The position numbers and the translations under genes were made by a program. Positions 1 to 64,000 of a stretch of 64,000 nt of DNA are shown piece by piece (the stretch's first letter is position 1; the number at the start of each line of letters is the position of its first letter). Under the pieces are notes generated by a model that was not told the DNA's origin, ran no database searches, and was given only the letters and a program-made list of their open reading frames with translations. The DNA lies in IMG/VR virus record IMGVR_UViG_3300035661_000001, positions 1 to 64,000 of that record. One strand, 5' to 3'.

Positions 1-41
1 ACGGAGAATTTCCTCACTTACCTTAACTTAACTTTATGTAT

Positions 42-118
42 GCCCCGGTAGCTCAGCTGGATAGAGCGGCGGACTTCTAAGCCGAAGGTCGGGAGTTCAA
101 ATCTCTCCCGGGGCGCTA
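42..118 (+). tRNA. tRNA-Arg(UCU), copy 1
   Basis: Acceptor GCCCCGG/CCGGGGC, D arm GCTC/GAGC, loop CT-TCT-AA, T arm GGGAG-TTCAAAT-CTCTC; anticodon stem has two mismatches; 3' end G-CTA. Confidence 0.85.
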
Positions 119-168
119 AATTTCAACACGGAGAATTTCCTCACTTACCTTAACTTAACTTTATGTAT

Positions 169-245
169 GCCCCGGTAGCTCAGCTGGATAGAGCGGCGGA
201 CTTCTAAGCCGAAGGTCGGGAGTTCAAATCTCTCCCGGGGCGCTA
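169..245 (+). tRNA. tRNA-Arg(UCU), copy 2 (in the duplicated unit)
   Basis: Identical to 42-118. Confidence 0.7.
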
Positions 246-264
246 AATTTCAACGAGGAATATC

Positions 265-579
265 ATGCAACGATTTACTGCTCGTGGGACACCCATCTTG
301 GAAGCCAATGATCCCAAGGTGCGCGAAGTTGCAAAGATGATATCCGAACTTCTTGGCGCAATGGTTGATCTAGATCGATCAAGCGTGGTTGCAACAGACG
401 TTCTCTACGCGATGTTTCATGACACTCTTTGGGTCCGTGATAGTACCTATGGTGCTTCCGATCCAAAATTGTCGGAAGCAGAACGCGAGGATCGGATCCT
501 CAAAGCTAAACAACAAATCCTGGATGAGGAGCGGTTTTCTCATTACCAGGAAAGATACGTTAGCCACGTCGAAAGGTAA
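265..579 (+). CDS. hypothetical protein
   Basis: GAGGA SD upstream; 104 aa. Confidence 0.8.
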   Translation: MQRFTARGTPILEANDPKVREVAKMISELLGAMVDLDRSSVVATDVLYAMFHDTLWVRDSTYGASDPKLSEAEREDRILKAKQQILDEERFSHYQERYVSHVER

Positions 580-584
580 TAAAA

Positions 585-779
585 ATGCCTCTGGTTGTAA
601 CCATTGCTTTCGCTTGTGTTTTGGTCTGGCTGGTCATCAAGATCGGTCTCGAAGCATTCAAGTGGTTTCTGGTTCTGGCGGCAGTGTGTGTTGGTTTTTG
701 GTTCTTCACCTATGGTGGTGTTAAGATCGAGAAGCCTTCCAACATGCCCGCGTTGCCCACTCTTCCCCTAACCAAGTGA
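585..779 (+). CDS. small membrane protein
   Basis: Two hydrophobic segments; operonic packing. Confidence 0.7.
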   Translation: MPLVVTIAFACVLVWLVIKIGLEAFKWFLVLAAVCVGFWFFTYGGVKIEKPSNMPALPTLPLTK

Positions 780-1108
780 TCTATATGCGTATCATCAAAA
801 TGCTTTGTATGGCAGCTGCCATGACTGTTGCGGCATGTACCGGAGGTTTGAATCAGGAATGTTTCGCTGATGGTTCTTGCAACCATAATCTTCGGTGCGA
901 CGGAACGCGGTGTCGCCTTCCCTTGGCTGCGTCAGCTGAGCCTCCCAAGAGGCGTTGTGCATTTGAGAGCAATTGTTATTGCGTTACCTGCGCAGAACAA
1001 TGTGGACCTCGTGGCATGAAGAGCTGTAACTTCAGCGACACTACTGTCTGGGGAAACAGAACCCCAGCTGTGTGTGAATGTAACGCTGTTGAGAACGTTG
1101 TCAAGTGA
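776..1108 (+). CDS. Cys-rich putative lipoprotein
   Basis: Signal peptide with lipobox-like VAAC, followed by many Cys. Confidence 0.7.
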   Translation: MIYMRIIKMLCMAAAMTVAACTGGLNQECFADGSCNHNLRCDGTRCRLPLAASAEPPKRRCAFESNCYCVTCAEQCGPRGMKSCNFSDTTVWGNRTPAVCECNAVENVVK

Positions 1109-1112
1109 TCAT

Positions 1113-1457
1113 ATGAAAAAATTTTCTTCTTTCTTTTTGGGCATCTTGGACGGATTGTTCGAGAATGGCAATTTCTTTTTGATGCTTTTTTGCAGCTACA
1201 AAGCATATCGTGTCAATGCCGATAATCCTGGCATCACTTGGATGCTCACTGCAATATTCACAATCTCTTGTTGGGTTGTGATTCAAATCAGGACTGAGCG
1301 CCGACGATTGAATGACGATCTTACCATGGTAATTCAAAGTCGTGTGGAAGCTGAAACGCAGCGCGTGTCGCGCGAGATGAGTCTGGTAATTCGTAAATTC
1401 GCGAGTGCGGCGTGGAACGAGGAAGCTCGTGAGCGCATTGCGAATATTAAATGGTAA
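1113..1457 (+). CDS. membrane protein
   Basis: Hydrophobic helices; start moved to the ATG after the previous stop. Confidence 0.65.
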   Translation: MKKFSSFFLGILDGLFENGNFFLMLFCSYKAYRVNADNPGITWMLTAIFTISCWVVIQIRTERRRLNDDLTMVIQSRVEAETQRVSREMSLVIRKFASAAWNEEARERIANIKW

Positions 1458-1508
1458 TCACTATCGGAATTACCGGCAAGATTCAAAATCAATCTGGGAG
1501 ATAAAACC

Positions 1509-1781
1509 ATGTCACGAAAACACAAAGGTCCGACGCAGCCGAGTGTGGAGAGCCAATCTCTTCGCAGTAAGATTAAGAGCTTTCGTAAAAGCTTGCGCGG
1601 TGCAATGGTTGTCGCTTTCGATAAATCTTTCTTCGACTTGACCGGCGAGACGAGCATGAAGCGCGCTCTCTCCAATGGCAAGAATCTCCAGGCTGCTTTC
1701 GTGGCGGCTCGTCATGCGGTTGCCGAAGCCGAGCGTGGTCATCCGATCGTGGACGTTCCGTTTGTCGAGGAAGACGAATGA
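1509..1781 (+). CDS. hypothetical protein
   Basis: ORF with phage-like codon bias; ATGA overlap with next gene. Confidence 0.7.
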   Translation: MSRKHKGPTQPSVESQSLRSKIKSFRKSLRGAMVVAFDKSFFDLTGETSMKRALSNGKNLQAAFVAARHAVAEAERGHPIVDVPFVEEDE

Positions 1782-1981
1782 TTCCCTATCAGTATATTTT
1801 CTTGGCATATCTCTATGGCATCATCTGTGTTGCTTGCCATTTTCTGTTGCCTAAATACAGTAGCATCTTTCGCTTGAGCGATTGGTTTTACTTGGTGGTG
1901 CTTGGATGGATCATCGAACCTTTCGCTTTCATGATTTGGTGGTTGAAACGAACTTCCAAATGGATCGATAACATTTGGTGA
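1778..1981 (+). CDS. small membrane protein (paralog of 1996-2199)
   Basis: Shared YLYG..C, LGW-I-P and WI..W pattern. Confidence 0.75.
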   Translation: MIPYQYIFLAYLYGIICVACHFLLPKYSSIFRLSDWFYLVVLGWIIEPFAFMIWWLKRTSKWIDNIW

Positions 1982-1995
1982 AAGGGCAATAAGCA

Positions 1996-2199
1996 ATGAG
2001 TCCTTTTTATCTTTTGTGTTTTGGATACCTATATGGTGTGGCATGTGCTGCGGCATATACCACGCAATGTAGGCATGCTGAAACTTACAAGATCAGTACC
2101 TGGTTTATGATTTTTATTCTGGGATGGCTGATCTCTCCAATCATGTTTTTTGGCTTGCTTTTTGTCAAAGCACTTGAGTGGATCACTGATCACTGGTGA
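1996..2199 (+). CDS. small membrane protein (paralog of 1778-1981)
   Basis: Same 67-aa length and motifs. Confidence 0.75.
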   Translation: MSPFYLLCFGYLYGVACAAAYTTQCRHAETYKISTWFMIFILGWLISPIMFFGLLFVKALEWITDHW

Positions 2200-2206
2200 A
2201 AAAATC

Positions 2207-2527
2207 ATGTCATATCTGAAGAAGCTTTTCAGCTTAGCGTTTCAGCTCATCGTTGAGAAACCATGCTTCACATGTCCTTTTGACTGTGATTGCGAAAAGC
2301 CCAAGAAGAAACTTCCGCCCGGTCGAGAAGGAATTGTTTTCCTGTGTGGCAATCCCATCGTCACGGTGAAGCGTGAGAAGTTCAGTTGGAAAAGTCGAAA
2401 GCCTGGTCCTCCTATTACCAAGGAGAAGCTTCGATCTATCCTTTATGGTCGCGCAATATCGCGAGCCTTGGAAAAAGCTGCTCGAAAGAAAGCTGCACAG
2501 GAACTATGGAAAACTCTGGGTCTCTGA
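2207..2527 (+). CDS. basic hypothetical protein with CxxCxxxCxC
   Basis: ORF track; start moved to ATG 2207. Confidence 0.65.
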   Translation: MSYLKKLFSLAFQLIVEKPCFTCPFDCDCEKPKKKLPPGREGIVFLCGNPIVTVKREKFSWKSRKPGPPITKEKLRSILYGRAISRALEKAARKKAAQELWKTLGL

Positions 2528-2719
2528 TACCGAACAACAAGTTCCAGTATATTCAGATCAACTTTCCCATCGATAGCGACGAAGCCGTACCCTTCATGAT
2601 CCGAGCCGTAGAGATGGCAGACGATCAAAAGAAAATCGTTCACATACAATCACCCAATGGAATAACAATCCATATCATTCACCCCGAAGACATAACAACG
2701 AACTGAGACATGTCAAGTT

Positions 2720-2920
2720 GTGGTCTTCAAGGAGATCATAATGAAACAGACGCCTCTTTCAATGGAACAATTGTTCCTTTATATGTCTTGGTTTAACGCC
2801 CTGATGGCAGCGGAAAATCCGCCTACAGATGCCTCACCAGAAGATCTGATGAAGCTGATCAGTAAGCTCGACAAAGCTAAATCTATTGCTTTGGATGCCG
2901 GAGTGCCAGGCGTCAAGTAA
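2720..2920 (+). CDS. hypothetical protein
   Basis: ORF; AGGAG SD suggests the true start is ATG 2741. Confidence 0.6.
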   Translation: MVFKEIIMKQTPLSMEQLFLYMSWFNALMAAENPPTDASPEDLMKLISKLDKAKSIALDAGVPGVK

Positions 2921-2958
2921 AGGTTGGGCTGGCTGTTCTACCTAGCTGTAGCATTCAT

Positions 2959-3038
2959 AAGCAATCTATAAAATTCACATCTCCGAGTTCGTGGAGCGAG
3001 ACCCGTCCCGGAGGCTGAGATAATTTTATAGATTGCTT
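2959..3038 (+). ncRNA. Candidate structured RNA closed by a 17-bp perfect stem
   Basis: AAGCAATCTATAAAATT (2959-2975) pairs with AATTTTATAGATTGCTT (3022-3038); GC-rich inner stems. Confidence 0.4.
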
Positions 3039-3125
3039 TGCTGACCCGGCAAACTTCTCTCGACAAAAACTTGGGGGATCTATAGGGGGAAGGTTATCTC
3101 TCTGTGGATCTAAAAGGTCTATGAT

Positions 3126-3422
3126 ATGAAAATCAAGAAAAGTACCGAAGCCAAAGAGCTAGCCCGCGTTTTCCACAAGACCAAGAAGGTCAAGACAGAG
3201 ATTTCTTTGACGTCAGATGGATCTGTCTGGGAACGAACCATCTTCAAAAAGAAGTCTGGGCTGGTTCGAGAGAAGATCAAGGGTCCGTGGATCAAGATTA
3301 ACCGGATGCAACGCCCCGATTCATGGAGAAATCCGTGGTTTGGTTGGGTTGATCTACGCCGAATCTTTTTGACGCTCTTCAAAAACGGAGGCTGGCGTCA
3401 TGATAAAAAGAAAGGCTCTTGA
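3126..3422 (+). CDS. Lys/Trp-rich hypothetical protein
   Basis: ORF track, 98 aa. Confidence 0.65.
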   Translation: MKIKKSTEAKELARVFHKTKKVKTEISLTSDGSVWERTIFKKKSGLVREKIKGPWIKINRMQRPDSWRNPWFGWVDLRRIFLTLFKNGGWRHDKKKGS

Positions 3423-3616
3423 TCTTCGCGATGGAGATCAGGTACAGATTTGATTCCTGAAAATTGATACTTGGACTCCCAGCAGGTGGGAGAATGGTTC
3501 CGTCAGTGGAAGTCCCATCGAGAAAGACGGGGCTGTGAAAGTATCGGTTCTTCTGGAAGACGGAACGTTCTTGTCAAAGTATTCCAGCAAATTGATTCGA
3601 CAACAAGGAGTTACCC

Positions 3617-3847
3617 ATGAGCACCAAAAAGAGTGACCACGATCTTCTGGAAGAGGCTTACACCAAGGGTCGTGCGAAGCACTTCCTTAACAACCTTCTG
3701 ATTCCGATGATCCGTAAGGAAGCAAAGAAGCCTCCCACGGATGATGTGGCGTCGGGTGGCGATACTCAATACTTGGTGACCGCGCTGATCGGTGCTGAGA
3801 AGCACGACGCTCGTGCCGCAAAGACTCGCAAGTTCAACGTGAACTGA
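3617..3847 (+). CDS. hypothetical protein
   Basis: AGGAG SD; biased codons. Confidence 0.75.
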   Translation: MSTKKSDHDLLEEAYTKGRAKHFLNNLLIPMIRKEAKKPPTDDVASGGDTQYLVTALIGAEKHDARAAKTRKFNVN

Positions 3848-4025
3848 GATGAGCAAAGCTCTACTTTTGTTTTGTTTCACGGGTGTCGCAATTTCTGCGG
3901 CATCATCAATGATGCCGGTTGCGCTGCTTCCGTCATTTTTTTCAATCTTCTTCTGGTTGTTATCCATAGCGACGTTCTGCTACACGGCGTATATTGGTTG
4001 GACCGGACGAGGCGTAGTGTAAGCA

Positions 4026-4223
4026 ATGTCATTCATGAACAAGCTTCATGTTTGGGGATCTGCTCCAGTATCCATTCCTCGTTCGCTACTACTAGCAATC
4101 TTTTTGTTTGTGGTGGTGTTGACGATTGGAGCAGCGTCACGATTCGCGGCAGACAGACTACCACCCATCAACTGCCCACCTGCTGTGTGTGAAGTGAAGA
4201 TGGCAAGTAACTCATACCTGTGA
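4026..4223 (+). CDS. small membrane protein
   Basis: One transmembrane helix. Confidence 0.55.
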   Translation: MSFMNKLHVWGSAPVSIPRSLLLAIFLFVVVLTIGAASRFAADRLPPINCPPAVCEVKMASNSYL

Positions 4224-4224
4224 G

Positions 4225-4545
4225 GTGATGATCATGTGGCTTAATTTGCCCATAGCCAATAGTTGGTTGGATCCGCAAAAGGTTGGTGATAAGTATGAAT
4301 CTATCACCAACCCCAACTACATTTTAGAATACGTTTCTACTGACGACGTGCTGGTCAGTGATCCACACTTTATATTCAATGCTTCCACCGGGGCGGAAGT
4401 GATCTTGGATCGCAAGAACTTGACCAAGTATTATCGTCGTTGGGTCGATCCTTATGCCAAGCAAAAGGCTATGGCTTTGAAGGATGGCTGGATCTGGAAA
4501 GACGAAGTGGAGACTCCAACTGTTGGTAACAGGGTGTCATTCTGA
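4225..4545 (+). CDS. hypothetical protein
   Basis: GAGG SD; TGATG overlap with next gene. Confidence 0.7.
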   Translation: MMIMWLNLPIANSWLDPQKVGDKYESITNPNYILEYVSTDDVLVSDPHFIFNASTGAEVILDRKNLTKYYRRWVDPYAKQKAMALKDGWIWKDEVETPTVGNRVSF

Positions 4546-4829
4546 TGTTTATTCAGAGACCATTCTGGAAGAAAGTTGCTGAAGCATCTTCTCGGACAAA
4601 CTCAAACTTGCTGGACGTTTTCAAACGTTTGCATGATCTTCATTCCCCCATCGAAGAAGTGTCTTTCACTGTTCGTCACAGTGGTGATGGTGAAAATGGA
4701 TACTATGAAATCAATGATTTCGAGCACGGCATAGAGTTCGCCAGTTGCTCACGTTGGGAAGCATGGGAACGTATCCTATATCTTTTCGATCCATTCCGTG
4801 GAAAAATTCATGAAGGGGTGGTGCTATGA
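4545..4829 (+). CDS. hypothetical protein
   Basis: Coupled stop/start overlaps on both sides. Confidence 0.7.
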   Translation: MFIQRPFWKKVAEASSRTNSNLLDVFKRLHDLHSPIEEVSFTVRHSGDGENGYYEINDFEHGIEFASCSRWEAWERILYLFDPFRGKIHEGVVL

Positions 4830-5131
4830 GTCAGTTCATTTTGTTTGCGGCGGACCCAACTACCCAACTCCGTAAACTCTACTCTGAAGATCCCGTCACC
4901 GTGGAAGAGGTTCTTGTGATAGCTTCCAGGGGTTATTTTTGGGGTCTTCATTGGAAAGAAGTTTTCAAGCCAGCACGAGCTTGGCTACAGTCTGTTTATA
5001 CAAATGAACAGGAAGAACTTTTGTCCAGAGCTTGGTTTGACGGATTCGATCAAGGGATTAAGGAAAATCCTATGATCAGGTTTCTCAATACCCAGGCTTA
5101 TACTTGCTACGAAATCATCAACAACAAGTGA
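4826..5131 (+). CDS. hypothetical protein
   Basis: ATGA overlap. Confidence 0.7.
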   Translation: MSQFILFAADPTTQLRKLYSEDPVTVEEVLVIASRGYFWGLHWKEVFKPARAWLQSVYTNEQEELLSRAWFDGFDQGIKENPMIRFLNTQAYTCYEIINNK

Positions 5132-5138
5132 GACCAAG

Positions 5139-5294
5139 ATGAACGAAGAGATCGTTGACCCCGTCCCTACTGAAGAAGAGAGTCCTGTGGATTTTCTCAA
5201 GCCAATCGCCATCGAACAGAAAGATGGTGAAACTTTCGAGGAGATGTGCAAGCGTCTTCATCTCAATCCTCATTGCGTCTGCACTTTCAAGTAA
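5139..5294 (+). CDS. small acidic hypothetical protein (51 aa, not in ORF track)
   Basis: MNEEIVDPVPTEEESPVDFLKPIAIEQKDGETFEEMCKRLHLNPHCVCTFK fills the gap between genes. Confidence 0.55.
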   Translation: MNEEIVDPVPTEEESPVDFLKPIAIEQKDGETFEEMCKRLHLNPHCVCTFK

Positions 5295-5304
5295 GGAAAT
5301 ACTC

Positions 5305-5613
5305 ATGAACTCTGCTGTTATTTTCACCACCCGTAAAGAATCGGAAGCCAAGCGATTGCTTCCGATCGTTGCGCGTGGCAACGGTGGCGTCAAAGATTTT
5401 AGCGTGGAGGCTTTGCCTAGCGATAAGCCGACCTACGCCATTATCTACGCCCCTTCTGATGGCATCCTGTCGAATGCGCAGCTTCAAACCTCGCGCTCTG
5501 TCGCCATGATGTCTGGTTTCCTGGAAGGTTTTCTTTCTGCCGAAAGATCCGCCAAGCGAAGCCTCGCCCGAGAGAGTCGTATCCGCGAGCAGCACCGTCG
5601 CGGTCGGCGGTAA
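5305..5613 (+). CDS. hypothetical protein
   Basis: AAGGA SD before ATG 5305. Confidence 0.7.
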   Translation: MNSAVIFTTRKESEAKRLLPIVARGNGGVKDFSVEALPSDKPTYAIIYAPSDGILSNAQLQTSRSVAMMSGFLEGFLSAERSAKRSLARESRIREQHRRGRR

Positions 5614-5640
5614 CCACAACCTGTTTCAAAGGATCAGATA

Positions 5641-5976
5641 ATGAATTTCCGTAATCAGACTTCGTTCAATGCACATGACAGCCGCCAGGTCGTCAGCGAG
5701 ACCGGGCGCGTGGCAGTTGCCCTTGGTGTCAAGCGGAGGTGTGAGCTGGTTCTCAATACCTTGATTCGTCTATGGGGAGGCAACTCCGTCGATGTAACGA
5801 CCCATCTCAAGAGTCGTTTCAATGATAGTTACAGTCAGGGTGATGTGAAGACGGCGATCGATAAGCTCCGTTCCGGCGGTCTTGTTTTTCGTCGTGGTCG
5901 TGGTCGAGCTGCCAAGTTCTATCCGAGCCGCGATGCTCTTGCCAAGTGGCGTGCCCTTCCGAAGAACTCGGTCTGA
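5641..5976 (+). CDS. putative winged-helix DNA-binding protein
   Basis: C-terminal DVKTAIDKLRSGGLVFRRGRG..KFYP resembles a recognition helix plus wing. Confidence 0.55.
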   Translation: MNFRNQTSFNAHDSRQVVSETGRVAVALGVKRRCELVLNTLIRLWGGNSVDVTTHLKSRFNDSYSQGDVKTAIDKLRSGGLVFRRGRGRAAKFYPSRDALAKWRALPKNSV

Positions 5977-5983
5977 ACGTAAT

Positions 5984-6014
5984 GGATAAGGGGCGGCGTT
6001 GCCGCCCCTTATCC
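5984..6014 (+). terminator. GC-rich 14-bp hairpin, terminator-like
   Basis: GGATAAGGGGCGGC-GTT-GCCGCCCCTTATCC after the 5976 stop; no clear U tract. Confidence 0.55.
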
Positions 6015-6034
6015 CAATCACTTTAGGAGCGATT

Positions 6035-6514
6035 ATGGATTTGAAAATGGTTGTTTCCCTTAGCCTTCTTTGTACGGATGTTGAATGGGATAATGTCTGC
6101 CGTATTCGTACTCTGGTGAGTGATGCAACTCTTTCTCCATCAGTCTCCACGACGATCGCCGCATCGGTGCAGGAACCGATCACCGAGGGATTGTCTGATG
6201 GCGAACGGCATCTTATGGATGCAATGTCTCAGGAGACCCATGAAAATGGCAGCACTCCTTTGATGGACTTGTTTGAAAGCGCCCCGCGGCGTCCTGGACG
6301 AAAACCCAACACAACCAGTATCCCTTCGTTGGCTGCCAAATTTCTTTCGGAAAAAAGAGAAGCACCCCGCGATGAGATCGTTGAGTACGTTAAGTTTTAT
6401 CGTCCCGACCTGACTGATAAGCAAGTTCAAAATAATCTTTATATAATGCGTTACAATAAGCGTATCACTACAAATGATAATGGTATGTGGGCGCTGCCCA
6501 TTACAGTTCAGTAA
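6035..6514 (+). CDS. hypothetical protein with possible C-terminal wHTH
   Basis: AGGAG SD; REAPRDEIVEYV...QVQNNLYIM...ITTNDNGMWAL. Confidence 0.6.
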   Translation: MDLKMVVSLSLLCTDVEWDNVCRIRTLVSDATLSPSVSTTIAASVQEPITEGLSDGERHLMDAMSQETHENGSTPLMDLFESAPRRPGRKPNTTSIPSLAAKFLSEKREAPRDEIVEYVKFYRPDLTDKQVQNNLYIMRYNKRITTNDNGMWALPITVQ

Positions 6515-6519
6515 TCACC

Positions 6520-6837
6520 ATGAAGAAAATTTCTTTAGCTCAACCTGTTGTCGAAGAGATGATGTCTATTCTACGATCAACGATCGTGAACGGCTCTGGT
6601 GATAACGATCTGTACATTCAGCAGAGAACAATGCTGGAAATGTTGCAGTGTGGTTTGGATTCGGCTCCGGTCGAGTTGAACCTGAAAAGTGTAATGAGTA
6701 TGCTCGATCAGCATAGCATCACGCCCGAACAGTTCAAGGCTGTTGAGATGTGGTTGATCGATCCTCGCAACCATATTCCAGAGAGAACTTCAAAACAGTT
6801 CCTTGGAAACATGGAAGGAAAAATCAAACATGCTTAG
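6520..6837 (+). CDS. hypothetical protein
   Basis: ORF track; start adjusted. Confidence 0.65.
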   Translation: MKKISLAQPVVEEMMSILRSTIVNGSGDNDLYIQQRTMLEMLQCGLDSAPVELNLKSVMSMLDQHSITPEQFKAVEMWLIDPRNHIPERTSKQFLGNMEGKIKHA

Positions 6838-7030
6838 CGATCTTCTATTGTCAATCATTATCGCTGGTAATGCCATGCTGATGGTTGAGGGTGATACCAA
6901 AACCCTTATCGGAAAAGGTAGCTACATTTTCCTCATGACTTTGGTGATTCTTTATATCCGAAGAATGCTTCGTGGTATCTGGAAAGATGTAGTCTCAATC
7001 GATGAGACACTGAAAAATCTGAAGAAGTAA
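6830..7030 (+). CDS. small membrane protein
   Basis: Two hydrophobic segments. Confidence 0.6.
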   Translation: MLSDLLLSIIIAGNAMLMVEGDTKTLIGKGSYIFLMTLVILYIRRMLRGIWKDVVSIDETLKNLKK

Positions 7031-7113
7031 CCCATCATATAAGTGGTGATGGTAAATATAGCCGCTCAGATTAAACTCTGAGAGTGTAACCTACAAGTTG
7101 AAGGAACTGTCAA

Positions 7114-7389
7114 ATGAGCGACGTTTACAATCTCCTTATCCTTTCTGCTATTACCGCTCAAGAGATCAGGACTTCTGACGATGAAGCTCACAATCCTGAT
7201 TGTACTCACGCCGCTTGCGTGGAAGAGCGAGCAGCACGTGGGATGATGGCATCACTTCCCGAACACAAGAAGAAGCAGTCTTCTTGGCGCTCTTTCATGC
7301 GTGAGCTACGTGATGCTTCCAAAGAGCATAATCTTCCCATCATGGAAGACGACGAGTACAAAGAACTCCTCCGGCGACAAGGTAAGTGA
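7114..7389 (+). CDS. hypothetical protein
   Basis: GAAGGA SD; 91 aa. Confidence 0.65.
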   Translation: MSDVYNLLILSAITAQEIRTSDDEAHNPDCTHAACVEERAARGMMASLPEHKKKQSSWRSFMRELRDASKEHNLPIMEDDEYKELLRRQGK

Positions 7390-7429
7390 AGAGTTGAAGG
7401 TCGACTAGTAGTCTTCCTAAAAAAGGAAT

Positions 7430-7587
7430 ACCGAGGAGAACGACTAGATTGTCGTTGCATGAAAACAAGAAGATAACGGTCCGCAACCGTTCTTGGTATG
7501 AGAATAGTTCTCTTACCAAGTGGTCTCAAAAGTTGGAAGAGATATCTTGTTGGATTGTGCAGGCGGGTGACAATTCCCGCCCTCGGG
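7430..7587 (+). ncRNA. Enlarged tRNA-like RNA (candidate)
   Basis: CCGAGG/CCTCGG acceptor, AACGAC/GTCGTT hairpin, AACAAGA/TCTTGTT-closed multibranch, GCGGG/CCCGC T-like arm. Confidence 0.4.
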
Positions 7588-8254
7588 TTTTTAAATCGAT
7601 AATCATATTTATGATGTCGAGAAAAGGTTGAGCATTTTTTGGTTTGAAATGTTTCATACCAGAAGAGTCGATTATTACTAGCTCAATCTGCTTAGCCAAA
7701 CAGGCTTGGAATTTTCTTCCATCATTGTTTTGGATTGAAGCTAGCTTATCAGGACCATAGATTGGTTCATAGTGGAAGATACGGTTCAGTTCAACCGCAA
7801 GTTTGAGTTCCGGGATATAGATATCCAGCTCGGAGTTGATAGTTTCTTTACCATTAAAAATGAATTCTAGATCTGGATACTTGGTTGTCAGAGCTTGCTC
7901 CAACCATACTTCAAGTCTGGATCTTCTGGTTCCGGCTGTTCTATGAGTATTGTTATATGTTCCGGAACAGCTTTGTGAACAGAAATTATTGCCACTTTTT
8001 GAACGTTTTTTCTCTCTTGTTTGTAGCACAAAAGAAGTTTCACACTGTGTGCAGATAGAATTTTCTCTTCTCTGTTGAGATTGAGAGAAACATTTTCTTC
8101 CACAGTAATGTAACTTATTCATTGAATGTTTGAGCACTTGTTTTATGCGACGAGCCATTGCATAAAACACTTGGTGACATTGTTCGCATTCAAGAGGTAA
8201 GGGTTGTTTAGACAACGCCCGGTCTAGTTCTTCTGTATTAAATAGTGTTTTCAT
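7526..8254 (-). mobile_element. Free-standing homing endonuclease, Zn-finger plus PD-(D/E)XK (Vsr/DUF559-like) domain
   Basis: CxxC and FCSxSC zinc motifs, then ELDIYIPELKLAVELNRIFHY...NDGRK; AT-rich; antisense to neighbours. Confidence 0.75.
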
Positions 8255-8405
8255 ACTATCAATACAAAATTATTGATAGGCGACTCCCGCCCCTGGCTCT
8301 AAGATTTACAAAAGAAAAAGCTTTCGGCTCATAAGAGCAAATGCAGGACTCCCATCTTCTAGATGAGCCCAACCAAGTTCACTAACCCAATAAGGAATAT
8401 CACAC

Positions 8406-8888
8406 ATGAAAAACAATCGCTTCATCGCCAAGTCTCTCGTTCGTATGCCCGACGGCACTCTCGATCTCGACAAGACCAATCAGAAGTACGAGGCTCTCGT
8501 TCTGGCTGCTTATGATGATGAGCTGACCGCCGCCGAGGCACTCGCCAAGAAGACTCACGATGCCAACATCGAGGCGTTCGGAACTGATCTCCAGGAGTAT
8601 CTGAAGACTCGTGCCAAGTGGGATGAAATGTCCGCCAAGCATATCAACGCGGCGTTCGCTCGCTTCGCTCACACCACCAAGGGTGGATGTATTGCCAAGG
8701 GCGTGCTCATCAACATGACGACCGCCGCGATGCTCGCTGCTGCCGAGATCGGTATCTTGGATGTCAAGAAAGCGAGCGAGATGGTCCTGTCGTATATCGA
8801 CGACAACAAGGGCGTGATCTTCTCTATCGAAGCTGGTTCGGGTGGTGGTGTTCGCCTCCTGAAGTCTGAAGAGCCAATTCGGGCTTGA
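8406..8888 (+). CDS. hypothetical protein (similar to 56988-57455)
   Basis: AAGGA SD; strong codon bias; R..DG..D.D and GxGGGV motifs. Confidence 0.8.
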   Translation: MKNNRFIAKSLVRMPDGTLDLDKTNQKYEALVLAAYDDELTAAEALAKKTHDANIEAFGTDLQEYLKTRAKWDEMSAKHINAAFARFAHTTKGGCIAKGVLINMTTAAMLAAAEIGILDVKKASEMVLSYIDDNKGVIFSIEAGSGGGVRLLKSEEPIRA

Positions 8889-9000
8889 TTTTTTCCATCA
8901 GAAGGTTAAGATATGTGCATCAGCGTTAATGATTCGGTTGCGTCGAAGACCAAGATCTACGTAGGACAAAGGTGTCCGTGAAGGGCAGAGTGTCCATGTT

Positions 9001-9741
9001 TTGGCTTATAGCGCCGAGCTAGATGCGTTGGATCCTTCTGGAAAAGGAGCCATGCTGCTGCCCATTCCGAGCAGTGTTCCTTTGACCGAAGATAACTTCA
9101 TTGATACATCTGAGTTCCCTTGGTTCTTGGATGACATTATCAACGCTACCAAAGTTGTTATGAGAACGCTGGGTGAGCCCATGTCGTTTCGCATGTCGAA
9201 AGCATTGGTAATCGATCGTGGAGATGTTACTTATGTTTACGCAGAATCTTTCGCTGCCGCTTGGGGCGCGGTGTCGGAAGTGACCGAGGCTCGTCGACCT
9301 ACCTTCACGCAAGAATTCATTGATGGTTGTACGGCTCTTTACAATGAGCCTATTGCAATCGCTTGTTGGGCTGGATCTGCCAAGATGCAGCCATTGATGA
9401 TCTGGTATGTCCCATCTGATCCGACGACCTTTCGTCTTCCGACGATGGATAGTCATGATGGATCTGCTCCCCGGCGTGGTGAAGTGGATACGGATCACAA
9501 CTTGTCTGTCTCGGCAGGCTCTATGGGAAGAGAGGTAAAGTATTCTGGAGTCATTCCAGATAACGTGAAGTCTCTTCTTTCCACGCGTGTGCATGGAGCT
9601 AAGTTTGAAGGCATGCTGGAAAACGGTGATTGCTTTGTCGATGTTGCTGATGCAGATGCAAAACGGTTTGCGCATATCATTCGCAGGTGGTCGAGCAAAG
9701 ACGATCTGTTGTTCTACGATCGTATGGTTGGTTGGAGCTGA
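9001..9741 (+). CDS. hypothetical protein
   Basis: 246-aa ORF; start uncertain. Confidence 0.75.
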   Translation: MAYSAELDALDPSGKGAMLLPIPSSVPLTEDNFIDTSEFPWFLDDIINATKVVMRTLGEPMSFRMSKALVIDRGDVTYVYAESFAAAWGAVSEVTEARRPTFTQEFIDGCTALYNEPIAIACWAGSAKMQPLMIWYVPSDPTTFRLPTMDSHDGSAPRRGEVDTDHNLSVSAGSMGREVKYSGVIPDNVKSLLSTRVHGAKFEGMLENGDCFVDVADADAKRFAHIIRRWSSKDDLLFYDRMVGWS

Positions 9742-9763
9742 AATAATCTAGGAGAGTAATACC

Positions 9764-10210
9764 ATGAGTAGCGAAATGCTTGATATGTTGAAAGAACAGG
9801 CAGAACGTTTGCTTATGGTACTTCCTGGACATTACCGAGAAGCTCCAATCGAAATCGTTCGGAAACAGATTGGTGATATGTATGATTTCGATTGTCGAAA
9901 TCCAGACATGAGCGCTCGGGGAAAAGCTATTACGCTTAGGATGCTAAGCTGGATAAGCTCCTATGAGTGGATCATGGCAAGCATGACTCCTAAAAATTTG
10001 ATTGATCCGAAACAGTTCGGAATTTTCAGATGGCATGTTAATGCTGGTGATACGTCTTTTGCAATTTTTTGCATAGATGAGTATCACTATCGACAGTTTC
10101 CATTTACGGTTTTCTTTGCGGGGAAAGAGTATACCAAGACCGATTGGAATAGACATATCAATAGGTGCTACTACGCCCTTGTAAATGATGATTTTGTAAG
10201 TTGTTTTTAA
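9764..10210 (+). CDS. hypothetical protein (paralog of 10223-10675)
   Basis: LKEQAERLLMV.PG.Y motif; AGGAG SD. Confidence 0.8.
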   Translation: MSSEMLDMLKEQAERLLMVLPGHYREAPIEIVRKQIGDMYDFDCRNPDMSARGKAITLRMLSWISSYEWIMASMTPKNLIDPKQFGIFRWHVNAGDTSFAIFCIDEYHYRQFPFTVFFAGKEYTKTDWNRHINRCYYALVNDDFVSCF

Positions 10211-10222
10211 CCGGAGAATACC

Positions 10223-10675
10223 ATGATGAAGTTAGACATGTTAGCCAGCCTGAAAGAGCAAGCTGAACGTCTGCTCATGGTCAAGCCTGGTCAATACAAT
10301 TTCAGTCCAATAAACTTCTGTAGAGACCAGATATTGGAAGTGTATCAGCAAAATGTTCGTCATCCTCCGAAAAACGATGATGGTCATCAGGCTCGTTACA
10401 TGGTACTGTTGCTCAATTGGATTGCCGCCTATGAGTGGTGGTCTATCTTGGGTCCCAGAGATAATCCCATGGCATCAGACTATGGTATTTTTTTGGTGAG
10501 CGGAACAGAGAGACACCGAACAATTCAGGTGTATTGCTATGACTTTACGCACTACGACTCAATGCCGGCTGTCGTCAATTACAATGGTTCCAGATTCGGT
10601 CGTACTTTCTGGACCGCAAATACACATCGCGCTACCTATCGAAATGATGCTCCCATCGCACTCGGGATCTGCTGA
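10223..10675 (+). CDS. hypothetical protein (paralog of 9764-10210)
   Basis: LKEQAERLLMV.PG.Y...WI..YEW motif. Confidence 0.8.
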   Translation: MMKLDMLASLKEQAERLLMVKPGQYNFSPINFCRDQILEVYQQNVRHPPKNDDGHQARYMVLLLNWIAAYEWWSILGPRDNPMASDYGIFLVSGTERHRTIQVYCYDFTHYDSMPAVVNYNGSRFGRTFWTANTHRATYRNDAPIALGIC

Positions 10676-10882
10676 GTGAAGTGGTTAAAGTATTCAACAA
10701 CCAAAAACACGATCGTTACTGATCGTGAGTGGGATTATCGTGATAACGATCGTCCTTATTGGAAGTTGAAGAAGACATCATCACATGATGGTAAATATCG
10801 AAATCGTTGTGACGCAGTGATCGCTCGTTGTATTTCTGAGCGAACTGGTCGTATGATTCGTGTAAAACCAAGGAAATTTTAA
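10676..10882 (+). CDS. basic hypothetical protein
   Basis: Abuts both neighbours. Confidence 0.55.
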   Translation: MKWLKYSTTKNTIVTDREWDYRDNDRPYWKLKKTSSHDGKYRNRCDAVIARCISERTGRMIRVKPRKF

Positions 10883-11100
10883 TGGCTGGTAAAGGTGCTA
10901 GAACTGGTAGACGATTACGCCGCGAGCTGTCTCACGGGCGTTTGGTCGAGCTATTGTCTTTTGAAGAAGATCATGAGATTTATTCTTGTGGTCACACTGC
11001 TCCTCTTGGTCCGAAGCGAGAAGGGGAAGCTGGGAAAATCATGAGGCATTGTAAAGAATGTGTAGTTGATATTCCTACGCAAATCTATGATCGCTTCTGA
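10882..11100 (+). CDS. small Zn-ribbon-like protein
   Basis: SCGH...CKEC. Confidence 0.6.
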   Translation: MAGKGARTGRRLRRELSHGRLVELLSFEEDHEIYSCGHTAPLGPKREGEAGKIMRHCKECVVDIPTQIYDRF

Positions 11101-11251
11101 GCGTGCAAAAGAAAAGCAAGCGTCAAGGGATGCTGATGAGCAGGCTCTTGCTTCGGGGGAAAAGACTCGGGAACAGCTCCGTCAAGAGAACGGACTTTTC
11201 TCATCGTTACGTTTTCGTGTCAACATGGCTGATGCCGAGAAGCTTGCATAA
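11066..11251 (+). CDS. hypothetical protein
   Basis: ORF track; start may be ATG 11087. Confidence 0.5.
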   Translation: MIFLRKSMIASERAKEKQASRDADEQALASGEKTREQLRQENGLFSSLRFRVNMADAEKLA

Positions 11252-11268
11252 AATATAACTTAAAATAG

Positions 11269-11454
11269 GTGCTTATGTTTCGTCCATACAAGATAGATAA
11301 AGATGCTTTTCATACTTCCGTTGCCATTGGAGTAGTCTCGGCATTCCTCGGCGGAATCATTGGCATTTGTTTGGATGAAGTCCGCGCCCATCGCGCTGCC
11401 TCTCGCGAAAAAGAAAAGAAGGATCCTCCCGCTCCTCCCGCAACGGAGGGTTGA
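11269..11454 (+). CDS. small membrane protein
   Basis: One transmembrane helix. Confidence 0.55.
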   Translation: MLMFRPYKIDKDAFHTSVAIGVVSAFLGGIIGICLDEVRAHRAASREKEKKDPPAPPATEG

Positions 11455-11455
11455 A

Positions 11456-11653
11456 ATGAGCGACAAAATCAACCTGAGCCAAGAAGCAGAGATAGCTTTC
11501 CGAGCATTGGAGAGCGCAATAGATGATCTTGCTTTTGAAGCCGACAAGTGTGGGGCAGGTTGTTTTGCACATGATGTTCGCGGAGCACTTCTCGATAAGC
11601 TAAATCGTCTAGTTGATGTTTGTGATGTCGTTCATCCAGATAGTGACGAATAA
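11456..11653 (+). CDS. small acidic hypothetical protein
   Basis: GGAGG SD before ATG 11456. Confidence 0.65.
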   Translation: MSDKINLSQEAEIAFRALESAIDDLAFEADKCGAGCFAHDVRGALLDKLNRLVDVCDVVHPDSDE

Positions 11654-11671
11654 AAGTAACGAAAGAAAAAT

Positions 11672-12763
11672 ATGATCTTCTTGGGTTTCATTTCGATTCC
11701 CCTCATCATTATGGTGGTTGCTTTCAAGTTATCAGACAAGATTGATTGGCGTAAGCTAGCAATCATGACGGGTGTCTTGGTGGTGTTCTCAGGATCATCA
11801 ATGGCGATTTGTTACTACGGTAACACGCACGATGTGGAAACATGGAACGGAGTGATTACCGCTAAGGAGAAAGAGAAGGTATCTTGCTCTCACAGCTATA
11901 GCTGCAATTGCCATCAGGTATGTAGCGGTAGTGGTAAAGATCAATCCTGTTCTCAGGTGTGTGATACCTGTTACGAACATTCATATGACGTCAATTGGTT
12001 TGCCAAAACTTCAAATGGCGAACGAGTTGATGTGGCTCGATTGGATAGTCAGGGATTGGATCAGCCTCCCCGTTGGAGTTCTATCTCCATGGGTGAGCCA
12101 ACTTCTATTCCTCATTCTTTCGAGAACTTCATTAAGGGAGCGCCTGGAACTCTCTTTCGTAAGACGGGTCAAGATAAAAAGTTCGCTGTCCCATCTTATC
12201 CAGAAGTGTATGATTATTACCGAATGAATCGCTTGATTGCAGATTCCGGTATGCTATACGATGCTGCCAATTGGAATGCTGATCTTTCACAGATCAATGC
12301 TAGAGTTGGCGCTCGTAAGCAAGTTAATGCTATGGTGATTCTCACCATGCAGCCAAGGGAGTTCTTTTATTCTCTAGAAGAAAAATGGATTGGTGGAAAG
12401 AAAAATGATGCCATCCTAGTGATTGGTGTTGACTCTGACCTCAAACCCATCTGGACCGAAGTAATGGCATGGGTAACTGACGAAACGTTCCGTGTTACAC
12501 TCAAGAATGATATCTTGAGTCTCCCGAAGATTGAGAGGACCTCCGTCCTTTCACTGTTCGAGAAAGACATGATGGAACTTTATCAGCGTAAACCAATGCA
12601 TGATTTCGCTTATCTCAAGGCGAGCATCATTCCAACCACTACTCAGTGGGCGGTTATTCTTTTGATTGGAATCTTGATGACCATTGGTATGTTGTACGTT
12701 GCAATCAACTATGACGACCTTAGTGGATCTCGTCCTCGACGTCGTAATTACTACAGCTACTAA
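11672..12763 (+). CDS. membrane protein with Cys-rich extracytoplasmic segment
   Basis: N- and C-terminal TM helices; CSHSYSCNC...CSQVCDTCYEH. Confidence 0.8.
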   Translation: MIFLGFISIPLIIMVVAFKLSDKIDWRKLAIMTGVLVVFSGSSMAICYYGNTHDVETWNGVITAKEKEKVSCSHSYSCNCHQVCSGSGKDQSCSQVCDTCYEHSYDVNWFAKTSNGERVDVARLDSQGLDQPPRWSSISMGEPTSIPHSFENFIKGAPGTLFRKTGQDKKFAVPSYPEVYDYYRMNRLIADSGMLYDAANWNADLSQINARVGARKQVNAMVILTMQPREFFYSLEEKWIGGKKNDAILVIGVDSDLKPIWTEVMAWVTDETFRVTLKNDILSLPKIERTSVLSLFEKDMMELYQRKPMHDFAYLKASIIPTTTQWAVILLIGILMTIGMLYVAINYDDLSGSRPRRRNYYSY

Positions 12764-12773
12764 GGACTACAGA

Positions 12774-13406
12774 ATGAAGTGGCAAAAGTTTGACAGCAAC
12801 GGTATCATGTCCGACGCCGGATCAGTGACGGTTTCCAAAACCCAATACAAGGTAGGAGTGTCTTTGAAAAATCTCATCATCGGTTCTGTGGTCGTCGCGT
12901 TCGCACTGGTGTCTGGCTGCTCTGCTGTCAGTTATCGAAATGATTTCATCAGCGCGGAGAACGGTCTCACGGCGCAGTATGAGAAAAACCAGAACACTTA
13001 CTCCTCGTATTTCAATACGGTCAAGGAGATGGCTCAGGTTCCGGAGATGTATGCGAAGGATCTCAAGGATGTTTATACCGCTGCCATTCAAGGTCGGTAT
13101 GGCGCTGATGGCTCCAAACAGGTGATGTTGTTTGTCAAGGAACACAATCCTACTTTGGATCCTGCCATGTATCTCCGCATTCAAACGGCGATTGCTTCTG
13201 GTCGTGCCAAGTTCGAGTCGGAGCAGAACGCGCTCCTCGACAAGAAGCGCGTCTATCTGGATAGCACGCAGCGTGCTCCTGGTAGTGTTTTCGCCTGGGC
13301 TATGGGTTTCCCCCGCCTTGACATGAACAAGATTGGTATTGTCATCGACGACAATACTGCCAAGGCTTTCGATACCAAGCGCGCCGAGCCTATCAAGCTT
13401 CGTTGA
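12774..13406 (+). CDS. LemA-like membrane-anchored helical protein
   Basis: TM anchor, then YRNDFISAENGLTAQYEKNQN, coiled-coil, AWAMGFP; resembles phage LemA-like family (from recall). Confidence 0.6.
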   Translation: MKWQKFDSNGIMSDAGSVTVSKTQYKVGVSLKNLIIGSVVVAFALVSGCSAVSYRNDFISAENGLTAQYEKNQNTYSSYFNTVKEMAQVPEMYAKDLKDVYTAAIQGRYGADGSKQVMLFVKEHNPTLDPAMYLRIQTAIASGRAKFESEQNALLDKKRVYLDSTQRAPGSVFAWAMGFPRLDMNKIGIVIDDNTAKAFDTKRAEPIKLR

Positions 13407-13433
13407 TTGCAACTTTTACAGCAGGGAAAAAAT

Positions 13434-13673
13434 ATGATTACGATCATTTGTCTGGGTAGTTTGGCACTGGCAAGCGTGTATGGCACGTTGAAGTCTTCAA
13501 AAGGAAGTCACATCGGCGATGGTTTTGCGACGATCTTCTTCGGACTCATCTCTCTGTTTCTGATCTGTGCTGCACTGGCTGCATTCATTCTGGGTGATGG
13601 TATTGGAGTCTTCATCTGTGGTGGTGTCGTACTCTTGTTTGTCGTCGCGATGATCAAGGTTAAAAACTCCTGA
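13434..13673 (+). CDS. small multi-TM protein
   Basis: Three hydrophobic segments. Confidence 0.7.
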   Translation: MITIICLGSLALASVYGTLKSSKGSHIGDGFATIFFGLISLFLICAALAAFILGDGIGVFICGGVVLLFVVAMIKVKNS

Positions 13674-13674
13674 C

Positions 13675-13887
13675 ATGAAACTCATAGAAATTCTTGAGAT
13701 GTATCTGGAAGAGATCCGGCGAAGCGGTAAGATCGATGCTGACTGCCTTCTGTCAGGAATGGTGGATGAAAGTCTCTTCAATGTAATCTCTGGAGATATT
13801 AGTTCTTCTGGTAGATTCAAAAGAGTTCTTAACAGACGTACCTACGCACGCATGTCGAAACGTAATCTCGGGTACGACAAGAAGTAA
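13675..13887 (+). CDS. hypothetical protein
   Basis: Operonic packing. Confidence 0.6.
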   Translation: MKLIEILEMYLEEIRRSGKIDADCLLSGMVDESLFNVISGDISSSGRFKRVLNRRTYARMSKRNLGYDKK

Positions 13888-14159
13888 TGAGAACTAAGAT
13901 CACTCACGTAGCCATTCGTTTCAATGGAGTGGTGTACTCTTTGCCTGCACCTAACAGACATCACCATGTAATCTGGCATATCGTTCAGACAACTGGATGT
14001 TCATCTGTAGACGTGCGTGAAGATGACCAAGGTTTCTTGGACGAGAGTGGTCGGTACTTGACCCGCAGGGCGGCTTTGGTGTCTGCCCGAATGTACAATC
14101 AAATAAAAAATCCCGACGATATTCGTATGGGCAAATTGTTTTCTGAAGATGTCTGGTAG
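13887..14159 (+). CDS. conserved phage hypothetical protein
   Basis: RHHH...QGFLDESGRYLTR...LFSEDVW pattern typical of a phage family. Confidence 0.75.
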   Translation: MRTKITHVAIRFNGVVYSLPAPNRHHHVIWHIVQTTGCSSVDVREDDQGFLDESGRYLTRRAALVSARMYNQIKNPDDIRMGKLFSEDVW

Positions 14160-14382
14160 TGCTATGAGCGATATAGTTATTCAAGTAGATAGTGGTGATA
14201 GTCATCATGCTATATGCTATTGCGAAGAAGACCAGGGTAGTGGATACACATTCTCTGATGAATATGGAGAGTGTGATTTTTGTTTAGGGTTGTTTGAACC
14301 TGGGACAATGATTTGTGAAAATCCAGCTGGTGGATCTAGGATTTGTCCAGACACAGATGCTGCAAAAGTTTGTGATGTCTAG
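14149..14382 (+). CDS. small acidic Cys-rich protein
   Basis: Overlaps previous stop. Confidence 0.5.
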   Translation: MSGSAMSDIVIQVDSGDSHHAICYCEEDQGSGYTFSDEYGECDFCLGLFEPGTMICENPAGGSRICPDTDAAKVCDV

Positions 14383-14421
14383 AGCTGTTGTGCTCGATAT
14401 CATTTCATAAAGGAAAAACAT

Positions 14422-15534
14422 ATGAGCGCATGGTATTGTCAAGTAGTTTTGATTGAGGCAATTGATAAGCATCCAAATGCCGATTCTTTGTCTATTGCTA
14501 CTGTGCTAGGCGCACATCCAGTCATCATTAAGACTGGTGAATATGAAGTCGGACAGGCTGTTGGGTACATCGGTATTGACACCGTGGTTCCAGCGACTGC
14601 TCAGTTTCATTTCATGAGCCCAGTTGTTCGTGATGCTGATGCCAAGATATTGGGTCATAAGTACGAAGTGGATGAGGTTCCTGAGCGATACCGTATCGTG
14701 AAAGCAAAAAAGATTCGCAGTATTTTTAGCATGGGTCTTCTGGTTCCGGCTCCTGAAGGATTGAGTATCGGCGATTCTATTGTAGATGTTCTCGGTCTGA
14801 CCAAGTGGGAAGAGTCCGAAGAACAGGACGAGATTGCCCATAATAATCCCAAAGTCAGAACCAGAACAGATAAGAAACCTGTTGGTTGGGATATTCCCTT
14901 TTACGATATTAGTTCGGCGAGAAGACACAGTAATCTTTTTCTACCTGATGAGGAGATTGTTCTCCTTGAAAAAGATCATGGATGCAATGCATCATTTTGT
15001 TTTGATGGAGAGAAGCTTTGGAAAAAAAGCCGTAACTTCTTCAAAGCAGATGATGTTACCATCATTGATGGTGAAGGTATGACCCATACGGTATCGAGCA
15101 CTGACCATTGGAGTGAAGCTGCTAGACGATATAATCTGAGAGATAAGCTCGCACCTTTTTCTATGAAGGTTTTCTTTGCAGAATGTGTAGGTCAGGTAAA
15201 AGGTTTCAGGTACGATTCTGAAATTGTGGATGGTCAGCTTCTGACTAAGCTACACTTTTATGATGTATATGATCCGATAGAGCGGCGATATCTTGATTAC
15301 GAAGAGGGTCTTGAAATGATCCTTGCCGCAGGATTGACTCCCAGCAAAGAAATTTATAAGGGACCATGGCTTGGTAATGATAAGATGTTTCCTCTCGGCG
15401 AAGGCAAATCAAGTTGGAATGAAAAGCATGTTCGTGAAGGCTGGGTCATGAAGCCCTTGAAAGAAAGACATGTAGACAAAGTTGGGAGATGGCAATTGAA
15501 GTATGTGTCGGAGGCATATTCTTTGGCTAAGTAA
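14422..15534 (+). CDS. ATP-dependent RNA ligase, DRB0094/Rnl2-like with N-terminal tRNA-binding-like domain
   Basis: IDKHPNADSL N-domain; motif I EKDHGCN, III FFAECVG, IIIa FYDV, IV EGWVMKP, V LKYVSEAY. Confidence 0.9.
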   Translation: MSAWYCQVVLIEAIDKHPNADSLSIATVLGAHPVIIKTGEYEVGQAVGYIGIDTVVPATAQFHFMSPVVRDADAKILGHKYEVDEVPERYRIVKAKKIRSIFSMGLLVPAPEGLSIGDSIVDVLGLTKWEESEEQDEIAHNNPKVRTRTDKKPVGWDIPFYDISSARRHSNLFLPDEEIVLLEKDHGCNASFCFDGEKLWKKSRNFFKADDVTIIDGEGMTHTVSSTDHWSEAARRYNLRDKLAPFSMKVFFAECVGQVKGFRYDSEIVDGQLLTKLHFYDVYDPIERRYLDYEEGLEMILAAGLTPSKEIYKGPWLGNDKMFPLGEGKSSWNEKHVREGWVMKPLKERHVDKVGRWQLKYVSEAYSLAK

Positions 15535-15563
15535 ACGATTAGTGCCGGTTATATTGTTTCTGT

Positions 15564-16127
15564 ATGAATACAATAACCGGCACTATCGAGTTACCACAAA
15601 CCAAAATATGTTATGGCTGCAATTTTTATATCGATCCAAAATGTTTTGGTAAACAGTCATCAGCAAAAGATGGTTTGCAAACGAGATGTAAAGATTGTAA
15701 AAAATTATCTGATGCCAAATACCATTTCTTAAATAGAGATAAGGTATTGGAAACTTCAAAGGCTTATCGAAAAGCCAATAAAGAGAAGATAGCCAAACAT
15801 CAAAAGAAATATGTTGAATCCAATCTTGATAAAATCAAGATCGTAAAACATAATAATTATAAGAGAAATAGAGTAAAACTTCTTAAAAAGAATAAAGAAT
15901 ATCTAGCTTCGCATCCAGAGGTTAGGAAGAGGGCAACTAAGAAGTATTACGATAAAAATAAGCTCTATTACCAAAAAAAGAATCGGGTTGTTGATCCTGT
16001 TCTTTGCACTTTATCTTTTCGTTGGGACACCCCTCTTTGTTGCGGGGAACATTCAGGCGATCATCATATGGACGATCATGTATTTTCTGATTCTTTGTAT
16101 GATCATTGGAGCCTATCTGGCAATTGA
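15564..16127 (+). pseudogene. Truncated homing-endonuclease gene fused out of frame to a membrane-gene remnant
   Basis: CxxC...KDGLQTRCKDCK and Lys-rich linker with no nuclease domain; 15985-16134 in another frame encodes a 2-TM paralog of 16136-16306. Confidence 0.6.
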
Positions 16128-16135
16128 TAATTGAT

Positions 16136-16306
16136 ATGACCAATACAAAAATTGGCGTCATACTGATTGCGGTCTCGATCTATGTAATGGTTTTGATTCC
16201 CATCTTGATGGATCCTAACTCTATCAAAACGGTTGCTCTATGGACTGTGATATACATTCTATTAGGCATCATGGTCTTTGGTGTCTACATGATCATGAAC
16301 GACTGA
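16136..16306 (+). CDS. small 2-TM membrane protein
   Basis: Hydrophobic ORF. Confidence 0.6.
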   Translation: MTNTKIGVILIAVSIYVMVLIPILMDPNSIKTVALWTVIYILLGIMVFGVYMIMND

Positions 16307-16528
16307 TTTGAATTCTATATGAAAATCATCCTTGGAGATAAGTTTGAAGCTCGTAACTGTCCAAGGGCTTGAGCAATACTCACTGTAACCGTGATCAGAT
16401 ATTACGAGCAGACCAAAGGTAAAAAGCACAAAAAACTTATCACTGTTATCGGCGAAGGTTGTGCTTGGCACAATGCCCCTGCCGGTGAATTCAGAAACAG
16501 GAAGTACTGGAGAAAACTTTAAATCACA

Positions 16529-17392
16529 ATGAGTACCGGATATAGTTCACACGACAAGGTTAGCCAGATTCGATATACTCAGCCGCTTCTGTCGGATGAT
16601 GGAGTTATCTTCGATCCGGCTGGGTTGTGGACACCTAAGATTGATGCCAGAAGTCCTGCGTATCATTCTTTGTTCGAGCCTTTCGATTTGGATCAATATC
16701 TGTATCCACGTCCTCCCATCGATATGGGTTTGGTCGAGCATGAAGAATATTCATGTGATGTGAATGTCCTACGTATGCCGATCAAATTTCCTGGTACGAA
16801 CTATCGTATTCCAAAAGAAGTAATTGGGCTTCTCCCTGTTATTCAGAGGGCGGCAGAGTACGAAGCGTTCATCAATCCAAGGCATGCCCAGAGCTTTGCT
16901 CACGTTACTTTTGACACAAGTGAAGTTAAAGCTGGTGAGTTTCATCGTTTCCCTGGCTTTCATGGTGATGGTATTCAAGGAACTAAGCTCACGCCCAAAG
17001 TAGTGGCTGAGCATTCCTATATCATGACTACAAATCCTCCGACGGAGTTCTGTCTTCAGCCCTTCTTTTTGAAGCATCTAGATGAGGCGAAGCACAATTT
17101 TTTTCTGGAGTTCGATCGTCAGGCGAAAGATTGCAACGTATATGGTTCGTTGAGCGGGCATCTGTACCTGATCGATCCGTATATGGTTCACAGAACGCCG
17201 TTGATTACTCATCCGGTTCGGCGAACCTTCATAAGAGTAACCTTCTCTTGTATTGAGTTGCAGCACCCCAAAAATACTTTGAACCCGATGTTCCGAGGTC
17301 AAGAGTATGAGAAGCGCATTGATATTCGTGAACGTCTGACTCGCAATGAGTTTGATGTGCCGCTACATCTGTATGGTCTATCGTTAAAATGA
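16529..17392 (+). CDS. putative 2OG-Fe(II) dioxygenase-like protein
   Basis: GFHGDG (HxD), distal VHRT, RTFIRVT. Confidence 0.6.
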   Translation: MSTGYSSHDKVSQIRYTQPLLSDDGVIFDPAGLWTPKIDARSPAYHSLFEPFDLDQYLYPRPPIDMGLVEHEEYSCDVNVLRMPIKFPGTNYRIPKEVIGLLPVIQRAAEYEAFINPRHAQSFAHVTFDTSEVKAGEFHRFPGFHGDGIQGTKLTPKVVAEHSYIMTTNPPTEFCLQPFFLKHLDEAKHNFFLEFDRQAKDCNVYGSLSGHLYLIDPYMVHRTPLITHPVRRTFIRVTFSCIELQHPKNTLNPMFRGQEYEKRIDIRERLTRNEFDVPLHLYGLSLK

Positions 17393-17549
17393 CAGAGCAA
17401 GAACTTGACATTGGTATTCGTAATCATCAAGAGCTTGAGGAAAGCTGGGTGCATTATAGTAAATTCACTACCACTCAAGCTAATCATCGTACAGATGATC
17501 CCGAAAAAGTAACTTGTCCTTCCTGCCGACGAGCCCTAAAAGTAAAGTA

Positions 17550-17870
17550 ATGAAAAGAATTTTCATAAAGCTGGAAGGTCCGATCAGACCGCGGTGGTTG
17601 TCTTCCGATCCTTTCTGGACCCAAATACGAAGCACAACCTGGAAGCCCGAAGGCGGGGAATTTGTCCACGGAGATAGTTACTTTCCGCAAACTTTTGCGG
17701 TAGTTCGCCACCGACGCAGCGGTGAACTATACGGTATCACACCTTACGTAGATAACTCTGGGTATTACAAAGGTTACATACTTGGTACGATTTTTCTTGT
17801 GAAAGAGATTGATCCTATCTCTCTTGTATTGGACACAGCTCCAGACCAAGAATATTTCATTCTCCAGTAA
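17550..17870 (+). CDS. hypothetical protein
   Basis: TAATG overlap with a small upstream ORF (17389-17550). Confidence 0.6.
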   Translation: MKRIFIKLEGPIRPRWLSSDPFWTQIRSTTWKPEGGEFVHGDSYFPQTFAVVRHRRSGELYGITPYVDNSGYYKGYILGTIFLVKEIDPISLVLDTAPDQEYFILQ

Positions 17871-17874
17871 ATCT

Positions 17875-18144
17875 ATGGATGCAAGAACTCTCTTTTCAAA
17901 ACTCAAAACCGAAACGGTTGATGTTGATTGTCTTAAAGAAGGAGACATTATTCACCTGGACTATTGTATTGCGATAGTCCAATCGGTTACCCATCATGAG
18001 GAAAGTCAGTGGAGAGAATGTATAGAGCTGGAATGGGAGTCTGATGGAGATTCTTCGTCGATCATTTATCCAGCTAATACTCCAGGCTACAATCGTAAAT
18101 GGGCAAGACAGACAATCATTGCCCGTGAATTTCTACGAGAATAA
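17875..18144 (+). CDS. hypothetical protein
   Basis: ORF; start adjusted. Confidence 0.6.
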   Translation: MDARTLFSKLKTETVDVDCLKEGDIIHLDYCIAIVQSVTHHEESQWRECIELEWESDGDSSSIIYPANTPGYNRKWARQTIIAREFLRE

Positions 18145-18630
18145 ATGATGTGGTTTCAGAATCTTGCAGATCGGGAAGAAGCTGGTTGGTTTCAAGAGTT
18201 CCATAGTAATCCCGACAAGTTCGGCGACCTCTGGGCAATGACACCAAGCTATAAACTTCTGCCACCAGAAGGAGAGAATGATATCATTCTTCTCTCTACT
18301 GGAGGGTTTGCTCCCATCCATGATGGTCACATTGACATGATGGAAGCTGCAAAGATTCATATGGAGTCCAAAGGGTTCCGTGTTCGTGGCGGATATGTTT
18401 CTCCTGGTCATGATGGTTACGTCGTGGCACACAAAGGAGTTAAGATCTATGCGCCCGAACGATTGGCTTATGCCAACAACAAACTCAAAAGTCATCCGTG
18501 GATCATGGTTGATCCATGGGAAGCCATCGGTTGTAGTTGCAGTGTTAACTTCACGACGTACAAGAGTTCTATGGTAAGTCTCGAATCATCGTTCGTGGTG
18601 ATATCGAATTCACGGCGTTGGATTGACTGA
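18145..18630 (+). pseudogene. NMN/NaMN adenylyltransferase-like (HxGH) gene, apparently C-terminally truncated
   Basis: LLSTGGFAPIHDGH, GGYVSPGHDGYV, WIMVDPWE; ends soon after VNFTT with no ISST-type motif. Confidence 0.6.
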
Positions 18631-18644
18631 GTAAAAAATAAACA

Positions 18645-19190
18645 ATGTTTGTTTCTAGAACTCTCAAAGAAGATCTTGATACCAAAGGCGTCACTGGCTG
18701 GTTTGTCCACGAGATTTTTTCTCGTGACTATCACAGCGATGGCGAACTGTTGAGCTGGACTTTTCTTCCTTATGTGGCAGGACTTCCAGTTGCAAGAACA
18801 TACCAAGAACGCTGTGGTAACGCTGAGCATTCTCAAGCTCTAGCTGACAGCGCAATGAGACTTTCTCTTCAATGCTTCCAAAAAACCCACGGGTTCAAAA
18901 CTATGGGGAAAGAACTGGAAGAAGTATTGAAGAGAAATTCCAAGTACAGCACTCACAAGTTCTTTGAAGATATTCGACTCAAACATAGTCGAACTATCAT
19001 GGGTGATGTGATTGAGAGATCGTTCTGGTGCAGTCTTCATCGCCATGAAACTTATGGTGCGAAGCCTTTCGGATACAGTCCGATCAAGCAGGCGGCTAGT
19101 GCCGCACATGTATTTTCGGCAGCTTGTCCCATCCTCGGTGACGAAGATGTTTGGACGGAAGCCTTGAATGTTCTGCAATCCTTGAATTGA
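18645..19190 (+). CDS. hypothetical protein
   Basis: 181-aa ORF. Confidence 0.7.
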   Translation: MFVSRTLKEDLDTKGVTGWFVHEIFSRDYHSDGELLSWTFLPYVAGLPVARTYQERCGNAEHSQALADSAMRLSLQCFQKTHGFKTMGKELEEVLKRNSKYSTHKFFEDIRLKHSRTIMGDVIERSFWCSLHRHETYGAKPFGYSPIKQAASAAHVFSAACPILGDEDVWTEALNVLQSLN

Positions 19191-19202
19191 GAAGAGTAGT
19201 TT

Positions 19203-19580
19203 ATGAATTTCAAAAACATGTTGGTCGGTCTCTTCTGTTCTATTGCTGTCGTCGGTTGCGCCGGCGGTGTAGGAGACGGCTGCTGTGGTTGGTCCGGGCG
19301 TGACATCAGCGGTGTTGGTCAGGTGAAGAAAGTTCGTCTTGATACTCCGATCCTTTGCCCGGATTATCATGAGGTTGACATTTCTCTTGGTGTCATGCGC
19401 AATGGTGTAGGCTCGATGTCGACGAATGATATGACGCTGTTCATTCCGGAAAATCTGGTTCCAGAGTTGAAGAAGGCGGCAGAAGCTGGTGCTCTCATTA
19501 ATTTTACTTATGATGAGCGCCGTGCTAGTTGGTGTGTTGGTACCACCGACCGGCTGACTTCATTCAAGTTGGCTCAGTAA
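19203..19580 (+). CDS. putative lipoprotein
   Basis: Signal peptide with VVGC lipobox. Confidence 0.75.
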   Translation: MNFKNMLVGLFCSIAVVGCAGGVGDGCCGWSGRDISGVGQVKKVRLDTPILCPDYHEVDISLGVMRNGVGSMSTNDMTLFIPENLVPELKKAAEAGALINFTYDERRASWCVGTTDRLTSFKLAQ

Positions 19581-19584
19581 AACA

Positions 19585-19899
19585 ATGCCTGAAAATAATT
19601 GGGCACAAGCCATTCGAGATCAAATCAAGAAGGCGGAATACGACACGACGCCTGAGGGTAGGGCAGACATCGCGTTAGATCAGTTGCCACAACAGGTTTA
19701 TCGCGCCAAAAAATCGCGTGAAAAAAGAGTTGTAATCTGTTCCCTTTGGAAATGGAACGGTGAAAAAACGCTTAATGATCTTGTTGGATCTGATAGGATC
19801 ATTGTTCAAAAATTGATGGCTGAAGGATTCAGTCCTTTCATTCATTATAATTATGACGACATGGACGGTGGTAGATACTGCCTTTGTTTGCCGGTGTAG
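19585..19899 (+). CDS. hypothetical protein
   Basis: ORF track. Confidence 0.7.
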   Translation: MPENNWAQAIRDQIKKAEYDTTPEGRADIALDQLPQQVYRAKKSREKRVVICSLWKWNGEKTLNDLVGSDRIIVQKLMAEGFSPFIHYNYDDMDGGRYCLCLPV

Positions 19900-19914
19900 T
19901 GCTTCAAAAGTTTT

Positions 19915-19981
19915 AGGTGGGTTATAGGAACCCTTCTTTCTAATTTACTTAAAATAAAATAGGGTTTCTGCTTCCCCATCT
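19915..19981 (+). ncRNA. Conserved hairpin motif, copy A
   Basis: AGGTGGG-TTAT-AGGAACCCT-TCTTTCTA...AGGGTTTCT-GCTTC-CCCATCT. Confidence 0.75.
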
Positions 19982-19996
19982 TTTAGCGAGGATATA

Positions 19997-20563
19997 ATGG
20001 ATAGTCCGTTCTTTAGCAAGGCTACAATCGTTAACACACTACATCGTCAGGTCAAATGGCTTACCGAAGAAGAATTGTCTTCTCTCGCTGAGCAATATTC
20101 TTATGAAGACAAGGTCTTGCATAGTGGTTGGGGTTTCTGCCACCACATTGTTCATCAGGGCTATCTTCGATCTTTTGTCAACTTTTGCAAGCATAAGTTT
20201 GATTCAAAAGTAAAGAAGCGTCAGACTCCTCCCCAATCAAGAATCAGAGAAGTAATTTCTCGTACCATTGATATGGGAAGTGTTAACATTCCTGATGCAG
20301 AAAAATACGATATTTTTGCCCGATCGATCGATTGGACTATCTATTCAGAGTTCGTGAAGCAAAAGATAGCTCAGAAAAAAGATCTTACGAATGACGAGAA
20401 GCTCACGCTTCTTGTTAAACGTTATCATGAATCTGGGCTTGACGGCAAGATCATGAAATCGTGGAAGTGGCGTTCACAATGGTTGAAATCTATTGACGCC
20501 ATCCATTTAAAAATCGAAGATGAAGAAGACGAGCAGTACGGTTACGGCATGTACGGTGGCTGA
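19997..20563 (+). CDS. hypothetical protein (N-domain shared with 20576-21529)
   Basis: LH.Q..WL.E.E...LA....Y.D....SG..FC..RQ.PP motif. Confidence 0.8.
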   Translation: MDSPFFSKATIVNTLHRQVKWLTEEELSSLAEQYSYEDKVLHSGWGFCHHIVHQGYLRSFVNFCKHKFDSKVKKRQTPPQSRIREVISRTIDMGSVNIPDAEKYDIFARSIDWTIYSEFVKQKIAQKKDLTNDEKLTLLVKRYHESGLDGKIMKSWKWRSQWLKSIDAIHLKIEDEEDEQYGYGMYGG

Positions 20564-20575
20564 GGACAAACAAAA

Positions 20576-21529
20576 ATGACCAACAAATTGACTCCACAGC
20601 AAGATCATTTGGCTAATCAACTGCATGAACAAATGCAATGGCTTCATGAACATGAAATGAGAGATCTAGCCAACATCGTTGGTTATGATGATTGTTTCGC
20701 CTATAGTGGCTTGCTGTTTTGTCGATACGTTGTGCAGAACGATTTGACCAGTACGCTTGTAAAGCAGGCTAGCGTATATACTGATCGAGTTAGTCTTCGA
20801 CAGAATCCACCCATCGATAAGGTGAGAGAGATTCTTCTTGAAGCCTTCCAGTTCAAGGGAGAAGCCGTTGAGACATTCGCAATGGATGTTGATATGAAAG
20901 TCTATGCGGCGATGAATGATGGTATGTCATGTTCGCAGCGAAACAGACGCCGGTTCTTTGAAAAATCTGAAGGCAAAAAACTGGATAAGTTGTTTGAGCT
21001 GATGACACCAGCTCAGATAATGAAAGGTTTGTCTTCCGCTCATTGGCATAAAGCTTTCTTGCAAGCCATCGATTTTGTTTGTGGCAAAGAAGAAATGCCT
21101 CTTCTGTTTGGCGTGAAATCAAATGGAGTGTCTGTGGATCGTGATCTGTTGACTCAACAACGTCATGATGCGCAAGTAACTGCCGCTTCGTTTGCTAGAC
21201 AAAGGCAAGCTGCCATTCATGAAATGGAGCTAGAGGAAATGAAGCGTGACGCTGCTGATCAAAAGAGATTGGCTGAAAAATACGCCGCCGAAGCTGCGGA
21301 AAGAAAACTTGAACAGGTTTCCGAAAAGAAGATTGCTCCTGTTCAACAAGCAGTAGAATCTCCCGCGAAAAGATATAGCAATACAGATCCGTATCAATAT
21401 GATCTGTATTACCAGCAACAGCGCGAGCGACGAGAGAATGGATATGCTAGAGAGCCCGTGAATGAGACCGAGCGTGCTGAAGAGCATGCTTTTACTTGGG
21501 GCAATGGGGCTAGACCTTCCTTCTACTGA
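20576..21529 (+). CDS. hypothetical protein with coiled-coil C-terminus (paralog of 19997-20563)
   Basis: Shared N-domain; A/E/Q/R-rich tail. Confidence 0.8.
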   Translation: MTNKLTPQQDHLANQLHEQMQWLHEHEMRDLANIVGYDDCFAYSGLLFCRYVVQNDLTSTLVKQASVYTDRVSLRQNPPIDKVREILLEAFQFKGEAVETFAMDVDMKVYAAMNDGMSCSQRNRRRFFEKSEGKKLDKLFELMTPAQIMKGLSSAHWHKAFLQAIDFVCGKEEMPLLFGVKSNGVSVDRDLLTQQRHDAQVTAASFARQRQAAIHEMELEEMKRDAADQKRLAEKYAAEAAERKLEQVSEKKIAPVQQAVESPAKRYSNTDPYQYDLYYQQQRERRENGYAREPVNETERAEEHAFTWGNGARPSFY

Positions 21530-21542
21530 GATACAAAAATTT

Positions 21543-21606
21543 TGGTGGGCTATTAGAATCCTTCCTTCTACTCTTTTTAAGCAACAGGGTTCTGGCTTTC
21601 CCATCA
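21543..21606 (+). ncRNA. Conserved hairpin motif, copy B
   Basis: TGGTGGG-CTAT-TAGAATCCT-TCCTTCTA...AGGGTTCTG-GCTTT-CCCATCA. Confidence 0.8.
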
Positions 21607-21618
21607 GTTTCAACTAAC

Positions 21619-21675
21619 ACTGGCTATCAAGGATCTTCCTTCTACTTTGGCGTTTCAGATCCTTGGCTTTCCAGT
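21619..21675 (+). ncRNA. Conserved hairpin motif, copy C
   Basis: ACTGG-CTAT-CAAGGATCT-TCCTTCTA...AGATCCTTG-GCTTT-CCAGT. Confidence 0.8.
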
Positions 21676-21697
21676 TTTTCTACAAAGGCAAAAACAA

Positions 21698-23788
21698 ATG
21701 AACAACGCTGTCAACATTCTTCTTCGTCATAACTACATCGAAATTCCTACTGGTAGTGGCGAATGTTCTGCCCAGGATCTTGCTACGGTACTGAGCAATT
21801 TGTCCTACTATGGACGGGCTCTCAGTGTTGATGCTTATCGGGCAGTGTGCCGATTGTCTCACGAAGAATTGACTCGTTGGTGGATGGTGATTGATAAGCA
21901 GCTCAGCGAGATCACTGGTGATAGTCGCAAAATGGATCGTTTTGTTGTCTATAAGAACTTTCCCAATGAAGTTCTCAGCAAGAGCGAAGCTGACTATTGG
22001 ATCCCCCAGATCCTTATGTATTGGGGTTTCCCTAATGATCTTTTCACTCAGCCCGAGGAGAAGCGCCCTGTCTTCGCAGAGAAGGGCAAGGCAATCGTTT
22101 TGTCCCGTGCTCGGAACGAGAGCCTCAATGATATCTTCGTCGCTTACCTGGCGGTCCCTGCGCGCTGGAAGAGCCATGAGAAAGATGATACTCTCTATCT
22201 GGCGGAGCACCTGCCGTTGCCGGCAGATAAGATTGCGTTCAAAGAGAACCTGATTACGCTTGCTACGCATTTCATTGACAGCAATGTGCCACTGCGAATC
22301 TCTTCGGCTACGGACGTTCTGCGTCTTGCGGTTGGACTGAGCAATGGTGATGTTTCTTTGGTGACGAAAAGCAAGTTCGTTTCTTTCCGTCGTCCCGCCC
22401 GTCGATACTTGTGTACTCTTCTGGAGAATAGTTCCAACCTGAGCGACGATATTGCTCGCCGTCCTGAAATGTTCAAGCGTCTTTTGCACCAGCTTCATCC
22501 TGGTGATTTCATTAAGGCATGCCCTAAGACTTGTGAGGTCATGGATAAGCTTTACTTTAACAAGGTAGAGTCTTATAACTCCAAGATCGAAAAGATGATT
22601 GCCGACAAGAATCCCGAGGTTCTCAAGGTGCTGGCTGGTCGTGCTGGTGAATTCCGCCGCCGTCTGGTTCATATGATTGAAATCTTTGGTGATAAGGCGG
22701 TCAAGGCTTTCAGTGATAAGAAGGTTCTTGCCAAGCTGACCAACGGTCAAGTGGTGGCACTTCGTACCTTCTTGGAGACTGTTAACACGAGATTTCATCG
22801 TGTGTTCCCGCCTGGTGGTAACTGGAACAAGCTTCAGATTGGTGAGGCTAAGTGGGTCGAAGAGACCCATCTCTTGGCACTGATCGAGGTTCTCGGAGAC
22901 GTTCTCAAGGACCGTCTTCCCAAGATCAAGTATCTTGATCCGAAGTCGGCGATGATCAAGTTGCCGAGTAATGGAGACGCAGGCGAGTACACGCGTGGAA
23001 CTTCGTTCCCGATCCCAGAAGGAATGACATTCATCCGTTCGGCAAGCTATTGGAAGATCAGTAGTAAGGGCTACGTCTGGTTTGACAATGGTTGGAACTT
23101 CTTTACTGACGAGTGGAAGAACATGGGTTCTGTCGGTTGGAGAGATCCGTTCTTCGGCGGTGTTGCCAAGAAGGATCGACGCGGGTATCTTACCCGTAGC
23201 AATGAGGATGCTGCGGCAGTCTTCTCTGGTGATCCTACCAATACCAAGGAGATGAAGGGTCGCGCTTGTCAGATGATCGATCTGTATCTGGAGCGATTGA
23301 AGACTGAGGGAGTGCGCTATGCTGTGTGGAACATCCTGGCATACAGCAAGATTCCCTTCTCTGATGCTGAAGATGTGTTCGCTGCCCTTCAGTGGGGCGA
23401 GCATGCAGCAGAAGGAAAGCTGTTCGAGCCGGCGCGATGTCAGGTTGCGTTCCCGCTGACCAGTAAGCAGATGACCAAGTACATCGTGATGATCGATCTT
23501 GAGAAGCGTGAGATGATTTATCTGGATGCTAACTTGGCGGGCGATGTCAGTTCTGCTGGAGCTAATGGCGATCGGTTGGAGAAGACCATGCCTGCGATGG
23601 TTGAGTATCTTCGGTCTCTCCCATCCGTTCATGATCTGTTCATTGAATCAGTTGCTCCGGAAGGTGAGCTGAGCATCATGTATTCCGACAAGGATGTCAA
23701 GCTGGAGGGTGGGAAGGCATTTGTTTTTCGCCCAGAGAATAAAGAAAATCATTATACCAGAGTGGGAATCAATTCTCTACTTACATAA
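21698..23788 (+). CDS. MXAN_6230/SCO0854-like protein with C-terminal TerD-related domain
   Basis: VYKNFPNEV...PQILMYWG, RPEMFKRLLHQLHPG, RAGEFRRRL, then FSGDPTN...ACQMIDLYL...REMIYLD; family recalled, not searched. Confidence 0.65.
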   Translation: MNNAVNILLRHNYIEIPTGSGECSAQDLATVLSNLSYYGRALSVDAYRAVCRLSHEELTRWWMVIDKQLSEITGDSRKMDRFVVYKNFPNEVLSKSEADYWIPQILMYWGFPNDLFTQPEEKRPVFAEKGKAIVLSRARNESLNDIFVAYLAVPARWKSHEKDDTLYLAEHLPLPADKIAFKENLITLATHFIDSNVPLRISSATDVLRLAVGLSNGDVSLVTKSKFVSFRRPARRYLCTLLENSSNLSDDIARRPEMFKRLLHQLHPGDFIKACPKTCEVMDKLYFNKVESYNSKIEKMIADKNPEVLKVLAGRAGEFRRRLVHMIEIFGDKAVKAFSDKKVLAKLTNGQVVALRTFLETVNTRFHRVFPPGGNWNKLQIGEAKWVEETHLLALIEVLGDVLKDRLPKIKYLDPKSAMIKLPSNGDAGEYTRGTSFPIPEGMTFIRSASYWKISSKGYVWFDNGWNFFTDEWKNMGSVGWRDPFFGGVAKKDRRGYLTRSNEDAAAVFSGDPTNTKEMKGRACQMIDLYLERLKTEGVRYAVWNILAYSKIPFSDAEDVFAALQWGEHAAEGKLFEPARCQVAFPLTSKQMTKYIVMIDLEKREMIYLDANLAGDVSSAGANGDRLEKTMPAMVEYLRSLPSVHDLFIESVAPEGELSIMYSDKDVKLEGGKAFVFRPENKENHYTRVGINSLLT

Positions 23789-24328
23789 TGAATGTTTGTA
23801 AACTCTTTCTAGCCAATCAAAAAATTGTTGTTTAGACATATTATGTTTGGCTACGTTGCATGTAAAACAACACGTAACGCAATTCGCCAACGTATGTGAT
23901 AATGAGTTATCAACTCTATCTAAACCATTATAAGTGAACTGATATTGATCATATCGTGGTCTATTTTTGGGACATTTATTAACTGTGTGAGCCGGAGCAC
24001 TACCACAATAGTGGCAATTCATCTGGCTCATTTCAAGAAATTTTTCAAAAGTAATATCTGCTTCACCATAATTATGGTGATAGTAGATGGCATTTGCTGA
24101 AACTATTCTTGGAACTACAAATCTTTTGGTCAAATCAAAATGTTGACCACAATTTTTAATTTCCCCATTACGTAGTAGGGCTCCAAATACAGTATGATAA
24201 TTACCGCAAGAACAAAGGCATTTCCAATATATCTTTTTTCTTTTTGTGTTGCTAAATACTGTATCTGACTTTTCTATTACTGTAAGTAATCCAAATGTTT
24301 TTCCGGTTAAATCTATGAGTTTTGACAT
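23777..24328 (-). mobile_element. HNH homing endonuclease inserted in the 3' end of the TerD-like gene
   Basis: DLTGKTFGLLTVI..WKCLCSCG N-domain; CHYCG...GLDRVDNS...NCVTCCFTCNVAK; AT-rich. Confidence 0.85.
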
Positions 24329-24379
24329 ATCTGTTGTTCTCGTATTGTAATCGTTTACAAAGATAACAGATTATTTATA

Positions 24380-24433
24380 GAAAACAAAGACAACGTCTAC
24401 GATCGAGTTCCGCTCAACAAGTTGTTGGGCTGA
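24380..24433 (+). pseudogene. Displaced ancestral 3' end of the TerD-like gene
   Basis: Encodes ENKDNVYDRVPLNKLLG*, versus the current C-terminus ENKENHYTRVGINSLLT*. Confidence 0.75.
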
Positions 24434-24444
24434 GGTATTCCAAC

Positions 24445-24900
24445 ATGAATATGTATCTCGCGGCTTTGCATCTTACCAAACGTGAAGTATTTGAAAATGC
24501 TATGCGGCGGTTTCAATTCAGACGAGAAGAGAGTCTTCTTGTAATTCATGATGGTAAGATGTGGTTGTTTGAACGTAAAGACAACTCAGTTTCTATCAGA
24601 CCCATCCATGGTTTCGTGGTGGGACTGGTACAGGAGGATTGGAATCCTGATGGCAAAGCCGGCAAATATACCAGACATACCAGATATGTTGCTCAAATAT
24701 CTTGGAAGTCCGGCGGCGAACCAACCGGCAAGTGGTTCTCCCATGAAGTTGATTCAACTATTTCTACAGCCTATGTATTTTGGGAGATGAAGAATCTCAA
24801 TACATTCCTTGATAATTTTGAAGATGATTTCTTCAAATTGAAACAAGGTAAGGAGATATTCCTAGTTCCTGTCACAGTAGAGCTGGGTAAAATATCGTAA
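24445..24900 (+). CDS. hypothetical protein
   Basis: GAGG SD. Confidence 0.7.
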   Translation: MNMYLAALHLTKREVFENAMRRFQFRREESLLVIHDGKMWLFERKDNSVSIRPIHGFVVGLVQEDWNPDGKAGKYTRHTRYVAQISWKSGGEPTGKWFSHEVDSTISTAYVFWEMKNLNTFLDNFEDDFFKLKQGKEIFLVPVTVELGKIS

Positions 24901-24906
24901 AGTTTC

Positions 24907-24992
24907 GGCGGGCTATGAGGGTTCTTCCTTCTAAATTAAAAAGCCTCGGGCTAATAACCCGAATAAAAATCTAGAGCCCTCGCTTCCCCGCT
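24907..24992 (+). ncRNA. Conserved hairpin motif, copy D (extra TCGGG/CCCGA hairpin in the loop)
   Basis: GGCGGG-CTAT-GAGGGTTCT-TCCTTCTA...AGAGCCCTC-GCTTC-CCCGCT. Confidence 0.8.
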
Positions 24993-25012
24993 ATTTTTGT
25001 TTGGAGTATACG

Positions 25013-25243
25013 ATGAGAGAAAGTGGATACTATTGGGTAACATGTTCTATTCTTGGATGTATCCATAATGATCATGATAAACCGCAAGTTGCTTACTACA
25101 ATAGTGAAGACACGGATCAGCCATGGATGTTAATCTATGACGAAAACACTTACAATGAGAGAGACTTCCGTGTGATCGAGAAGGTCTCTTCGCCTCCAAT
25201 TGAAGGTCGCCAGCGTGTAACGCTTGCTTCGCCAATTGGTTGA
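25013..25243 (+). CDS. small conserved phage-type protein
   Basis: GGAG SD; MRESGYYWV...W...W pattern. Confidence 0.7.
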   Translation: MRESGYYWVTCSILGCIHNDHDKPQVAYYNSEDTDQPWMLIYDENTYNERDFRVIEKVSSPPIEGRQRVTLASPIG

Positions 25244-25256
25244 AGGATAAAATTTC

Positions 25257-25319
25257 GGTGGGCTATAAAGATCCTTCCTTCTATTTTGGTTTAAATTTCA
25301 GGGTCTTTGCTTTCCCATC
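25257..25319 (+). ncRNA. Conserved hairpin motif, copy E
   Basis: GGTGGG-CTAT-AAAGATCCT-TCCTTCTA...AGGGTCTTT-GCTTT-CCCATC. Confidence 0.8.
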
Positions 25320-25355
25320 AACACTTAAGCGCTCTTCAAGAAGGAAACGCGATAC

Positions 25356-25688
25356 ATGAGCGGAAACTATCAACGCTGGAGTGCAACGATACGTAACTGG
25401 TTTGAGTTCGTGCTCTCTTTCTGGGAAGACGGAACGGATCTCGATCCGCATGATCATGGCGGATCGTCGGGATATGTTTTTCTTTGGTGGGGTGAACTTC
25501 ATGAAAGATCGTTCGTAGAAGAGAATGGAAAGCTAGTTCAGAAGGATCAACTGGTAATGCGGGGTCCTGCTTTCAATCGAATCACCGCTTCTGATATCCA
25601 TGACGTTAAGGCATGTGGGTTTGCAATGGCGACCCATCTGTACTATCCTCCAATCAAGAACGGTAAGAAATTCAAAAGACCGGAGTAG
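25356..25688 (+). CDS. cysteine dioxygenase-like cupin
   Basis: PHDHGGS..V..GELHE...IHDV...THLYYPP matches the CDO HxH...H...HxYxPP pattern. Confidence 0.75.
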   Translation: MSGNYQRWSATIRNWFEFVLSFWEDGTDLDPHDHGGSSGYVFLWWGELHERSFVEENGKLVQKDQLVMRGPAFNRITASDIHDVKACGFAMATHLYYPPIKNGKKFKRPE

Positions 25689-25741
25689 ATTTTACGTATG
25701 GCAAAGAAGAATTCTTCGAGGCAAGAGACGCAAATCTTGGC

Positions 25742-26071
25742 ATGCGTCGGGTTTCAAGAGCAATGGTCACGGGACTTTCTCTTGATCTTTTAGAAATGGA
25801 TCAACGCATTCAAGTATACTCATTGTATGGGGATCTTGAAGAAGATGTTGGATATATTCCACGTAAGACCGGACTATTTTTTCCTGTAGGCATTCCTTCT
25901 GCAGAGCATGAGATTGCTCATATGGTAGAGATGCGCAACAAGGAAAGATGGACCATGACAGATTTTGGTTTCTCTAAATCAAATGATGAATGGAAATCTA
26001 CAAAAAATTTGTTCGCTGAATTTATATCACCTGAAATAGGAATACAAAATGAAAATTTTGATTTTAGATGA
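25742..26071 (+). CDS. hypothetical protein (start uncertain, possibly truncated)
   Basis: HEIAHMVE (HExxH); overlaps the next gene. Confidence 0.45.
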   Translation: MRRVSRAMVTGLSLDLLEMDQRIQVYSLYGDLEEDVGYIPRKTGLFFPVGIPSAEHEIAHMVEMRNKERWTMTDFGFSKSNDEWKSTKNLFAEFISPEIGIQNENFDFR

Positions 26072-26492
26072 TACTGTCCGACGGCTGAACGTCTTTCGTT
26101 TCTTGTATGAAGAGCAGGGTCATGAAGTTGTAACCGTGATGAAGTATCATGATTGCTTGGATCAATTGGAGTCCTATTTTCATTGGGATCTTTTGCATCT
26201 AGATCATGATCTCGGAGACTTCGTCGTTGATGCCGACTTCTATCTAGATGGCAATAACAAACGCCAATTTTACACTGGCGGTCATATAGTACAAGAGTTG
26301 CTTCGTAAAGTTTGGCTTGGGCATCCTGTCCCCAAACGAGTAATCGTTCACTCTATCAATCCACAAGGTAGGGCGATGAGCGATGATCTGAATAGATATG
26401 GTATTCCTACAACATGGGAGCCGTATGTTGATCCTGGTATTCGGATCCCATCACGAGATGATGGTGGGCTAGAAGAGGATGAAAATGTCTGA
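26049..26492 (+). CDS. cyclic-phosphate-processing receiver-like domain protein
   Basis: KILILDD...LHLDHDLG...TG..IV...IVHSINP.G signature. Confidence 0.75.
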   Translation: MKILILDDTVRRLNVFRFLYEEQGHEVVTVMKYHDCLDQLESYFHWDLLHLDHDLGDFVVDADFYLDGNNKRQFYTGGHIVQELLRKVWLGHPVPKRVIVHSINPQGRAMSDDLNRYGIPTTWEPYVDPGIRIPSRDDGGLEEDENV

Positions 26493-26832
26493 ACGTAAAA
26501 CCGCGCTGCTCTTTTTCCAAAAAGATATCGAAGAAGCTTTCCAGTTTTGGTGTGATAATAGTCAGAAGACTATCGGTCCTTTTCTGTTCCAGACTAGGAT
26601 GCAGTTTGGTTTGGAACTGATCTATTTTCTAGTTCCTACCGTTCCATATCATGGAAACACCAAGCTAGTATGGTCAAAAGCTGTCACAATATCGAAAGAA
26701 GAGCTATCTGAGGCTATGGATCTTTTGATTTGTAGTAGGAATTTGCGTAGCGAGTTTGGCTATTGGTTGAGAATTTCCGCCAACGTCAACGGCGTCGAGA
26801 TTGCTGCGATCCCTCACGATAAAAAGATTTAG
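26479..26832 (+). CDS. hypothetical protein
   Basis: GAGG SD; overlap. Confidence 0.65.
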   Translation: MKMSERKTALLFFQKDIEEAFQFWCDNSQKTIGPFLFQTRMQFGLELIYFLVPTVPYHGNTKLVWSKAVTISKEELSEAMDLLICSRNLRSEFGYWLRISANVNGVEIAAIPHDKKI

Positions 26833-27096
26833 GAATCCTAGAGATTCTAAAAAGAAGTTTGCTGAGTTTCTGTTGGGTAACCCCCGTTTGTCGTTTTCAA
26901 ACGACACATAAAACCAGCGCTCCCATCATCGGGGAGTAAAGGACATGGGCGCCAGGCGAAAGGCTAGCGGCAAATATCGGATAGGAGAATGAAGATTCAA
27001 GGCGTGGCGCTTTCAACCCAGCGTCAGACCAGCGATGATATCATTTTCCAGTGACCTCGATTAAGCGCTGTTAGATCACGAGTACCCACTGCCCAG

Positions 27097-27175
27097 GTGT
27101 TGTGGTGGCTAGGTGCCACGCAGCTTTCCTGTCTCGAAAGCTGAAGACCGGTTCAAATCCGTGGCAACACGCCCA
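27097..27175 (+). ncRNA. Non-canonical tRNA-like RNA, GUC (Asp) loop on an 8-bp anticodon stem
   Basis: GTGTTGT/GCAACAC acceptor; TGGC/GCCA D stem; CAGCTTTC-CTGTCTC-GAAAGCTG; GG-TTCAAAT-CC. Confidence 0.55.
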
Positions 27176-27281
27176 GTTTTAAGTCAACAACTTGACATAT
27201 AATGTCAAGAAATTGTTGTGCATTGTTTGGTGTAAATCTTTTCATTACAGAAGAACAGCTCATGAAAATCGCGAGATTCAA

Positions 27282-27884
27282 ATGAAAAAAATGCCTTGCT
27301 TATTGGCCCGTATTTTTCACGGACCCAATTCTTTCACTCTAACAGATCAGGTCACGCCTGGGTGTGAGTGGGTACTTGATGGTATTGGTATTGCTTCCCG
27401 TAAATGGGATGGCACTGCCTGTGCCATTATTGATGGCATGCTTTACAAACGCTTCGATGCCAAACGAAAACCGGACGGTACCTACAAAGATATTCCAGTA
27501 AGGGCAATCCCTTGCGGTGATGCTGATCCTATTACGGGTCACCATCCTCATTGGGTAGCATTGTCATACAGTGCAAACCAGGATAAGCATCACGTCTCAG
27601 CTTGGATTAACTTCCTGAAAGAAAACAAATACAAAACGCCTACTGATGGAACCTACGAATTGATCGGACCTCCCATCGGAAATAATCCGGAAGGTGTTGA
27701 TCGTATGATGTTCAAACGTCATGGTGATATGGTTCTTGAAGTTCCCAGAACCATTAACGGCATCACCGAGTATCTTGCAACTCATCTCTTGGAAGGTATT
27801 GTGTTCACCAATTTTGATGGTAGGTGTTGCAAGATCCGTCGAAAAGATTTCGGATTTACATGGAATGGTTATGTCAAATCGTGA
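27282..27884 (+). CDS. DUF5565/RLIG1-like ATP-dependent RNA ligase
   Basis: Motif I RKWDGT; LYKRFD; GHHPHWV; DGTYELIGP; EGIVF; KIRRKDFG. Confidence 0.75.
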   Translation: MKKMPCLLARIFHGPNSFTLTDQVTPGCEWVLDGIGIASRKWDGTACAIIDGMLYKRFDAKRKPDGTYKDIPVRAIPCGDADPITGHHPHWVALSYSANQDKHHVSAWINFLKENKYKTPTDGTYELIGPPIGNNPEGVDRMMFKRHGDMVLEVPRTINGITEYLATHLLEGIVFTNFDGRCCKIRRKDFGFTWNGYVKS

Positions 27885-27980
27885 ACCTAGAACAGTGCAA
27901 GATGTAAAGTTCGCATTAACGGTATCGTTGATCTGCGGACTCTTCTGTATCATTTTGATTTTAAGTTATCCTTATCTTTC

Positions 27981-28277
27981 TTGAGGGCGCTCATGTTTGA
28001 CAGAGAAGCCGCCCTTAGAAAGATTCAGATTGTATCACGTTACTCACATAACGGTTATCATTTGATGGTAGGAGATATTGATCTTTCTGTTAGAAAGATA
28101 GATGAAGGTCATAAAATCTATCAGATATCAGCAGTGAGCTGGATTGATCAATACAGTCCAGTTCTTATGTTTGAGGTCGAGGAAATGACTTGTAATCAAG
28201 CCGTAGATCGTTTTCAAGAATACCTGTGTCAGTTTGAATTATCTGACGCACTGTTTGGATGGATTGGTGTGCTATGA
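27981..28277 (+). CDS. hypothetical protein
   Basis: ORF track; start may be ATG 27993. Confidence 0.6.
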   Translation: MRALMFDREAALRKIQIVSRYSHNGYHLMVGDIDLSVRKIDEGHKIYQISAVSWIDQYSPVLMFEVEEMTCNQAVDRFQEYLCQFELSDALFGWIGVL

Positions 28278-28522
28278 GTTTCTCCATAACACATGGTACC
28301 GTTCCCCGAAAAGATCTTTTCAATAGGGCATTGAGTGAAGTATTGCGCCCAAATTATCCAATCCGTTTCCGTAATTGCCCGCGAATGGGTAATGTGGATT
28401 TGGGTGGAGAGCAGTTCTACCTTGAGTTGGTAAGAGCTAAAAAAGATAATACAATAGAATCTTTAGAATGGCTGAGGAGACATTTGTACTTCTTGGATAT
28501 TCATTGGGATAGTCGGCAGTAA
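28259..28522 (+). CDS. hypothetical protein
   Basis: ORF track; likely start ATG 28274. Confidence 0.55.
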   Translation: MDWCAMSFSITHGTVPRKDLFNRALSEVLRPNYPIRFRNCPRMGNVDLGGEQFYLELVRAKKDNTIESLEWLRRHLYFLDIHWDSRQ

Positions 28523-28541
28523 CGGGTTTTTAACCCAAAGG

Positions 28542-30092
28542 ATGGATATGGCTAGTAAGAAAACTGCTCCGGCGGCTAAGAAAGCAAAGCCGGAGCGTGA
28601 TGAGTTTGGTCGTTTCAAAACGAAGCTGGCAGCAATTGTCGGCGTAGCTTCCAAGGTGGTCACGAAGAAAGAGCCTGTCAGTAATAAAATTCTGACGAAG
28701 GATCTTTCAAAACTTTTCAGTCGTGCCAGGGCGAAGAGTGGTAATCCCATTTTCCTTCGTGCGGTCAATCAGCGTACTTCCGATATCAAGGATCGGTACG
28801 GTTATACTTTCTCTTACGGTCGTCTTCTCCCCGAAGCTGATAGGGAAATGATTCTCATTGCTGAGAATGATTACGGAAGTGGATTGTTTTACCTTACGTA
28901 TGAAACCATGATCGGTGCGCAGCGTCGCTCCAGCTATTTCGATGCCAGTTTCGAGTGGGAGCAGATTGATCCTGATCACAAGGATTACCCTGCCCGCATG
29001 GCAGAATACGATGCGAATCGTATTAAGACGTTGAGCACACGTCTTCATTACGACGGCAAGATTGGGTGTGATCCCGAGGTTTTTGTGGAGAGCGCAGCTG
29101 GGAGTATGATCCCTGCATTCCTTTTTCTCCCCAGCAAAGAGAAGCCTGCGCGGACTCCCAATTGGTCGAAGCATTTTAACGGTCATGGTGGAACCACCAT
29201 GTATTGGGATGGATTTCAGGGAGAATACACTACCAAGGCAAATTATTGTCTTGGTTATCATGGCGACTCCATTGCCGCTGGTTTGCGCGGTATCTATGAC
29301 GCAGCTCGAAAAAGGTTCAAGGATAGCAAGCTGAGTCTGCGTTCCGTCTTCCATCTTTCTCCGGAGATTTTGGAAGGTGCTCTCGATGAGCACGTTGCGT
29401 TTGGTTGCATGCCGAGCCTCAACGCATATGGTCTGAAGGTGAATATGCCTCCCGCTCGTGAGGTTCCTTTCCGGTCTGCTGGTGGTCATATCCACTTCGG
29501 TATCGGTAAGAAAAACCATCCCAAGGCTGGGAAAATCGTCAAGGCTCTTGACGCTGTTCTTGGTGTGGCTTGCGTGAGTTTGTTCGCAGAGTTCGATGAT
29601 CCTAATCGTCGCAAGCTGTATGGTTTGCCTGGCGAGTACCGTCTCCCTCCTCACGGCATTGAATACCGTACGTTGTCCAACGCGTGGCTGAGCCACCCGT
29701 TGATCATGAACATGGTGTTCGATCTTGCAAGGAAGGCAGTTATCTTTGGCAAGGATGATTACTTCGAGAAGCATTGGGTTGCTACAGAAGAGGAAGTTAT
29801 CAATTGCATTATCAATTGCGACGTGAAGGCGGCGCATAAGATGATGGAGAGAAACAAGGAAGCATTCCTTCAGTTGCTGAAGGCTTCTTATAGCTCTGCA
29901 CAGCCTGCTGAATTGGAGATGCTATATCAGGTCTTCATCAAGGGCATTCGTTCGGCTATCAAAGACCCTCTCGATCTGACTACCAATTGGCGGTTGGAAA
30001 GCGGTTGGAAGCCTCATTCGGGCGTCGTCGGCGAGCCCAATGCGAGAACCTTCTTGTACAATCGTCGCAACGATAGTGAGTGCAAGATGTGA
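28542..30092 (+). CDS. phiEco32-like COOH-NH2 ligase type 2, copy 1
   Basis: IGCDPEVF, WDGFQGE, FGCMP, FRSAGGHIHFG, RRKLYG.PGEYR, GIEYRTLSN. Confidence 0.9.
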   Translation: MDMASKKTAPAAKKAKPERDEFGRFKTKLAAIVGVASKVVTKKEPVSNKILTKDLSKLFSRARAKSGNPIFLRAVNQRTSDIKDRYGYTFSYGRLLPEADREMILIAENDYGSGLFYLTYETMIGAQRRSSYFDASFEWEQIDPDHKDYPARMAEYDANRIKTLSTRLHYDGKIGCDPEVFVESAAGSMIPAFLFLPSKEKPARTPNWSKHFNGHGGTTMYWDGFQGEYTTKANYCLGYHGDSIAAGLRGIYDAARKRFKDSKLSLRSVFHLSPEILEGALDEHVAFGCMPSLNAYGLKVNMPPAREVPFRSAGGHIHFGIGKKNHPKAGKIVKALDAVLGVACVSLFAEFDDPNRRKLYGLPGEYRLPPHGIEYRTLSNAWLSHPLIMNMVFDLARKAVIFGKDDYFEKHWVATEEEVINCIINCDVKAAHKMMERNKEAFLQLLKASYSSAQPAELEMLYQVFIKGIRSAIKDPLDLTTNWRLESGWKPHSGVVGEPNARTFLYNRRNDSECKM

Positions 30093-30095
30093 TGA

Positions 30096-30143
30096 TTGAA
30101 TGATCTCCGAGGTAGAAATGGTATTACCTCGGAGATCATTCAA
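30096..30143. repeat. 19-bp perfect inverted repeat after ligase 1
   Basis: TTGAATGATCTCCGAGGTA / TACCTCGGAGATCATTCAA with a 10-nt loop. Confidence 0.9.
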
Positions 30144-30299
30144 GTAGGTTGAACGGTGCGAACCCATCTCCGAATATTGAGTGGGAAGTACACCAAACGA
30201 GATGATTAGCAACCTAACGTGGTGAAGGGTTGCAAGTTCCCATCCAGCATAATCTGGATGATTGTTTGCTACAAAGACTTCAACAAAGAGAAAGAACAC

Positions 30300-31718
30300 A
30301 TGACGATCACATATCAGCAGATTTATGAGCAGCGTCTTCACGTCAAGATGACGATTTTCCATCTGAAGGATTCCTTGCTGCCGGAATCCTATGCCATTGA
30401 TGCCAATGGCAAAGCTATGCGCGATGCCGATCATGCTATCCATCGAGCAAAGTCGCTGCCGACTGATGTTATTGCAATTTCGGAAATCTATGCGAACAAG
30501 CAGTATTGGATGGCTCGTCTCATCAACGCCAAGACCGGCTTGCTGATTAATAATTGCCATATCAATCCTGATGATTCTCTCGAAGTGATTTCGGAAGGTC
30601 CGATCGTTGATACTTTCAAAAAGCTCATGGATGATAATTGTCATCATTTCATGATGCATAATTTCACGATCGGTTCCGATCCTGAGATTTTTGTGGAGGA
30701 CGAGGAGGGCGGATGTATTCCCTCTTGGCTGTTCCTTCAAGGCAAGAACGGTACTGATAAGACTTCCAATCTTATGATGTACGGTGGGAAGGGTGCCCAA
30801 AAGATGTATTGGGATGGTTACCAGGCAGAGTTTTGCGTCTTCGCAAATAACTGCAATGAGTACCACACCGACTCGGTGGCTGCTGGTTTGCGCGGCGTTC
30901 ATGATGCTGCCCGAAAGAAGTTTCCCAAATCGAAGCTTTCGGCTACCAGCGTTTTCGATATCTCTTCGGAGATGATGTCGGCCGCTGCTGATGAGCATGT
31001 GGAATTTGGTTGCATGCCGAGCTACAATGCTTATGGTATTGCCCCCAATCTTCCCCCTGGTCGTGAGGTCCCTTTCCGATCCGCTGGTGGTCATATCCAC
31101 TTCGGAACGGGCAAGATGAGCCACGAAGAGGCGAATCCGATTATCAAGACTTTGGATAAGATCTTGGGTGTCGCCTGTGTCAGTTTGTTCGGTGCATTCG
31201 ATTCGCGCAAGCGTCGGCACTTCTACGGTCTTCCTGGTGAATACCGTCTTCCTCCTCATGGCGTGGAATATCGACCGTTGTCGAACGCATGGCTGATCCA
31301 TCCGTTCATCATGAACATCGTGATTGATCTTGCACGTAAGGTGGTCGTTCTTGCTCAGCGTGACTGGGCAGATAAGTGGATCTCTGATGAGGCAGAGGTT
31401 ATTGATACCATCATTCGATGTGATGTGGTAGCGGCTCGTGCCTCGCTGGAGAAGAACAAGAAGTTGTTCAAGCAGCTTCTGAAGGCTTGTTATAGCGAAG
31501 GTACCTACACCTGGGCTGATGAAGATGATATCGAGGCTATCTTCGGTGTCTTCATGAATGGTCTGGAGTCCGCGGTGGAAGATCCGCGCGACTTCGTCAA
31601 GAACTGGAAGCTCGATGCTTCTGATACCAGCGTTGATCGTTGGTTGCCTGGCAACAAGACTTTCAATTGTCGAGCTTCGACTGCGGTTAAGACGCTGCGT
31701 TCTGGCAAGAAGGTCTGA
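30300..31718 (+). CDS. phiEco32-like COOH-NH2 ligase type 2, copy 2
   Basis: IGSDPEIF, WDGYQAE, FGCMP, FRSAGGHIHFG, GVEYRPLSN; different N-terminal domain. Confidence 0.9.
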   Translation: MTITYQQIYEQRLHVKMTIFHLKDSLLPESYAIDANGKAMRDADHAIHRAKSLPTDVIAISEIYANKQYWMARLINAKTGLLINNCHINPDDSLEVISEGPIVDTFKKLMDDNCHHFMMHNFTIGSDPEIFVEDEEGGCIPSWLFLQGKNGTDKTSNLMMYGGKGAQKMYWDGYQAEFCVFANNCNEYHTDSVAAGLRGVHDAARKKFPKSKLSATSVFDISSEMMSAAADEHVEFGCMPSYNAYGIAPNLPPGREVPFRSAGGHIHFGTGKMSHEEANPIIKTLDKILGVACVSLFGAFDSRKRRHFYGLPGEYRLPPHGVEYRPLSNAWLIHPFIMNIVIDLARKVVVLAQRDWADKWISDEAEVIDTIIRCDVVAARASLEKNKKLFKQLLKACYSEGTYTWADEDDIEAIFGVFMNGLESAVEDPRDFVKNWKLDASDTSVDRWLPGNKTFNCRASTAVKTLRSGKKV

Positions 31719-31728
31719 GAGTCTGAGA

Positions 31729-31773
31729 CTAATGATGTCTAACCAATCGAACATATGGGTTAGACATCATTAG
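31729..31773. repeat. 16-bp perfect inverted repeat after ligase 2
   Basis: CTAATGATGTCTAACC / GGTTAGACATCATTAG. Confidence 0.9.
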
Positions 31774-31842
31774 GTTGAATAAACTGAAAGTGTTATAGTT
31801 CGTAAATAAACTTTCGGTATACCAAATCCGTGAGAGATCATC

Positions 31843-32817
31843 ATGACGTTCAAACGTTTGCCGCAATATATGCCACAGATGCAACAAGGACTGCGCATTG
31901 CGGAGCCGCCACCGACCATCCCTGACGTAAAAGCCAGCGATGCCAATCCATCGATCTTTGATGATCCTTGGAATGATGAAGATACTCAACCGGGTCTGGG
32001 ACCTGTAGTACATAAGCCGGAGAACAAAATGTCACAAAAGCCTAGGGAAATCGAACGAAGCAATCTGATGTTCGTGTTCGGAAGATATCGTGAAGGGTTC
32101 AATCTTCACCGTGTCGTCGCACGAGATAAAGGTTTCAAAGGAATTACTCGTACTCTTCCTGAGTTCAAGCTGATCAATATCAACGGAGAGTTTCCTGTTG
32201 TTATTCCTGATGGCAAGGGACGGGTTGTTGGAGAGGTTTATGAATGCGAAAATAGAACTTTCGACTTCATGGATTCTCTGGAAGAGTGTCCTGGAACACA
32301 AAACAGAGTGATCATTTCGTTGGAGAATGGCGCTCGGGCTCATATGTATCTGCTTCCCAAGCATAAAGCTCCTAATCGTGAGGAAGAGATTCCTTCAGGT
32401 GATTGGGTTGAATGGAAGCGTAACGAGCGTTCCAGAGAGAAGGAAAAGAAAGAAAAGTTCATCGCGGCGATGGCGAAGGGTAAAGCTGAAGCTAATCGTA
32501 AGCGAGCCATTGAAGAAGAGCAGGCTGCTCTAGCGGCTGCTCATAGAGTTGCCAATCCTACGAATCATCTGGCTAACTTGTGGGATCCTATTCGTGGCAA
32601 GTGGGAAAAAGTTCCGCCCTCGAATGATACCAAGACCTCTCGTGAGATCACGGTCTATTCTAGTAAGAACGGCAAGAATCATGTTCATGTCTCTGATGTT
32701 GATATGGTTGTACTTCGTGCCAAACTGATATCAGATAATCAGTCTGTCCCGGAAACGGATTCACAAATTCGTAACAAGATCATGTCGATCTATGGTGTCT
32801 GGTTCGAGATTGGTTGA
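31843..32817 (+). CDS. gamma-glutamylcyclotransferase (AIG2-like) domain protein with N- and C-terminal extensions
   Basis: MFVFGRYREG...FPVVI...VVGEVYE...MDSLEE...AHMYL. Confidence 0.75.
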   Translation: MTFKRLPQYMPQMQQGLRIAEPPPTIPDVKASDANPSIFDDPWNDEDTQPGLGPVVHKPENKMSQKPREIERSNLMFVFGRYREGFNLHRVVARDKGFKGITRTLPEFKLININGEFPVVIPDGKGRVVGEVYECENRTFDFMDSLEECPGTQNRVIISLENGARAHMYLLPKHKAPNREEEIPSGDWVEWKRNERSREKEKKEKFIAAMAKGKAEANRKRAIEEEQAALAAAHRVANPTNHLANLWDPIRGKWEKVPPSNDTKTSREITVYSSKNGKNHVHVSDVDMVVLRAKLISDNQSVPETDSQIRNKIMSIYGVWFEIG

Positions 32818-32872
32818 TTGTTAAGAGGCGGTTTGGAGACCGCTTCTTCAATCTTAAGAAAGGATATTTGGA

Positions 32873-33133
32873 ATGTCGGAGACTCGAAATATTAGAGTAC
32901 GAAGAGGTCGCCTGCCGATGCAGATTCATCCCATGAGATCGAAAGAAGATTTCAATACTGCGTGGGAAAAGAAAATGCGTGGTTACGGCGAAGAAAAAAA
33001 ATACCAGACTGATGTTTGGGGATTGTTGAATCGTGATGAGCTGTATGCTAAGTTGTTGGAATTGTCCACATCAAGGGTGATGAATGATCTTTCCAATTAT
33101 CGTGTATGGTGGGATCATCTTTTCTTGTACTGA
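32873..33133 (+). CDS. hypothetical protein
   Basis: AAGGA SD. Confidence 0.65.
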   Translation: MSETRNIRVRRGRLPMQIHPMRSKEDFNTAWEKKMRGYGEEKKYQTDVWGLLNRDELYAKLLELSTSRVMNDLSNYRVWWDHLFLY

Positions 33134-34050
33134 TCTTTGAAACAAGATGCGTTTGAGCATCTTATCAAAATGAAAAGTCTAACCTCTATTGGGTCGATTG
33201 AGTGTCGCGCTTAGATAGATTGAGGTATGTTGTCGATGCGACGGGCGATTGTTCAGAGGCTGAAGCCTCTTGATAGTAGTCTGGGTATGATGTACTATCT
33301 CATGCTATAGGCTGGAATGCTTGTGGTGATTTTTTGGGATGAGCGCTCTCCGCTTACCTACAATGCGCTAGTGAAAATATATCATAACCGGCTTGTAACC
33401 GGGAGTTGCAGACTGTAATGTCTGCGTGCGTAGGCGGGTGTGTGGGTAGCAACAGGCTTGAAGAGTTATTGAATCAATGTTCTATACATTGATTCAACGC
33501 GAGCTATCATCGTGGAATTGGAGTTTTTGTTTGTGTAGAAACATCTTTCTACACCGGGGATTCATACTCTTCGGTTTTGGGTGGTTAGAATCCCCCACAC
33601 AAGTGGAGATTGCAATCGGGTGCAAACCTGTGAACACTTGATTATTTAAACTCATGAATGGATCTATGAACTGCTGGAGTCGCAGCGTAAGTTGTGGCAT
33701 TGAAGGCGCAAAGTTCATAGTGAAAGTAGTGAGGGGGCGGATACCAGAGCCCGGTAAAATCCGTGACTGATTGTTTTGATAAGATGCTCAAGCGCATCTT
33801 GAAAATATTCTGTGCCCGTAGCTCAAAAATCAATTTGATATAATAGGTCACTGTTGACCTGATGCCTTGTGCTATATGGTTACATTTCCGAATGTTCATC
33901 TTATTTGGGATGAGCGTCTTCCTAACACGAAGAAGGTTGTGGATTCGATCTCCGCCGGGCACACCAGTTAGCGTCATCTGTTGGCGAAAATAAACACTCA
34001 AATCAACTTTTAGTTGCAACTAGTAAGTTGCAAAGGATAATAGTTTTCCA
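33134..34050 (+). ncRNA. ~0.9-kb hairpin-dense non-coding region (candidate large ncRNA or ncRNA cluster)
   Basis: No credible + strand ORF in an otherwise dense genome; many stems, including TTGAATCAATGT/ACATTGATTCAA at 33469-33497. Confidence 0.45.
33862..33966 (+). ncRNA. tRNA-like RNA with AAC loop, expanded D domain and CCA end
   Basis: TCTTC-CTAACAC-GAAGA; AGGTT variable loop; GTGGA-TTCGATC-TCCGC; CGGGCAC-A-CCA. Confidence 0.55.
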
Positions 34051-34656
34051 ATGGAATTGAATTTCATCGACCAGTTCAATAAGGATGTTGCAGCGATCGT
34101 TGGGTTTCCGGTAGAGGTTAAAGTTCTCCGTGGATCACTCGATGCCCAAAAAGAATCGCTTGTCCTGGACATGAAAAATGTTTCAGAATACGATTATTCG
34201 ATTCTTCAATCGGAAGAGTATAGAGTAATGGCTTCTCCTGCTCCGGAGCCTACGAGAACGAATGGGTATTGGGATGGCGGCGTCGCTCATTTTTATCTCC
34301 AGTATCTTCCTGGTTGTTGTGGTGTTTGTCTCAGCTATCACGCATTGACCATGCCTAAATTCCAAGGCAAAAAAATCGGATACTTGTGTCGAGTCCTTCG
34401 GCAAAATATCGCCAAGGCGCAGGGATTTAGCACATTGCTTAGTACGGCGACGACCAACAATTATGCTCAAAACAAGTTGATGAAAAGTACTAGCGCGCAG
34501 TCGTTGTACTCTTTTAGAAATGAAAGATCTAGTAACGAGGTTATCATTTCGGCTTTTGATCTTCGTGACAGCCAGACTGATACCGCCCGTATTAGTTTAC
34601 CCGCTGGTAAAAAAACTGATCGTTTGCCTGGCTCAACAATTTTCGCAAGACTATAA
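34051..34656 (+). CDS. GNAT-fold acetyltransferase-like protein 1
   Basis: QYLPGCCG; KFQGKKIG (motif A); N.AQNKLM (motif B). Confidence 0.7.
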   Translation: MELNFIDQFNKDVAAIVGFPVEVKVLRGSLDAQKESLVLDMKNVSEYDYSILQSEEYRVMASPAPEPTRTNGYWDGGVAHFYLQYLPGCCGVCLSYHALTMPKFQGKKIGYLCRVLRQNIAKAQGFSTLLSTATTNNYAQNKLMKSTSAQSLYSFRNERSSNEVIISAFDLRDSQTDTARISLPAGKKTDRLPGSTIFARL

Positions 34657-34765
34657 GCAAGGCTTGCTGATGGATCTACCCATCAAGCAGAGTAAGTTGT
34701 AACAACAAGTGCCGATGTAATCGGCATAAACAAATTTCGACAACTTTAAAGGACATTGTTTTCCA

Positions 34766-35419
34766 ATGCATTTCATTGATAAGTTCTGTGCTGATGTTTC
34801 CGCGATTGTTGGGTTTCCAGTCATGGTTGAAGTTAAACGTGGAGAAGATAGGGACTCAAAAGTCTGGACCAGACTGAATCCAATTAACGTACTGGAGTAC
34901 ATATTTGCTGTTAGCACTTCTGAAGAGTACCGAGTTATCTCGGCGGCTAAAACGACGTCGACCGGTATGAACGGTTATTGGGATGGAAGAGTCTGTAACT
35001 TTTTCCTTCAGTATCTTCCTGGTTGCTGCGGCATTTGCATCAGCTATCATTCAGGAATGAATGGCAAGTTCATGAACAAAGGGCTTGGCAAGGTTATGCG
35101 TAAGCTTCGTGAAGATATTGCTCGTGCCCAAGGATTCAGTACGCTTCTTAGCACTCACACTTCAAACAATGTTCAGCAGAACAAAATCATGAAGAAGACT
35201 GGAGCTATGGCTGTGTATTCTTTTCGCAACGCTCGTTCGCGAAAAGAAGTTATAATCTCTGTCGCTGATCTGAAGAATGCTCAAACGTCGACGGTGAAGG
35301 GCGCCTGGGAACTGCGCCTGGCTGCCGCAGCTGCTGCGGAAAAGGCTTTGATTGCCGAGAAGAAGGCAGCTGGTTTGCCGCAAGCACCGGAAGCTCCTGC
35401 CGAACGCCGGGCAACATGA
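34766..35419 (+). CDS. GNAT-fold acetyltransferase-like protein 2
   Basis: QYLPGCCG; KFMNKGLG; NNVQQNKIM. Confidence 0.7.
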   Translation: MHFIDKFCADVSAIVGFPVMVEVKRGEDRDSKVWTRLNPINVLEYIFAVSTSEEYRVISAAKTTSTGMNGYWDGRVCNFFLQYLPGCCGICISYHSGMNGKFMNKGLGKVMRKLREDIARAQGFSTLLSTHTSNNVQQNKIMKKTGAMAVYSFRNARSRKEVIISVADLKNAQTSTVKGAWELRLAAAAAAEKALIAEKKAAGLPQAPEAPAERRAT

Positions 35420-35700
35420 ATCGTCGAGAAGCTCTTTTGGCTATGGGTTACCATGAATCCAAGCCAGGATTCTGGAACAAGCCCATCGGATATCAGAGCT
35501 TTTCATATCTTGAATCTAGAAACATTTGGACAAACGTTTTCACTTCTTTGCCAGGCAAAGTTAGCGTTTGGGAAAGCAAAAGTTTTTCAGATGATGGATC
35601 AGCTCTTTCTCAATTGAAAGAGTGGGAATGTTGGACCAGAACAGATGTGTCTACTAGAACTGATTCTTCTTTTGAGATTGTAAATCTTCTCGATTTATGA
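35416..35700 (+). CDS. hypothetical protein
   Basis: ATGA overlap. Confidence 0.65.
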   Translation: MNRREALLAMGYHESKPGFWNKPIGYQSFSYLESRNIWTNVFTSLPGKVSVWESKSFSDDGSALSQLKEWECWTRTDVSTRTDSSFEIVNLLDL

Positions 35701-35706
35701 GAAAAT

Positions 35707-36234
35707 ATGAATATCATTTCTTATTGTAAAGCGGATCTTGAAAAGATCCTTGGGTTCCCCGTAAAAATCATGTTCAGAAAACAAGGTGAAAACTCTTGCC
35801 TACTGACTATGTCTGATTTGGATTATATCAAGTTGGAAGAAAAGCCTATTACTTTCGAAGTAAAAATGGCGGATTCACCTAAACCTTCCAGGGAAAATGG
35901 ATGGTTTGATGGTTGGATTAGCACCTGGACTCTCCAACAGTTGCCGGGTTGTTGTGGAGTGTTGTTGTCCACTGGTAGCAATGTGGGGAATAAGTTTCGT
36001 GGAAAAGGCGTAGCATTGCGTCTTAACATGTTCAGACAGCATATTGCTCACAGCCAAGGTTACGCGATGTTAATGTGTACAGACGTCGCTAGCAACGAAC
36101 CGCAGAACAAGGTTCTCCAGAAAAATGGTTGGAAAAGGTTGTTTCAGTTTTTGAATTGGAGAACCCAAAACAAAATCAACATCTCAATATGTGAGATTCC
36201 GATAAACCCGAAGCACTTCGGATCCAGTAAATAA
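35707..36234 (+). CDS. GNAT-fold acetyltransferase-like protein 3
   Basis: QQLPGCCG; KFRGKGVA; SNEPQNKVLQKNGW. Confidence 0.75.
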   Translation: MNIISYCKADLEKILGFPVKIMFRKQGENSCLLTMSDLDYIKLEEKPITFEVKMADSPKPSRENGWFDGWISTWTLQQLPGCCGVLLSTGSNVGNKFRGKGVALRLNMFRQHIAHSQGYAMLMCTDVASNEPQNKVLQKNGWKRLFQFLNWRTQNKINISICEIPINPKHFGSSK

Positions 36235-36329
36235 AACTGGAAAGTGCAATCCGGGGAAATTTGTGTGCTATGCCTGTGCTAGGTTATAGCAATTGTGTGT
36301 CATTAATCATCAAACAAGAGAGAATAAAA

Positions 36330-36713
36330 ATGTCGAAGTTCATGTATCTCCGTGCCAGCCGCTCGGAGCAGCCTGTCGGTTGTGTTGCATTCAGCGTCGA
36401 GGGTGATACCCTGTCGTATCAGTTGTCGGTTCTGAATCCTGCCGATAAGTTCGATCGTACCAAGGGTCGAACTATTGCCGGTGGTCGGCTTGCCACTCGA
36501 CCCATCTCGGTGGGCGTGCCTGGATTGGCTGATATGGATCATCACGAGATCCTTACTGCTGTGATGCAGTGTGTGGCGAGCACGGATGGCGCTCCGACCC
36601 GAGCAGTTGAAGTTGCTGGACGTTGGCTTACCAATAACACGCCTACCGATGATGAGGATGGTGGGGCGGCTGTTGCGGTGGTGAACCACGGCGTCAGTTG
36701 CTGCGCGCATTGA
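36330..36713 (+). CDS. conserved phage hypothetical protein
   Basis: SVLNPADKFDRTKGRTIA.GRL motif. Confidence 0.7.
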   Translation: MSKFMYLRASRSEQPVGCVAFSVEGDTLSYQLSVLNPADKFDRTKGRTIAGGRLATRPISVGVPGLADMDHHEILTAVMQCVASTDGAPTRAVEVAGRWLTNNTPTDDEDGGAAVAVVNHGVSCCAH

Positions 36714-36776
36714 TTGACTCATGAATAGGAAGATTTGTATTGCTCCTTTTAGATATATGTATCTGAGGAGCAATAC

Positions 36777-37377
36777 ATGTCTGATGATAAGGTTAAACAT
36801 AGAGAATATCAGAAAAGATATCGAAATAAAAACAAGCATAAAATTAAAGAATATGATTTGAATCATAGAGAAGATTTAAATGCAAAAGCCAAGTTAAGAA
36901 ATAAAAAGTATCGTGATTCTCATAAAGAAGAGTTAGCAGAGAAGCGAAGACTCGCGTCTGTAGAAGAAAAATCTGCAACATCTAAAAAGAATTATTTGCG
37001 ATTGAAGCGCCGGAAGAAAAATAATCCGACACTTAGATTGCGATTAAACATTTCTACAGCCATTGGAAAAGCTCTTCGAGCTAAAGATGGTTCTAAGAAT
37101 GGAAATTCTGTTTTTAAAATACCTCTCTTATTCAATTGACGAATTACGATCCCATCTGGAAAGTGGGTTTGAATCTTGGATGAATTGGGATAATTATGGT
37201 TCGCCAACCTTCAAAGAAAGAAGGTGGAATATTGATCCGCAATCTGTTTTAACTTATACTTCTATGGAAGATGAAAACTTCAAGAAGTGTTGGGATCTTA
37301 CTAATCTTCGAGCAATTGATGCTATTAAGAATAGTAAGAAAGGTAATAAAATAAATTTCGTCTGTTCATCAGAATAG
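36777..37377 (+). pseudogene. Frameshifted HNH-type homing endonuclease
   Basis: RLRLNISTAI ORF joins the HLES.F..WMNWDNYG...W.ID...NLRAI ORF through a +1 shift near TTTTTAAAA (~37111-37119); the DHI.P His is missing. Confidence 0.7.
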
Positions 37378-37787
37378 ACTTTGGTCTTGGAGTACCCGTC
37401 AATACGATTGATCCAAGAGATAAGTCCGTGAGGACCCTATCAAGTTCAAAGTGAGATGTGATGCACGTAGTCGAGAGTGTTGTCTGTGAAACAGAGGGAA
37501 GGTTTCTATGCGTAAAAACATAGGGATGGCGTTCGCTGGGTTACAGACTGGACGATGATGCTAACATCGAAAAAATCTTTGATGTGTGATACCGAGATTG
37601 CTACGTCCACCGAGTGGTGAAATCTCTGGCAGAGTTGAATAAGTAGGTCGCGTTGGGTTAGATTTAAGAACCAAGTCCAAACTGGTTCTATTCTAATTTG
37701 GTGGGTGAGGAGAGGCAGCTCGACCGAATACTGACATTGCCAGATACTAAGTGCAAAATTTAACTTTTTGCCGTAGCGCTGTGATTT
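37378..37787 (+). ncRNA. 410-nt non-coding region, candidate structured RNA
   Basis: No ORF of 60 aa or more; several local stems (TCTTGG/CCAAGA, AGAACCA/TGGTTCT). Confidence 0.3.
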
Positions 37788-37979
37788 ATGAATAAAATAA
37801 CTTGCTTTCTAGTTGCGCTAGCTCTTTTTGTGACAGGCTGTGATGATAGTCGAGATGTCGCAGAAACAAATCAGAAAAAACAAGATGTACTACGGGATGC
37901 TCAGCAATGGGTCAAAGACTCTAAACTAGACGCAACTGTAACTTGTGTAATCGGATGTATACAGGAAGCTGTGATGTAA
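37788..37979 (+). CDS. small lipoprotein
   Basis: LFVTGC lipobox. Confidence 0.6.
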   Translation: MNKITCFLVALALFVTGCDDSRDVAETNQKKQDVLRDAQQWVKDSKLDATVTCVIGCIQEAVM

Positions 37980-38015
37980 TCCCTAAGGATCCTCGACCAC
38001 CCATTCTTTTATGGT

Positions 38016-38303
38016 GTGATAGCAGGGGTTGTCGCGTTGACTATGAAAGATAGTTCCGTAGACTTGAATAAGCTAAGCATTCTTCTATGTCTAGCTTTTC
38101 AAGAGAGCGAAGGTCCTTTTTATCTTCTTGTAAAAGATCTCGTTGGCAATGTTACCCGCGCCCGGTTAATGAAGAGTGAAGCAAAACTTCTTTCTTTAAA
38201 TCCATCGGTAGCTGAGATCGATATTGCGGAACCACTATCAGATAGAAGACATAAAGAAAGATGGACGTCCTTCAGAAGGATTGCCATTCGTAAACTTATT
38301 TAA
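38016..38303 (+). CDS. hypothetical protein
   Basis: ORF track; likely start ATG 38043. Confidence 0.55.
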   Translation: MIAGVVALTMKDSSVDLNKLSILLCLAFQESEGPFYLLVKDLVGNVTRARLMKSEAKLLSLNPSVAEIDIAEPLSDRRHKERWTSFRRIAIRKLI

Positions 38304-38318
38304 CACGAAAGAACTCCT

Positions 38319-38708
38319 ATGATCGTAAGAGTAAGGCTAATCTTGGAAACGAATTTCCCGGAATGTCAAGACGATGTTTGTCCCCATCGTAAAGACTGTG
38401 GTAATCATAGTACCGCCGGAGAATTCCGCGTGGAAGAAGGTTCGACGCCTGATTTGAAATTAATGCCAGATGGTACTTGGGAATGTTCTCAACGTCCAGT
38501 TGCTCGCGGTAGGGGAGCAGTCATGCATGGCGACTCTGATACCAGGAGTGATAAACAAATATTTCTTGACGCGTTGCAAGATTTGTTTGATTCAGAAGAC
38601 AACGAAGGCTGTGAAGATGATTTGACCGTTGTCTCGAAGAGCGCGGTTGAGAAATTAAAAGATCTTTATCCTGTCAACTCTTGGGTTGATGAGGATTTGG
38701 ATTGTTAA
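38319..38708 (+). CDS. hypothetical protein
   Basis: ORF track. Confidence 0.65.
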   Translation: MIVRVRLILETNFPECQDDVCPHRKDCGNHSTAGEFRVEEGSTPDLKLMPDGTWECSQRPVARGRGAVMHGDSDTRSDKQIFLDALQDLFDSEDNEGCEDDLTVVSKSAVEKLKDLYPVNSWVDEDLDC

Positions 38709-38979
38709 AGAGGTAATTCAAATGGTAAAGAATGGTTTGCGACTGATGGACATGGATGAAAACAGAAGAGAGTGGTGTGTGAGAAATTTCTCCGCGGCAC
38801 TAGCTGAGTGTGTCAGACGTGATTGTGTTATGGATATGGCTACGTCGGATGTAGCTGTTTATCTGGAATATCTGAATGGCACACCGGCGGCGGTTGAAGA
38901 TTGTGAAGCTATTGGTAAACTGATGCCTGGACATCAGGATGGTGGCGCATATCATGCGGGTTCTTTGGAACAGTCGTAA
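38686..38979 (+). CDS. hypothetical protein
   Basis: GAGG SD suggests start ATG 38722. Confidence 0.65.
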   Translation: MMRIWIVKEVIQMVKNGLRLMDMDENRREWCVRNFSAALAECVRRDCVMDMATSDVAVYLEYLNGTPAAVEDCEAIGKLMPGHQDGGAYHAGSLEQS

Positions 38980-39032
38980 GATGTCCTAAAGTTTTTTGGA
39001 TGATCTACTAGAACCGAAAGACGAATAATATT

Positions 39033-39136
39033 GATGAGGTAGTTCAAGGGCAGAACACCACCTAGCCATACATGGTAGTTCTATATGGTGAAAGTGGATT
39101 TAAGATGTGTTGGTTCAACTCCAATCCTCATCTCCG
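39033..39136 (+). tRNA. tRNA-like gene with large anticodon-loop insertion (identity unresolved)
   Basis: GATGAGG/CCTCATC acceptor; GTTC/GAAC D arm; CCAC/GTGG stem around 32 nt; GTTGG-TTCAACT-CCAAT. Confidence 0.6.
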
Positions 39137-39304
39137 AAATTGTATTATAATATGGAGGATTCCATCAGCGAGAGCAGTTCACCTTCAGTGGTAAATGGAT
39201 AAAATCCCCCCAGACACAATTTGCTCAAACTGTGTTATTGTTTTTGGTAACAAAAGCATTGACCCCTGAATGACCCAGGGTTGTATTGTGATACGTTTCT
39301 GGCA

Positions 39305-39389
39305 AGACATGATGCACAAACTAGTGTTGTGCTATTTGGTAGACCGTGAAAAAATATGCGGTTGGTGGGTCCGAGTCCCATCATGTCTA
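39305..39389 (+). ncRNA. Non-canonical tRNA-like fold
   Basis: AGACATG/CATGTCT acceptor; GCAC/GTGC D stem; ACCGTG/TGCGGT arm with A-rich loop; GTGGG-TCCGAGT-CCCAT. Confidence 0.5.
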
Positions 39390-39506
39390 CGACTGCTAAC
39401 ATAGTTAGGCGGCTTAAAAATCCGCATGGAGAGATCCATGAATAATACGGGGTTGCAAACCTAGGATAAGTCTGTGGCACATTTCCAAGTTAGCTGCGAC
39501 GCCACT

Positions 39507-39582
39507 GTTGAGGTAGCTCAATCTTGTAGAGCTATGAGGTGAACTCTCATGGTTGCTGGGTCGATACCAGCCCTCGACACTA
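39507..39582 (+). tRNA. tRNA-Phe(GAA)-like with atypical G32, C37 and G54
   Basis: GTTGAGG/CCTCGAC; GCTC/GAGC; ATGAG-GTGAACT-CTCAT; GCTGG-GTCGATA-CCAGC; A-CTA. Confidence 0.7.
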
Positions 39583-39584
39583 AT

Positions 39585-39662
39585 GGATCTTAATAAACCA
39601 TGGTGTTCCCGGCGGCCACTTTAGCTTGGGGTGCGCCGGTTCGATTCCGGCTGGATCCACTA
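39585..39662 (+). ncRNA. Degenerate tRNA-like fold
   Basis: GGATCT/GGATCC acceptor; GCCGG-TTCGATT-CCGGC T arm; A-CTA; irregular D and anticodon arms. Confidence 0.5.
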
Positions 39663-39683
39663 TTCCTACACAAAGGATATAAA

Positions 39684-40025
39684 ATGAAAAATGAAATCGA
39701 GGAAATAAAAGATATCGAACCAGATGCTTGGCTCGAAAATCTTTATCAATTGTGCTCGTCTGGAAATCGAAGTGCCGCTGTGGATCTAGTTCTCTATACC
39801 TTTGACGATCTGCTGTATGCGCGTAACGTTTCAATGTGTAACGAGCTTTTGAAAAGAGTTGACGTTGATCGCCTCCTTACCGAAGTGTCGCTTGCTTTTC
39901 TGATGGAGACCTTCCGTGCAAGGCATGCGTTGGTAGAACGCGCCGGACTTTATTGTAGAATACATGATAAGTTCCAAAAAAGTTTTCCGGACAGAGTTGT
40001 ATCATTGATTGGTAATTTGAAATGA
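39684..40025 (+). CDS. hypothetical helical protein
   Basis: AAGGA SD before ATG 39684. Confidence 0.7.
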   Translation: MKNEIEEIKDIEPDAWLENLYQLCSSGNRSAAVDLVLYTFDDLLYARNVSMCNELLKRVDVDRLLTEVSLAFLMETFRARHALVERAGLYCRIHDKFQKSFPDRVVSLIGNLK

Positions 40026-40300
40026 AACATACAGTAGGTGGACCGTTGACAGATCGTGGGGTTGAACTTGGTGGAGTTTGGCCAGGAGATCCTGATTACA
40101 GTTTTACTTCACTGATTGTTTCAACTATTGATTCTATGAACCTAAAGAAAAAGGTAGTTAGTTTCACTAGGTTATGCGAGGCTGTTGGTACATGGTCCCC
40201 ACACAATGATCCTGGCGCTCCGGTATATCGTCTTATGAGTTACGGTCCTCATAATGTACGAGTAGCATTAACTAGATTCGGTTATCAGGTCATAAAATGA
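40022..40300 (+). CDS. hypothetical protein
   Basis: ATGA overlaps. Confidence 0.65.
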   Translation: MKHTVGGPLTDRGVELGGVWPGDPDYSFTSLIVSTIDSMNLKKKVVSFTRLCEAVGTWSPHNDPGAPVYRLMSYGPHNVRVALTRFGYQVIK

Positions 40301-40710
40301 AAAGTATTTGTTTCTTTCTACCACTCATTGCCGCAATAGCTGGTTGTGGTAACAATCTAATCGCCAATCCTTGCGCGAGTGTAGATTCGGAATACAAAGT
40401 TGTGTACACTCAGCTTAGTGGTAACTGCGGTGAACTCGCCGAGTCAACTGTGACAATCAGCTCATCGGGAACTGTCGAAGGAACTTCCAGTTTCGATTGT
40501 AAATCATACGAAGATAATGCTTGCAAGCAAGATGCTGTCGAGTGTGAATATCCTGTTGGTGATGATGTTCATAGCCTGACTACCCATCTTACTTTCGATA
40601 AAGATGGAAAAACCGCTTCTGGCTTCGGAAGCCTTGTCATATTCACTGATGGTAAAGTGAAGTGTGATTCCACATATCTGATTCAGTACTACAGAAAAGA
40701 TGATAAGTAA
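40297..40710 (+). CDS. putative lipoprotein
   Basis: AIAGC lipobox; paired Cys. Confidence 0.75.
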   Translation: MKSICFFLPLIAAIAGCGNNLIANPCASVDSEYKVVYTQLSGNCGELAESTVTISSSGTVEGTSSFDCKSYEDNACKQDAVECEYPVGDDVHSLTTHLTFDKDGKTASGFGSLVIFTDGKVKCDSTYLIQYYRKDDK

Positions 40711-40731
40711 TTCTTAACATATTATGTATGG

Positions 40732-40829
40732 TGATGGTATTTTGCGATTGTAATTCATAGTTTAAGCTATGAGTGGAGCAAGTATTGGGACTAAATCGCG
40801 TGATATGGGTTCGATTCCCATACTATCAT
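40732..40829 (+). ncRNA. tRNA-like RNA lacking a D stem
   Basis: TGATGGT/ACTATCA acceptor; GCGATT/AATCGC helix enclosing a CTCATAG-type hairpin; ATGGG-TTCGATT-CCCAT. Confidence 0.5.
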
Positions 40830-40848
40830 CATATGTAATTTTTGTTTT

Positions 40849-40924
40849 GGGGCGTTGGCGAAATGGCAAGCGCGACGGTTTTAAGAACCGTTAAGTGAGG
40901 GTTCGAGTCCCTCACGCCCTACTA
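40849..40924 (+). tRNA. tRNA-Leu(UAA) with short (5-nt) variable loop
   Basis: GGGGCGT/ACGCCCT; GCG/CGC D arm; ACGGT-TTTAAGA-ACCGT; GAGGG-TTCGAGT-CCCTC; A-CTA. Confidence 0.85.
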
Positions 40925-40925
40925 T

Positions 40926-41002
40926 GGTCCGTTAGCTCAGTTGGTTAGAGCGCCAGTCTTATAAGCAGGAGGTCGCTGGTTCAATCCCAGCACGGACTAC
41001 CA
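40926..41002 (+). tRNA. tRNA-Ile(UAU)
   Basis: GGTCCGT/ACGGACT; canonical D and T arms; loop CT-TAT-AA; ACCA end; one A-A mismatch in the anticodon stem. Confidence 0.9.
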
Positions 41003-41023
41003 ATTCACATTTAAAGGAATTTT

Positions 41024-41215
41024 ATGGGTATAATTTTCGTAATTATTTTGTATTTTATTCCAACTATTATTGCTATGTTCAGAAGGCATAGTAACAGTCT
41101 TGCTATTGGAGCAATCAATTTGCTTCTTGGTTGGACTGTAATTAGTTGGGTCTCGGCTCTTGTATGGAGCCTTACAGATAATACTCTTTCCAAGGAAGAA
41201 TATTGGGGAAAATGA
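41024..41215 (+). CDS. imm: superinfection immunity protein (T4 Imm family)
   Basis: LYFIPTIIA..R.H.N..AI..INLLLGWTVI.WV.ALVWSL. Confidence 0.9.
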   Translation: MGIIFVIILYFIPTIIAMFRRHSNSLAIGAINLLLGWTVISWVSALVWSLTDNTLSKEEYWGK

Positions 41216-41406
41216 ATAGATTAAAAAATTTGTTTAACGCGCACAATAATAAGGCACAGGGCTTAGCAATTTATACTGTAGGTACAGTTGTTTTACTTGT
41301 TGGTACAGTTGGGTTATTAGCTAGTAACGGCAATAACAATACAAACATCACTCAACAGATTCCAGCTCCGATTGAATCTGCGCCAGCACCAAAATTAATC
41401 ACCTGA
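41203..41406 (+). CDS. small membrane-anchored protein
   Basis: One TM; similar to the N-terminus of 41456-41977. Confidence 0.55.
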   Translation: MGKMNRLKNLFNAHNNKAQGLAIYTVGTVVLLVGTVGLLASNGNNNTNITQQIPAPIESAPAPKLIT

Positions 41407-41455
41407 TCCTTCAAAGAAAAAAAGCATTTAAGAGTTTTGAAAAAGTTTTTCAAAC

Positions 41456-41977
41456 TTGGATTTGTTCAGTCAAGTAAAGTATAAAATGGAAAATAAAATG
41501 GATAATAAAAACCCAATTATTTGGGGCATCTATGTTGTGGGCGGAGCAATCGTATTAGGTGCTACATGTGGATTGATTAGCAACTATAATGATACTGAAG
41601 CTGCAAATGAACATCAAGCAGCACTTGATACTCCGAGTTTGTATCATGAACCGCCTTCTGTTACTTCTATTCCAGAAGTAACAATACTTCATGAAGACAT
41701 TGGTAAAAATCTAGATGCTGATATTGCAAAAGCATCACGCTGTATTTGGTATTGTGTTGTAGCCAATTCAGGTAATGGAGAAGCTACAGGAGATTGTACG
41801 GCACAAAGATGCGCAAAGATGGAATCCCTTGGATATGCAGCAATCAATTTATGTATGAATGAATGCGCTAATATGAAATATGAAATTGATTGTGTACCTC
41901 TAACGCCTGAAGATGCTGCGGCAGATAAAAAATGTGGCAAGAGTGACTCGTGTCGTTTACGATATTTTTCTAAGTGA
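41456..41977 (+). CDS. membrane-anchored Cys-rich protein
   Basis: TM, then a C-terminal domain with about 10 Cys; start probably ATG 41486 or 41498. Confidence 0.7.
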   Translation: MDLFSQVKYKMENKMDNKNPIIWGIYVVGGAIVLGATCGLISNYNDTEAANEHQAALDTPSLYHEPPSVTSIPEVTILHEDIGKNLDADIAKASRCIWYCVVANSGNGEATGDCTAQRCAKMESLGYAAINLCMNECANMKYEIDCVPLTPEDAAADKKCGKSDSCRLRYFSK

Positions 41978-42131
41978 TTGAGTCGAGAATTAAATGAAAA
42001 AGTTTTTTGGAGCACTTGAGATGCTCTTTCCATCTTCTTGTAGTATTGCAAGAAATACCTATATACAATTTTTCGCTTAATACATTAACAATTTTGTATA
42101 GCGTAATTTTTACCTTTTCCTTTGTCTTCAT
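41970..42131 (-). pseudogene. GIY-YIG homing endonuclease remnant
   Basis: LYKIVN...KLYIGIS...RRWKEHLK, then stops after about 53 aa. Confidence 0.75.
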
Positions 42132-42173
42132 ACATGTCAATATATCACTATTGATAGAAAGATGCGATAAATA

Positions 42174-43190
42174 ATGAGAGCTGATATTGTGATTGATTTG
42201 GTGAACGGTGACTCCGGAAAAGGAAAAGTAACACATCATCTCCTTGGAGAATCTATCAGGAACAATGTTCCATATACTCATGCTGTCCGGTATGGAGGAT
42301 CGTCCAACGCCGGACATTCGATCTATCACAATGAAAAGAAGTTCGTTACCCATTTGATTCCTGCCGGAGTCTTTTTTGGTATCCGATCAGTCATTGGTCC
42401 TGGATGTGTTTTGAATGTCAAGGCTTTTTTTGATGAGCTTAATGATCTCAAAATTAATGGTATCGACTGTGATAGACTTGTTAAGATTGCGCATAACAGT
42501 CATATCGTGACTGATGAACATCTTAAAGAGGATGGTCTTGATACCAAAATCGGTACGACTAAGCGCGGCGTCGGTCCAGCTTACCGTGATAAGTATGGTA
42601 GAACTGGTGTCCGTGCTGAGTCTATTCCTGAGTTGAAGCCTTATCTGATTGATTTTCTTGATGAGATTTTCGATGAGTCCAAGGGAGAAGCCAACCTCAT
42701 GTTGGAAGGTGCACAGGGACATTACCTGGACCCCATCTTCGGAGACTATCCGTACGTTACTAGTTCTCATTGTGGTGTTGGTGGAGCCATCATCAATGGA
42801 GTTCCGCATACGGCGATTGATATGGTGTTCGGCGCTTGCAAAGCATACGATACTTATGTCGGTGCGAAGAAGTTTGAACCAGATGGTGATGATGTTCTAC
42901 CATTGCTTCGTAAGGTCGGGTCCGAGTTCGGAGCAACGACTGGAAGACCAAGACAGTGTAACTATTTGAATCTGACTTCTCTTCGTCGAGCTTGTGAAGT
43001 GAATGACGTTACCCATCTGGTAGTATCGAAGATGGATGTTCTTCAGGAAGTGAATGTTTGGAAAGTTATCTGTGGTAGTAAGCTTATCGATATGGGTAAT
43101 GAAGATGACTTCAAAAGAATCGTGCATGGGTATGTTAATTCCAAAGGTGACAGAGACGTAATCTTCTCTTACACGCCACACGGAATTTGA
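42174..43190 (+). CDS. purA: adenylosuccinate synthetase (short form)
   Basis: GDSGKGK, NAGHS, HLIPAG, GTTKRGVGP.Y, EGAQG, YPYVTSS, GATTGRPR. Confidence 0.95.
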   Translation: MRADIVIDLVNGDSGKGKVTHHLLGESIRNNVPYTHAVRYGGSSNAGHSIYHNEKKFVTHLIPAGVFFGIRSVIGPGCVLNVKAFFDELNDLKINGIDCDRLVKIAHNSHIVTDEHLKEDGLDTKIGTTKRGVGPAYRDKYGRTGVRAESIPELKPYLIDFLDEIFDESKGEANLMLEGAQGHYLDPIFGDYPYVTSSHCGVGGAIINGVPHTAIDMVFGACKAYDTYVGAKKFEPDGDDVLPLLRKVGSEFGATTGRPRQCNYLNLTSLRRACEVNDVTHLVVSKMDVLQEVNVWKVICGSKLIDMGNEDDFKRIVHGYVNSKGDRDVIFSYTPHGI

Positions 43191-43210
43191 TAGCTGAGAC
43201 GATGACAGCA

Positions 43211-43305
43211 GCCACTATAGCTCTCAAGGGACTAAGAGCATTGCATCCTGGTGTTACTTTTGTTTCGGATGTAAGATGCGGGTTCGAGCCCCGTTAGTGG
43301 CGCCG
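43211..43305 (+). tRNA. tRNA-like gene with 24-nt anticodon loop (17-nt insertion)
   Basis: GCCACTA/TAGTGGC; GCTC/GAGC; TTGCA(TCC)/(GGA)TGTAA; GCGGG-TTCGAGC-CCCGT. Confidence 0.65.
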
Positions 43306-43446
43306 TGGGGTAAATCCTGTTCTGGAAACAGAATGTAAATGGATGACCCCGCACTAATTTTGATGCGTGGGACTTGGCGGTCTACAGGATGCTCATCACA
43401 CTAATGGATGCAGGGGCGATTCCTGCCCTCGCTACTAAGAGGAAAC

Positions 43447-43950
43447 ATGAAACAGATACAGTCTTTCGCTTGTGATTTCTGTCGATACATAGACGCTGAT
43501 GCTAGGTCTATGGCATGGCATGAAAAAGATCATCAACGCGAAATAGACAGACGCGCAGCGAGAGTAGCAACTGGACAGATAACAATTGGGCAGATCATTC
43601 AAAAATGTGAAATGCTTCCTGATCTTCCAGTTGTAGTGCATTGTGCATTGGTAGAGTTTGATGGCGTGTACCCATCAGAGCCTGACAGTTATCGTGGTTA
43701 CTACGATGAGCTAGCCATTGACATCAGTAGAGATAAAGAAGTTACTTTGAGTACCTTCATAGAATGGATGGTAGACTCTCTTCACCAGGTATATTCTGGT
43801 CATAAAGGTGGCGAGTATAATATGTGTGAAGATACTTTCGTATGGCTAGCCGGATGTGGTGAGAGCACAGGCATCGCTGTCACAGATGTTTGTTTGTCTC
43901 CTGACGGAGATATCATACGTTTGGTGTGCAACAAGATTGCTGATCTGTAA
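43447..43950 (+). CDS. hypothetical protein
   Basis: GAGGA SD; CxxC; SYRGYYDELA...GHKGG motif. Confidence 0.75.
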   Translation: MKQIQSFACDFCRYIDADARSMAWHEKDHQREIDRRAARVATGQITIGQIIQKCEMLPDLPVVVHCALVEFDGVYPSEPDSYRGYYDELAIDISRDKEVTLSTFIEWMVDSLHQVYSGHKGGEYNMCEDTFVWLAGCGESTGIAVTDVCLSPDGDIIRLVCNKIADL

Positions 43951-44350
43951 ATTTTGAAATCGGCATGGATTGAAACGAACCCTTTCGAGGGACAGATGAG
44001 ATTACGTAACGCTGGATGCCCATTAATGGGTTATAGAAATATAGCAGCCCAGCTTGCGTTTTCAGGGCGTCCAATCCTGAAAATCATTTGCAATGACTCC
44101 TAAAAACCAGGGTGGTCGCCCTGGGCGATTTGTGCCGATAAAGAGCCGCTGACACTCCCGATCACCTGTGGGTTCGAGTCCCACTCCATTCTTGGTATCA
44201 AGAATGGCTTGGCGGAAATTGGGATACGCGAGGATCAAAACACGATTCTCGATTGGGAAATCGAAGCGGCACGACCGTGGTAAGGGGGCATCTTCCCGCC
44301 ACATCTATGGGAGGGGAGAGATTCTCTCCTCTCCCCTCCCATGGGTCGAG
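43951..44350 (+). ncRNA. Structured non-coding region with a T arm and 3' acceptor upstream of a Leu-type 5' half
   Basis: GTGGG-TTCGAGT-CCCAC-TCCATTC (44168-44191), then GAATGGC-TTGGCGGAAATTGGGATACGCG (44202-44230); 14-bp GC hairpin at 44307-44342. Confidence 0.5.
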
Positions 44351-44485
44351 TTTAACTATACAAAAATCATTTACGGAATGCCTATGATACATCAACTGGC
44401 ATCACTTCCGTTAATGCTAGATTTTTTCCAATTGCCCGCACTGTGGGCTATAATTTTCCTGCTCCTTCGTTTGAGAAAAAAAATC

Positions 44486-45148
44486 ATGAAAAGCAAAATC
44501 CTCAGTGCTCTCAACCCGGTAGTTCATCAGTATCCCATGCGGTTGTTGCCGACGCCGGTTAAAGATGCATTGGTTACAAAATTGTTTACCAGCAAGCTGA
44601 TCACGGCTTTGCCGCACCATGTAATGGTAGATAATGATAAGACCTGGATGTATTATCAGGTTCCCAAACCTACTTGTACTTCTTTTTGTTTGGAGATCAA
44701 CCTTGCCAACAAGGCAGTTGGTTTTCATATTGGAGAGTATGAAGGTGCTTATAACGAACGCAATGTTGATAGCGATCGCACAAAGAGACCTCTCGAAAAA
44801 GATAAGGTCATCATCAAAGGTTATCTTCTCCAGCGAAATCATAGAAATGAACTTCTGCAAGAGAACATCAGGATTACGTTTCACCCATCTCAAATGGTGA
44901 AGATTCACGCTCAGGTTGAGCTGAGTTCTCGTGACCGGCAGATTCTTTTTTGTTACGGTTTTCTCCGTGATGGTTATGCCAGACGCGAAGCACTGTCCCG
45001 TCTGAACGTTGAGAAAATAGAACTGGAGAGCCTGACTCTCAGGGGTCTTATCAAGAAAACTAGCAATGGTCATTTGTTGACAGCTTTGGGCGAAGCTAAT
45101 CGTCTTCCGGTTTCCAAAGACAATAATGTAGCCATTGATCAATGGTGA
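44486..45148 (+). CDS. hypothetical protein with C-terminal wHTH-like region (paralog of 45177-45833)
   Basis: KGY..FHPS...LS.R.R..ALSRLN motif shared. Confidence 0.75.
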   Translation: MKSKILSALNPVVHQYPMRLLPTPVKDALVTKLFTSKLITALPHHVMVDNDKTWMYYQVPKPTCTSFCLEINLANKAVGFHIGEYEGAYNERNVDSDRTKRPLEKDKVIIKGYLLQRNHRNELLQENIRITFHPSQMVKIHAQVELSSRDRQILFCYGFLRDGYARREALSRLNVEKIELESLTLRGLIKKTSNGHLLTALGEANRLPVSKDNNVAIDQW

Positions 45149-45176
45149 TGTTCGCCCACGGGGCAGAGGTTAAAAT

Positions 45177-45833
45177 ATGAGATATCCGATCGCTAAGCTT
45201 CCAAAAGCCATCGAAATGGTAATCGATTATGAACTTTGCTCTCGTCGCAAGTATCGTAAGCCTATTACCATTAAGGTCGATACTGCCGAAACATTCAATT
45301 ACTATTGCAAAGGGATTCAAAACAAGATTGGATTTGTTATTGATCTATCTTTGATTCTTAAGCAAGCTCCGATTGATCCTGGGCTGATGAATCGGCTACA
45401 AGCCATCAAAGGTAAATCCGTTGCCAACTATGGCATTCAATGGGGGTCTGCTAACGGTGATCTTTCTGTTGGCAGTGGCATAGTAAACACTGATAAGACT
45501 CTTCGACCAATTAATCCTGGAACAGTTATTGTTAAAGGATACGTAGGTCGCACTGATCACATCATATCAGCGACGGCATTTTTTCATCCTAGCAATGCTA
45601 TGCCGATCATTGAAGACATATCTCTGTCTGATCGTGAACGAATGTTGATGTTTGTTTTTGCCAAGTTGAGCGGAACCGAGCAGGCAGTTGCCTTGTCACG
45701 TTTGAACACCACCTATGATGAGATAGCTGCTTTGTTTAAAAAACAAGCTATTCGACATAATCATGGCGGATATGAAATTACTATGGTTGGAATGTCCGCG
45801 GCTTCAGAATATCCAGAAATGGATAGGTGGTAA
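45177..45833 (+). CDS. hypothetical protein (paralog of 44486-45148)
   Basis: KGY..FHPS...LSDRER..ALSRLN. Confidence 0.75.
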   Translation: MRYPIAKLPKAIEMVIDYELCSRRKYRKPITIKVDTAETFNYYCKGIQNKIGFVIDLSLILKQAPIDPGLMNRLQAIKGKSVANYGIQWGSANGDLSVGSGIVNTDKTLRPINPGTVIVKGYVGRTDHIISATAFFHPSNAMPIIEDISLSDRERMLMFVFAKLSGTEQAVALSRLNTTYDEIAALFKKQAIRHNHGGYEITMVGMSAASEYPEMDRW

Positions 45834-45988
45834 ATGAAACAGTTAATCATTGGGGAAAAGACCCATCGTTCTTTAATTTCAGCTCTGGTTGATCTGGAAA
45901 TTTTCCTTATCGCAGAACATGAATCAACAGATGAAGTAAAGATTCTGTTGGCAACAGTCAGAGCAGCTAAAGACATCGAGACCAAAAA

Positions 45989-46387
45989 ATGAATCCTCAA
46001 ATCTTCATGATGTACAACCGGGCTATGGATTACTCGAATGATGATTCTCTGCCCGAGTATCTTCGCCGTGCTTTTCAGAAGATTGCCAATTTGATTTCTG
46101 AAGGGAATGCTCTTCAAGCACTTGAGCAGCTATGTCAGTTCCGTGCTCTAGAAAAACTTTGGAAGGGGAATTTCAAACCTTTTGAAGAGAGTTCGGATGA
46201 ACTCGCCGTCGCAATGATTTCAGCAGCTCAAAGTACGGATGTACTGAATCAGATCAAAAAGAGCATGGGACCGTGGGCAGTAACTCCAATTCCTGTCGTA
46301 ATGTTCAGGGCTCGTGAGATTAGTTTGAAGGCTATTTCTGAAGGAAAGAAAGCTCTTGCCGAAGAGAAATTGGCTAAGGAGATATAA
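45989..46387 (+). CDS. hypothetical helical protein
   Basis: ORF track. Confidence 0.7.
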   Translation: MNPQIFMMYNRAMDYSNDDSLPEYLRRAFQKIANLISEGNALQALEQLCQFRALEKLWKGNFKPFEESSDELAVAMISAAQSTDVLNQIKKSMGPWAVTPIPVVMFRAREISLKAISEGKKALAEEKLAKEI

Positions 46388-46389
46388 AT

Positions 46390-46830
46390 ATGCCAGTCAG
46401 AATCGATCATGATTATGATGACGACGACAATGAGTCCTTGTCAAAACGTTATGGCTTGGATAAACGAACAGTTCATATGTTGCCGGCTAAATGCCCAGAA
46501 TATCCTAGTTCGGTACAAATCCCCTTTGTTTATCCTCAGTATGATCCTGAGGTGAATCGAGATGCAAATAAGGCATGGCTAGGAATGAATAACAGTAATA
46601 GTGGTGGTAGTGGTTATGGACGCAATTATGCCAATACTCCTTATTGGAGACGGTATGCTGCTATCCTGGAAAAAAATGGACGTAGAGCCTTCGCCAAGAT
46701 TGTAATCCAGGAAGACCTGGAACCTTGGGCAAAGAAGAGAGGCTTTTCTATTTTGAAACAATTTAGAATGCACGGGTCCATTAACGAAAAAATGGAGAAG
46801 ACGGAGTTTAGCAGAAGTGATCCCAAGTAA
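46390..46830 (+). CDS. hypothetical protein
   Basis: AGGAG SD. Confidence 0.7.
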   Translation: MPVRIDHDYDDDDNESLSKRYGLDKRTVHMLPAKCPEYPSSVQIPFVYPQYDPEVNRDANKAWLGMNNSNSGGSGYGRNYANTPYWRRYAAILEKNGRRAFAKIVIQEDLEPWAKKRGFSILKQFRMHGSINEKMEKTEFSRSDPK

Positions 46831-47077
46831 AAGTTCTTACCTCCAAGAATGGATTGAGTTGTATAGAGGGCATGTTTTGGATTGTGCCCGGCTCGCAGCA
46901 TGGCTTACCATAGAGATGGCTCGTGAACACATTCAATTGAGAATGGATCATGCACCTGGGACCTATGAATGGGCGATCTATTATCATGTTCTCCCATCTT
47001 CAGGAGAACGAGTTGATCCTAAAAAAGAAGTGATCACCAAATTGATAAAAAAATTCTTGGAGGAAGAAAATGAATAA
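46817..47077 (+). CDS. hypothetical protein
   Basis: GGAG SD; overlap. Confidence 0.6.
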   Translation: MIPSKSSYLQEWIELYRGHVLDCARLAAWLTIEMAREHIQLRMDHAPGTYEWAIYYHVLPSSGERVDPKKEVITKLIKKFLEEENE

Positions 47078-47334
47078 CTATCAAAGCCTTATTGTCAAGG
47101 TTGGATCAACTAGTATTCATAAAGTAAATCCAGTTCGATCCGCGTTTCGAGACATGGTTCCTAATCAAACACTTGTGATTGGTGAGCCTGCCGACACCGG
47201 GTATCTGAGATGCCATACGGCATGAAAGAAACTATGCAGGGCGCAACCAACAGAGCAGAAGCTGTGTGGAGTCCCGGTATTATTTCTTTTGGAATTGAAG
47301 GTGGAATGATTGATCTACCGAATCTTTCTCCTTT

Positions 47335-47778
47335 TTGGAAAAGATTTATTTCTTATCTGGAGACTACGGCAGACATATCATGTTGATGAACATCGATTCA
47401 ATGTGCGATTCTGAGGCTGGATTAAAAATCTTTAGGGAGTACGACAGAAGAGGATCCGTTGCTTATTGTGATTTTAAGAACGATCATGAAGAAATATATC
47501 TTTGGAAATTAGCTCCAATGATCAACGACGCTACCAAGCTAGGCATTCCTGCTTATGTCTCTGTCCTCTACAGAGATCCTGTAGTCTGCTACTACATCAT
47601 TCCTCTTAATGACATCTGCAAAGCTATTCCAACCATGAGCAAACCAAAGTTCTTATCTGAGACCAACTATATTAAGTTCCTGCATTATATGAGGAAGATT
47701 CAAGTTGATCCAAAAGTTCTTGAAGGAAAGAATTCAATCGTGCCAGCAAATCTACCACTACCAAACATAAAGAGATAA
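47335..47778 (+). CDS. hypothetical protein
   Basis: ORF track; start uncertain. Confidence 0.6.
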   Translation: MEKIYFLSGDYGRHIMLMNIDSMCDSEAGLKIFREYDRRGSVAYCDFKNDHEEIYLWKLAPMINDATKLGIPAYVSVLYRDPVVCYYIIPLNDICKAIPTMSKPKFLSETNYIKFLHYMRKIQVDPKVLEGKNSIVPANLPLPNIKR

Positions 47779-47779
47779 T

Positions 47780-48109
47780 ATGAAAAAACTAATCGCCTTC
47801 TTTCTAATCGCTACTTCAACTCTTGCTTGCGCTCTTACCGTCATTGTCGAGGAACCTTGTTTAACCTGCTCTGATGCAATCCTTGGAGCTACCTTGACCG
47901 AAGTTAACGCTTGCTCAGGTTCCTTGGAACTTTGGCAAACCTACAAGAGCCAAGTTTGCGAACCTGACTCTCTGTGCGTTGTCTATTGCATCAAAAGCTT
48001 ATGCAATGATAAAGCGCCTTCTCCAGATTGCAGATCATGCGCTAGATTTGGAACCGTTGAAGTTCCACAACAAGATTTTAACTATGCAACCTGCAACGCA
48101 GATAAATAG
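47780..48109 (+). CDS. secreted or lipoprotein, Cys-rich
   Basis: Signal peptide TLAC, about 10 Cys. Confidence 0.7.
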   Translation: MKKLIAFFLIATSTLACALTVIVEEPCLTCSDAILGATLTEVNACSGSLELWQTYKSQVCEPDSLCVVYCIKSLCNDKAPSPDCRSCARFGTVEVPQQDFNYATCNADK

Positions 48110-48413
48110 GGAACCATATGAAACTCACTCGACCAATCTTTATAACTCTCTTATCAGCTAACGTTCTCAGCATCGCGCTTAGCCTTGCTCAGTTAATCAG
48201 GCTAATCTAATTAATCCGTCTATCATCATTCATCATGGCGCCCATTCGGGCGCTTATCATCAGCGTAATCGGTGTAATATTGAGGTTTACCGGCAGCTGA
48301 AGTTTTGTTCAGTGGATCATTTAATGTTCAGGTAGCCGTTTCTACTAAGAGGAAGCGGCGCCTGAGATTAATCTAAAAAAAAGTGTTGACCTTGGTTCCG
48401 GCGCTTCACAGAG

Positions 48414-48698
48414 ATGATTGGGAATTCTTTCTCTGTTCCCAAAATTTATCTTTGCATGGCAGTTGTTGCAATGAAAGATACCAATGGGAAAATATACTAC
48501 TCAACATCCGCGGGAATGCAATTTCCTGCCTGGGTTGTAGAGCAAGCTCAAAAAAATAACATAACTACTGGTCAAGCTTTAGTTAATGTTTATGGAGGGG
48601 ATCCGACGGACCCTCGTAGTATTGTTTCATTTGGCAGGACCCATCGAAGTGATTCGATTGAGGAAGCTGTTAAATTGGTAATGTATAACGTTTTCTGA
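48414..48698 (+). CDS. hypothetical protein
   Basis: ORF track; likely start ATG 48456. Confidence 0.5.
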   Translation: MIGNSFSVPKIYLCMAVVAMKDTNGKIYYSTSAGMQFPAWVVEQAQKNNITTGQALVNVYGGDPTDPRSIVSFGRTHRSDSIEEAVKLVMYNVF

Positions 48699-48716
48699 TT
48701 AACAGGAAGAAAAATC

Positions 48717-49367
48717 ATGAAAGTTCAAATCGAAGGTAGTTCGGGTGATGTTCGCGGTCTGTTCAATGACGCAGCTGCGGCTAAAGAACTGGCGCTCGCT
48801 CAGCTTCAGTTTACCTCTTTGCAAAAAGAACTTGCCGTTTCTGATTCCAAACTGACAGAATCTACCCAGGAAGTGGATGCTCTCAGAAAGAATTTGAGCC
48901 TGGCAGCTCAGAAATGGGGCGATGCAAGCAGTGGACTGAATGCTTTGCGCATGGAGTTGGGTTCCAAGAACGCGCACATTGCCGGTCAAGATGCAGAGAT
49001 TCAGAGACTCAAGTTCGTGATGAGCGATCCCGTTAAACTTTCTGATGATCAAGAGGCTCATGTGGAAGAGCTATATCAGAAGATGGTGGAACAGTACAAC
49101 ATCAAACCTTTGTTGGTCGCCACGGATGCTCCGGGAAATAAACCGATCAGCGCAGAATATGTTATCACCACCATTTTTGATTGCTTGGCTAATGGAGATA
49201 AGATTGGTGCTTGCAAAGAAATTCGTGCAGCATCTGGTATGCCTTTGGTGAGAACCAAGAAAATGATTGAAGCCGCGCTTTTTGCTTTTGGTTGCAAGGT
49301 TAATGAGAAGGGCATCCCGCAACCGACCGTCGTTATCAGACCCAGGTCTGCTGAAAAGACGGAATAA
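48717..49367 (+). CDS. coiled-coil protein with ribosomal bL12 C-terminal-like domain
   Basis: GDKIGACKEIRAASGMPLVRTKKMIE resembles the bL12 CTD (K...IK.VR..TG.GL..AK..VE). Confidence 0.7.
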   Translation: MKVQIEGSSGDVRGLFNDAAAAKELALAQLQFTSLQKELAVSDSKLTESTQEVDALRKNLSLAAQKWGDASSGLNALRMELGSKNAHIAGQDAEIQRLKFVMSDPVKLSDDQEAHVEELYQKMVEQYNIKPLLVATDAPGNKPISAEYVITTIFDCLANGDKIGACKEIRAASGMPLVRTKKMIEAALFAFGCKVNEKGIPQPTVVIRPRSAEKTE

Positions 49368-49773
49368 GATTTGCCAAAAAATTGGGGGCATGATGAATGT
49401 TCCCCGGTTTAGGCAATTATGGAATAGCTTCTGGCGAAGAGAGAGAGAGAGCAGCTTTGTTGCCGCATTTATCAGCTAGTGGAAGTTTTCTAGAGATGAA
49501 TATTAATCTTTAGCAGTTTGATCCATCGGTAATGATAAGTGTTAGATCGTTGAAAACGGAAGAAGTTATTTGTCCAAGCTGATTGTCGTGACCAAGAAGA
49601 AAAATACGTTGTGTTAGGCACCGCGATGTGAAAATCCGGGCGGGCTTCATTGTCCGCCAACGTACCAATGATGTGGCTAAGATGCTGGGATGATATCCCG
49701 GAGATGTAAGTATCCAGTCTTACTATTCTAGGTTTCTTCTAATAAGCCGCATTGTTTTTAAAGAGAATAATAT

Positions 49774-50001
49774 ATGTCTACCTCACATGGTGTAGAACCA
49801 ATTTCAAAACCGAATGATAGCCCTTGTGGCATCTGTGGCGGAGAAAATAATAACTACGATGACTGCGGTTTTTTCTACGTCTTAAGTGATACAGTGCATC
49901 CTAATTGTACTGATTATGAAACCTGGGATAAAGAAAAGCTTGGCAAATCTTTTTATGTCCCTACTTGTGGATGCGTTGAGTTCTATACTTCGGAGCGATA
50001 A
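49774..50001 (+). CDS. small Zn-binding protein
   Basis: CGICG...C...HPNC...CGC. Confidence 0.6.
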   Translation: MSTSHGVEPISKPNDSPCGICGGENNNYDDCGFFYVLSDTVHPNCTDYETWDKEKLGKSFYVPTCGCVEFYTSER

Positions 50002-50462
50002 TGAGTAAAAAAGACACGGCCAAAGAAGCTATCGCTAAACGGCGTGATAGTCAAATGGAAAAAATGCCTATCATCAAAAATGGTAAAGGCTATCCGGGTA
50101 AAATAGGTCAAGAAAAACCTACTCCACCTGTCATGTTACCCATCCGTGCAGTCGCCCCGCCGCCACCTGAAAGGGCTATCAAGCCAGAACAAAAACAGGA
50201 AGTCATTCAGGCTCTATTAGATGCTTGGTTGAAGTTCCCCTACTTAAGATTAGGTCAACTAGTTTGCTTGGCTTCTGATCTTTCTTCTCCATTCTACGTG
50301 GAAGATGGAACGCTTAAAGCAACATTGCTTGGTTTTGATCATCAAAAAATTCGTTGTGACAGTTTGTCCCATAGTCGCACTATGCAGTGTACTATGGAAT
50401 ACGGTCATGATGACGACCGTCATTTCAACCATTTGGTTGGGATGGCTTGGAAACGTTTTTAA
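50001..50462 (+). CDS. hypothetical protein
   Basis: AWLKFPYLRLGQLV motif; C-terminal Cys/His cluster. Confidence 0.7.
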   Translation: MSKKDTAKEAIAKRRDSQMEKMPIIKNGKGYPGKIGQEKPTPPVMLPIRAVAPPPPERAIKPEQKQEVIQALLDAWLKFPYLRLGQLVCLASDLSSPFYVEDGTLKATLLGFDHQKIRCDSLSHSRTMQCTMEYGHDDDRHFNHLVGMAWKRF

Positions 50463-50477
50463 CTAGGAGATCATTTC

Positions 50478-50903
50478 GTGACTATCTATCCTCGCCATAC
50501 TGTATACATTGTGGATACAAAACGTCTTCCATTCGAGCCTTCAATGGTTGATGTGTTGGAGGGATACGCTTACTTCAAAGATAAGTATCAAGCGCTCCCT
50601 TCTGAGATTGTGTTCGAGGAAAGAAATGATAACGACGCATCTCGCTGCAAATGCTGCGGAGATCGTGGCGTAACATATTCTGCCATGGTTTTTTCTCGTT
50701 CGGTATTCAACGAGAATTATGATGCAGAAGTTCTTGCTTGGAGAAAAGCCATCGCAGAGCGCGATCAGCTTGTTCAAGCAGCGGCGCTGAAGTTAAAGAT
50801 CGAAAATGATTCCAAGTTGGCTCGTTTGGCATGGAAGGGTCTTCATAGGCAAGAAAGAATTACCAGAAAAGATCTCGGACGTTCAACCCTTTTGCGGGGT
50901 TAA
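50478..50903 (+). CDS. hypothetical protein
   Basis: AGGAG SD. Confidence 0.7.
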   Translation: MTIYPRHTVYIVDTKRLPFEPSMVDVLEGYAYFKDKYQALPSEIVFEERNDNDASRCKCCGDRGVTYSAMVFSRSVFNENYDAEVLAWRKAIAERDQLVQAAALKLKIENDSKLARLAWKGLHRQERITRKDLGRSTLLRG

Positions 50904-50908
50904 ACATA

Positions 50909-51369
50909 TTGATTTATAAATCAATATGTTTAACAAGTAGAGCTGTCCGCCATGAAGTAACAAGAGTTTCTAACTCTTTTAGAGAGGCATTTCATTTAAG
51001 ATGGTTAGCCCTCCAACTAATTACCCAAACATTTCCTTTAATGTATCCTTTTGATGCATCAATTCTATCTAATGATGGACTAGAATTTGAACGTTGTTTT
51101 TCAGATATAGATAAAGGTATATTGAAAATTGGGCAAAGGGTGGGAACGATAATATCGCTAAGTTCAATAGAAAATTCTATACCAGCTTTTTTGGCTCTTG
51201 CTTTAGCGCGCTGATAAAGTACCTTACTAGTATCTTTACTTACCCATCGAGTATAACGTGTGCGTCTAGCAGCAGGAGAAGAAGACGGAGATTTTTTCCA
51301 CCATCCAGGATGATTTTTCTTCCACTGACGATGATGCTCTCTTTTTTCTTCAGGATTTTTATTTTGCAT
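50909..51369 (-). pseudogene. HNH homing endonuclease with in-frame TGA near the C-terminus
   Basis: CPIF...SPSLDRID..KGYIKGNVWVISWRANHLK*NASLKELE; the reading frame continues after the stop at 50992-50994. Confidence 0.75.
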
Positions 51370-51427
51370 GAATGCTTTATATCATAATCCAATTTAAGTT
51401 TAAAACTCTCAACAAAAGATAAATAAA

Positions 51428-52042
51428 ATGTCGAAATCTATTTCTTTGAAGATGTTTCTCAATCGCGCCGTGCATGCCAAAAGTGCTGAGGCTTTTTTGG
51501 AAGGTCATAGAGAATGGCTGGAGAATGGCGAACTGGCTGACGAGGCAATGCCCATTCTGGCAAAATTGGATGCCAAGGAAGTTCTTCCGGCTCCTAGCCT
51601 GGAAGCTTTGTGTCAGCTTGCTGCCAGCCATATGATCGCTCAGTTCAACTCTGAGCCAATCGATCAGGGTGAGCGCCAGTCGCGATCCTCGAAACCTTAT
51701 GTTGCTGTCATCAAGAATGCCTTGGGCAATGTTGTTGTCGTGAAGGATGGCAATAAAGAAAAAGAACTTCGTTCTGGTTTCGATCGTCTTCAGGATGCTG
51801 AAGGTTGGGTTCAGCGGCGACTTTCCGAGACTAGCTCCATTTGGAATGGTGAAGTGACCTGCGCCAAGGTTCTTGATAAGGATGGCGCTCCGGTTGTTTT
51901 CAAGACTACCCGTGAGAATGCTATTCGTGCCCAGGCTCCCAAGAAGAAGAGTGCATTCATGCACACTCGTCGTGGTAGCGGTGGACTTTCCAATACCAAG
52001 GTTCCTGTCAATCCTACCCACGTTCGTTTCTCGCGAGGTTAA
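51428..52042 (+). CDS. hypothetical protein
   Basis: 204 aa; strong codon bias. Confidence 0.8.
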   Translation: MSKSISLKMFLNRAVHAKSAEAFLEGHREWLENGELADEAMPILAKLDAKEVLPAPSLEALCQLAASHMIAQFNSEPIDQGERQSRSSKPYVAVIKNALGNVVVVKDGNKEKELRSGFDRLQDAEGWVQRRLSETSSIWNGEVTCAKVLDKDGAPVVFKTTRENAIRAQAPKKKSAFMHTRRGSGGLSNTKVPVNPTHVRFSRG

Positions 52043-52044
52043 AG

Positions 52045-52374
52045 ATGAGGAGTTTTTATTTTGTACTTCTTGTTGGTTTGGCTGGGTGCCAGCTCAATAC
52101 ACCACCTCAGCCTGGCTGGCATATTCAGAACAACACGGTTTGTTTCTCTGATCGTGCGGGGGTCGCTTCATGGAAGCATTGTGCTTCTCTGAGTGCAGAT
52201 CAAAAGACGAATTGTCAGTCGAGAAGTTTGACCGATCAATTCGGTCATCCGTTTGACAGGACGCCGGTTGATGTGTTCTACCATTCTCCCAATGGTGTGT
52301 CCAAAGTGAAAGTCATCTCTGGAGAATACCAGGATAAAGAATTCTACTGCCCTACCGAACGGGTATGGAAGTAA
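52045..52374 (+). CDS. putative lipoprotein
   Basis: GLAGC lipobox. Confidence 0.7.
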   Translation: MRSFYFVLLVGLAGCQLNTPPQPGWHIQNNTVCFSDRAGVASWKHCASLSADQKTNCQSRSLTDQFGHPFDRTPVDVFYHSPNGVSKVKVISGEYQDKEFYCPTERVWK

Positions 52375-52375
52375 T

Positions 52376-52600
52376 ATGAGCTGTCCATTTGATGTTGCGT
52401 GGGTTGGTTCTTGTAATTGGGAAAGTGTCAAGAATCATCCCATGTGCGAAAATCATATCGGTCTTAAATGTACTGTTTGTGGAAAGCAAGCGTACAAAGA
52501 ATGTTCTTACATTTCAGATAAGCTTTGTCGAGCGCTGCTTTGTAAGACGTGCAAGCACGAACATGTTCGTGCGAAAATAAACCAAAAACCTGCTCCGTAA
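52376..52600 (+). CDS. small Cys-rich Zn-finger protein
   Basis: Several CxxC. Confidence 0.6.
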   Translation: MSCPFDVAWVGSCNWESVKNHPMCENHIGLKCTVCGKQAYKECSYISDKLCRALLCKTCKHEHVRAKINQKPAP

Positions 52601-52627
52601 ATAGGAAGCAAACAATAAAGGATCAAT

Positions 52628-52996
52628 TTGAGTAAAGTGTTTGTATATGGATCACTTCGTCAGGGCGGGTCTCTGAACGGAGTTCTCTATAATTCTGAAT
52701 GTGTTTCACAAGTTCGTACCAAGCCTGAATACACTTTGTACTCGCTAGGTGCTTTTCCATGCCTATGCGCTGGCGGGAAGCAAGCAGTACTCGGAGAAGT
52801 GTACGAGGTTTCAAAAGAAAAACTGGATCATCTAGATCGTATTGAGGGGCATCCGTATCTGTATGTCCGAACTCCAATCGTTCTGGAAGATAATACAGAA
52901 GCAGAAGTCTATCTCTTTCCTCAAGAGCCATTGAACAACGAAGTTGTTGAGGGTGGAGATTGGATTAAGTTTCAAGGATCAATCGATATCTTCTGA
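52628..52996 (+). CDS. gamma-glutamylcyclotransferase (AIG2/YtfP-like)
   Basis: VFVYGSLRQG...FPCL...VLGEVYEV...LDRIEGHP..YVR. Confidence 0.9.
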   Translation: MSKVFVYGSLRQGGSLNGVLYNSECVSQVRTKPEYTLYSLGAFPCLCAGGKQAVLGEVYEVSKEKLDHLDRIEGHPYLYVRTPIVLEDNTEAEVYLFPQEPLNNEVVEGGDWIKFQGSIDIF

Positions 52997-53004
52997 GGAT
53001 TTAT

Positions 53005-53442
53005 ATGAAATATGATTCTCCACAAAATCTACAAGATGCGTTAGGGGCGGGCAGATCATATCCAACTTGTGATAGTTGGTATCCTTCTATTGGTCGAGGG
53101 CACTATCATAAACCAAAAGTTTTTGAGGAGTGTGAGTGCTGGGAATGCCAAACGATCCCTCGTGACAAACGCCAAGTAATGGCTGCTTATGATTGGGAAA
53201 AAGGAGGATTAGTAAAGTCGTTCATAACGATTTATAATACTGTCCAATACTTTAACCCTAAGTACTATCCTAAAGGATCAACGCCACCTCCTTACATAGC
53301 AAGGGTTTCTTTTTGGGGAGATGACGATTTTGGAATGGAGAAATTTTTTGAGTATGAAGAAGATGCGCGTTATTTCGTATGTCACCTACCTTCGTACATT
53401 TCTAAGGAATTTTTATTTGATAATGGTTTTTTAACAATATAA
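53005..53442 (+). CDS. hypothetical protein
   Basis: GAGG SD; CECWEC; W.GDDDFGME. Confidence 0.7.
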   Translation: MKYDSPQNLQDALGAGRSYPTCDSWYPSIGRGHYHKPKVFEECECWECQTIPRDKRQVMAAYDWEKGGLVKSFITIYNTVQYFNPKYYPKGSTPPPYIARVSFWGDDDFGMEKFFEYEEDARYFVCHLPSYISKEFLFDNGFLTI

Positions 53443-53449
53443 AAATTCC

Positions 53450-54010
53450 TTAGACAAAATGTTTGATAGTAACAAGTCTGCATAAACGAATAAATTCTTC
53501 AGATGTTAAATCAGATTTTCCTGCATTGATGGAAGTTAGTACCCATTGCAAATTGTCAATAGTATTTAATCCTCCTTTGCATTTTGGAATAATATGATCT
53601 AAACTTGCATTTTGTCCAACGATAAGCTGTTCTCCGGTATAAAAACATTTACCTTCTTGTTTGTCCCATAACTTTTTAATCGCTTCAACATTGGAAGTAG
53701 CTCCAGTGATTTGAGATGATTTTTGTAACCACCAACATGTTTCACAGTTTGTGATCCCGGGTATAGCAATACCTGTGGCGCAGTTACCACATAATCCTTT
53801 GGATCTTCGTGATGCGCGACGATCTTTCCAAGATGCATTACGTTTTTGCAAACAAAAATCACAATAGATAGATCCATTTTTTCTGATCGTTGGACGATTA
53901 TTCGGGCAACTTATACATAATCCAAATTTTTTTCTTTCGTCATTTTTACTTTTTTGATATGATGTTTGTTGCTCAACAACATCATTGTTTTGTTTTTCAA
54001 TCACATTCAA
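53450..54010 (-). mobile_element. HNH homing endonuclease with N-terminal Cys repeats
   Basis: GLCISC, GLCGNC; CFYTG...SLDHIIPKCKGG.N.IDNLQWV...N.GK. Confidence 0.85.
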
Positions 54011-54040
54011 CCATATAACATAAGGACAATATATATATAT

Positions 54041-54766
54041 ATGTGTGGCATTTCAGCTTACAGTGGTATCACCGATCCCAATGCTCGTACCATTCTGACT
54101 TCTTCTCTTGGGTCAGCTATTGTTTCGCGAGGCTTTGGTGGAGCTGGCTTTGTCAGCCTGGACGGTCAAGGCGGCGTTTTCCATCAGCGAACGATTGACC
54201 ATTGGCGCAAAGCCGATGAAGCTTTTATTCAGGCAGCGGCGGAGCATGAAACGTGTATGATGCACTCTCGTGGTCCGATGTCGAAGGTTGACACTGATGT
54301 TCATCCTTTTCCCATCGTTCGTAACGATCAGATCGTTATGTGGGGCGCTCACAATGGTATGTTCGATGATGGTTGGGGTAGTGCCCGAGCCAACGGTCGA
54401 CACATCACCGTGGATAGCATGGAGCTGTTCGAGCTTTTGGCTGACGGTCGTGTTGCCGATATGTCGAAGCTCCGTGGTTGGGGCGTCATTACTTGGGTGA
54501 CTTCTGATGATCCCAATACGATCAAGATCTGTCGTCTGAATGGTAGTAGCGAACTGGTTGCAGCCCATCTGGAAGAGGGCGGTGTGGTGATTGCTTCGAC
54601 CAAGGATATCTTGAAATTCGGAGTCTCTACGGCTCAGCTGAATATTCGAGAGATGATTCCTATGACGATTGGTCGTACCTATCTCATGAGCAATGGCAAT
54701 ATCACTCGTACTGACGAGGGCGTTACTCTCAAAGAAGAGTACATGGGTTGGGGTTCGTACGATTGA
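54041..54766 (+). CDS. class II (Ntn) glutamine amidotransferase-like protein
   Basis: Starts MCGI (Cys nucleophile); RG..GAG; HSR; AHNGM; DSM. Confidence 0.85.
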   Translation: MCGISAYSGITDPNARTILTSSLGSAIVSRGFGGAGFVSLDGQGGVFHQRTIDHWRKADEAFIQAAAEHETCMMHSRGPMSKVDTDVHPFPIVRNDQIVMWGAHNGMFDDGWGSARANGRHITVDSMELFELLADGRVADMSKLRGWGVITWVTSDDPNTIKICRLNGSSELVAAHLEEGGVVIASTKDILKFGVSTAQLNIREMIPMTIGRTYLMSNGNITRTDEGVTLKEEYMGWGSYD

Positions 54767-54812
54767 TTCGTTGAACTGAAATCAAATTCAAAACTGAAAG
54801 ATAGTTAATCTC

Positions 54813-55154
54813 GTGAAAGAATATACTGGTGGACTCCGTGCCGCGGGCAGCAAAGCTACTCAGAAGTTTGATCCGGCGGGCTTGGAAGATCTGACGGCTG
54901 TTATTGATCAGGTGCGAACTCGCTCTGAAGAATTGACTGCTCAGATCAATGCACTAAGGGAAGCTTCCCAACGTGGTTCGGAGTTCGCTATGTATATGAG
55001 AGCTAAGGCTCGGTTCATGACCGATCTTGAGTTTCTTTTCTTTCATGCTTCCGGTACGCTGCGTAAGACCGCCGAACTTAACTACGACTACAAGAGGTCT
55101 CTTGTTCTTGAACGAGTAGCTTTCGATTTTGGATATGGTTTTGCGATGGTATGA
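54813..55154 (+). CDS. hypothetical protein
   Basis: ORF track; GTG start. Confidence 0.65.
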   Translation: MKEYTGGLRAAGSKATQKFDPAGLEDLTAVIDQVRTRSEELTAQINALREASQRGSEFAMYMRAKARFMTDLEFLFFHASGTLRKTAELNYDYKRSLVLERVAFDFGYGFAMV

Positions 55155-55470
55155 TCTTAGCCATCAGGTTAATGATTGGGACGCGGTTCAACCAGAAGTT
55201 TTGGAAGTAAATCGACGTAACAGCATTATCCATGATGCATATAAAAAATGGCAAGGCACAGTTAATTTCAAGCATAACGAACTGTGTCGGGAGGGCGTAC
55301 TCATTGAAGTTGTGAATGCTAGAGGAGAAATTTCTCAGTTTCTCATTGGTAGTATAAATGAGTCGGGTGGCGTTGGTAGTGATCATGGCTTCATTGATGA
55401 TAGTGATATCATCAAAAGATGCTGTGTAGTTTGGTCAAAAGAAAAAGGAAAAGAGTTGAGTCATGAGTAG
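55129..55470 (+). CDS. hypothetical protein
   Basis: FLIGSINESGG motif. Confidence 0.6.
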   Translation: MDMVLRWYDLSHQVNDWDAVQPEVLEVNRRNSIIHDAYKKWQGTVNFKHNELCREGVLIEVVNARGEISQFLIGSINESGGVGSDHGFIDDSDIIKRCCVVWSKEKGKELSHE

Positions 55471-55647
55471 CAAGATCAAGGCGCGCCAGGATAAGAAGCC
55501 CAAGAGATTTATTCCCGATTATTCCCCTGAAAAAGGAGCATCAAAGGCGCGAAGAGCGAACAACACCCATCACAGTAGAGAAGATAAGCGAGAGGGTAAC
55601 CGCCGTGACTGGCGGAACTTTGAAGGTCGTTAATAGGTAGAGGGGTT

Positions 55648-56331
55648 ATGAGCGAGTCAGTAGAATCTATTCTTGATAGAGTACAGAGAAATACTATTGC
55701 TGTACGCCATACCTTAATTGGTAAGGGTTGGTTTACTGCGCTCGAAGCTATGGAACTCGGAGCCAGTCTCCACAAAGGCAAACGAAAAGATGGAAAGACT
55801 CCTGAGTTTTTTCATCAGATTGAAATTGCTGGGTTTCTACTGACCATCGCTGATATGCTTCTGTATCCTGAAGATACGATTGCGGTTTCTTTTCTGCACG
55901 ATGCTCCAGAAGATTATGATATTGGATTCGAAGAACTAGAATCTAAATTCAATGGTAGAATCGCCCGAGCAACTAAGCTGATTACTAAGACCCATCGTGG
56001 TAAAAAGGTCCTGCCAGAAGTATACTTCTCTGAAATGGTGGATGATGCAATCTCTTCTGTAGTAAAAGGAGTGGACAGAATTCATAATCAAGGAAGTATG
56101 TTGGGAGTCTTCCCTCGTGCTAAACAAGATCTTTATGTGGATGAGACTACAAATCTTATTCTTCCTATGCTCAAGAACGCTAGGAAGAAACATTTCAGGC
56201 AATATAATGCCTACATGAACATCATGTTCGTGTTGAAAGGGCAGCTCAGCATGATTGCTGCAATGCATGCCGCTTTAGATAAGGAAGAAGAGCATGCCGC
56301 TTTAGATAAGGAAGAAGAGCATGGCGCTTGA
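55648..56331 (+). CDS. HD-domain hydrolase, RelA/SpoT-HD (Mesh1/SAH)-like
   Basis: H.G.RKDG.TP...H...LHDAPED...VK..DRIHN. Confidence 0.85.
   Translation: MSESVESILDRVQRNTIAVRHTLIGKGWFTALEAMELGASLHKGKRKDGKTPEFFHQIEIAGFLLTIADMLLYPEDTIAVSFLHDAPEDYDIGFEELESKFNGRIARATKLITKTHRGKKVLPEVYFSEMVDDAISSVVKGVDRIHNQGSMLGVFPRAKQDLYVDETTNLILPMLKNARKKHFRQYNAYMNIMFVLKGQLSMIAAMHAALDKEEEHAALDKEEEHGA
56265..56323 (+). repeat. 27-bp in-frame tandem duplication (HAALDKEEE x2)
   Basis: GCATGCCGCTTTAGATAAGGAAGAAGA occurs twice. Confidence 0.95.
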
Positions 56332-56941
56332 TAGATATACGCACGATAGACGCGAGCAAACATCAGATGCTATGATTGCTTTTGCAAAGAGCTTGCAAAA
56401 ACTGATTTCTCTGAAGTATGGTGGCAATTGTATTCTTCGTTTGGAATATGAAACAGCTCCCTATGGAACAGAGAGCGCAGAGGTCATGGTCTTTGTTCAA
56501 AGAGATGAAGACGAGGGTTTCTATTTCCTTAACAACGTACAGATAAATACTTTGGATGACGCGATTCAAGTTTGGTCCATGGCTTGTGCAAATGTGATTA
56601 AACCGATCGCTTCAGATGAAAAGCGAGAAGATGATTTCGAGGAGCTTGGAGCGGAAGCAATTCCTACTTCTCTGGAAGAAATTCTAGATGCTTACGGTCC
56701 TTCTGATGACAAAGGAACTCATGACAACGATGATGATCGTGAATCAATCGTTACTGAATTCTTGAATTCAAGAAGAGAAAAAGATACTCTTGAGGAAAGC
56801 GAAGAGCCAACCATTTATGAAGAGTATCACGGTCAAACTTTGGAGTTGAAGCCGCCTCGTGATGATGACCCATCAGATAACGAGGGGCTAGAAGATGTGA
56901 CGGATGATGAGCAGAATCAGCATGGTGCTGAAGCCGCGTAA
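56321..56941 (+). CDS. highly acidic hypothetical protein
   Basis: D/E-rich C-terminal half. Confidence 0.75.
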   Translation: MALDRYTHDRREQTSDAMIAFAKSLQKLISLKYGGNCILRLEYETAPYGTESAEVMVFVQRDEDEGFYFLNNVQINTLDDAIQVWSMACANVIKPIASDEKREDDFEELGAEAIPTSLEEILDAYGPSDDKGTHDNDDDRESIVTEFLNSRREKDTLEESEEPTIYEEYHGQTLELKPPRDDDPSDNEGLEDVTDDEQNQHGAEAA

Positions 56942-56987
56942 TCGATGTCAGTAATTGAACCACATGGTTCAGAAAGATTGTATCAAT

Positions 56988-57455
56988 ATGAGTGAGATTT
57001 CGTACGAAACCCTTACGGCTTACGCTGTGAGAAATGCCGATGGTAAGGTTGATTTTGATTCTACCATCAAGAAGTTCAGTACTCGTCTCGTCGAGTTCGA
57101 GGCTGCGGTGGAGAAGGAGGAGGGTGCTATTGCTTCGGCAGTGACCGACACTTTCGACAAGTTGCTTGCGGACGAGGCGACCAAGGGCATGAATCAGAAC
57201 ATGGACACCATCGTGTTCCTGGCTGTTCAGGCACTGGCTCCCAATGCCGGTAACTACAAGATTCTGTCCGACAGAATCAAGAACTGGCTCCGCATCAATT
57301 CGGATCAGCCGAAGAAGATGTCTGAGGATGGTAAGACCGTGCTGGTTGAGGCTGAGAAGCCCCGTACCCGCATGTTCGGTATCTTCAAGGGTAAGGGCGG
57401 CGGCGTGAAGCGCTGGTCGGATTTCCCGGAGACTGCTGTCAAGCCTGAGGAGTGA
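56988..57455 (+). CDS. hypothetical protein (similar to 8406-8888)
   Basis: RNADGKVDFD...GKGGGV; strong codon bias. Confidence 0.8.
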   Translation: MSEISYETLTAYAVRNADGKVDFDSTIKKFSTRLVEFEAAVEKEEGAIASAVTDTFDKLLADEATKGMNQNMDTIVFLAVQALAPNAGNYKILSDRIKNWLRINSDQPKKMSEDGKTVLVEAEKPRTRMFGIFKGKGGGVKRWSDFPETAVKPEE

Positions 57456-57469
57456 TTCGATCAGAGATA

Positions 57470-57498
57470 GGGAGCGGAACTACTTCTGCTCCCATTTT
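57470..57498 (+). terminator. Rho-independent terminator
   Basis: GGGAGCGGA-ACTACT-TCTGCTCCC-ATTTT. Confidence 0.65.
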
Positions 57499-57499
57499 C

Positions 57500-57576
57500 G
57501 GGAAGATAATTCAAAAAGAGACATAGAACATCGGTGGTCGACCGAGATGGTAGTTCAATCCTATCTCTTCCCTCTA
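57500..57576 (+). ncRNA. Non-canonical tRNA-like fold with short anticodon arm
   Basis: GGGAAGA/TCTTCCC; TCGGT-GGTCG-ACCGA; GGTAG-TTCAATC-CTATC; T-CTA. Confidence 0.55.
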
Positions 57577-57713
57577 TGTGCGTTGGTCTAAACGATGACA
57601 ACATGTAGTACCATAACTAGTAGCTGCAAGCCCCCTCTAGTTATCGTGCTACTGAGTTCACTAGGGCAAGAGTGCTTGCAAACTCTAATAACAGAAGAGC
57701 CCTGTTACGCACA
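57577..57713 (+). ncRNA. Enlarged tRNA-like fold
   Basis: TGTGCGT/ACGCACA acceptor; GTC/GAC D stem; long ATAACTAG/CTAGTTAT arm; AACAG/CTGTT T-like arm. Confidence 0.45.
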
Positions 57714-57832
57714 TTTTAACTTAAAGGCTTTTTAACAATGGAGCCCTGACAAGTTAAACCGACGGGCAAGAATCCGTGCGGATTTAACAGTTGTCATTAA
57801 ATCAAACGTTCGAGGACACCTATCGTTGTTAG

Positions 57833-57960
57833 CGCTGACATAGTGGTGTGACATTCGGGAGAGCCCGCGCCCTCAAAGATAGAGGGTGGAGATATATTAG
57901 GGTTTTGGAAGCCCAACCTCTGACCGGGGTGTAATGAGGTTCGATCCCTCAATGTATCGC
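57833..57960 (+). ncRNA. Enlarged tRNA-like fold with several hairpins
   Basis: AGCG..ACAT/ATGT..CGCT closing stem; TGAGG-TTCGATC-CCTCA T arm. Confidence 0.4.
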
Positions 57961-57968
57961 TGATGAAT

Positions 57969-58069
57969 GTTATGTTGAGCGGGATTGCTCACGAGGTAGC
58001 TCCTTGTATCGCGGTTCGAGTCCGCGTTGGTCCCAGGGCGGGTATGTGGTTCGAATCCATTACATGACT
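57969..58069 (+). ncRNA. tRNA-like fold containing a nested acceptor plus T-arm module
   Basis: Outer GTTATGT/ACATGAC with GTGG-TTCGAAT-CCAT; inner GGGATTG/TGGTCCC with CGCGG-TTCGAGT-CCGCG. Confidence 0.5.
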
Positions 58070-58116
58070 TTCATCTTCAATTAAACAACAGTTCTTACCC
58101 AGAATTTGGAAATGAA

Positions 58117-58407
58117 ATGATTCCCAAGGAAGAAGATTACGTTCCCGGTGATTTGGTTTATAAGAGCGCGAGGTGGGCGGCAGCTTATCCTACGTGGAAT
58201 GTTTCGCGTGGAGTCATTATGACTTCTAGAAAATCTATAGTGCTTGATAGTTCTCTTGGAGCTAGCGACCGAAACATGTATCAAGAAAGATACGGAAAAC
58301 AGGAATGGTATCCTTGTTTTGAAATCCTCATCGCTACACCTCAAGGGAATTATCGAATTAGCCAATTCGGATTTAACAAGGACAATGAGGAGGAGCACTC
58401 GAAATGA
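58117..58407 (+). CDS. hypothetical protein (SH3-like)
   Basis: YVPGDLVY...GVI pattern. Confidence 0.6.
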   Translation: MIPKEEDYVPGDLVYKSARWAAAYPTWNVSRGVIMTSRKSIVLDSSLGASDRNMYQERYGKQEWYPCFEILIATPQGNYRISQFGFNKDNEEEHSK

Positions 58408-58898
58408 GTAAGTTGGAAAAGAGCTTTGAAAAAGCTTACAAGCAGTATGGTACGAAAATTGCTGGTAAAGTGAAGACCGCATATGATTCCGTCGGGGATC
58501 CAGCAAAACATGCGGTCGGTGCCAAGGCATTGGTTGAGGCTATCGCCATCTCTGATGCAAATGGTATTCCCTTCACCTCTCAAGTAGTTACAATAGGTAA
58601 TTACTTGATGCTGGCTGACAATCAGTACATTCCTGAGTCTTATTTTATCAAGTTCAAGGAGCTTGATAATAACAAGGCTTCCGCAGTAACTTCGGTCACC
58701 GTCGAAGCTCTGAACAAATATACTCCTCCTAGTAATTTCAACGAGCACTATGATGACGATGGCGAAGATTATGACGATGAGGATGATGAGGATGAGGATG
58801 ATGAGGATGATGAGGATGAGGATGAGGATGAGGATGAGGATGAGGATGAGGATGAGGAGGATGAGGAGGATGATGATTACGATGATGAAGAAGAGTGA
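58404..58898 (+). CDS. protein with a ~50-residue Asp/Glu C-terminal tract
   Basis: GAGGAG SD; tail DDDGEDYDDEDDEDED...EEE. Confidence 0.85.
   Translation: MSKLEKSFEKAYKQYGTKIAGKVKTAYDSVGDPAKHAVGAKALVEAIAISDANGIPFTSQVVTIGNYLMLADNQYIPESYFIKFKELDNNKASAVTSVTVEALNKYTPPSNFNEHYDDDGEDYDDEDDEDEDDEDDEDEDEDEDEDEDEDEEDEEDDDYDDEEE
58777..58880 (+). repeat. (GAGGAT)n/(GAT)n coding microsatellite
   Basis: Near-perfect GAGGAT and GAT units. Confidence 0.9.
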
Positions 58899-58977
58899 TT
58901 CAGATCAAGCAATAACCATCTGAGTTACTAACAGATTCAAACTAATAACAATCAATCAGAAAATTGGAACACAGATT

Positions 58978-60180
58978 ATGCTTGAACAACTAGTGGAAAT
59001 GGGCAACAACGCTCCCCGCGTATTTGTTTACAGCACCGGAGCTGGTGCTGGTATTCAAGAAAAGATCTGGAGAACACTGGGCTGTTCTAATTTTCTGATT
59101 GGCTGCGGTTTTCCATATGCCGGATCTCAAACTAGTAAATACATAGGATATACTCCAGAACGATTTGTAAATGGAGATGTTGCTATGGAACTGGCAATGG
59201 CAGCTTACATTGAAGCTTATGAGCCAGGTAGAAAAACTATTGGTGTTGGATTAAGTTGCTCGGTCGCCTCTCTAGAAGCACACAAGGGAGCCCATCGCAT
59301 CATTGCTTCCAGCTTCTCTGATAATGAATGTTTGACTTTCGCCGCCGAGATTCCTAAAGGATATGGTTTAGGTCAACGTGTGACCGATGGTAATTTGGCT
59401 GATGAGATTGGTGTTGCAACTATTCTCAAAGCCGCAGGTCTTTGGAGCGAAAACCAAATGATCGCCTCTTCTATTCATCCAGAAGCTAACATGGAAATCA
59501 TACCTCCTCTGAGCGAAGGTGATATAAAACCAACCTCATATTTCATGAGGTATTCTCCTGTGAATACTGCTGATCGAGCCAAGGAACTGATTCTCTCTCG
59601 GTCGTTGTTCTCTGCAAATGGTTCAAGAATGTCTGAGAGCAAAGTTGATGACAGCAAGGTAATTCATTATCCTGGCAGTTTCAATCCTTTGCACTTCGGT
59701 CATATTGATGGATCTGAAGCTATCAGACAAACAGCAGCCAAACGGTTTGGCGAGTGTCGAGATATCGTTTTTGATACCGTTGCTAATCCTCCGCACAAAG
59801 CTGCGCCAACTGCCGCTCAATTGCTTGACAAGATCGCAATGATGCGTGGTAGGAATTTTTGCCTCACTTCTAATGATCCCTTGTTTATCGACAAGGCTAG
59901 GAAACATCCTGGTGCATGGTTCGGTCTCGGAGCCGATATGCTGATTACTATGCTGGACCCCAAGTGGGGTGTAGATCCAATAGAACTTCTTGCTGAGCTT
60001 CAAAAGCTTAATGTTAAGATATTTGTTTTGGGTCGTTGTGTCAAAGGAGAGTTCATCACTTTGGAAGACATTGTCGTTTCCAATAAGGTGATGTTGATGC
60101 CGTATCTTGACACTCTATTGATTTCTGTTCCTGGAAGGTGGGATATTAGTTCGACGGAAATTCGAGCTAGATCCAATTAA
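58978..60180 (+). CDS. CinA/PncC-like domain fused to NadD-like (HxGH) adenylyltransferase
   Basis: N-domain STGAGAG...PY...A.ELAMAAY...GVGLSC...G.HR; C-domain YPGSFNPLHFGH, FGLGAD, DISSTEIR. Confidence 0.8.
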   Translation: MLEQLVEMGNNAPRVFVYSTGAGAGIQEKIWRTLGCSNFLIGCGFPYAGSQTSKYIGYTPERFVNGDVAMELAMAAYIEAYEPGRKTIGVGLSCSVASLEAHKGAHRIIASSFSDNECLTFAAEIPKGYGLGQRVTDGNLADEIGVATILKAAGLWSENQMIASSIHPEANMEIIPPLSEGDIKPTSYFMRYSPVNTADRAKELILSRSLFSANGSRMSESKVDDSKVIHYPGSFNPLHFGHIDGSEAIRQTAAKRFGECRDIVFDTVANPPHKAAPTAAQLLDKIAMMRGRNFCLTSNDPLFIDKARKHPGAWFGLGADMLITMLDPKWGVDPIELLAELQKLNVKIFVLGRCVKGEFITLEDIVVSNKVMLMPYLDTLLISVPGRWDISSTEIRARSN

Positions 60181-60356
60181 TCAGGTACTGATAAAAAAGA
60201 AACATATCGTTATGATGAATGTCTTATATTAAATATTAATATACAATAGGACGTTTATTGTATCGGTATGGGGTGGCACCGGAGCAGTCGGATTACGTGC
60301 GACTATTAGTTTGGTAGAACTAGTAGGTGGTTTAATTGCCCCGGCGCCATCATCTT

Positions 60357-60428
60357 ATCTAGGTAGCTCAATGGCAGAGCTTCGCATCTAAGCGAAAGAC
60401 ATGAGTTCGATCCTCATCCTAGAACCTA
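60357..60428 (+). tRNA. tRNA-like gene with 6-nt anticodon loop AUCUAA (CUA, or UCU with a deletion)
   Basis: TCTAGG/CCTAGA; GCTC-AATGGCA-GAGC; TTCGC-ATCTAA-GCGAA; ATGAG-TTCGATC-CTCAT; C-CTA. Confidence 0.7.
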
Positions 60429-60454
60429 ATAAACGAACGAAATGGTGATAAAAA

Positions 60455-60706
60455 ATGGAATATGAATGTATCGTGACTAATCGTGGCACTCCCGAGATGT
60501 GGCGAGTCAAACATAAACCTTGTCAGCGGGTATTCGCTATCTGCACAGATGGTGATAAAGTATATCTAACTGGTACCCATCCACCAATCTATCAAAACAA
60601 TGATGGATATAGTTTGGAAAAATCAGAAGGATCAATTGAAGTATATCCGCCAGGAGCTTGGTTTACTATTGAGTTCTTCAATGAATACTACATCAAAGAT
60701 TGTTGA
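60455..60706 (+). CDS. hypothetical protein
   Basis: ORF track. Confidence 0.6.
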   Translation: MEYECIVTNRGTPEMWRVKHKPCQRVFAICTDGDKVYLTGTHPPIYQNNDGYSLEKSEGSIEVYPPGAWFTIEFFNEYYIKDC

Positions 60707-60738
60707 AACTTGTCTTTCTCTTTGAAAGAAAATAAAAA

Positions 60739-61710
60739 ATGAAATCATTTGTGTCTGCATTGGCTGCATGTGTTTTGCTTTTTCCAGCCGAAGTTAGGGC
60801 GGAAGATAGGACGCTGAATGATTTCACATTCAGCGTTCCATTCAATGCTGATCCTGGTTTCATTGAAAACCGTTTTGGATTCAAACAACTTGTCACGCCT
60901 AGCCTACCCATCAGTGGCGGACTCACTGCTTTTACTATGGGCGAACAGGTTGCTGTAGACATTAAACTTCATGATTATATTGGAGTATCCGGCAAGTTCT
61001 TGGGCTCATTTCAGGCGGGTGGATCATCGGCAGGAGATGATTATCATCTTGCTGCCGGATATGCTATCAAAGCAGATGGCAGTATCAATGTAAAATTCTT
61101 TAGAGCTGAAGAAATCGGTGCTCAATGGATTTTTCATATCAAAGCTTCTTATCGAAAAAATCAAGGTATACTCGCTGATACTGGTGGCGTTGCCATTAAT
61201 TTCGATAATGACTATTACAAGGACCTTGTTGGTAAGAAGAATATCAAACCAGAAGAAGTTGCCGATCATTTCAAAGCTGATCTGAAGAAGACTTTGAAAG
61301 AAAGTTTGTCGAAACTGACTACTGGTAGTCAAGCCACCTATGTTTCAGGTGGAGGATCTGTTTCTTGGATTGAGACGTTCAACCATAATTTTGCCATGCA
61401 GGCATCATCTGGTTTGATGATAGGTCCGAATACAATCAAAATTGGAGATGTGGAATCTCCAGCCATTCAATCCGTCGAATATAGTGCTGGCATCGCTGGC
61501 TATGTTTCTTTGGATCCTATTACTCCAATCACGTTTTGTATTGAATACGAACATACTGTGGTTCCAGGAAGTAAAAATAATCTTGTTCTGGCAAGTCTAA
61601 TCTTCAATAAAAAGAATTCCCCAATTGCAGTAACGGCAAGTGCTGGTAGATATTCTATTGGAGATGAGAACACTCCCATCGGTGCGGTGGGTATAGACTT
61701 ATACTTCTAA
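60739..61710 (+). CDS. putative outer-membrane beta-barrel protein
   Basis: Signal peptide ending EVRA; amphipathic alternating strands; terminal GIDLYF. Confidence 0.65.
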   Translation: MKSFVSALAACVLLFPAEVRAEDRTLNDFTFSVPFNADPGFIENRFGFKQLVTPSLPISGGLTAFTMGEQVAVDIKLHDYIGVSGKFLGSFQAGGSSAGDDYHLAAGYAIKADGSINVKFFRAEEIGAQWIFHIKASYRKNQGILADTGGVAINFDNDYYKDLVGKKNIKPEEVADHFKADLKKTLKESLSKLTTGSQATYVSGGGSVSWIETFNHNFAMQASSGLMIGPNTIKIGDVESPAIQSVEYSAGIAGYVSLDPITPITFCIEYEHTVVPGSKNNLVLASLIFNKKNSPIAVTASAGRYSIGDENTPIGAVGIDLYF

Positions 61711-61723
61711 ACAAAAGGTTAAT

Positions 61724-62071
61724 ATGTATCTCAGCATAGATATGGATAACTATCCATTGCCGCTCTTGCCAATGTCTCGTGACTTGGTTGATAAGTTAAT
61801 CGAACTACGTGTCGTGACTCTGATGATGTCTTCAGAGGAAGAGGATTTGAATTTCCTCCGCGCACATGAAGTAGAAATTGATCCAGCTCATTCAATCATA
61901 ATTGAGCTGGGATGGAAACGTCCCCGAGGCGCACATGGACTTGATGTGGACTTTTCCATCTATGAAACAGGAGCCACAACAGATGAAGCTATCGAGATCG
62001 CTATTAATCAGTTTCAATTTCATCTGGAACATTTTCCAGACGATCCTCTCAATACTTTTAAGGAGATCTAG
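61724..62071 (+). CDS. acidic hypothetical protein
   Basis: AAGG SD. Confidence 0.7.
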   Translation: MYLSIDMDNYPLPLLPMSRDLVDKLIELRVVTLMMSSEEEDLNFLRAHEVEIDPAHSIIIELGWKRPRGAHGLDVDFSIYETGATTDEAIEIAINQFQFHLEHFPDDPLNTFKEI

Positions 62072-62075
62072 AAAA

Positions 62076-62819
62076 ATGTCTTTCCGAATTGTTCCGTATA
62101 AAAAGGGCAGTGAAGGTGCAAAGCTGCTTGCCTTGAAGATGACCGAGATTAGTGGTAAGAAGGTTGCCGCCGGTGATCCTAGCTATGACCATCGCAACCT
62201 TCTTTGGGGAACTACAAAGTATCCCTTGCTGAATTTGCAGCCAGCTGCAAGTATCGCTATTGCTCAGAACAAATTGAGCACGCTCAACAAGCTGAAACAG
62301 TCTGACGTTTCTGTTCCTGAATTCACTACTCTCAGAGCAACGGCAGAGGAGTGGATTAGAAACGGCACGGTAGTCGTGGCTCGCACGCTACTGAACGCTT
62401 CTGAGGGGCGTGGAATCGTTGTTTGTCGTACGGTTGAGGAACTTGTTCCGGCGCCTTTGTATGTCAAGCTGGTTACCAAGGATAAAGAATTCAGAGTTCA
62501 TGCCTGTAATGGTGTGGCTATTGATTTGCAGGAGAAGCGTCGCCGTAATGGAGCGCGTAATCCTGATGGCTCACGAATTGACGGTATGATTCGCAATATC
62601 GACAATAACTGGGTTTTTTGCAGGAACGGTATTGCTGAGCCCCGAGGACTGAGAGATCTGGGTATTAAAGCCGTTCAAGCCCTGGGTCTGCTGTTTGGTG
62701 CAGTGGATATCATTTACAACAGCCAGACCGGGCTAATGTATGTTTTGGAAGTTAATACCGCGCCTGGATTGTGTGAAAGCACCGCGACTCGGTATGCTCA
62801 GGCGTTTCTGGCGCTGTGA
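62076..62819 (+). CDS. ATP-grasp ligase (phiEco32/RimK-like)
   Basis: NKLSTL..L..VPEF...R..GRGI...KEFRVH...FGAVDII...VLEVNTAPGL. Confidence 0.9.
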   Translation: MSFRIVPYKKGSEGAKLLALKMTEISGKKVAAGDPSYDHRNLLWGTTKYPLLNLQPAASIAIAQNKLSTLNKLKQSDVSVPEFTTLRATAEEWIRNGTVVVARTLLNASEGRGIVVCRTVEELVPAPLYVKLVTKDKEFRVHACNGVAIDLQEKRRRNGARNPDGSRIDGMIRNIDNNWVFCRNGIAEPRGLRDLGIKAVQALGLLFGAVDIIYNSQTGLMYVLEVNTAPGLCESTATRYAQAFLAL

Positions 62820-62893
62820 GTAAATGACTCCCTGGATCTGTCCGATCCATTCATTGAGGTGACAACTCATAGGGAGTTCTAAGGAATTGTAAT

Positions 62894-64000
62894 ATGGACG
62901 AAGACGAGGATGACATTGAACAAGTAGATGCGCCAGCACCAGCTGAGGTGCCAGCTCCAATCGCCCAACCTGCCCAGCAAGTAGTTGAGAGAGGCGGCTT
63001 TGCAGCTTTCCAAGCCGCATTGGTTGCGGCAGGCGAAGCTGCCAGAGTAGTTAATCGCAACGTCATGAATTGGGGACGTATTGAGGAAGCAGATCGGCAA
63101 GTAGATCAACTTCTTGAGGAAGAGGAACAGCTTGTCGATGAAGCTTTTCATGAAGCGGAACATCGACGTCTTCATGATATAGAAGCGGGTCAAGTTCGAC
63201 CACGAGGCATAAATTGGTTTAGAGAGCTGGCTGTTAACGGCGGTGTCTTCGGCAGAGAAATTGCACCGAGACAAGCGGTTCCACAACCTGCGCTACCAGG
63301 ACCATATGTGCCATATGTAGCGTATCAGGAACGAGTACAAGATCCAATCTTCATCAACGACGACGATATACAACGAGCAGCAGCAAGACTTAGGGAACAA
63401 TTGAATGTTCCCGATCCATTCAACGAGGAAGACCCAAGAGCGGTAGGAAATGATATGAATTACGATCAATTGGTGAGACGTTTTCCAGCTTTGACTGATC
63501 GGTATCTTCCCGATCTTTCCAACCGGAACAACGCAGCCCGAGCACTTCAGCAGTTCGATCTCGATCAGTCTGGTAATGCTGTGGAGCGTGATCTGGAGCG
63601 TAATGCCCTCACCCTTTACCTCGCCGGTCATGCTCAGGCAGCTAACATCAACTATGCTTGGTGTGCCGAATGTGAGATGATGATTGGATTTGAAAATCAT
63701 ACTCACTGTCCGTTTTGTACCTATGCCATGGTTGAGCGTGGTGAGGGTGAGGCTCGTGGATCTCATCATCGAGATGGTTGTGCCAATTGTGGCGAATGCT
63801 GTCGAGTGAAGGGTCACCAGCACTGTCCTTCTTGTGATGCCCACATGGAACGAGGTTGTCGTTATTGTGGTAAGTGCGCAGCATGTTGTGCATGTGTCCT
63901 GTGCACTGTGGCGGGTTGCCAGTACATGCAGGAATGTGAGGATTGCAAGAAGTGCTATGAACACTGCACTTGTGTGGCAGTTGCATCTTCTGATCCCACT
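62894..64000 (+). CDS. Partial large protein with acidic N-terminus and Cys-rich CxxC array (probable amidoligase N-terminus), cut by window end
   Basis: 369 open codons from ATG 62894 (AAGGA SD): MDEDEDDIEQ...CAEC...CPFC...CANCGECC...CPSC...CRYCGKC; absent from the ORF track because it has no stop in the window. Confidence 0.8.
   Translation, partial: MDEDEDDIEQVDAPAPAEVPAPIAQPAQQVVERGGFAAFQAALVAAGEAARVVNRNVMNWGRIEEADRQVDQLLEEEEQLVDEAFHEAEHRRLHDIEAGQVRPRGINWFRELAVNGGVFGREIAPRQAVPQPALPGPYVPYVAYQERVQDPIFINDDDIQRAAARLREQLNVPDPFNEEDPRAVGNDMNYDQLVRRFPALTDRYLPDLSNRNNAARALQQFDLDQSGNAVERDLERNALTLYLAGHAQAANINYAWCAECEMMIGFENHTHCPFCTYAMVERGEGEARGSHHRDGCANCGECCRVKGHQHCPSCDAHMERGCRYCGKCAACCACVLCTVAGCQYMQECEDCKKCYEHCTCVAVASSDPT

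What the first reader, a model, noticed from the sequence alone, without database searches (positions are those of the whole stretch)
28542..64000. Dispersed and duplicated phiEco32-type peptide-ligase system
Seen: tandem COOH-NH2 ligases with identical catalytic motifs but unrelated N-domains (28542, 30300), GGCT (31843), second GGCT (52628), Ntn-GATase (54041), ATP-grasp (62076) and a Cys-rich probable amidoligase (62894). Established: this gene set forms a compact cluster in phiEco32-like phages and is predicted to build and recycle a gamma-glutamyl peptide or protein tag; the product is not known to me. Inference: duplicated ligases with different N-domains imply several targets, such as host or phage proteins or a small-molecule defence inhibitor.
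Basis: partly seen in the sequence, partly recalled or inferred. Interest (0 to 1): 0.7.

Follow-up and report, generated by a model that had tools for sequence, protein, structure and literature searches.

The report
Expanded phage amide-ligase system with LysM
A roughly 450-kb uncultivated phage carries an enlarged, partly scattered version of the little-understood phiEco32-type set of amide-bond-forming enzymes, and one of these enzymes has a cell-wall-binding (LysM) module inserted beside its active site, which gives the old idea that the system modifies the host cell wall a concrete test.

Summary
The window is the first 64 kb of a 451,956-bp IMG/VR phage genome, and the system runs past the window's end. 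A compact core lies at 62.1-69.1 kb: a RimK-like ATP-grasp enzyme, a Cys-rich Amidoligase_2 with a LysM insert, a stand-alone class-II glutaminase, three small conserved ORFs and a third PF14395 ligase paralogue. That third ligase has lost the family's near-invariant catalytic residues. There are two satellite modules: tandem intact long-form ligases plus a long GGACT at 28.5-32.8 kb, and a short GGACT plus a second glutaminase at 52.6-54.8 kb. Order and content are conserved in two other megaphages (433 and 447 kb) at 40-76% protein identity. The core triad is also kept in two more distant contigs.

The ligases' N-domains look unrelated by BLAST but are divergent homologues (hhalign probability 92%).

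No product or target is known. The LysM insertion favours a peptidoglycan precursor as target, an idea already suggested in the literature for phiEco32. Protein tagging and a small-molecule product remain open. I rate it a new variant of a known kind, of moderate interest.

The parts
28542..30092 (+). Ligase 1: long-form PF14395 carboxylate-amine ligase, 516 aa (the database copy starts 2 codons later, 514 aa). It has a Lys/Ala-rich N-terminal tail, a beta-rich N-domain (about aa 45-165) and an intact catalytic domain (about aa 165-500).
   Evidence: Pfam 55.2 bits. All near-invariant residues are kept. AF2 pLDDT 93. Z about 15 to GshF/GCL, Dop, PafA and YbdK, and about 14 to GS, over aa 160-500. 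Orthologues are 52-54% identical over the full length in G001 and G002.
30300..31718 (+). Ligase 2: tandem paralogue, 472 aa from ATG 30300 (the ORF is open from GTG 30219). Intact catalytic domain and a strongly divergent N-domain.
   Evidence: Pfam 50.1 bits. 56% identity to ligase 1 over 319 aa. Key residues kept. N-domain homology to the main N-domain family: hhalign probability 91.8%. Orthologues of 455-473 aa.
31843..32817 (+). Long GGACT/AIG2-like gamma-glutamyl(amine) cyclotransferase, 324 aa. The core is aa 72-195, with conserved N- and C-terminal extensions. It lies directly downstream of the tandem ligases in all three megaphages.
   Evidence: PF06094 60.6 bits. Atlas structural match of aa 72-194 to GGACT clusters. 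Alignment A4. Synteny.
52628..52996 (+). Short GGACT, 122 aa. It is the counterpart of the GGCT at the end of the PhiCHU cluster.
   Evidence: PF06094 80.9 bits. 36% identity to PhiCHU gp30. 58-62% identical orthologues.
54041..54766 (+). Stand-alone class-II (Ntn) glutamine amidotransferase domain, 241 aa, starting Met-Cys-Gly. Paralogue of the core GAT-II.
   Evidence: Cys2, Arg-Gly, His-x-Arg, His-Asn-Gly and Asp-Ser are invariant in both paralogue lineages.
62076..62819 (+). RimK-like ATP-grasp ligase, 247 aa. First gene of the compact core.
   Evidence: phrog_2599 E 9e-61. 34-35% identity to the ATP-grasp proteins of ECBP2 and PhiCHU. Weak PDB sequence hits to D-Ala-D-Ala ligases. Orthologues 72-76% identical.
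62894..64000 (+). N-terminal 369 aa of a 727-aa protein that ends at genome position 65077, outside the window. It has an acidic Pro/Ala-rich N-terminus, a Cys-rich probable metal-binding region (about aa 255-360, 17 conserved Cys) and an Amidoligase_2 core (about aa 385-727). A LysM domain (aa about 586-630) is inserted just before the EFR motif.

The core continues beyond the window. Genome coordinates continue the window's numbering:
- 65689-66678 (+): stand-alone class-II glutaminase, 329 aa, starting MCG.
- 66763-66981 and 66962-67165 (+): two small conserved ORFs. The first has an acidic C-terminal tail.
- 67177-67635 (+): 152-aa Cys-rich and Lys-rich protein.
- 67665-69083 (+): ligase 3, a 472-aa catalytically degenerate PF14395 paralogue.
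- 69093-69124: a perfect 14-bp hairpin.
   Evidence: - Amidoligase: PF12224 and PF01476. LysM hits in PDB by sequence and by fold (2mkx, TMt 0.73). Clean insertion in 13 of 29 homologues. Invariant residues kept.
- Glutaminase: PF13522 35.1 bits and phrog_14519 E 3e-19.
- Small ORFs and the Lys-rich protein.
- Ligase 3. Its orthologues are 48-50% identical with the same losses. It is absent at this position in L022 and L023.
- Hairpin.

Best explanation
The feature is a working, enlarged phiEco32-type amidoligase system, conserved in a clade of roughly 430-450-kb phages from microbial-mat and sediment metagenomes.

Shown:
- There are five ATP-dependent carboxylate-amine ligases or ligase-like proteins of three folds or families: one ATP-grasp, one Amidoligase_2 and three PF14395.
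- There are also two stand-alone class-II glutaminases and two GGACT cyclotransferases.
- All except the third PF14395 copy keep their family's conserved catalytic residues.
- The amidoligase carries a LysM domain inserted beside its active-site EFR motif.

Inferred:
1. The core glutaminase hydrolyses glutamine and passes ammonia (or a gamma-glutamyl group) to the amidoligase. The amidoligase activates a substrate carboxylate as an acyl-phosphate and amidates it. This would be a functional analogue of MurT/GatD or of the Asn-synthetase-type mDAP amidotransferases.
2. LysM holds a GlcNAc-containing substrate on the cytoplasmic side, most likely lipid II, a UDP-MurNAc-peptide or a recycled muropeptide.
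3. The ATP-grasp enzyme and the two active long-form ligases add further amino-acid or amine groups.
4. The GGACT enzymes remove or recycle gamma-glutamyl groups as 5-oxoproline.
5. The dead ligase copy serves as a non-catalytic binding or scaffold subunit.
6. The outcome would be an altered cell wall during infection, for example superinfection exclusion or protection from lysins.

I put about 0.85 on the identity of the system and about 0.35 on the cell-wall target.
For: - Family assignments.
- Fold of ligase 1: Z about 15 to gamma-glutamylcysteine ligases, YbdK, PafA and Dop, and about 14 to GS. The amidoligase model matches YbdK, GCL and GS, plus LysM.
- Catalytic residues: kept in ligases 1 and 2 and lost in ligase 3 and its orthologues. 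Amidoligase invariants are kept. Glutaminase Cys2, RG, HxR, HNG and D are invariant. The GGACT GEVY Glu is kept.
- LysM: Pfam 32.7 bits; PDB LysM domains E 4e-4 to 3e-3; fold match to the AtlA LysM, TMt 0.73, rmsd 2.4 A. It is a discrete 47-50-aa insertion that replaces a 5-24-aa loop.
- Coupling of glutaminase and amidoligase: they are adjacent here, in ECBP2 and PhiCHU, and in four further relatives. They are fused in a 52-member viral cluster of 933-aa proteins.
- Conservation: synteny of the whole set in G001 and G002, and of the core in L022 and L023.
- Literature: the cell-wall/superinfection suggestion for phiEco32 is cited in PMC10580990.
- Neighbouring envelope-type genes: a signal peptide with an OMP-like C-terminal ..IDLYF at 60739-61710, and a lipoprotein-like signal sequence ..LAGC at 52045-52374. 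These readings come from the sequence alone.
Against: - No product, substrate or phenotype is known for any member of this system.
- LysM is present in only 13 of 29 homologues of this amidoligase clade and in none of the canonical phage amidoligases checked. It may mark a lineage-specific use.
- The protein has no signal peptide, and LysM domains usually bind polymeric peptidoglycan outside the cytoplasm.
- Co-occurrence of the satellite modules with the core is shown only in genomes that are syntenic throughout. It therefore does not prove a functional link. In the contig L021 a long-form ligase stands alone.
- RimK membership of the ATP-grasp is below Pfam's cut-off (19.5 against 21 bits).
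Confidence: 0.4

Rival explanations
1. A Pup-like or RimK/LysW-like protein modification system. The ligases join a C-terminal or side-chain carboxylate of a small protein to amines, such as lysines of phage or host proteins or a pathway intermediate. The glutaminases act as deamidases or isopeptidases. GGACT recycles epsilon-(gamma-glutamyl)-lysine.
For: - The ligase 1 catalytic domain is as close in fold to the Pup ligase PafA and the depupylase Dop (Z 14.7-15.0) as to GCL or YbdK.
- A conserved ~70-aa ORF with an acidic C-terminal tail (..IEDE..IQDE) lies in the core (next gene after the glutaminase), three genes downstream of the RimK-like ATP-grasp.
- Lys-rich tails on ligase 1 and on the 152-aa core protein could act as acceptors.
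- The known substrate of GGACT is gamma-glutamyl-epsilon-lysine (my own knowledge of the family).
Against: - The C-terminal residue of the small ORF is not conserved: V in G001 and P in G002.
- No Pup-like GGQ/GGE motif is present, and no equivalent small ORF was recognised in ECBP2 or PhiCHU.
- This reading gives the LysM insert no role.
Confidence: 0.2
2. Synthesis and turnover of a small gamma-glutamyl amide or short peptide metabolite. Examples are glutamylated polyamines, or an amine protected by a gamma-glutamyl group as in butirosin biosynthesis. The product would serve phage metabolism or counter-defence.
For: - The nearest solved folds include gamma-glutamylcysteine ligases and GS-like gamma-glutamyl-amine synthetases.
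- The combination of an ATP-grasp enzyme with GGCT recalls BtrJ/BtrG. The combination of a GS-like ligase with an amidotransferase-type hydrolase recalls PuuA/PuuD (my own knowledge).
- Multi-copy Amidoligase_2, GATase_6 and PF14395 sets occur in another large phage contig, as expected for a diversifying metabolic pathway.
Against: - No transporter, tailoring enzyme or precursor gene was recognised among the neighbours. Most neighbours have no family hit.
- The LysM and Cys-rich additions suggest a macromolecular or glycan-bearing substrate.
Confidence: 0.2
3. The modules are not one system. The core (62.1-69.1 kb), the ligase-ligase-GGACT trio (28.5-32.8 kb) and the GGACT/glutaminase pair (52.6-54.8 kb) act on different substrates. 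They share only enzyme families, through duplication.
For: - About 20-30 kb of mostly unrelated or unknown genes, including tRNAs, a PurA-like gene and an HD_4 gene, separate the modules.
- The core occurs without a PF14395 gene inside it in L022 and L023.
- A long-form ligase occurs alone in L021 and L018.
Against: - In the compact clusters of small phages the same families sit together.
- Ligase 3 physically links the PF14395 family to the core in three genomes.
- All modules are retained in order at 40-76% identity in all three megaphages.
Confidence: 0.25

Closest known systems
phiEco32-type amidoligase gene cluster of small phages (seen here in Escherichia phage ECBP2 and Pseudomonas phage PhiCHU; described by Iyer et al. 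2009, Mol Biosyst, which could not be retrieved)
   Same: It has the same five families: PF14395 ligase, Amidoligase_2, class-II GATase, RimK-like ATP-grasp and (in PhiCHU) GGCT. Identity to the canonical proteins is 28-36%. The function is equally unknown.
   Different: - The ligases are a long form, with an extra ~120-aa N-domain and a C-terminal extension (430-560 aa against 268 aa).
- The ligase is triplicated, and one copy is catalytically dead.
- The amidoligase carries a Cys-rich region and a LysM insert.
- The GAT-II is a bare glutaminase domain (241-329 aa against 517-667 aa) and is duplicated. GGACT is also duplicated.
- The active ligases lie about 33 kb from the core.
- No homologues of the cluster's other conserved proteins (phrog_13063, 13102, 4877) were found by BLAST of the ECBP2 and PhiCHU cluster proteins against this genome's ORFs.
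MurT/GatD and AsnB1/LtsA-type peptidoglycan amidotransferases
   Same: This is a works-like comparison only. An ATP-dependent ligase paired with a glutaminase would amidate a carboxylate of a cell-wall precursor at the cytoplasmic face. Here the ligase carries a peptidoglycan-binding LysM.
   Different: There is no sequence relationship. MurT is a Mur-ligase fold and GatD a class-I GATase. No activity on cell-wall precursors has been shown for any Amidoligase_2 protein.
Pupylation enzymes PafA and Dop; YbdK/GCS2; gamma-glutamylcysteine ligases
   Same: They share the carboxylate-amine ligase (glutamine-synthetase-like) fold with ligase 1, at Z 13-15 over about 255-280 residues.
   Different: Sequence identity is 10-13%. 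No Pup-like substrate gene is present. The phage enzymes have their own N-domain, which has no recognisable relative.
RimK / LysX with ribosomal protein S6 / LysW
   Same: An ATP-grasp ligase of RimK type is encoded in the same core cluster as a small protein with an acidic C-terminal tail.
   Different: The Pfam RimK score is below the cut-off. The tail's last residue is not conserved. No lysine- or arginine-pathway genes are present.

Membership tests
PF14395 phiEco32-like COOH-NH2 ligase type 2 | HMM match above the curated cut-off (25 bits) | tested here: met
   Ligase 1 scores 55.2 bits and ligase 2 scores 50.1 bits. Ligase 3 does NOT meet it: 13.7 bits and no hit. It is tied to the family only by 31% identity to ligase 1.
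PF14395 phiEco32-like COOH-NH2 ligase type 2 | Near-invariant catalytic-site residues (DPE, D223, E228, GGHxHxG, R356, EYR) | tested here: met
   Met for ligases 1 and 2. Not met for ligase 3 or its G001 and G002 orthologues, which have 10-12 changes at 18 key sites.
PF14395 phiEco32-like COOH-NH2 ligase type 2 | Glutamine-synthetase / GCS2-like carboxylate-amine ligase fold | tested here: met
   AF2 model with pLDDT 93. Z 13-15 to GshF, YbdK, PafA, Dop, GCL and GS.
PF14395 phiEco32-like COOH-NH2 ligase type 2 | ATP-dependent amide-bond formation | not testable with these tools
   Needs an enzyme assay.
phiEco32-type amidoligase system | Co-occurrence of PF14395 ligase, Amidoligase_2, class-II GATase and ATP-grasp (with or without GGCT) in one phage | tested here: met
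   The same set is present in G001 and G002.
phiEco32-type amidoligase system | All members in one compact cluster | tested here: not met
   The core is compact (62.1-69.1 kb), but its PF14395 member is the degenerate copy. The two intact ligases and both GGACT genes lie 9-34 kb upstream.
PF12224 Amidoligase_2 | HMM match above cut-off (22 bits), with family-invariant residues (GxExE, HxH, EFR) | tested here: met
   28.8 bits. Invariant columns E154, E156, H220, H222 and E399-F400-R401 of alignment A2 are present in the window's protein. phrog_7469 E 2e-11.
PF01476 LysM | HMM match above cut-off (20.9 bits) and a beta-alpha-alpha-beta fold | tested here: met
   32.7 bits. PDB LysM domains E 4e-4 to 3e-3. 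The model shows strand-helix-helix-strand and matches 2mkx at TMt 0.73.
PF01476 LysM | Binding of GlcNAc-containing glycan (peptidoglycan or chitin) | not testable with these tools
   Needs a binding assay.
Class-II (Ntn) glutamine amidotransferase | N-terminal nucleophile Cys directly after the initiator Met, plus conserved glutamine-binding residues | tested here: met
   Both copies start MCG. R31-G32, H75-x-R77, H107-N108-G109 and D128 are invariant in six sequences. The roles of these residues are from my own knowledge of GlmS and PurF.
Class-II (Ntn) glutamine amidotransferase | Pfam GATase_6 match above cut-off (27 bits) | tested here: met
   The 65689-66678 copy scores 35.1 bits. The 54041 copy has no Pfam hit. 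It is placed by paralogy (E 4e-49) and by the Atlas.
PF06094 GGACT / AIG2-like cyclotransferase | HMM match above cut-off (22.8 bits), with the Glu of the GEVY motif | tested here: met
   60.6 and 80.9 bits. The Glu is kept in both copies here. The G001 orthologue of the long copy has Gln. The role of the Glu is from my own knowledge of human GGACT.
RimK family of ATP-grasp ligases | Pfam RimK match above cut-off (21 bits) | tested here: not met
   19.5 bits. Membership of the ATP-grasp superfamily is supported by phrog_2599 E 9e-61 and by the C-terminal match to D-Ala-D-Ala ligases. The canonical ECBP2 protein also scores only 19.8 bits.
Pupylation system (PafA/Dop/Pup) | A Pup-like small protein with a C-terminal GGQ/GGE, and PafA/Dop family membership | tested here: not met
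   Only the fold is similar (Z about 15, 12-13% identity). No PafA or Dop sequence match was found. The small core ORF has an acidic tail but no GGQ/GGE.

The most novel reading that the evidence does not exclude
The system is a phage-encoded peptidoglycan-precursor editing machine. A LysM-guided, glutamine-dependent amidoligase, together with accessory ligases, would rewrite the stem peptide of the host's cell wall during infection. A dead ligase paralogue would act as a substrate-holding subunit, and GGACT enzymes would trim gamma-glutamyl bonds. This would be the first assigned function for the phiEco32-type cluster, which is carried by hundreds of phages, and a new class of enzymes acting on the cell wall.
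Probability: 0.25. Interest if true: 0.8.

Novelty: new variant of a known kind. Interest (0 to 1): 0.55.

Why it matters
The phiEco32-type amidoligase cluster occurs in hundreds of isolated phages: 308 records match ligase 1 alone. It has had no assigned function since it was described in 2009.

This megaphage lineage adds three pieces of information that the small-phage clusters lack:
- a peptidoglycan-binding module built into the amidoligase next to its active site;
- a clean separation between catalytically intact and catalytically dead ligase paralogues;
- a conserved small acidic-tailed ORF in the core.

Each one turns a vague prediction into a specific experiment. If the cell-wall reading holds, it would reveal a way in which phages remodel the host envelope from the inside. 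If the protein-tag reading holds, it would be a phage counterpart of pupylation or RimK-type tailing.

Tried and rejected
- Complex prediction of the amidoligase (aa 240-727) with the core glutaminase (aa 1-240) gave no answer (score 0.00). It counts neither for nor against binding.
- Megablast of the ligase region against isolated phages found nothing. Pattern-based search for related loci with the amidoligase also found nothing. Relatives were reached through ligase 1 and the genome search.
- The ligase N-domain has no recognisable relative. The Atlas features search gave no hit and every structural TM was below 0.5. The high-rmsd Foldseek alignments to whole GS chains did not hold up as an N-domain match in the VIA second look, which aligned only aa 160-500.
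- I suspected that the ~500-aa genes downstream of the core in L022 and L023 were ligase 3 homologues. They are not. They are homologues of 71302-72468.
- I asked whether the PurA-like gene is PurZ (the Z-genome enzyme). It is much closer to cellular PurA (E 1e-50) than to PurZ structures (E 4e-10).
- I considered that the GC mosaic might be an assembly chimera. Both GC junctions are syntenic in relatives, so I rejected this.
- Stop-codon recoding, suggested by a phage release-factor gene, shows no clear signal in open-frame coverage.
- Promoter and terminator scans did not define operons. Promoter-like sites were at or below the count in shuffled sequence.
- No small ORF comparable to the acidic-tailed one was recognised in ECBP2 or PhiCHU.
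- Iyer et al. 2009 could not be read. Its content is quoted only through PMC10580990 and from memory.
They are now described under the last in-window part.

Full report
SETTING. The window is the first 64 kb of a 451,956-bp IMG/VR virus record with terminal repeats. Nearly all genes lie on the + strand. The DNA is found in microbial-mat and sediment metagenomes. No isolated phage shares nucleotide similarity with it.

OBSERVATION.
- Ligases and GGACT genes. Pfam and PHROG scans confirm two tandem PF14395 COOH-NH2 ligases (28542-30092 and 30219/30300-31718). They also confirm a GGACT domain inside a 324-aa protein (31843-32817) and a short GGACT (52628-52996).
- ATP-grasp. A RimK-like ATP-grasp enzyme (phrog_2599, E 9e-61) lies at 62076-62819.
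- Glutaminase. The ORF at 54041 begins Met-Cys-Gly-Ile and has no Pfam hit. It is 38% identical (E 4e-49) to a PF13522 GATase_6 protein just outside the window. The Atlas places it among viral GATase_6 clusters (score 0.95, TM about 0.8).
- Amidoligase. The ORF starting at 62894 is 727 aa long and ends at 65077. The window holds only its acidic N-terminus and Cys-rich region. The Amidoligase_2 match lies beyond the window.

So all seven gene calls hold.

WHAT THE WINDOW'S END HID. Directly downstream lie:
- the rest of the amidoligase;
- a 329-aa class-II glutaminase (65689-66678);
- two small ORFs (66763-67165);
- a 152-aa Cys-rich and Lys-rich protein (67177-67635);
- a third PF14395 paralogue (67665-69083), which ends at a perfect 14-bp hairpin.

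The genome therefore has a compact core (62.1-69.1 kb) with the same families as the canonical cluster, plus two satellite modules. A whole-genome family search finds no further copies.

THE THREE LIGASES. Ligases 1 and 2 are 56% identical over their C-terminal 319 residues and show no BLAST similarity in their N-termini. At least 785 long-form homologues (430-560 aa) exist in metagenomes, many of them on contigs of 90-466 kb.

The N-termini of 120 of 126 long-form proteins fall into one BLAST-linked family. That family includes the G001 and G002 counterparts of ligase 2. The ligase 2 type (three sequences) matches this family by profile comparison, with probability 91.8% and E 7e-7. The N-domains are therefore divergent copies of one module, not unrelated domains.

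An AF2 model of ligase 1 (pLDDT 93) aligns over aa 160-500 with several carboxylate-amine ligases:
- gamma-glutamylcysteine ligases, YbdK, PafA and Dop, at Z about 15;
- glutamine synthetases, at Z about 14.

The beta-rich N-domain has no recognisable relative.

Column conservation over 119-129 family members shows that ligases 1 and 2 keep every near-invariant residue. These include residues shared with the short enzymes of ECBP2 and PhiCHU: D177-P-E179, D223, E228, C289, N294, R311, G314-G-H316-x-H318-x-G320, R356, Y360, R367 and E374-Y-R376.

Ligase 3 and its two orthologues have lost D177, P178, D223, C289, G314, H316, H318, G320, Y360 and R376. Ligase 3 is 31% identical to ligase 1 over aa 68-493, including the N-domain. 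It is conserved at 48-50% identity between genomes, much like its intact paralogues. It is therefore a maintained, probably non-catalytic paralogue.

In a search with ligase 3, 26 of 139 aligned representatives have three or more changes at 18 key sites. On a FastTree, the 22 strongly degenerate rows need only 5 state changes, against 20.5 for shuffled labels. Ligase 3 sits in a supported clade of seven rows, all of them degenerate. Dead copies are therefore a recurrent feature of this family. The tree is quick and unrooted, with many weak branches, so the number of origins is uncertain.

THE AMIDOLIGASE. The 727-aa protein has four parts:
- an acidic, Pro/Ala-rich N-terminus;
- a region with 17 conserved cysteines (about aa 255-360);
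- an Amidoligase_2 core that keeps all family-invariant residues;
- a LysM domain.

The evidence for the LysM domain is as follows:
- Pfam scores it at 32.7 bits.
- It matches solved LysM domains by sequence.
- In the AF2 model (pLDDT 86.5) it forms strand-helix-helix-strand and superposes on the AtlA LysM (TMt 0.73, rmsd 2.4 A, 40% identity).

In the alignment of 29 homologues, LysM is a discrete 47-50-residue insertion between the conserved ..LAGR and DTTVEFR motifs in 13 sequences. The others have a 5-24-residue loop there. The canonical amidoligases of ECBP2 and PhiCHU have neither LysM nor the Cys-rich region.

GLUTAMINASES AND GGACT. Both glutaminase lineages keep Cys2, R-G, H-x-R, H-N-G and D-S, and neither carries a synthase domain. 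A 52-member viral cluster fuses GATase_6 to Amidoligase_2. The two genes are adjacent in every relative examined. Both GGACT copies keep the Glu of the GEVY motif.

CONSERVATION. Two megaphages (432,844 and 446,541 bp) carry the whole 27-79 kb region in the same order, at 40-76% protein identity. They have three or two tandem ligases followed by the long GGACT. They also keep the short GGACT, the second glutaminase and the complete core, including ligase 3.

Two more distant contigs (42.5 and 214 kb) keep the order ATP-grasp, amidoligase, glutaminase and the small core ORFs, with no PF14395 gene between the homologues of 67177 and 69848; the 42.5-kb one keeps all three small ORFs, the 214-kb one only the Lys-rich protein. 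Other large contigs show a lone long-form ligase. One carries a dense set of four Amidoligase_2, two GATase_6 and two PF14395 genes.

The gene set therefore co-occurs in relatives. However, the close relatives are syntenic throughout, which limits what this says about functional linkage.

MECHANISM. Shown: the enzyme families, their intact or lost catalytic residues, the LysM insertion, and the adjacency and fusion of glutaminase and amidoligase.

Inferred, from the established chemistry of these superfamilies:
- Carboxylates are activated as acyl-phosphates and joined to amines.
- A class-II glutaminase supplies ammonia or handles gamma-glutamyl groups.
- GGACT releases 5-oxoproline from gamma-glutamyl amines.

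The LysM insert next to the EFR motif suggests a GlcNAc-bearing substrate. A secondary source reports that Iyer et al. suggested that the phiEco32 amidoligase and GATase modify the cell wall to block superinfection (PMC10580990). The LysM finding is independent support for that idea. It would make the pair a functional analogue of MurT/GatD or of the mDAP amidotransferases.

Genes with envelope-type signals lie beside two modules. These are a signal peptide with a C-terminal ..IDLYF at 60739-61710, and a lipoprotein-like ..LAGC signal sequence at 52045-52374. Both readings come from the sequence only.

Against this model, LysM is lineage-specific, the protein is cytoplasmic by sequence, and nothing has been measured.

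The rivals remain open:
- Pup-like or RimK/LysW-like protein modification. Support comes from the fold similarity to PafA and Dop, the conserved ~70-aa ORF ending ..IEDE or ..IQDE, and the Lys-rich tails.
- A small gamma-glutamyl metabolite.
- Independent modules.

NOVELTY. The families and their association in phages are known. New here are:
- the long-form, N-domain-bearing ligase subfamily, with its duplication and recurrent catalytic death;
- the amidoligase bearing LysM and a Cys-rich region;
- the bare, duplicated glutaminases;
- the conserved split into a core plus satellites in phages of about 450 kb.

I file it as a new variant of a known kind. Interest is moderate, because it makes a 15-year-old open question testable.

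Noticed in passing
whole genome (G000); window 1-64000 lies in the higher-GC arm: Base composition is strongly mosaic. Positions 1-70 kb are about 44% GC (GC3 0.44), 70-410 kb about 32% (GC3 0.21), 412-437 kb about 57-63% (GC3 0.65) and 437-452 kb about 47%. Both junctions are syntenic in two related megaphages, so this is not an assembly chimera. The cause is unknown.
   Followed up: partly
window 1-254 and genome 451702-451956: The terminal repeat consists of two head-to-tail copies of a 127-bp unit, each holding a tRNA-Arg(TCT), present at both ends of the record. The true termini, or circular permutation, cannot be judged from this.
   Followed up: no
window 42174-43190 (+): A short (338-aa) adenylosuccinate-synthetase homologue (PF00709, E 6e-74). 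It is much closer to cellular PurA (PDB E 1e-50) than to the phage PurZ enzymes of 2-aminoadenine genomes (E 4e-10). It is 76% identical in G002 and was not seen in the G001 region.
   Followed up: partly
genome 407194-408282 (+), outside the window: A phage-encoded class-I peptide chain release factor (PCRF plus RF-1 domains), 69-71% identical in both relatives. Open-frame coverage gives no clear sign of stop-codon reassignment. TAG is a rare stop (11 of 223 long frames).
   Followed up: partly
window 60739-61710 (+) and 52045-52374 (+): Two envelope-type proteins sit next to system modules. One is a 323-aa protein with a signal peptide and a C-terminal ..IDLYF, as in outer-membrane beta-barrels. 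The other is a 109-aa protein with a lipoprotein-like signal sequence ending ..LAGC. Neither has a Pfam or PHROG hit. Together they suggest a diderm host.
   Followed up: no
window 7526-8254 (-), genome 146944-147708 (-), and two copies in L008: A 242-aa minus-strand ORF is repeated within the genome (53-59% identity) and occurs twice in the G002 ligase region at non-syntenic places. It may be a mobile or homing element. No Pfam hit.
   Followed up: partly
window 28707-29837 (-) and 29922-31754 (-): Very long antisense open frames (376 and 610 aa) lie opposite the two ligase genes and reappear opposite their orthologues in relatives. They are most likely shadow frames of the conserved sense genes, not genes.
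   Followed up: no
window 14422-15534 (+), 55648-56331 (+), 58978-60180 (+): Other recognisable genes in the region are an RNA ligase with an OB-fold domain (PF09414, PF21189), an HD_4 (RelA/SpoT-type hydrolase) domain protein, and a protein with a C-terminal cytidylyltransferase-like domain. An HD_4 gene also lies near the core in L022 and L023.
   Followed up: no
window 60357-60426 (+): ARAGORN reports a 70-nt tRNA-like gene with an undetermined, two-base anticodon. It lies about 1.7 kb upstream of the core's first gene (the ATP-grasp at 62076). Ordinary tRNAs (Phe, Leu, Ile-TAT, Val) are scattered through 39.5-58 kb.
   Followed up: no
L011:13805-14827 (G001 orthologue of the long GGACT): In the 433-kb relative, the Glu of the GEVY motif of the long GGACT is replaced by Gln (GQLY), while the short GGACT keeps it. 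The long copy may be inactive or altered there.
   Followed up: no

What the first reader, a model, noticed from the sequence alone, without database searches (positions are those of the whole stretch)
43951..44350. Possible circularly permuted tRNA-like gene
Seen: a perfect T arm and 3' acceptor strand (44168-44192) lie upstream of a complementary 5' strand and Leu-type D arm (44202-44230). The two are joined as CCATTCTT-GGTATC-AAGAATGG. Downstream CGAGGATC can pair with GATCACCTG just before the T arm, or with GATTCTCG around a CAA-containing segment. Established: this order occurs in two-piece tmRNA genes and in permuted algal and archaeal tRNAs. Alternative: GCATGGA near 43962 is the 5' strand of a ~230-nt one-piece RNA. 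There is no Ala identity or tag frame.
Basis: partly seen in the sequence, partly recalled or inferred. Interest (0 to 1): 0.6.

Follow-up and report, generated by a model that had tools for sequence, protein, structure and literature searches.

The report
Permuted tRNA-Leu mimic in a megaphage
A giant phage carries a tRNA-Leu-like RNA whose parts are in rotated order, with the acceptor end sealed by a loop and the chain entering through the variable arm; it is most likely a non-decoding tRNA look-alike, not a working tRNA or tmRNA.

Summary
Window 44145-44270 (+) folds into a complete five-helix, class-II tRNA cloverleaf in circularly permuted order: closing stem, 4-nt V region, T arm, a 9-bp "acceptor" sealed by a 4-nt loop, Leu-type D arm and an anticodon-like hairpin. 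All 38 predicted pairs are intact. If the two halves are swapped in silico, ARAGORN calls a tRNA at default settings. Its nearest relatives among the phage's own tRNAs are the tRNA-Leu genes, tRNA-Leu(CAA) first.

It sits in a 433-nt, strongly structured gap of a complete 452-kb phage genome with at least 41 tRNAs. A working tRNA or tmRNA is unlikely. It has no U33, no CCA and no Ala identity pair. The discriminator is base-paired, there is no tag frame, and no Rfam or ARAGORN hit.

The closest known kind is the YrlA-type bacterial or phage Y RNA, which has the same T arm, closed acceptor, D arm order. Membership fails: 10.9 bits against a cut-off of 69, no Ro60/TROVE gene, no GNCGAA motif, and entry through the variable arm rather than the anticodon stem.

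Similar closed-acceptor units occur in other phage tRNA arrays, mostly without TROVE. One of them (L033) shares this topology. No RNA data exist, so function is inferred.

The parts
44145..44150 (+). outer stem, 5' strand (pairs with 44265-44270)
   Evidence: MFE and pair probabilities 0.93-1.0
44156..44163 (+). closing stem, 5' strand (8 bp with 44251-44258). It occupies the place of the variable arm of a class-II tRNA, and the chain enters and leaves the cloverleaf here.
   Evidence: probability 0.95-1.0; ARAGORN draws it as the long variable arm after rotation
44164..44167 (+). V region ACCU. The last U can form the A15-U48 Levitt pair. Two of its bases vary in a natural variant.
44168..44184 (+). 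T arm: 5-bp stem with a 7-nt loop carrying the canonical T54, Psi55, C56 and A58 positions
   Evidence: the only part matched by Rfam YrlA, 10.9 bits
44186..44207 (+). closed 'acceptor' hairpin: 9 Watson-Crick pairs (44186-44194 with 44199-44207), loop GUAU at 44195-44198. The G1-C72 equivalent is 44202-44191.
   Evidence: the loop base 44197 varies in the variant strain
44212..44229 (+). D arm: 3-bp stem and 12-nt loop with the G18-G19 pair of residues, tRNA-Leu type
44230..44250 (+). anticodon-arm-like hairpin: 7 bp, loop AAAACAC. It resembles the anticodon arm of the phage's tRNA-Leu(CAA) but lacks C32 and U33.
44251..44258 (+). closing stem, 3' strand
44265..44270 (+). outer stem, 3' strand
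43958..44139 (+). upstream structured domain of the same intergenic gap: a long closing helix with several hairpins. It is not shown whether this is part of the same RNA.
   Evidence: whole gap z = -6.3; a natural variant keeps a pair as G-U at 44051
44272..44346 (+). downstream three-way domain that includes a 14-bp perfect purine/pyrimidine hairpin (44307-44342). This is a likely 3' end or stability element, one of about 25 such long perfect hairpins in the genome.

Best explanation
Window 44145-44270 encodes a tRNA mimic. It is a circular permutation of a class-II tRNA-Leu(CAA)-derived cloverleaf, with the acceptor stem sealed by a tetraloop and the RNA chain entering and leaving through an extended variable-arm helix.

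Shown: the fold, its tRNA-Leu ancestry, the retention of the tertiary-interaction positions U8, A14, A15-U48, G18-G19 and the T loop, and the absence of decoding and charging features.

Inferred: it is transcribed with or behind the upstream gene as part of a structured, non-coding transcript of about 130-400 nt. It folds into an L-shape. It then acts without decoding, as a handle or decoy that is recognised by proteins that read the tRNA elbow and body. Candidates are modification enzymes, RNase P, the CCA-adding enzyme, or a host tRNA-targeting or Ro-like factor. This is the principle established for YrlA-type Y RNAs, but here it would work without a phage Ro60.
For: 1. Fold. The minimum-free-energy structure and pair probabilities give five helices with 38 intact pairs. 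ARAGORN calls the rotated sequence a class-II tRNA at default settings.

2. Ancestry. The seven best matches among the phage's 42 tRNAs are all tRNA-Leu, with Leu(CAA) at 448354 best at 58 of 78 identical.

3. Conservation. A strain about 3% diverged (run X7) differs in the unit only at the V region (two sites), the acceptor loop (one site) and one terminal pair. The gap is no more diverged (3.3%) than the flanking genes (3-8.5%).

4. Not a working tRNA or tmRNA. Rfam and ARAGORN find nothing in native order. A33 replaces U33, there is no CCA, the position-73 equivalent is paired, and 3-70 is A-U.

5. Precedent. YrlA has the same T arm, closed acceptor, D arm order and is a tested tRNA mimic (PMC4201824).

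6. Recurrence. Closed-acceptor units lie in other phage tRNA arrays. L033:5122-5246 has the same entry point and an intact anticodon arm. The L019-B and L159 pair shows compensatory changes.

7. Phage toolkit. The phage has its own RNA ligases and a CCA-adding type enzyme.
Against: There is no expression evidence: no RNA run holds the stretch.

No homologue beyond about 97% identity was found, so there is no covariation for this unit itself.

The support from natural variation is statistically weak: four sites, P about 0.15.

No partner protein is identified. There is no TROVE, no RtcB and no LeuRS domain, and the neighbouring proteins are uninformative.

The region is littered with odd or decayed tRNA-like sequences, so a neutral by-product is possible.
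Confidence: 0.5

Rival explanations
1. It is a cis-acting element of the mRNA. A tRNA-like structure in the 3' untranslated region of the upstream gene, or the 5' leader of the downstream gene, marks a processing site or protects the transcript end. It would be tRNA punctuation by RNase P, Z or III rather than a free-standing RNA.
For: It lies between two same-strand genes with no convincing promoter directly upstream. It is flanked by long helices and followed by a 14-bp perfect hairpin of a type scattered over the genome. The units in other phages sit inside tRNA arrays, where RNase P and Z processing defines their ends.
Against: The sealed acceptor, with positions 73-75 paired, is a poor RNase P or Z substrate. 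The elaborate preservation of the D-loop and T-loop identity positions is more than a processing signal needs.
Confidence: 0.15
2. It is a neutral remnant. A tandem duplication of a tRNA-Leu gene lost the outer halves, leaving the 3' half of copy 1 and the 5' half of copy 2. The complementarity of the strands is inherited and not selected.
For: The phage has tandem tRNA-Leu(CAA) genes. It also has about 15 orphan T arms and odd tRNA-like sequences. The anticodon-like loop looks like a decayed CAA loop. The unit is unique to this phage lineage.
Against: All 38 pairs are intact. The acceptor helix is extended by 3 extra Watson-Crick pairs into the former spacer. The variable-arm helix is lengthened to 8 + 6 bp, which a remnant does not predict. 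The variant strain changes only loops and one terminal pair. The same topology recurs independently in L033.
Confidence: 0.2
3. It is a true permuted or two-piece tRNA gene. The transcript is cut in the acceptor loop by RNase P and trimmed, and CCA is added by the phage or host enzyme. The two pieces then stay together through the closing helix, or the ends are ligated through a circular intermediate by a phage RNA ligase. The product would be a chargeable tRNA-like molecule.
For: The rotated sequence passes ARAGORN. The phage encodes RNA ligases and a CCA-adding type enzyme. M. smegmatis YrlA is cut by RNase P and receives CCA in vivo (PMC4201824). The related units L019-A and L033 encode ACCA right after the acceptor 3' strand.
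Against: In this unit the loop is only 4 nt. Positions 73-75 are paired, there is no CCA, position 73 is U rather than the A required by bacterial LeuRS (established knowledge), and A33 replaces U33. There is no bulge-helix-bulge. There are no RNA data.
Confidence: 0.08
4. It is a two-piece tmRNA gene.
For: The order is that of a two-piece tmRNA, with the acceptor piece upstream of the 5' piece. Huge phages can carry tmRNA: a canonical one-piece tmRNA lies in L148.
Against: There is no hit to any of the tmRNA models, permuted ones included, even at E = 10, and none by ARAGORN. Pair 3-70 is A-U. There is no tag reading frame with a resume codon and a hydrophobic end. A full D arm and an anticodon-like arm are present, which tmRNA lacks.
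Confidence: 0.02
5. The stretch is coding: an N-terminal extension of the downstream protein, as ORF 44168-45148.
For: The frame of the downstream gene is open for 72 codons upstream, to a GTG at 44168. The single variant site inside it (44197) is at a third codon position.
Against: The public gene call starts at 44384. The paralogue aligns only from residue 49. A promoter-like site at 44425-44454 suggests an even later start. The stretch is a perfect tRNA cloverleaf permutation.
Confidence: 0.03

Closest known systems
YrlA (Y RNA-like A; Rfam RF02553), the tRNA-mimicking Y RNAs of bacteria and phages
   Same: It has the same permuted order, T arm then closed 'acceptor' stem-loop then D arm, held on a terminal helix. 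The tRNA tertiary-interaction positions are kept. It occurs in phages. It has no decoding role (PMC4201824).
   Different: It scores 10.9 bits against a cut-off of 69, on the T arm only. The complete genome has no Ro60/TROVE gene. There is no GNCGAAN0-1G motif. The chain enters at the variable-arm position and a full anticodon-like arm is kept, whereas YrlA enters through the anticodon-stem position. The D arm is of the Leu type.
Circularly permuted tRNA genes of Cyanidioschyzon merolae and some archaea
   Same: The 3' half lies upstream of the 5' half, with a short linker between the acceptor strands. Rotation restores a cloverleaf that a tRNA finder accepts.
   Different: There is no bulge-helix-bulge at the termini. 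The linker is a 4-nt loop on an over-extended helix. The anticodon loop is not functional. The context is bacterial or phage, with no known splicing endonuclease, and no circular intermediate is shown.
Two-piece (permuted) tmRNA of alpha- and beta-proteobacteria and cyanobacteria
   Same: The gene order is acceptor piece before 5' piece, and both carry a tRNA-like domain.
   Different: There is no Ala identity, no tag frame, no pseudoknots and no model hit. It has D and anticodon-like arms.
Closed-acceptor tRNA-like units in other phage tRNA arrays (found here: L019-A and -B, L159, L024, L071, L104, L119, L147 and others, and L033)
   Same: They have the T arm, sealed acceptor and D arm on a 7-13-bp closing helix. 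L019-B, L159 and L024 have Leu-type D arms. L033 has the same entry point and a retained anticodon arm.
   Different: Most enter through the anticodon-stem position and score 34-46 bits on YrlA over its full length. They sit directly between tRNA genes. This unit sits between protein genes inside a longer structured gap and shares no sequence with them beyond the tRNA-like motifs.
The phage's own tRNA-Leu(CAA) genes (G000 448354-448437 and relatives)
   Same: They are the best sequence match: 16 of 17 in the T arm, plus the D arm and the 5' half of the anticodon arm.
   Different: The order is rotated, the acceptor sequence is unrelated, the anticodon loop is altered and the variable arm is opened.

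Membership tests
YrlA (RF02553) | T arm, closed acceptor-like stem-loop and D arm in that order | tested here: met
YrlA (RF02553) | Score at or above the Rfam gathering threshold (69 bits) | tested here: not met
   10.9 bits on the T arm only; nothing in cmscan at E <= 10
YrlA (RF02553) | Encoded within about 4 kb of a Ro60 (TROVE) gene on the same strand | tested here: not met
   No TROVE match in six frames of the complete 451,956-bp genome; the control genomes ring
YrlA (RF02553) | GNCGAAN0-1G motif near the 5' end | tested here: not met
   The motif is absent from 43951-44383. The nearest matches are AACGAACC at 43974 and ATCGAAGC at 44260.
YrlA (RF02553) | The tRNA-like domain joins the rest of the RNA through the anticodon-stem position | tested here: not met
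   The closing helix is at the variable-arm position, and a separate 7-bp anticodon-like hairpin is present
YrlA (RF02553) | Binding by Ro60, and tRNA-type modifications | not testable with these tools
   This needs immunoprecipitation and modification mapping
Permuted tRNA gene (algal or archaeal type) | 3' half upstream of 5' half, and rotation gives a cloverleaf | tested here: met
   ARAGORN at default settings calls the rotated sequence a class-II tRNA
Permuted tRNA gene (algal or archaeal type) | Bulge-helix-bulge motif where the transcript ends meet | tested here: not met
   There is an 8-bp continuous helix, a 5 x 6 internal loop and a 6-bp helix, with no 3-nt bulges around a 4-bp helix
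Permuted tRNA gene (algal or archaeal type) | Functional 7-nt anticodon loop with U33 | tested here: not met
   The loop is AAAACAC, with A at position 33
Permuted tRNA gene (algal or archaeal type) | A processable single-stranded linker between the 3' and 5' acceptor ends | tested here: not met
   The helix continues 3 bp beyond 1-72, the loop is 4 nt, and there is no CCA
Permuted tRNA gene (algal or archaeal type) | Circular RNA intermediate | not testable with these tools
   No RNA run holds the stretch
Two-piece tmRNA | G3-U70 alanine identity pair | tested here: not met
   The 3-70 equivalent is A-U (44204 with 44189)
Two-piece tmRNA | Tag reading frame and a match to tmRNA models | tested here: not met
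   ARAGORN finds none. There is no tmRNA, permuted, alpha, beta or cyano tmRNA hit at E <= 10.
Canonical tRNA | Detected in native order by tRNA models | tested here: not met

The most novel reading that the evidence does not exclude
The unit, with L033 and L019-A in other phages that even encode ACCA after the acceptor 3' strand, could be a gene for a two-piece or circularly matured tRNA. The precursor would be opened in the acceptor loop by RNase P, given CCA by the phage's own enzyme, and either held together by the variable-arm helix or sealed by a phage RNA ligase. That would be the first permuted or split tRNA maturation pathway outside archaea and eukaryotes. The product might be a Leu-chargeable molecule that does not decode normally.
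Probability: 0.08. Interest if true: 0.9.

Novelty: new variant of a known kind. Interest (0 to 1): 0.5.

Why it matters
tRNA mimics that cannot decode are rare, and mostly unexplained, tools of RNA biology. Examples are YrlA, tmRNA and viral tRNA-like structures.

This one is an exact circular permutation of a class-II tRNA with a new entry point, the variable arm. It lies in a complete megaphage genome that has no Ro60.

The pattern scans made for it show that sealed-acceptor tRNA-like units are common residents of phage tRNA arrays. Only a minority of the phage records carrying them encode Ro60: two of the five other records judged at least 90% complete.

If these RNAs are expressed, phages may use tRNA look-alikes for something other than Ro60 tethering. 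They might titrate or recruit tRNA-recognising host enzymes or tRNA-targeting defences. They also give a simple, testable set of natural permuted tRNAs.

Tried and rejected
1. Close relatives. blastn against 50,697 phage records found nothing. Neither did a search for relatives of the flanking proteins in IMG/VR or an exact 22-mer.

2. Relatives of the upstream protein at 46-58% identity. These carry ordinary tRNAs or unrelated structured gaps downstream. The L010 gap aligns only over its first 15 or so bases.

3. attP or host tRNA fragment. The T arm plus acceptor 21-mer is absent from 185,579 species genomes.

4. Leu-type permuted pattern in bacterial genomes. Only tandem tRNAs were found.

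5. Other YrlA-model hits in the second megaphage. These were dimeric-tRNA false positives.

6. RNA evidence. No RNA run exists. DNA contigs gave only a 3% variant, and three of its ten differences lie too near the contig ends to be listed.

7. Partner proteins. No TROVE, RtcB or LeuRS domains were found. The downstream paralogues have no family or fold lead. The upstream protein modelled well (pLDDT 83.8) but matched no solved fold.

8. Pair counts on the 17-unit core alignment. These are not independent evidence, because the units were chosen for perfect T and acceptor pairing, and the window's unit is one column out of register there.

9. The rotated (joined) sequences. They were built from the files and run only through local ARAGORN in the script box.

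Full report
**Context.** The window is the first 64 kb of a complete 451,956-bp virus record with direct terminal repeats. This is a megaphage found in microbial-mat and sediment metagenomes. ARAGORN finds 41 tRNA genes in it, and about 15 further T arms lie outside those genes. The finding lies in a 433-nt gap (43951-44383) between two same-strand genes of unknown function. One gene further upstream is a PurZ-like adenylosuccinate synthetase.

**The observation.** The T arm (44168-44184), a 9-bp sealed acceptor hairpin (44186-44207, loop GUAU), a Leu-type D arm (44212-44229) and a 7-bp hairpin with loop AAAACAC (44230-44250) are all enclosed by an 8-bp helix (44156-44163 with 44251-44258). 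That helix is prolonged, across an internal loop, by a 6-bp helix (44145-44150 with 44265-44270). Only four bases (ACCU) separate the closing helix from the T arm.

In tRNA terms the order is variable-arm strand, V, T arm, acceptor 3' strand, loop, acceptor 5' strand, D arm, anticodon arm, variable-arm strand. This is an exact circular permutation of a five-helix class-II tRNA, opened in the variable arm and closed at the acceptor end.
- The unit folds with z = -3.25 and the whole gap with z = -6.34.
- Every helix has pair probability 0.75-1.0 in the context of the full gap.
- I swapped the two halves in a script (44202-44258 followed by 44156-44193, with several trims of the stem). ARAGORN at default settings then called a class-II tRNA with a long variable arm each time.
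- In native order, neither ARAGORN nor any of the 4,227 Rfam models reports anything, even at E = 10.

**Origin.** I aligned the rotated unit to the phage's 42 tRNAs. The seven best matches are all tRNA-Leu, and the best is tRNA-Leu(CAA) at 448354 with 58 of 78 identical. It matches 16 of 17 in the T arm, the D arm and the 5' half of the anticodon arm. The hairpin loop looks like a CAA anticodon loop that lost C32 and gained bases. The acceptor sequence is unrelated. The unit is therefore a derivative of a phage tRNA-Leu gene.

**Is it maintained?** A contig from a rock metagenome (run X7) covers 43952-44258 at about 97% identity.
- Inside the unit it differs at two V-region bases, at one base of the acceptor loop, and at the terminal pair of the closing helix. 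The partner of that pair lies too near the contig end to be reported.
- In the upstream domain, one change turns an A-U pair into G-U.
- No inner stem pair is hit.
- The gap (3.3% diverged) is no more diverged than the flanking genes (3-8.5%).

This fits constraint, but with four sites it is weak (P about 0.15 by my estimate). All 38 pairs are intact. The acceptor helix is extended 3 bp into what would have been spacer. The variable-arm helix is far longer than in any of the phage's Leu tRNAs. A decaying duplication remnant does not predict any of these three features.

**What it is not.** A decoding or chargeable tRNA is unlikely, for these reasons:
- Position 33 is A.
- There is no CCA.
- The equivalents of positions 73-75 are paired.
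- Position 73 is U, whereas bacterial LeuRS needs A73 (established knowledge).
- The termini form no bulge-helix-bulge.

A tmRNA is close to excluded. Pair 3-70 is A-U, there is no tag frame, and there are no model hits. Full D and anticodon-like arms are also present. An attP-type copy of a host tRNA end is not supported.

**Closest known kind.** YrlA Y RNAs have exactly this T arm, closed acceptor, D arm order and are experimentally shown tRNA mimics. The M. smegmatis one is even cut by RNase P and receives CCA (PMC4201824). Jumbo phages with a TROVE protein and a tRNA-like partner have been noted before (PMC7824862). The window's unit fails the membership tests:
- It scores 10.9 bits against a cut-off of 69.
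- There is no TROVE gene in the complete genome.
- There is no GNCGAAN0-1G motif.
- It enters through the variable-arm position, with a retained anticodon-like arm.

It works like a YrlA in principle, but it is not one.

**Related units elsewhere.** Pattern scans made for this question found sealed-acceptor units in other phages.
- A 416,714-bp megaphage (L019) has two of them, flanking a tRNA-Asp gene in a tRNA array. They score 33.8 and 15.2 bits on YrlA over its full length. That phage does encode a TROVE protein, far from the array.
- A metagenome contig (L159) holds a homologue of the second unit with compensatory changes in the acceptor, closing and inner helices.
- A further, truncated scan plus a filter gave at least 14 more units that lie outside any called tRNA. 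Several have 4-6-nt acceptor loops that exclude tandem tRNAs. They score 35-46 bits on YrlA, below the cut-off.
- TROVE is present in only 2 of the first 12 such records, and in 1 of 4 that are at least 90% complete.
- A single-sequence covariance model of the window's unit found no second copy in its own genome. Its best foreign hit was L033:5122-5246, at 29.6 bits. Ordinary tandem tRNA-Leu genes in the window's own genome score nearly as high on this model (26.4 bits), so what singles out L033 is its structure, not its score. That unit lies between two tRNA genes. It has the same topology: closing helix, V hairpin, T arm, acceptor 3' strand followed by ACCA, a short linker, acceptor 5' strand, D arm, and an intact 5-bp anticodon arm with U33. 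Its complete 180,932-bp genome also lacks TROVE.

The window's unit is therefore one example of a wider and little-described habit of phages, and one of a rarer sub-type.

**Mechanism, with what is shown and what is inferred.** Shown are the fold, the ancestry, the absence of decoding and charging features, the absence of Ro60, and the presence of phage RNA ligases and a CCA-adding type enzyme. Inferred is that the RNA is made, folds into an L-shape, and is read by proteins that recognise the tRNA elbow and body. It would serve as a decoy or handle. I put this at 0.5. The rivals are:
- a cis processing or stability element of the surrounding mRNA (0.15);
- a neutral remnant of a tandem tRNA-Leu duplication (0.2);
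- a two-piece or circularly matured tRNA (0.08);
- a tmRNA (0.02);
- a coding extension of the downstream gene, whose frame happens to stay open back to 44168 (0.03).

**Limits.**
- No RNA data exist for this phage.
- There is no covariation for this unit itself.
- The flanking proteins gave no functional lead.
- The pair counts are circular, because the units were selected for pairing.
- The rotated sequences were used only in local scripts.

Noticed in passing
window 42174-43190 (+): A PurZ-like adenylosuccinate synthetase (Pfam PF00709, 6e-74; PHROG 1211 '2-aminooxy adenylosuccinate synthetase'). The megaphage may replace adenine by 2-aminoadenine in its DNA.
   Followed up: no
window 43211-43302 (+): A 92-nt tRNA (Rfam tRNA, 32 bits) that ARAGORN misses. 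It has a normal acceptor, D arm and T arm, but a 6-bp anticodon stem carrying an 18-nt loop. This is either a short intron-like insert or an expanded loop.
   Followed up: partly
window 33939, 39109, 39635, 40805, 57549, 58010; G000 77226, 144767, 177353, 417453, 426966, 446484, 448788: Well-formed T arms outside any called tRNA. Some belong to atypical tRNA-like sequences, for example a Leu(CAA)-like gene with an acceptor mismatch at about 177295-177385. The phage has many more tRNA-related sequences than the 41 that ARAGORN calls.
   Followed up: partly
G000 80119-80195; window 60357-60426: A tRNA with anticodon CTA (amber-reading, labelled Pyl by ARAGORN), and a tRNA with an undersized anticodon loop (ARAGORN reports a 2-nt 'anticodon'). 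Stop-codon recoding was not examined.
   Followed up: no
window 44168-44383 (+): The reading frame of the downstream gene stays open for 72 codons upstream, across the whole tRNA-like unit. The likely real start is ATG 44384 or ATG 44486, behind a promoter-like site at 44425-44454.
   Followed up: partly
window 44307-44342; also 5984-6014, 30096-30143 and 50899-50934 in the window, 69093-69124 and others genome-wide: About 25 perfect hairpins of 13 bp or more, several of them G-rich purine/pyrimidine and mostly without a T tail. They may be phage-specific terminators or processing sites.
   Followed up: partly
L019:3955-4345 (-), L159:5500-5640 (-), L160: Two Leu-type, YrlA-like permuted units flank a tRNA-Asp gene in a 416-kb megaphage that encodes a TROVE protein about 330 kb away. 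A homologue in another contig shows compensatory changes. One unit encodes ACCA right after its acceptor 3' strand.
   Followed up: yes
L033:5122-5246 (+): A permuted tRNA-like unit between two tRNA genes in a complete 181-kb phage without TROVE. It has an intact anticodon arm with a canonical 7-nt loop (U33 present) and an encoded ACCA. It is the best candidate seen here for a genuinely processable permuted or two-piece tRNA.
   Followed up: partly
L024, L043, L071, L085, L104, L119, L132, L138, L147, L148 (coordinates): At least 14 further sealed-acceptor tRNA-like units in IMG/VR phage contigs. The five checked that gave a YrlA match (in L071, L104, L119 and L147) score 35-46 bits, below the gathering threshold, and TROVE is found in only 2 of the first 12 records. 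A motif around CAGCAA follows the closing stem in L033, L121, L071, L138 and L075.
   Followed up: partly
L019:3870-3956 (-); L029; L014:1620-1700: Other odd tRNAs in relatives: a tRNA-Sec-like gene (37.5 bits), a tRNA with an insert of about 35 nt in the D loop, and a D-arm-less tRNA-like sequence with a 9-nt anticodon loop.
   Followed up: no
L014:5549-8387; L011:1-491: In relatives of the upstream protein, the neighbourhood holds Thg1-like, methyltransferase and RNA-ligase genes next to tRNA genes. This looks like a tRNA repair or maturation island.
   Followed up: no

What the first reader, a model, noticed from the sequence alone, without database searches (positions are those of the whole stretch)
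58978..60180. CinA/PncC-like plus NadD-like fusion: candidate alternative phage NAD-reconstitution route
Seen: two-domain protein with intact HxGH and ISST motifs. The N-domain is CinA-C-like but lacks the canonical AESCTGG. Established: many defences deplete NAD+, and the described phage NARP1 and NARP2 routes use other enzyme pairs. PncC plus NadD would convert NMN to NaMN to NaAD, needing an amidation step. Inference: a distinct salvage route using host NadE or, speculatively, the phage GATase or amidoligase.
Basis: partly seen in the sequence, partly recalled or inferred. Interest (0 to 1): 0.6.

Follow-up and report, generated by a model that had tools for sequence, protein, structure and literature searches.

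The report
Phage CinA-like/NMNAT-like NAD salvage enzyme
A 452-kb phage carries a real two-domain enzyme of an uncharacterised but widespread family that most likely performs the adenylyltransferase step of NAD+ salvage downstream of the phage's own nicotinamide phosphoribosyltransferase. This would be a variant of the known phage NAD+-rebuilding routes built with a different enzyme.

Summary

The N-domain keeps the three NMN-phosphate-binding residues (S37, Y47, R134, invariant in 89-90 of 90 relatives). It has Thr at the nucleophile Ser position and has lost the catalytic Lys and the motif Glu.

The protein belongs to a conserved family found in huge phages, Myxococcota, Planctomycetota and, per the ESM Atlas, plants. 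I found no description of it in the searchable literature. In five bacterial loci and two phages the gene sits directly downstream of nadV (NAMPT), three times behind NrtR.

This phage has NadV 95 kb away and an NAD+-dependent ligase. It has no NadE, Prs, PnuC or other intact NMNAT.

Best reading (about 0.45): it is the adenylyltransferase partner of NadV, taking NMN directly, which makes a NARP2-like route. Amidation by the phage amidoligase or GATase is unsupported.

The parts
58978..60180 (+). Whole gene: 400-aa two-domain protein (P0001), stop codon included
58978..59439 (+). N-domain, residues 1-154: CinA/PncC fold without the Ser/Lys dyad
59035..59052 (+). TGAGAG (residues 20-25), replacing SCTGG of PncC. 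T20 aligns with the nucleophile Ser29 of E. coli PncC
   Evidence: T20 is T in 83 and S in 4 of 90; G21 89 of 90; G23 88 of 90
59086..59118 (+). S37 to Y47: equivalents of PncC S46/Y56 (E. coli numbering), which bind the NMN phosphate. T52, just downstream, takes the place of the catalytic Lys61
   Evidence: residue roles from PMC5384747 and PMC4246079
59281..59388 (+). Family-specific conserved basic/acidic residues: H102 (H/K/R in 89 of 90), H106, R107, K127, R134 (90 of 90, equivalent to the phosphate-binding Arg of PncC), D137
   Evidence: The R134 equivalence comes from motif position, not from the hhalign block, which ends at residue 93
59440..59652 (+). Linker, residues 155-225; variable in length, lower pLDDT (55-72 around residues 161-190)
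59653..60177 (+). C-domain, residues 226-400: HIGH-superfamily pyridine-mononucleotide adenylyltransferase fold
59692..59703 (+). HFGH (residues 239-242), first ATP-binding motif; H239 and H242 invariant in 90 of 90
60145..60165 (+). ISSTEIR (residues 390-396), second ATP-binding motif; S392 89 of 90, R396 88 of 90

Best explanation
The gene encodes the pyridine-mononucleotide adenylyltransferase of a phage NAD+ salvage pathway. The phage's own NadV/NAMPT lies outside the window, at genome bases 154900-156279. It makes NMN from nicotinamide and PRPP, and the C-domain of this protein (HFGH, ISSTEIR) adenylylates NMN with ATP to give NAD+ directly. The pair therefore works like NARP2, with a non-orthologous enzyme in place of the NadM-Nudix type Nmnat.

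The N-domain descends from an NMN deamidase and still has the mononucleotide phosphate pocket (S37, Y47, R134). It has lost the Lys base and the motif Glu. I take it to bind NMN for capture or control rather than to deamidate it.

A second NMN source is the phage's NAD+-dependent DNA ligase.

Shown: the ORF, both folds, the motif status, membership of a conserved family, nadV linkage in relatives, and the NAD gene content of the phage. Inferred: substrate (NMN rather than NaMN), the non-catalytic role of the N-domain, and the anti-defence use.

The confidence of 0.45 is for this full statement, including direct use of NMN. The narrower claim that this is an NAD-pathway adenylyltransferase I hold at about 0.85.
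For: - Folds and motifs.
- The gene lies immediately downstream of NAMPT, with a 4-nt overlap to about 50-nt gap, in bacterial loci L002, L003, L005, L008 and L010 and phage loci L058 and L060. An NrtR-type regulator sits upstream in L002, L005 and, by BLAST cluster, L008, L010 and L060.
- All nadV-linked cases and all phage copies fall in one subfamily.
- This phage has NadV (NF006629, 627 bits). The fusion is its only intact PF01467 protein. It has no NadE, no Prs/Adps and no PnuC, so NadV plus this protein is complete only if NMN is used directly.
- The catalytic Lys and Glu of PncC are lost while the binding residues are invariant. That is the usual pattern for a binding domain that no longer catalyses.
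- Bacteria carrying the fusion also have a canonical PncC, a NadD-sized nucleotidyltransferase and NadE. A plain PncC+NadD would be redundant there.
- The phage has LigA.
Against: - Position 20 is Thr or Ser in 87 of 90 relatives and position 102 is H/K/R in 89 of 90. A re-built nucleophile/base pair, and so real deamidase activity, is not excluded.
- PncC and NadD catalyse consecutive steps, which is the classic reason for a fusion.
- Sequence profiles place the C-domain nearest to NadD, which prefers NaMN.
- 5 of 12 related phage records encode a true NadE. G005 has NadE with the fusion as its only PF01467 protein, which needs NaAD formation.
- G004 and G007 already have a NadM-sized gene next to NadV, so a second direct NMNAT would be redundant there.
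- NadV is absent from 22 of 25 bacterial genomes with the family and from two near-complete phages, so the NadV partnership is not obligatory.
- In this phage the two genes are 95 kb apart.
- No biochemical data exist.
Confidence: 0.45

Rival explanations
1. The N-domain is an active NMN deamidase with a re-built catalytic site (Thr20 plus a His/Lys at position 102). The C-domain is a NaMN adenylyltransferase. Together they convert NMN (from NadV or from LigA turnover) to NaMN and then NaAD, which host NadE amidates to NAD+. In some relatives a phage NadE does this step.
For: - The two steps are consecutive and fused.
- T/S at the nucleophile position in 87 of 90, a basic residue at 102 in 89 of 90, and an intact phosphate pocket.
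- HMM matches of the C-domain are to NadD.
- True NadE (TIGR00552 above its cut-off) occurs in 5 of 12 other fusion-carrying phage records. It overlaps NadV by 4 nt in G004. In G005 it accompanies the fusion as the only PF01467 protein.
- Three further NadE-carrying huge phages have fusion-sized PF01467 ORFs.
- From general knowledge, not checked here: a NadV-PncC-NadD-NadE route is described for Shewanella.
Against: - The Lys that both proposed PncC mechanisms need, and the invariant Glu, are absent. K63A abolishes activity in AtCinA (PMC5384747).
- No candidate replacement base is strictly invariant.
- This phage has no NadE.
- In G001 and G003 NadE sits in a module with a different 420-aa NMNAT-PRT protein, which could explain NadE there.
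- Bacteria with the fusion already have canonical PncC and NadD-sized genes.
Confidence: 0.35
2. The protein acts in nucleotide metabolism but not as an NMN/NaMN enzyme. The N-domain pocket, enlarged by extra basic residues, binds a larger phosphorylated ligand such as ADP-ribose, PRPP or a dinucleotide. The C-domain would then adenylylate, or its reverse reaction cleave, another substrate.
For: - Five added conserved basic positions (102, 103, 106, 107, 127) go beyond what PncC uses for one phosphate.
- Most bacterial members have no NAD genes as neighbours.
Against: NrtR-nadV operon membership; every structural and profile match of the C-domain is to NMN/NaMN adenylyltransferases ahead of other HIGH enzymes.
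Confidence: 0.12
3. A phage COOH-NH2 ligase, GATase or ATP-grasp enzyme amidates NaAD, making the route independent of NadE. The reader marked this as speculative.
For: The window does hold two phiEco32-type COOH-NH2 ligases (28542-30089, 30219-31715) and a weak ATP-grasp (61902-62816).
Against: The ligases lie 27 kb upstream, next to a GGACT gene, and show no link to NAD genes. Relatives that need amidation carry a normal NadE instead. No conserved neighbourhood joins these genes to the fusion.
Confidence: 0.03

Closest known systems
NARP2 (phage Nampt plus NadM-Nudix type Nmnat, Vibrio phage KVP40; bioRxiv 10.1101/2024.02.11.579819)
   Same: A phage-encoded NAMPT is paired with a phage-encoded HIGH-superfamily pyridine-nucleotide adenylyltransferase. 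The expected net reaction is nicotinamide to NAD+.
   Different: The adenylyltransferase is not the NadM-Nudix type. It has an NMNAT/NadD-like fold preceded by a CinA-fold domain, and no Nudix. The two genes are 95 kb apart. Substrate (NMN or NaMN) is untested. Some relatives (G004, G007) appear to have a NadM-sized gene beside NadV in addition to this gene.
PncC / CinA C-terminal domain, NMN deamidase (PF02464; 2a9s, 4ct8/4uoc)
   Different: AESCTGG becomes (A/S)TGAGAG: Glu is lost, Ser becomes Thr, Cys becomes Gly. The catalytic Lys becomes Thr or Leu. A new conserved H/K-R-G-x-H-R block, K127 and D137 appear. The domain was found only fused to the adenylyltransferase.
NadD (bacterial NaMN adenylyltransferase) and eukaryotic NMNAT1-3
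   Same: Fold, HxGH and ISSTxxR motifs, a PPHK-like motif (residues 271-274) and an aromatic residue at the PKW position (W330).
   Different: Only 18-24% identity. It is far below the NadD equivalog cut-off (26 bits against 112). It is always fused to the CinA-like domain. Carrier bacteria have a separate NadD-sized gene.
Bacterial NrtR-regulated nadV-nadM salvage operons
   Same: In relatives the gene occupies the position after nadV, behind an NrtR-type regulator.
   Different: A different enzyme family fills that slot, and in this phage the operon is dispersed.
Yeast Pof1, NMN-specific NMNAT (PMC13191266)
   Same: Possibly the same adenylyltransferase subfamily. This is a recollection only. 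The Atlas shows a 398-aa plant cluster with the same two-domain build.
   Different: Not tested: no Pof1 sequence was available to the tools. Pof1 is reported as a shorter protein and I did not see a CinA-like domain mentioned for it.

Membership tests
PncC / CinA-C NMN deamidase (PF02464) | CinA-C fold and detectable homology | tested here: met
PncC / CinA-C NMN deamidase (PF02464) | Nucleophile Ser within the ESCTGG block (S31 AtCinA, S29 E. coli) | tested here: not met
   Thr20 aligns with the Ser. The Glu becomes Ser19 (variable A/V/C/S in the family) and the Cys becomes Gly21.
PncC / CinA-C NMN deamidase (PF02464) | General-base Lys (K63 AtCinA, K61 E. coli, K301 TtCinA), described as absolutely conserved | tested here: not met
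   Thr52 aligns with it. The column is T42/L25/Q8 and others in 90 relatives. Residue role from PMC5384747 and PMC4246079.
PncC / CinA-C NMN deamidase (PF02464) | NMN phosphate-binding Ser, Tyr and Arg | tested here: met
   S37 (89 of 90), Y47 (90 of 90), R134 (90 of 90). R134 is assigned by motif position.
PncC / CinA-C NMN deamidase (PF02464) | NMN deamidase activity | not testable with these tools
   Needs an enzyme assay.
NadD / NMNAT (HIGH nucleotidyltransferase, PF01467, TIGR00482) | PF01467 above the gathering score, with HxGH and ISSTxxR motifs | tested here: met
   31.3 bits against 21; HFGH 239-242 and ISSTEIR 390-396; both invariant in the family.
NadD / NMNAT (HIGH nucleotidyltransferase, PF01467, TIGR00482) | NadD equivalog score (TIGR00482, NF000839) | tested here: not met
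   26.1 bits against a cut-off of 112.45; 22.3 against 187.
NadD / NMNAT (HIGH nucleotidyltransferase, PF01467, TIGR00482) | NMNAT/NadD fold | tested here: met
NadD / NMNAT (HIGH nucleotidyltransferase, PF01467, TIGR00482) | Substrate preference, NaMN (NadD) or NMN (NMNAT) | not testable with these tools
   In solved enzymes specificity rests largely on main-chain contacts (general knowledge). Genome context points both ways.
NARP2 | Phage-encoded Nampt | tested here: met
   459-aa NAMPT-family ORF at genome 154900-156279: PF04095 1e-60; NF006629 627 bits; 52-57% identical to bacterial proteins carrying NAMPT_N.
NARP2 | Nmnat homologous to the KVP40 NadM-Nudix enzyme | tested here: not met
   The only intact PF01467 ORF in the genome is this fusion. 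The other hit is a truncated remnant. No Nudix domain is fused; the three Nudix ORFs lie elsewhere.
NARP2 | Rebuilds NAD+ and rescues phage from NAD+-depleting defence | not testable with these tools
   Needs infection assays.
NARP1 | Adps (Prs-like) next to Namat | tested here: not met
   No PF13793 match in the 452-kb genome.
NARP3 | PnuC transporter plus NadR-like enzyme | tested here: not met
   No PF04973 match. System definition from PMC13464706.

The most novel reading that the evidence does not exclude
This family is a third, so far uncharacterised class of microbial NMN adenylyltransferase. It would have arisen from a PncC-NadD fusion whose deamidase became an NMN-capturing pseudo-enzyme. 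In huge phages it would pair with NadV as a NARP2-like counter to NAD+-depleting defences. If instead the N-domain is active, phages such as G003 and G004 would encode a complete four-step NadV, deamidase, NaMNAT, NadE route not yet described for viruses.
Probability: 0.4. Interest if true: 0.65.

Novelty: new variant of a known kind. Interest (0 to 1): 0.55.

Why it matters
Phage NAD+ reconstitution (NARP1-3) is a young field. Its surveys look for NadM- or NadR-type adenylyltransferases, so phages using this family would be scored as having NadV alone.

The family is conserved from huge phages to Myxococcota, Planctomycetota and apparently plants, and I found no functional description of it. 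One enzyme assay would annotate hundreds of proteins.

That assay would also settle whether a CinA fold without the Ser/Lys dyad still deamidates NMN. The answer bears on how 'inactive' CinA paralogues are classified.

Tried and rejected
- PHROGs gave no match. A single-sequence PDB search gave only noise.
- The N-domain profile against PDB sequences gave nothing useful, although the structure comparison did.
- Stand-alone N-domain proteins: a single-sequence search found none. A profile search found 35 short proteins, and those I checked are fragments. P0137 is a fusion truncated after PPHK, and P0149 lies on a contig with many split genes. I therefore did not use 'the N-domain works alone' as evidence.
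- NadV co-occurrence in phage genomes: 7 of 13 records, 3 of 5 near-complete. This is not clearly above the 33% reported for jumbo phages (PMC9503650), so I rely on operon adjacency instead.
- Neighbours of the Planctomycetota subfamily (TPR-CHAT, GNAT, ROK and others) carry no NAD signal.
- NadE co-occurrence first looked decisive for the deamido route. It was weakened when G001 and G003 turned out to have NadE in a module with another nucleotidyltransferase.
- Literature searches for the fusion, and for a plant accession I recalled, found nothing. The original Pof1 paper is not held.
- The first related-loci run with the 43-sequence alignment failed for lack of a conserved stretch.
- The careful tree did not finish, so the quick tree is used.
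- Not used: the big representative search, because the top 150 would be filled by the fusion family itself; the read-mapping tools; complex prediction.

Full report
**Setting.** The window is bases 1-64000 of a single 451,956-bp virus record with direct terminal repeats, estimated 100% complete: a huge phage. Genes run almost entirely on the + strand.

**1. The observation.**
- ORF 58978-60180(+) encodes 400 residues with no internal stops.
- HFGH (239-242) and ISSTEIR (390-396) are present inside a PF01467 match above the gathering score.
- NCBIfam gives only weak, N-terminal matches to NadD models, far below their cut-offs.
- The N-terminal part reads YSTGAGAG where PncC has AESCTGG, and it gets no Pfam hit of its own.
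- PHROGs has nothing. Only one deposited phage genome, a 485-kb uncultured phage, holds a relative.

**2. The family.**
- A word-based search found 232 full-length relatives of 330-470 aa. All cover both domains, with 33-65% identity. They come from metagenomes, huge-phage contigs and bacterial genomes, and nearly all are unnamed or named after one domain or the other.
- A 43-sequence alignment shows two blocks of strong conservation.
- As a profile it hits solved NadD structures (1kam, 4e-8). No CinA structure reaches the sequence threshold, but 27 of the 43 members individually hit Pfam CinA.
- The AlphaFold model is confident (pLDDT 92.3, pTM 0.91). The high pTM suggests that the two domains pack in a fixed way.
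- Foldseek finds both NadD and CinA structures.

**3. Active-site status of the N-domain.**
- I built a canonical PncC alignment from E. coli pncC and from the strong PF02464 matches in the bacterial genomes that carry the fusion. I compared it with the N-domain profile (probability 95%, E 2.4e-8).
- The register puts Thr20 on the nucleophile Ser29, Ser19 on the invariant Glu28, Gly21 on Cys30, G35/S37 on G44/S46, Tyr47 on Tyr56 and Thr52 on the general-base Lys61.
- In AtCinA, the S31A, K63A, Y58A and R145A mutants are inactive. Phosphate is held by R145, Y58 and S48 (PMC5384747). TtCinA shows the same contacts, and its authors call the Lys absolutely conserved (PMC4246079).
- Counts over 90 family members, including a deeply divergent subfamily:

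| Position | Counts in 90 members |
|---|---|
| T20 | T83, S4 |
| S37 | 89 |
| Y47 | 90 |
| R134 | 90 |
| R107 | 85 |
| H106 | 76 |
| K127 | 76 |
| 102 | H62, K21, R6 |
| D137 | D69, E15 |
| 52 (the Lys column) | T42, L25, Q8 and others |

- The mononucleotide phosphate pocket is therefore intact. A hydroxyl is kept at the nucleophile site. The Lys/Glu pair is gone, and a new set of mostly basic residues is conserved.
- This fits either a ligand-binding domain that no longer deamidates or a deamidase with a re-built base. I had no access to model coordinates, so I could not test whether T20, H102 and D137 are in contact.
- No true stand-alone version of this N-domain turned up.

**4. Genomic context in relatives.**
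- In two assemblies the gene follows NAMPT (NAMPT_N plus NAPRTase) by a 4-nt overlap or a 10-nt gap. In one of them the pair sits behind a Nudix/NrtR-type regulator.
- I surveyed 38 bacterial loci and 13 viral loci. NAMPT is immediately upstream in L002, L003, L005, L008 and L010 and in phage loci L058 and L060.
- A conserved upstream gene in L005, L008, L010 and L060 is NUDIX plus the NrtR winged helix.
- A quick maximum-likelihood tree splits the family into two subfamilies. Subfamily A holds all phage copies plus Polyangiaceae, Chlamydiota, Methylobacter and others, and contains every nadV-linked case. Subfamily B holds Planctomycetota, Pseudomonadales and Flavobacterium.
- Only 3 of 25 carrier genomes have a NAMPT at all.
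- In subfamily B the conserved neighbours have nothing to do with NAD.
- Carrier genomes also have a canonical CinA/PncC (23 of 25), NadD-sized PF01467 genes and NadE (25 of 25).
- The fusion is therefore an extra, specialised enzyme and not the housekeeping NadD or PncC.

**5. NAD genes of this phage.**
- Outside the window, at 154900-156279, lies a 459-aa NAMPT-family gene. It scores 627 bits on NF006629 and is 52-57% identical to the bacterial operon NAMPTs.
- An NAD+-dependent DNA ligase, which releases NMN, lies at about 161.3 kb.
- There is no NadE, no Prs/Adps and no PnuC. Three Nudix ORFs stand alone.
- The only other PF01467 signal is at window 18145-18627. This is the first 140 or so residues (68% identity) of a 420-aa nucleotidyltransferase-phosphoribosyltransferase protein. 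In the close relatives G001 and G003 that protein is intact and lies near NadE. Here it is truncated before the second ATP motif, and NadE is missing.
- This phage therefore keeps NadV, LigA and the fusion as its only intact NAD enzymes.

**6. NAD genes of related phages**.

| Record | NAD genes found |
|---|---|
| G003 | NadV, NadE, the 420-aa protein, the fusion |
| G001 | NadE, the 420-aa protein, the fusion; no NadV |
| G004 | a 341-aa PF01467 ORF just upstream of NadV; NadV overlapping NadE by 4 nt; the fusion elsewhere |
| G007 | a 347-aa PF01467 ORF near NadV; the fusion; no NadE |
| G005 (92% complete) | only NadE and the fusion |
| G010, G036, G037 | NadV with the fusion; adjacent in G036 and G037 |

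- The NadE proteins pass the TIGR00552 cut-off.
- NadE is not rare in huge phages, and it usually travels with a small NadD-like gene or a fusion-sized one.
- These sets show that the fusion works with NadV in some phages, and alongside NadE without NadV in at least one. The adenylyltransferase domain must therefore accept NaMN in at least some lineages, or else NadE there depends on host NaAD.

**7. Mechanism.**
- Two readings fit the data.
- (a) The C-domain takes NMN, perhaps NaMN as well, and the N-domain only binds the mononucleotide. NadV plus this gene is then a self-sufficient NARP2-like route.
- (b) The N-domain deamidates NMN and the C-domain makes NaAD, and NadE finishes the job.
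- I rank (a) slightly higher at 0.45, for four reasons:
  - The residues that both published PncC mechanisms require are lost while the binding residues stay invariant.
  - The fold is nearest to dual-specificity NMNATs.
  - A plain PncC+NadD would duplicate genes the carrier bacteria already have.
  - This phage has shed NadE but kept NadV and the fusion.
- I give (b) 0.35. The two steps are consecutive, a hydroxyl and a basic residue remain conserved near the site, and NadE recurs in related phages.
- A role outside NMN/NaMN chemistry gets about 0.12.
The two phiEco32-type COOH-NH2 ligases lie 27 kb upstream beside a GGACT gene, and the ATP-grasp two genes downstream is a weak match.

**8. 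Comparison with known systems.**
- NARP2 is defined as Nampt plus a KVP40-type Nmnat (bioRxiv 10.1101/2024.02.11.579819).
- NARP3 is PnuC plus NadR (PMC13464706).
- A broad survey of viral NAD systems lists only NadM and NadR as phage adenylyltransferases, and reports NadV in 33% of jumbo phages (PMC9503650).
- None of the searches found this fusion described.
- The ESM Atlas holds a 398-aa, mostly plant cluster with the same two-domain build.
- From memory only, yeast Pof1, an NMN-specific NMNAT (PMC13191266), may belong to the same adenylyltransferase branch. I could not test this.

**9. Verdict.** This is a real gene with correctly recognised domains, and it is a member of an uncharacterised family tied to NAD salvage. 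It is best filed as a new variant of the NadV-based phage NAD+ route, with the chemistry of the N-domain open. Interest is moderate to good: one simple enzyme assay would decide between the two mechanisms and annotate a large family.

Noticed in passing
window 18145-18630 (+): A 161-aa ORF that is the truncated N-terminal third (68% identity over about 140 residues, HxGH kept) of a 420-aa nucleotidyltransferase-phosphoribosyltransferase protein. That protein is intact in the related phages G001 and G003, where it lies near NadE. Here the rest of the gene and NadE are missing.
   Followed up: partly
window 42174-43190 (+): A short (338-aa) adenylosuccinate-synthetase homologue (PF00709, 6e-74). 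Its size recalls the phage PurZ enzymes of 2-aminoadenine genomes. I did not look for the companion genes.
   Followed up: no
window 28542-32817 (+): Two tandem phiEco32-type COOH-NH2 ligases (PF14395) followed by a GGACT-domain protein. This looks like a peptide or metabolite-modification block.
   Followed up: partly
window 60357-60426 (+), also 57891-57960 and five more: Seven tRNA calls in the window. One, directly downstream of the fusion gene, has an irregular anticodon loop (ARAGORN 'tRNA-???'). A tRNA-Val lies 1 kb upstream. Two identical-anticodon tRNA-Arg(tct) sit at 42-243.
   Followed up: no
window 14422-15534 (+): RNA ligase (PF09414) with a PHA02142-type OB domain.
   Followed up: no
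window 55648-56331 (+): A 227-aa HD_4 (RelA/SpoT-type HD) protein with a duplicated 'HAALDKEEE' tail. It is followed by acidic proteins, and ORF 58404-58898 ends in a D/E run of about 50 residues.
   Followed up: no
L087 (G004:C1:94000-99000) and G007:C1:145604-147938: In two related huge phages a 341- or 347-aa PF01467 ORF (the size of NadM-Nudix) lies just upstream of NadV. In G004, NadV overlaps a true NadE by 4 nt. A viral NadM-NadV-NadE cluster would be unusual.
   Followed up: partly
Genomes G019, G023, G024, G029 and others (Planctomycetota): The canonical CinA homologue (425-470-aa ORFs) lies within about 1.5 kb of NadE in at least eight of these genomes, separately from the fusion gene.
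   Followed up: no
A5 rows L076-L079: Some strong PF02464 proteins in carrier bacteria read AESSTGG ... Y-T-x-x-S-R, with Arg in place of the catalytic Lys. This is another CinA paralogue type of doubtful deamidase activity.
   Followed up: no
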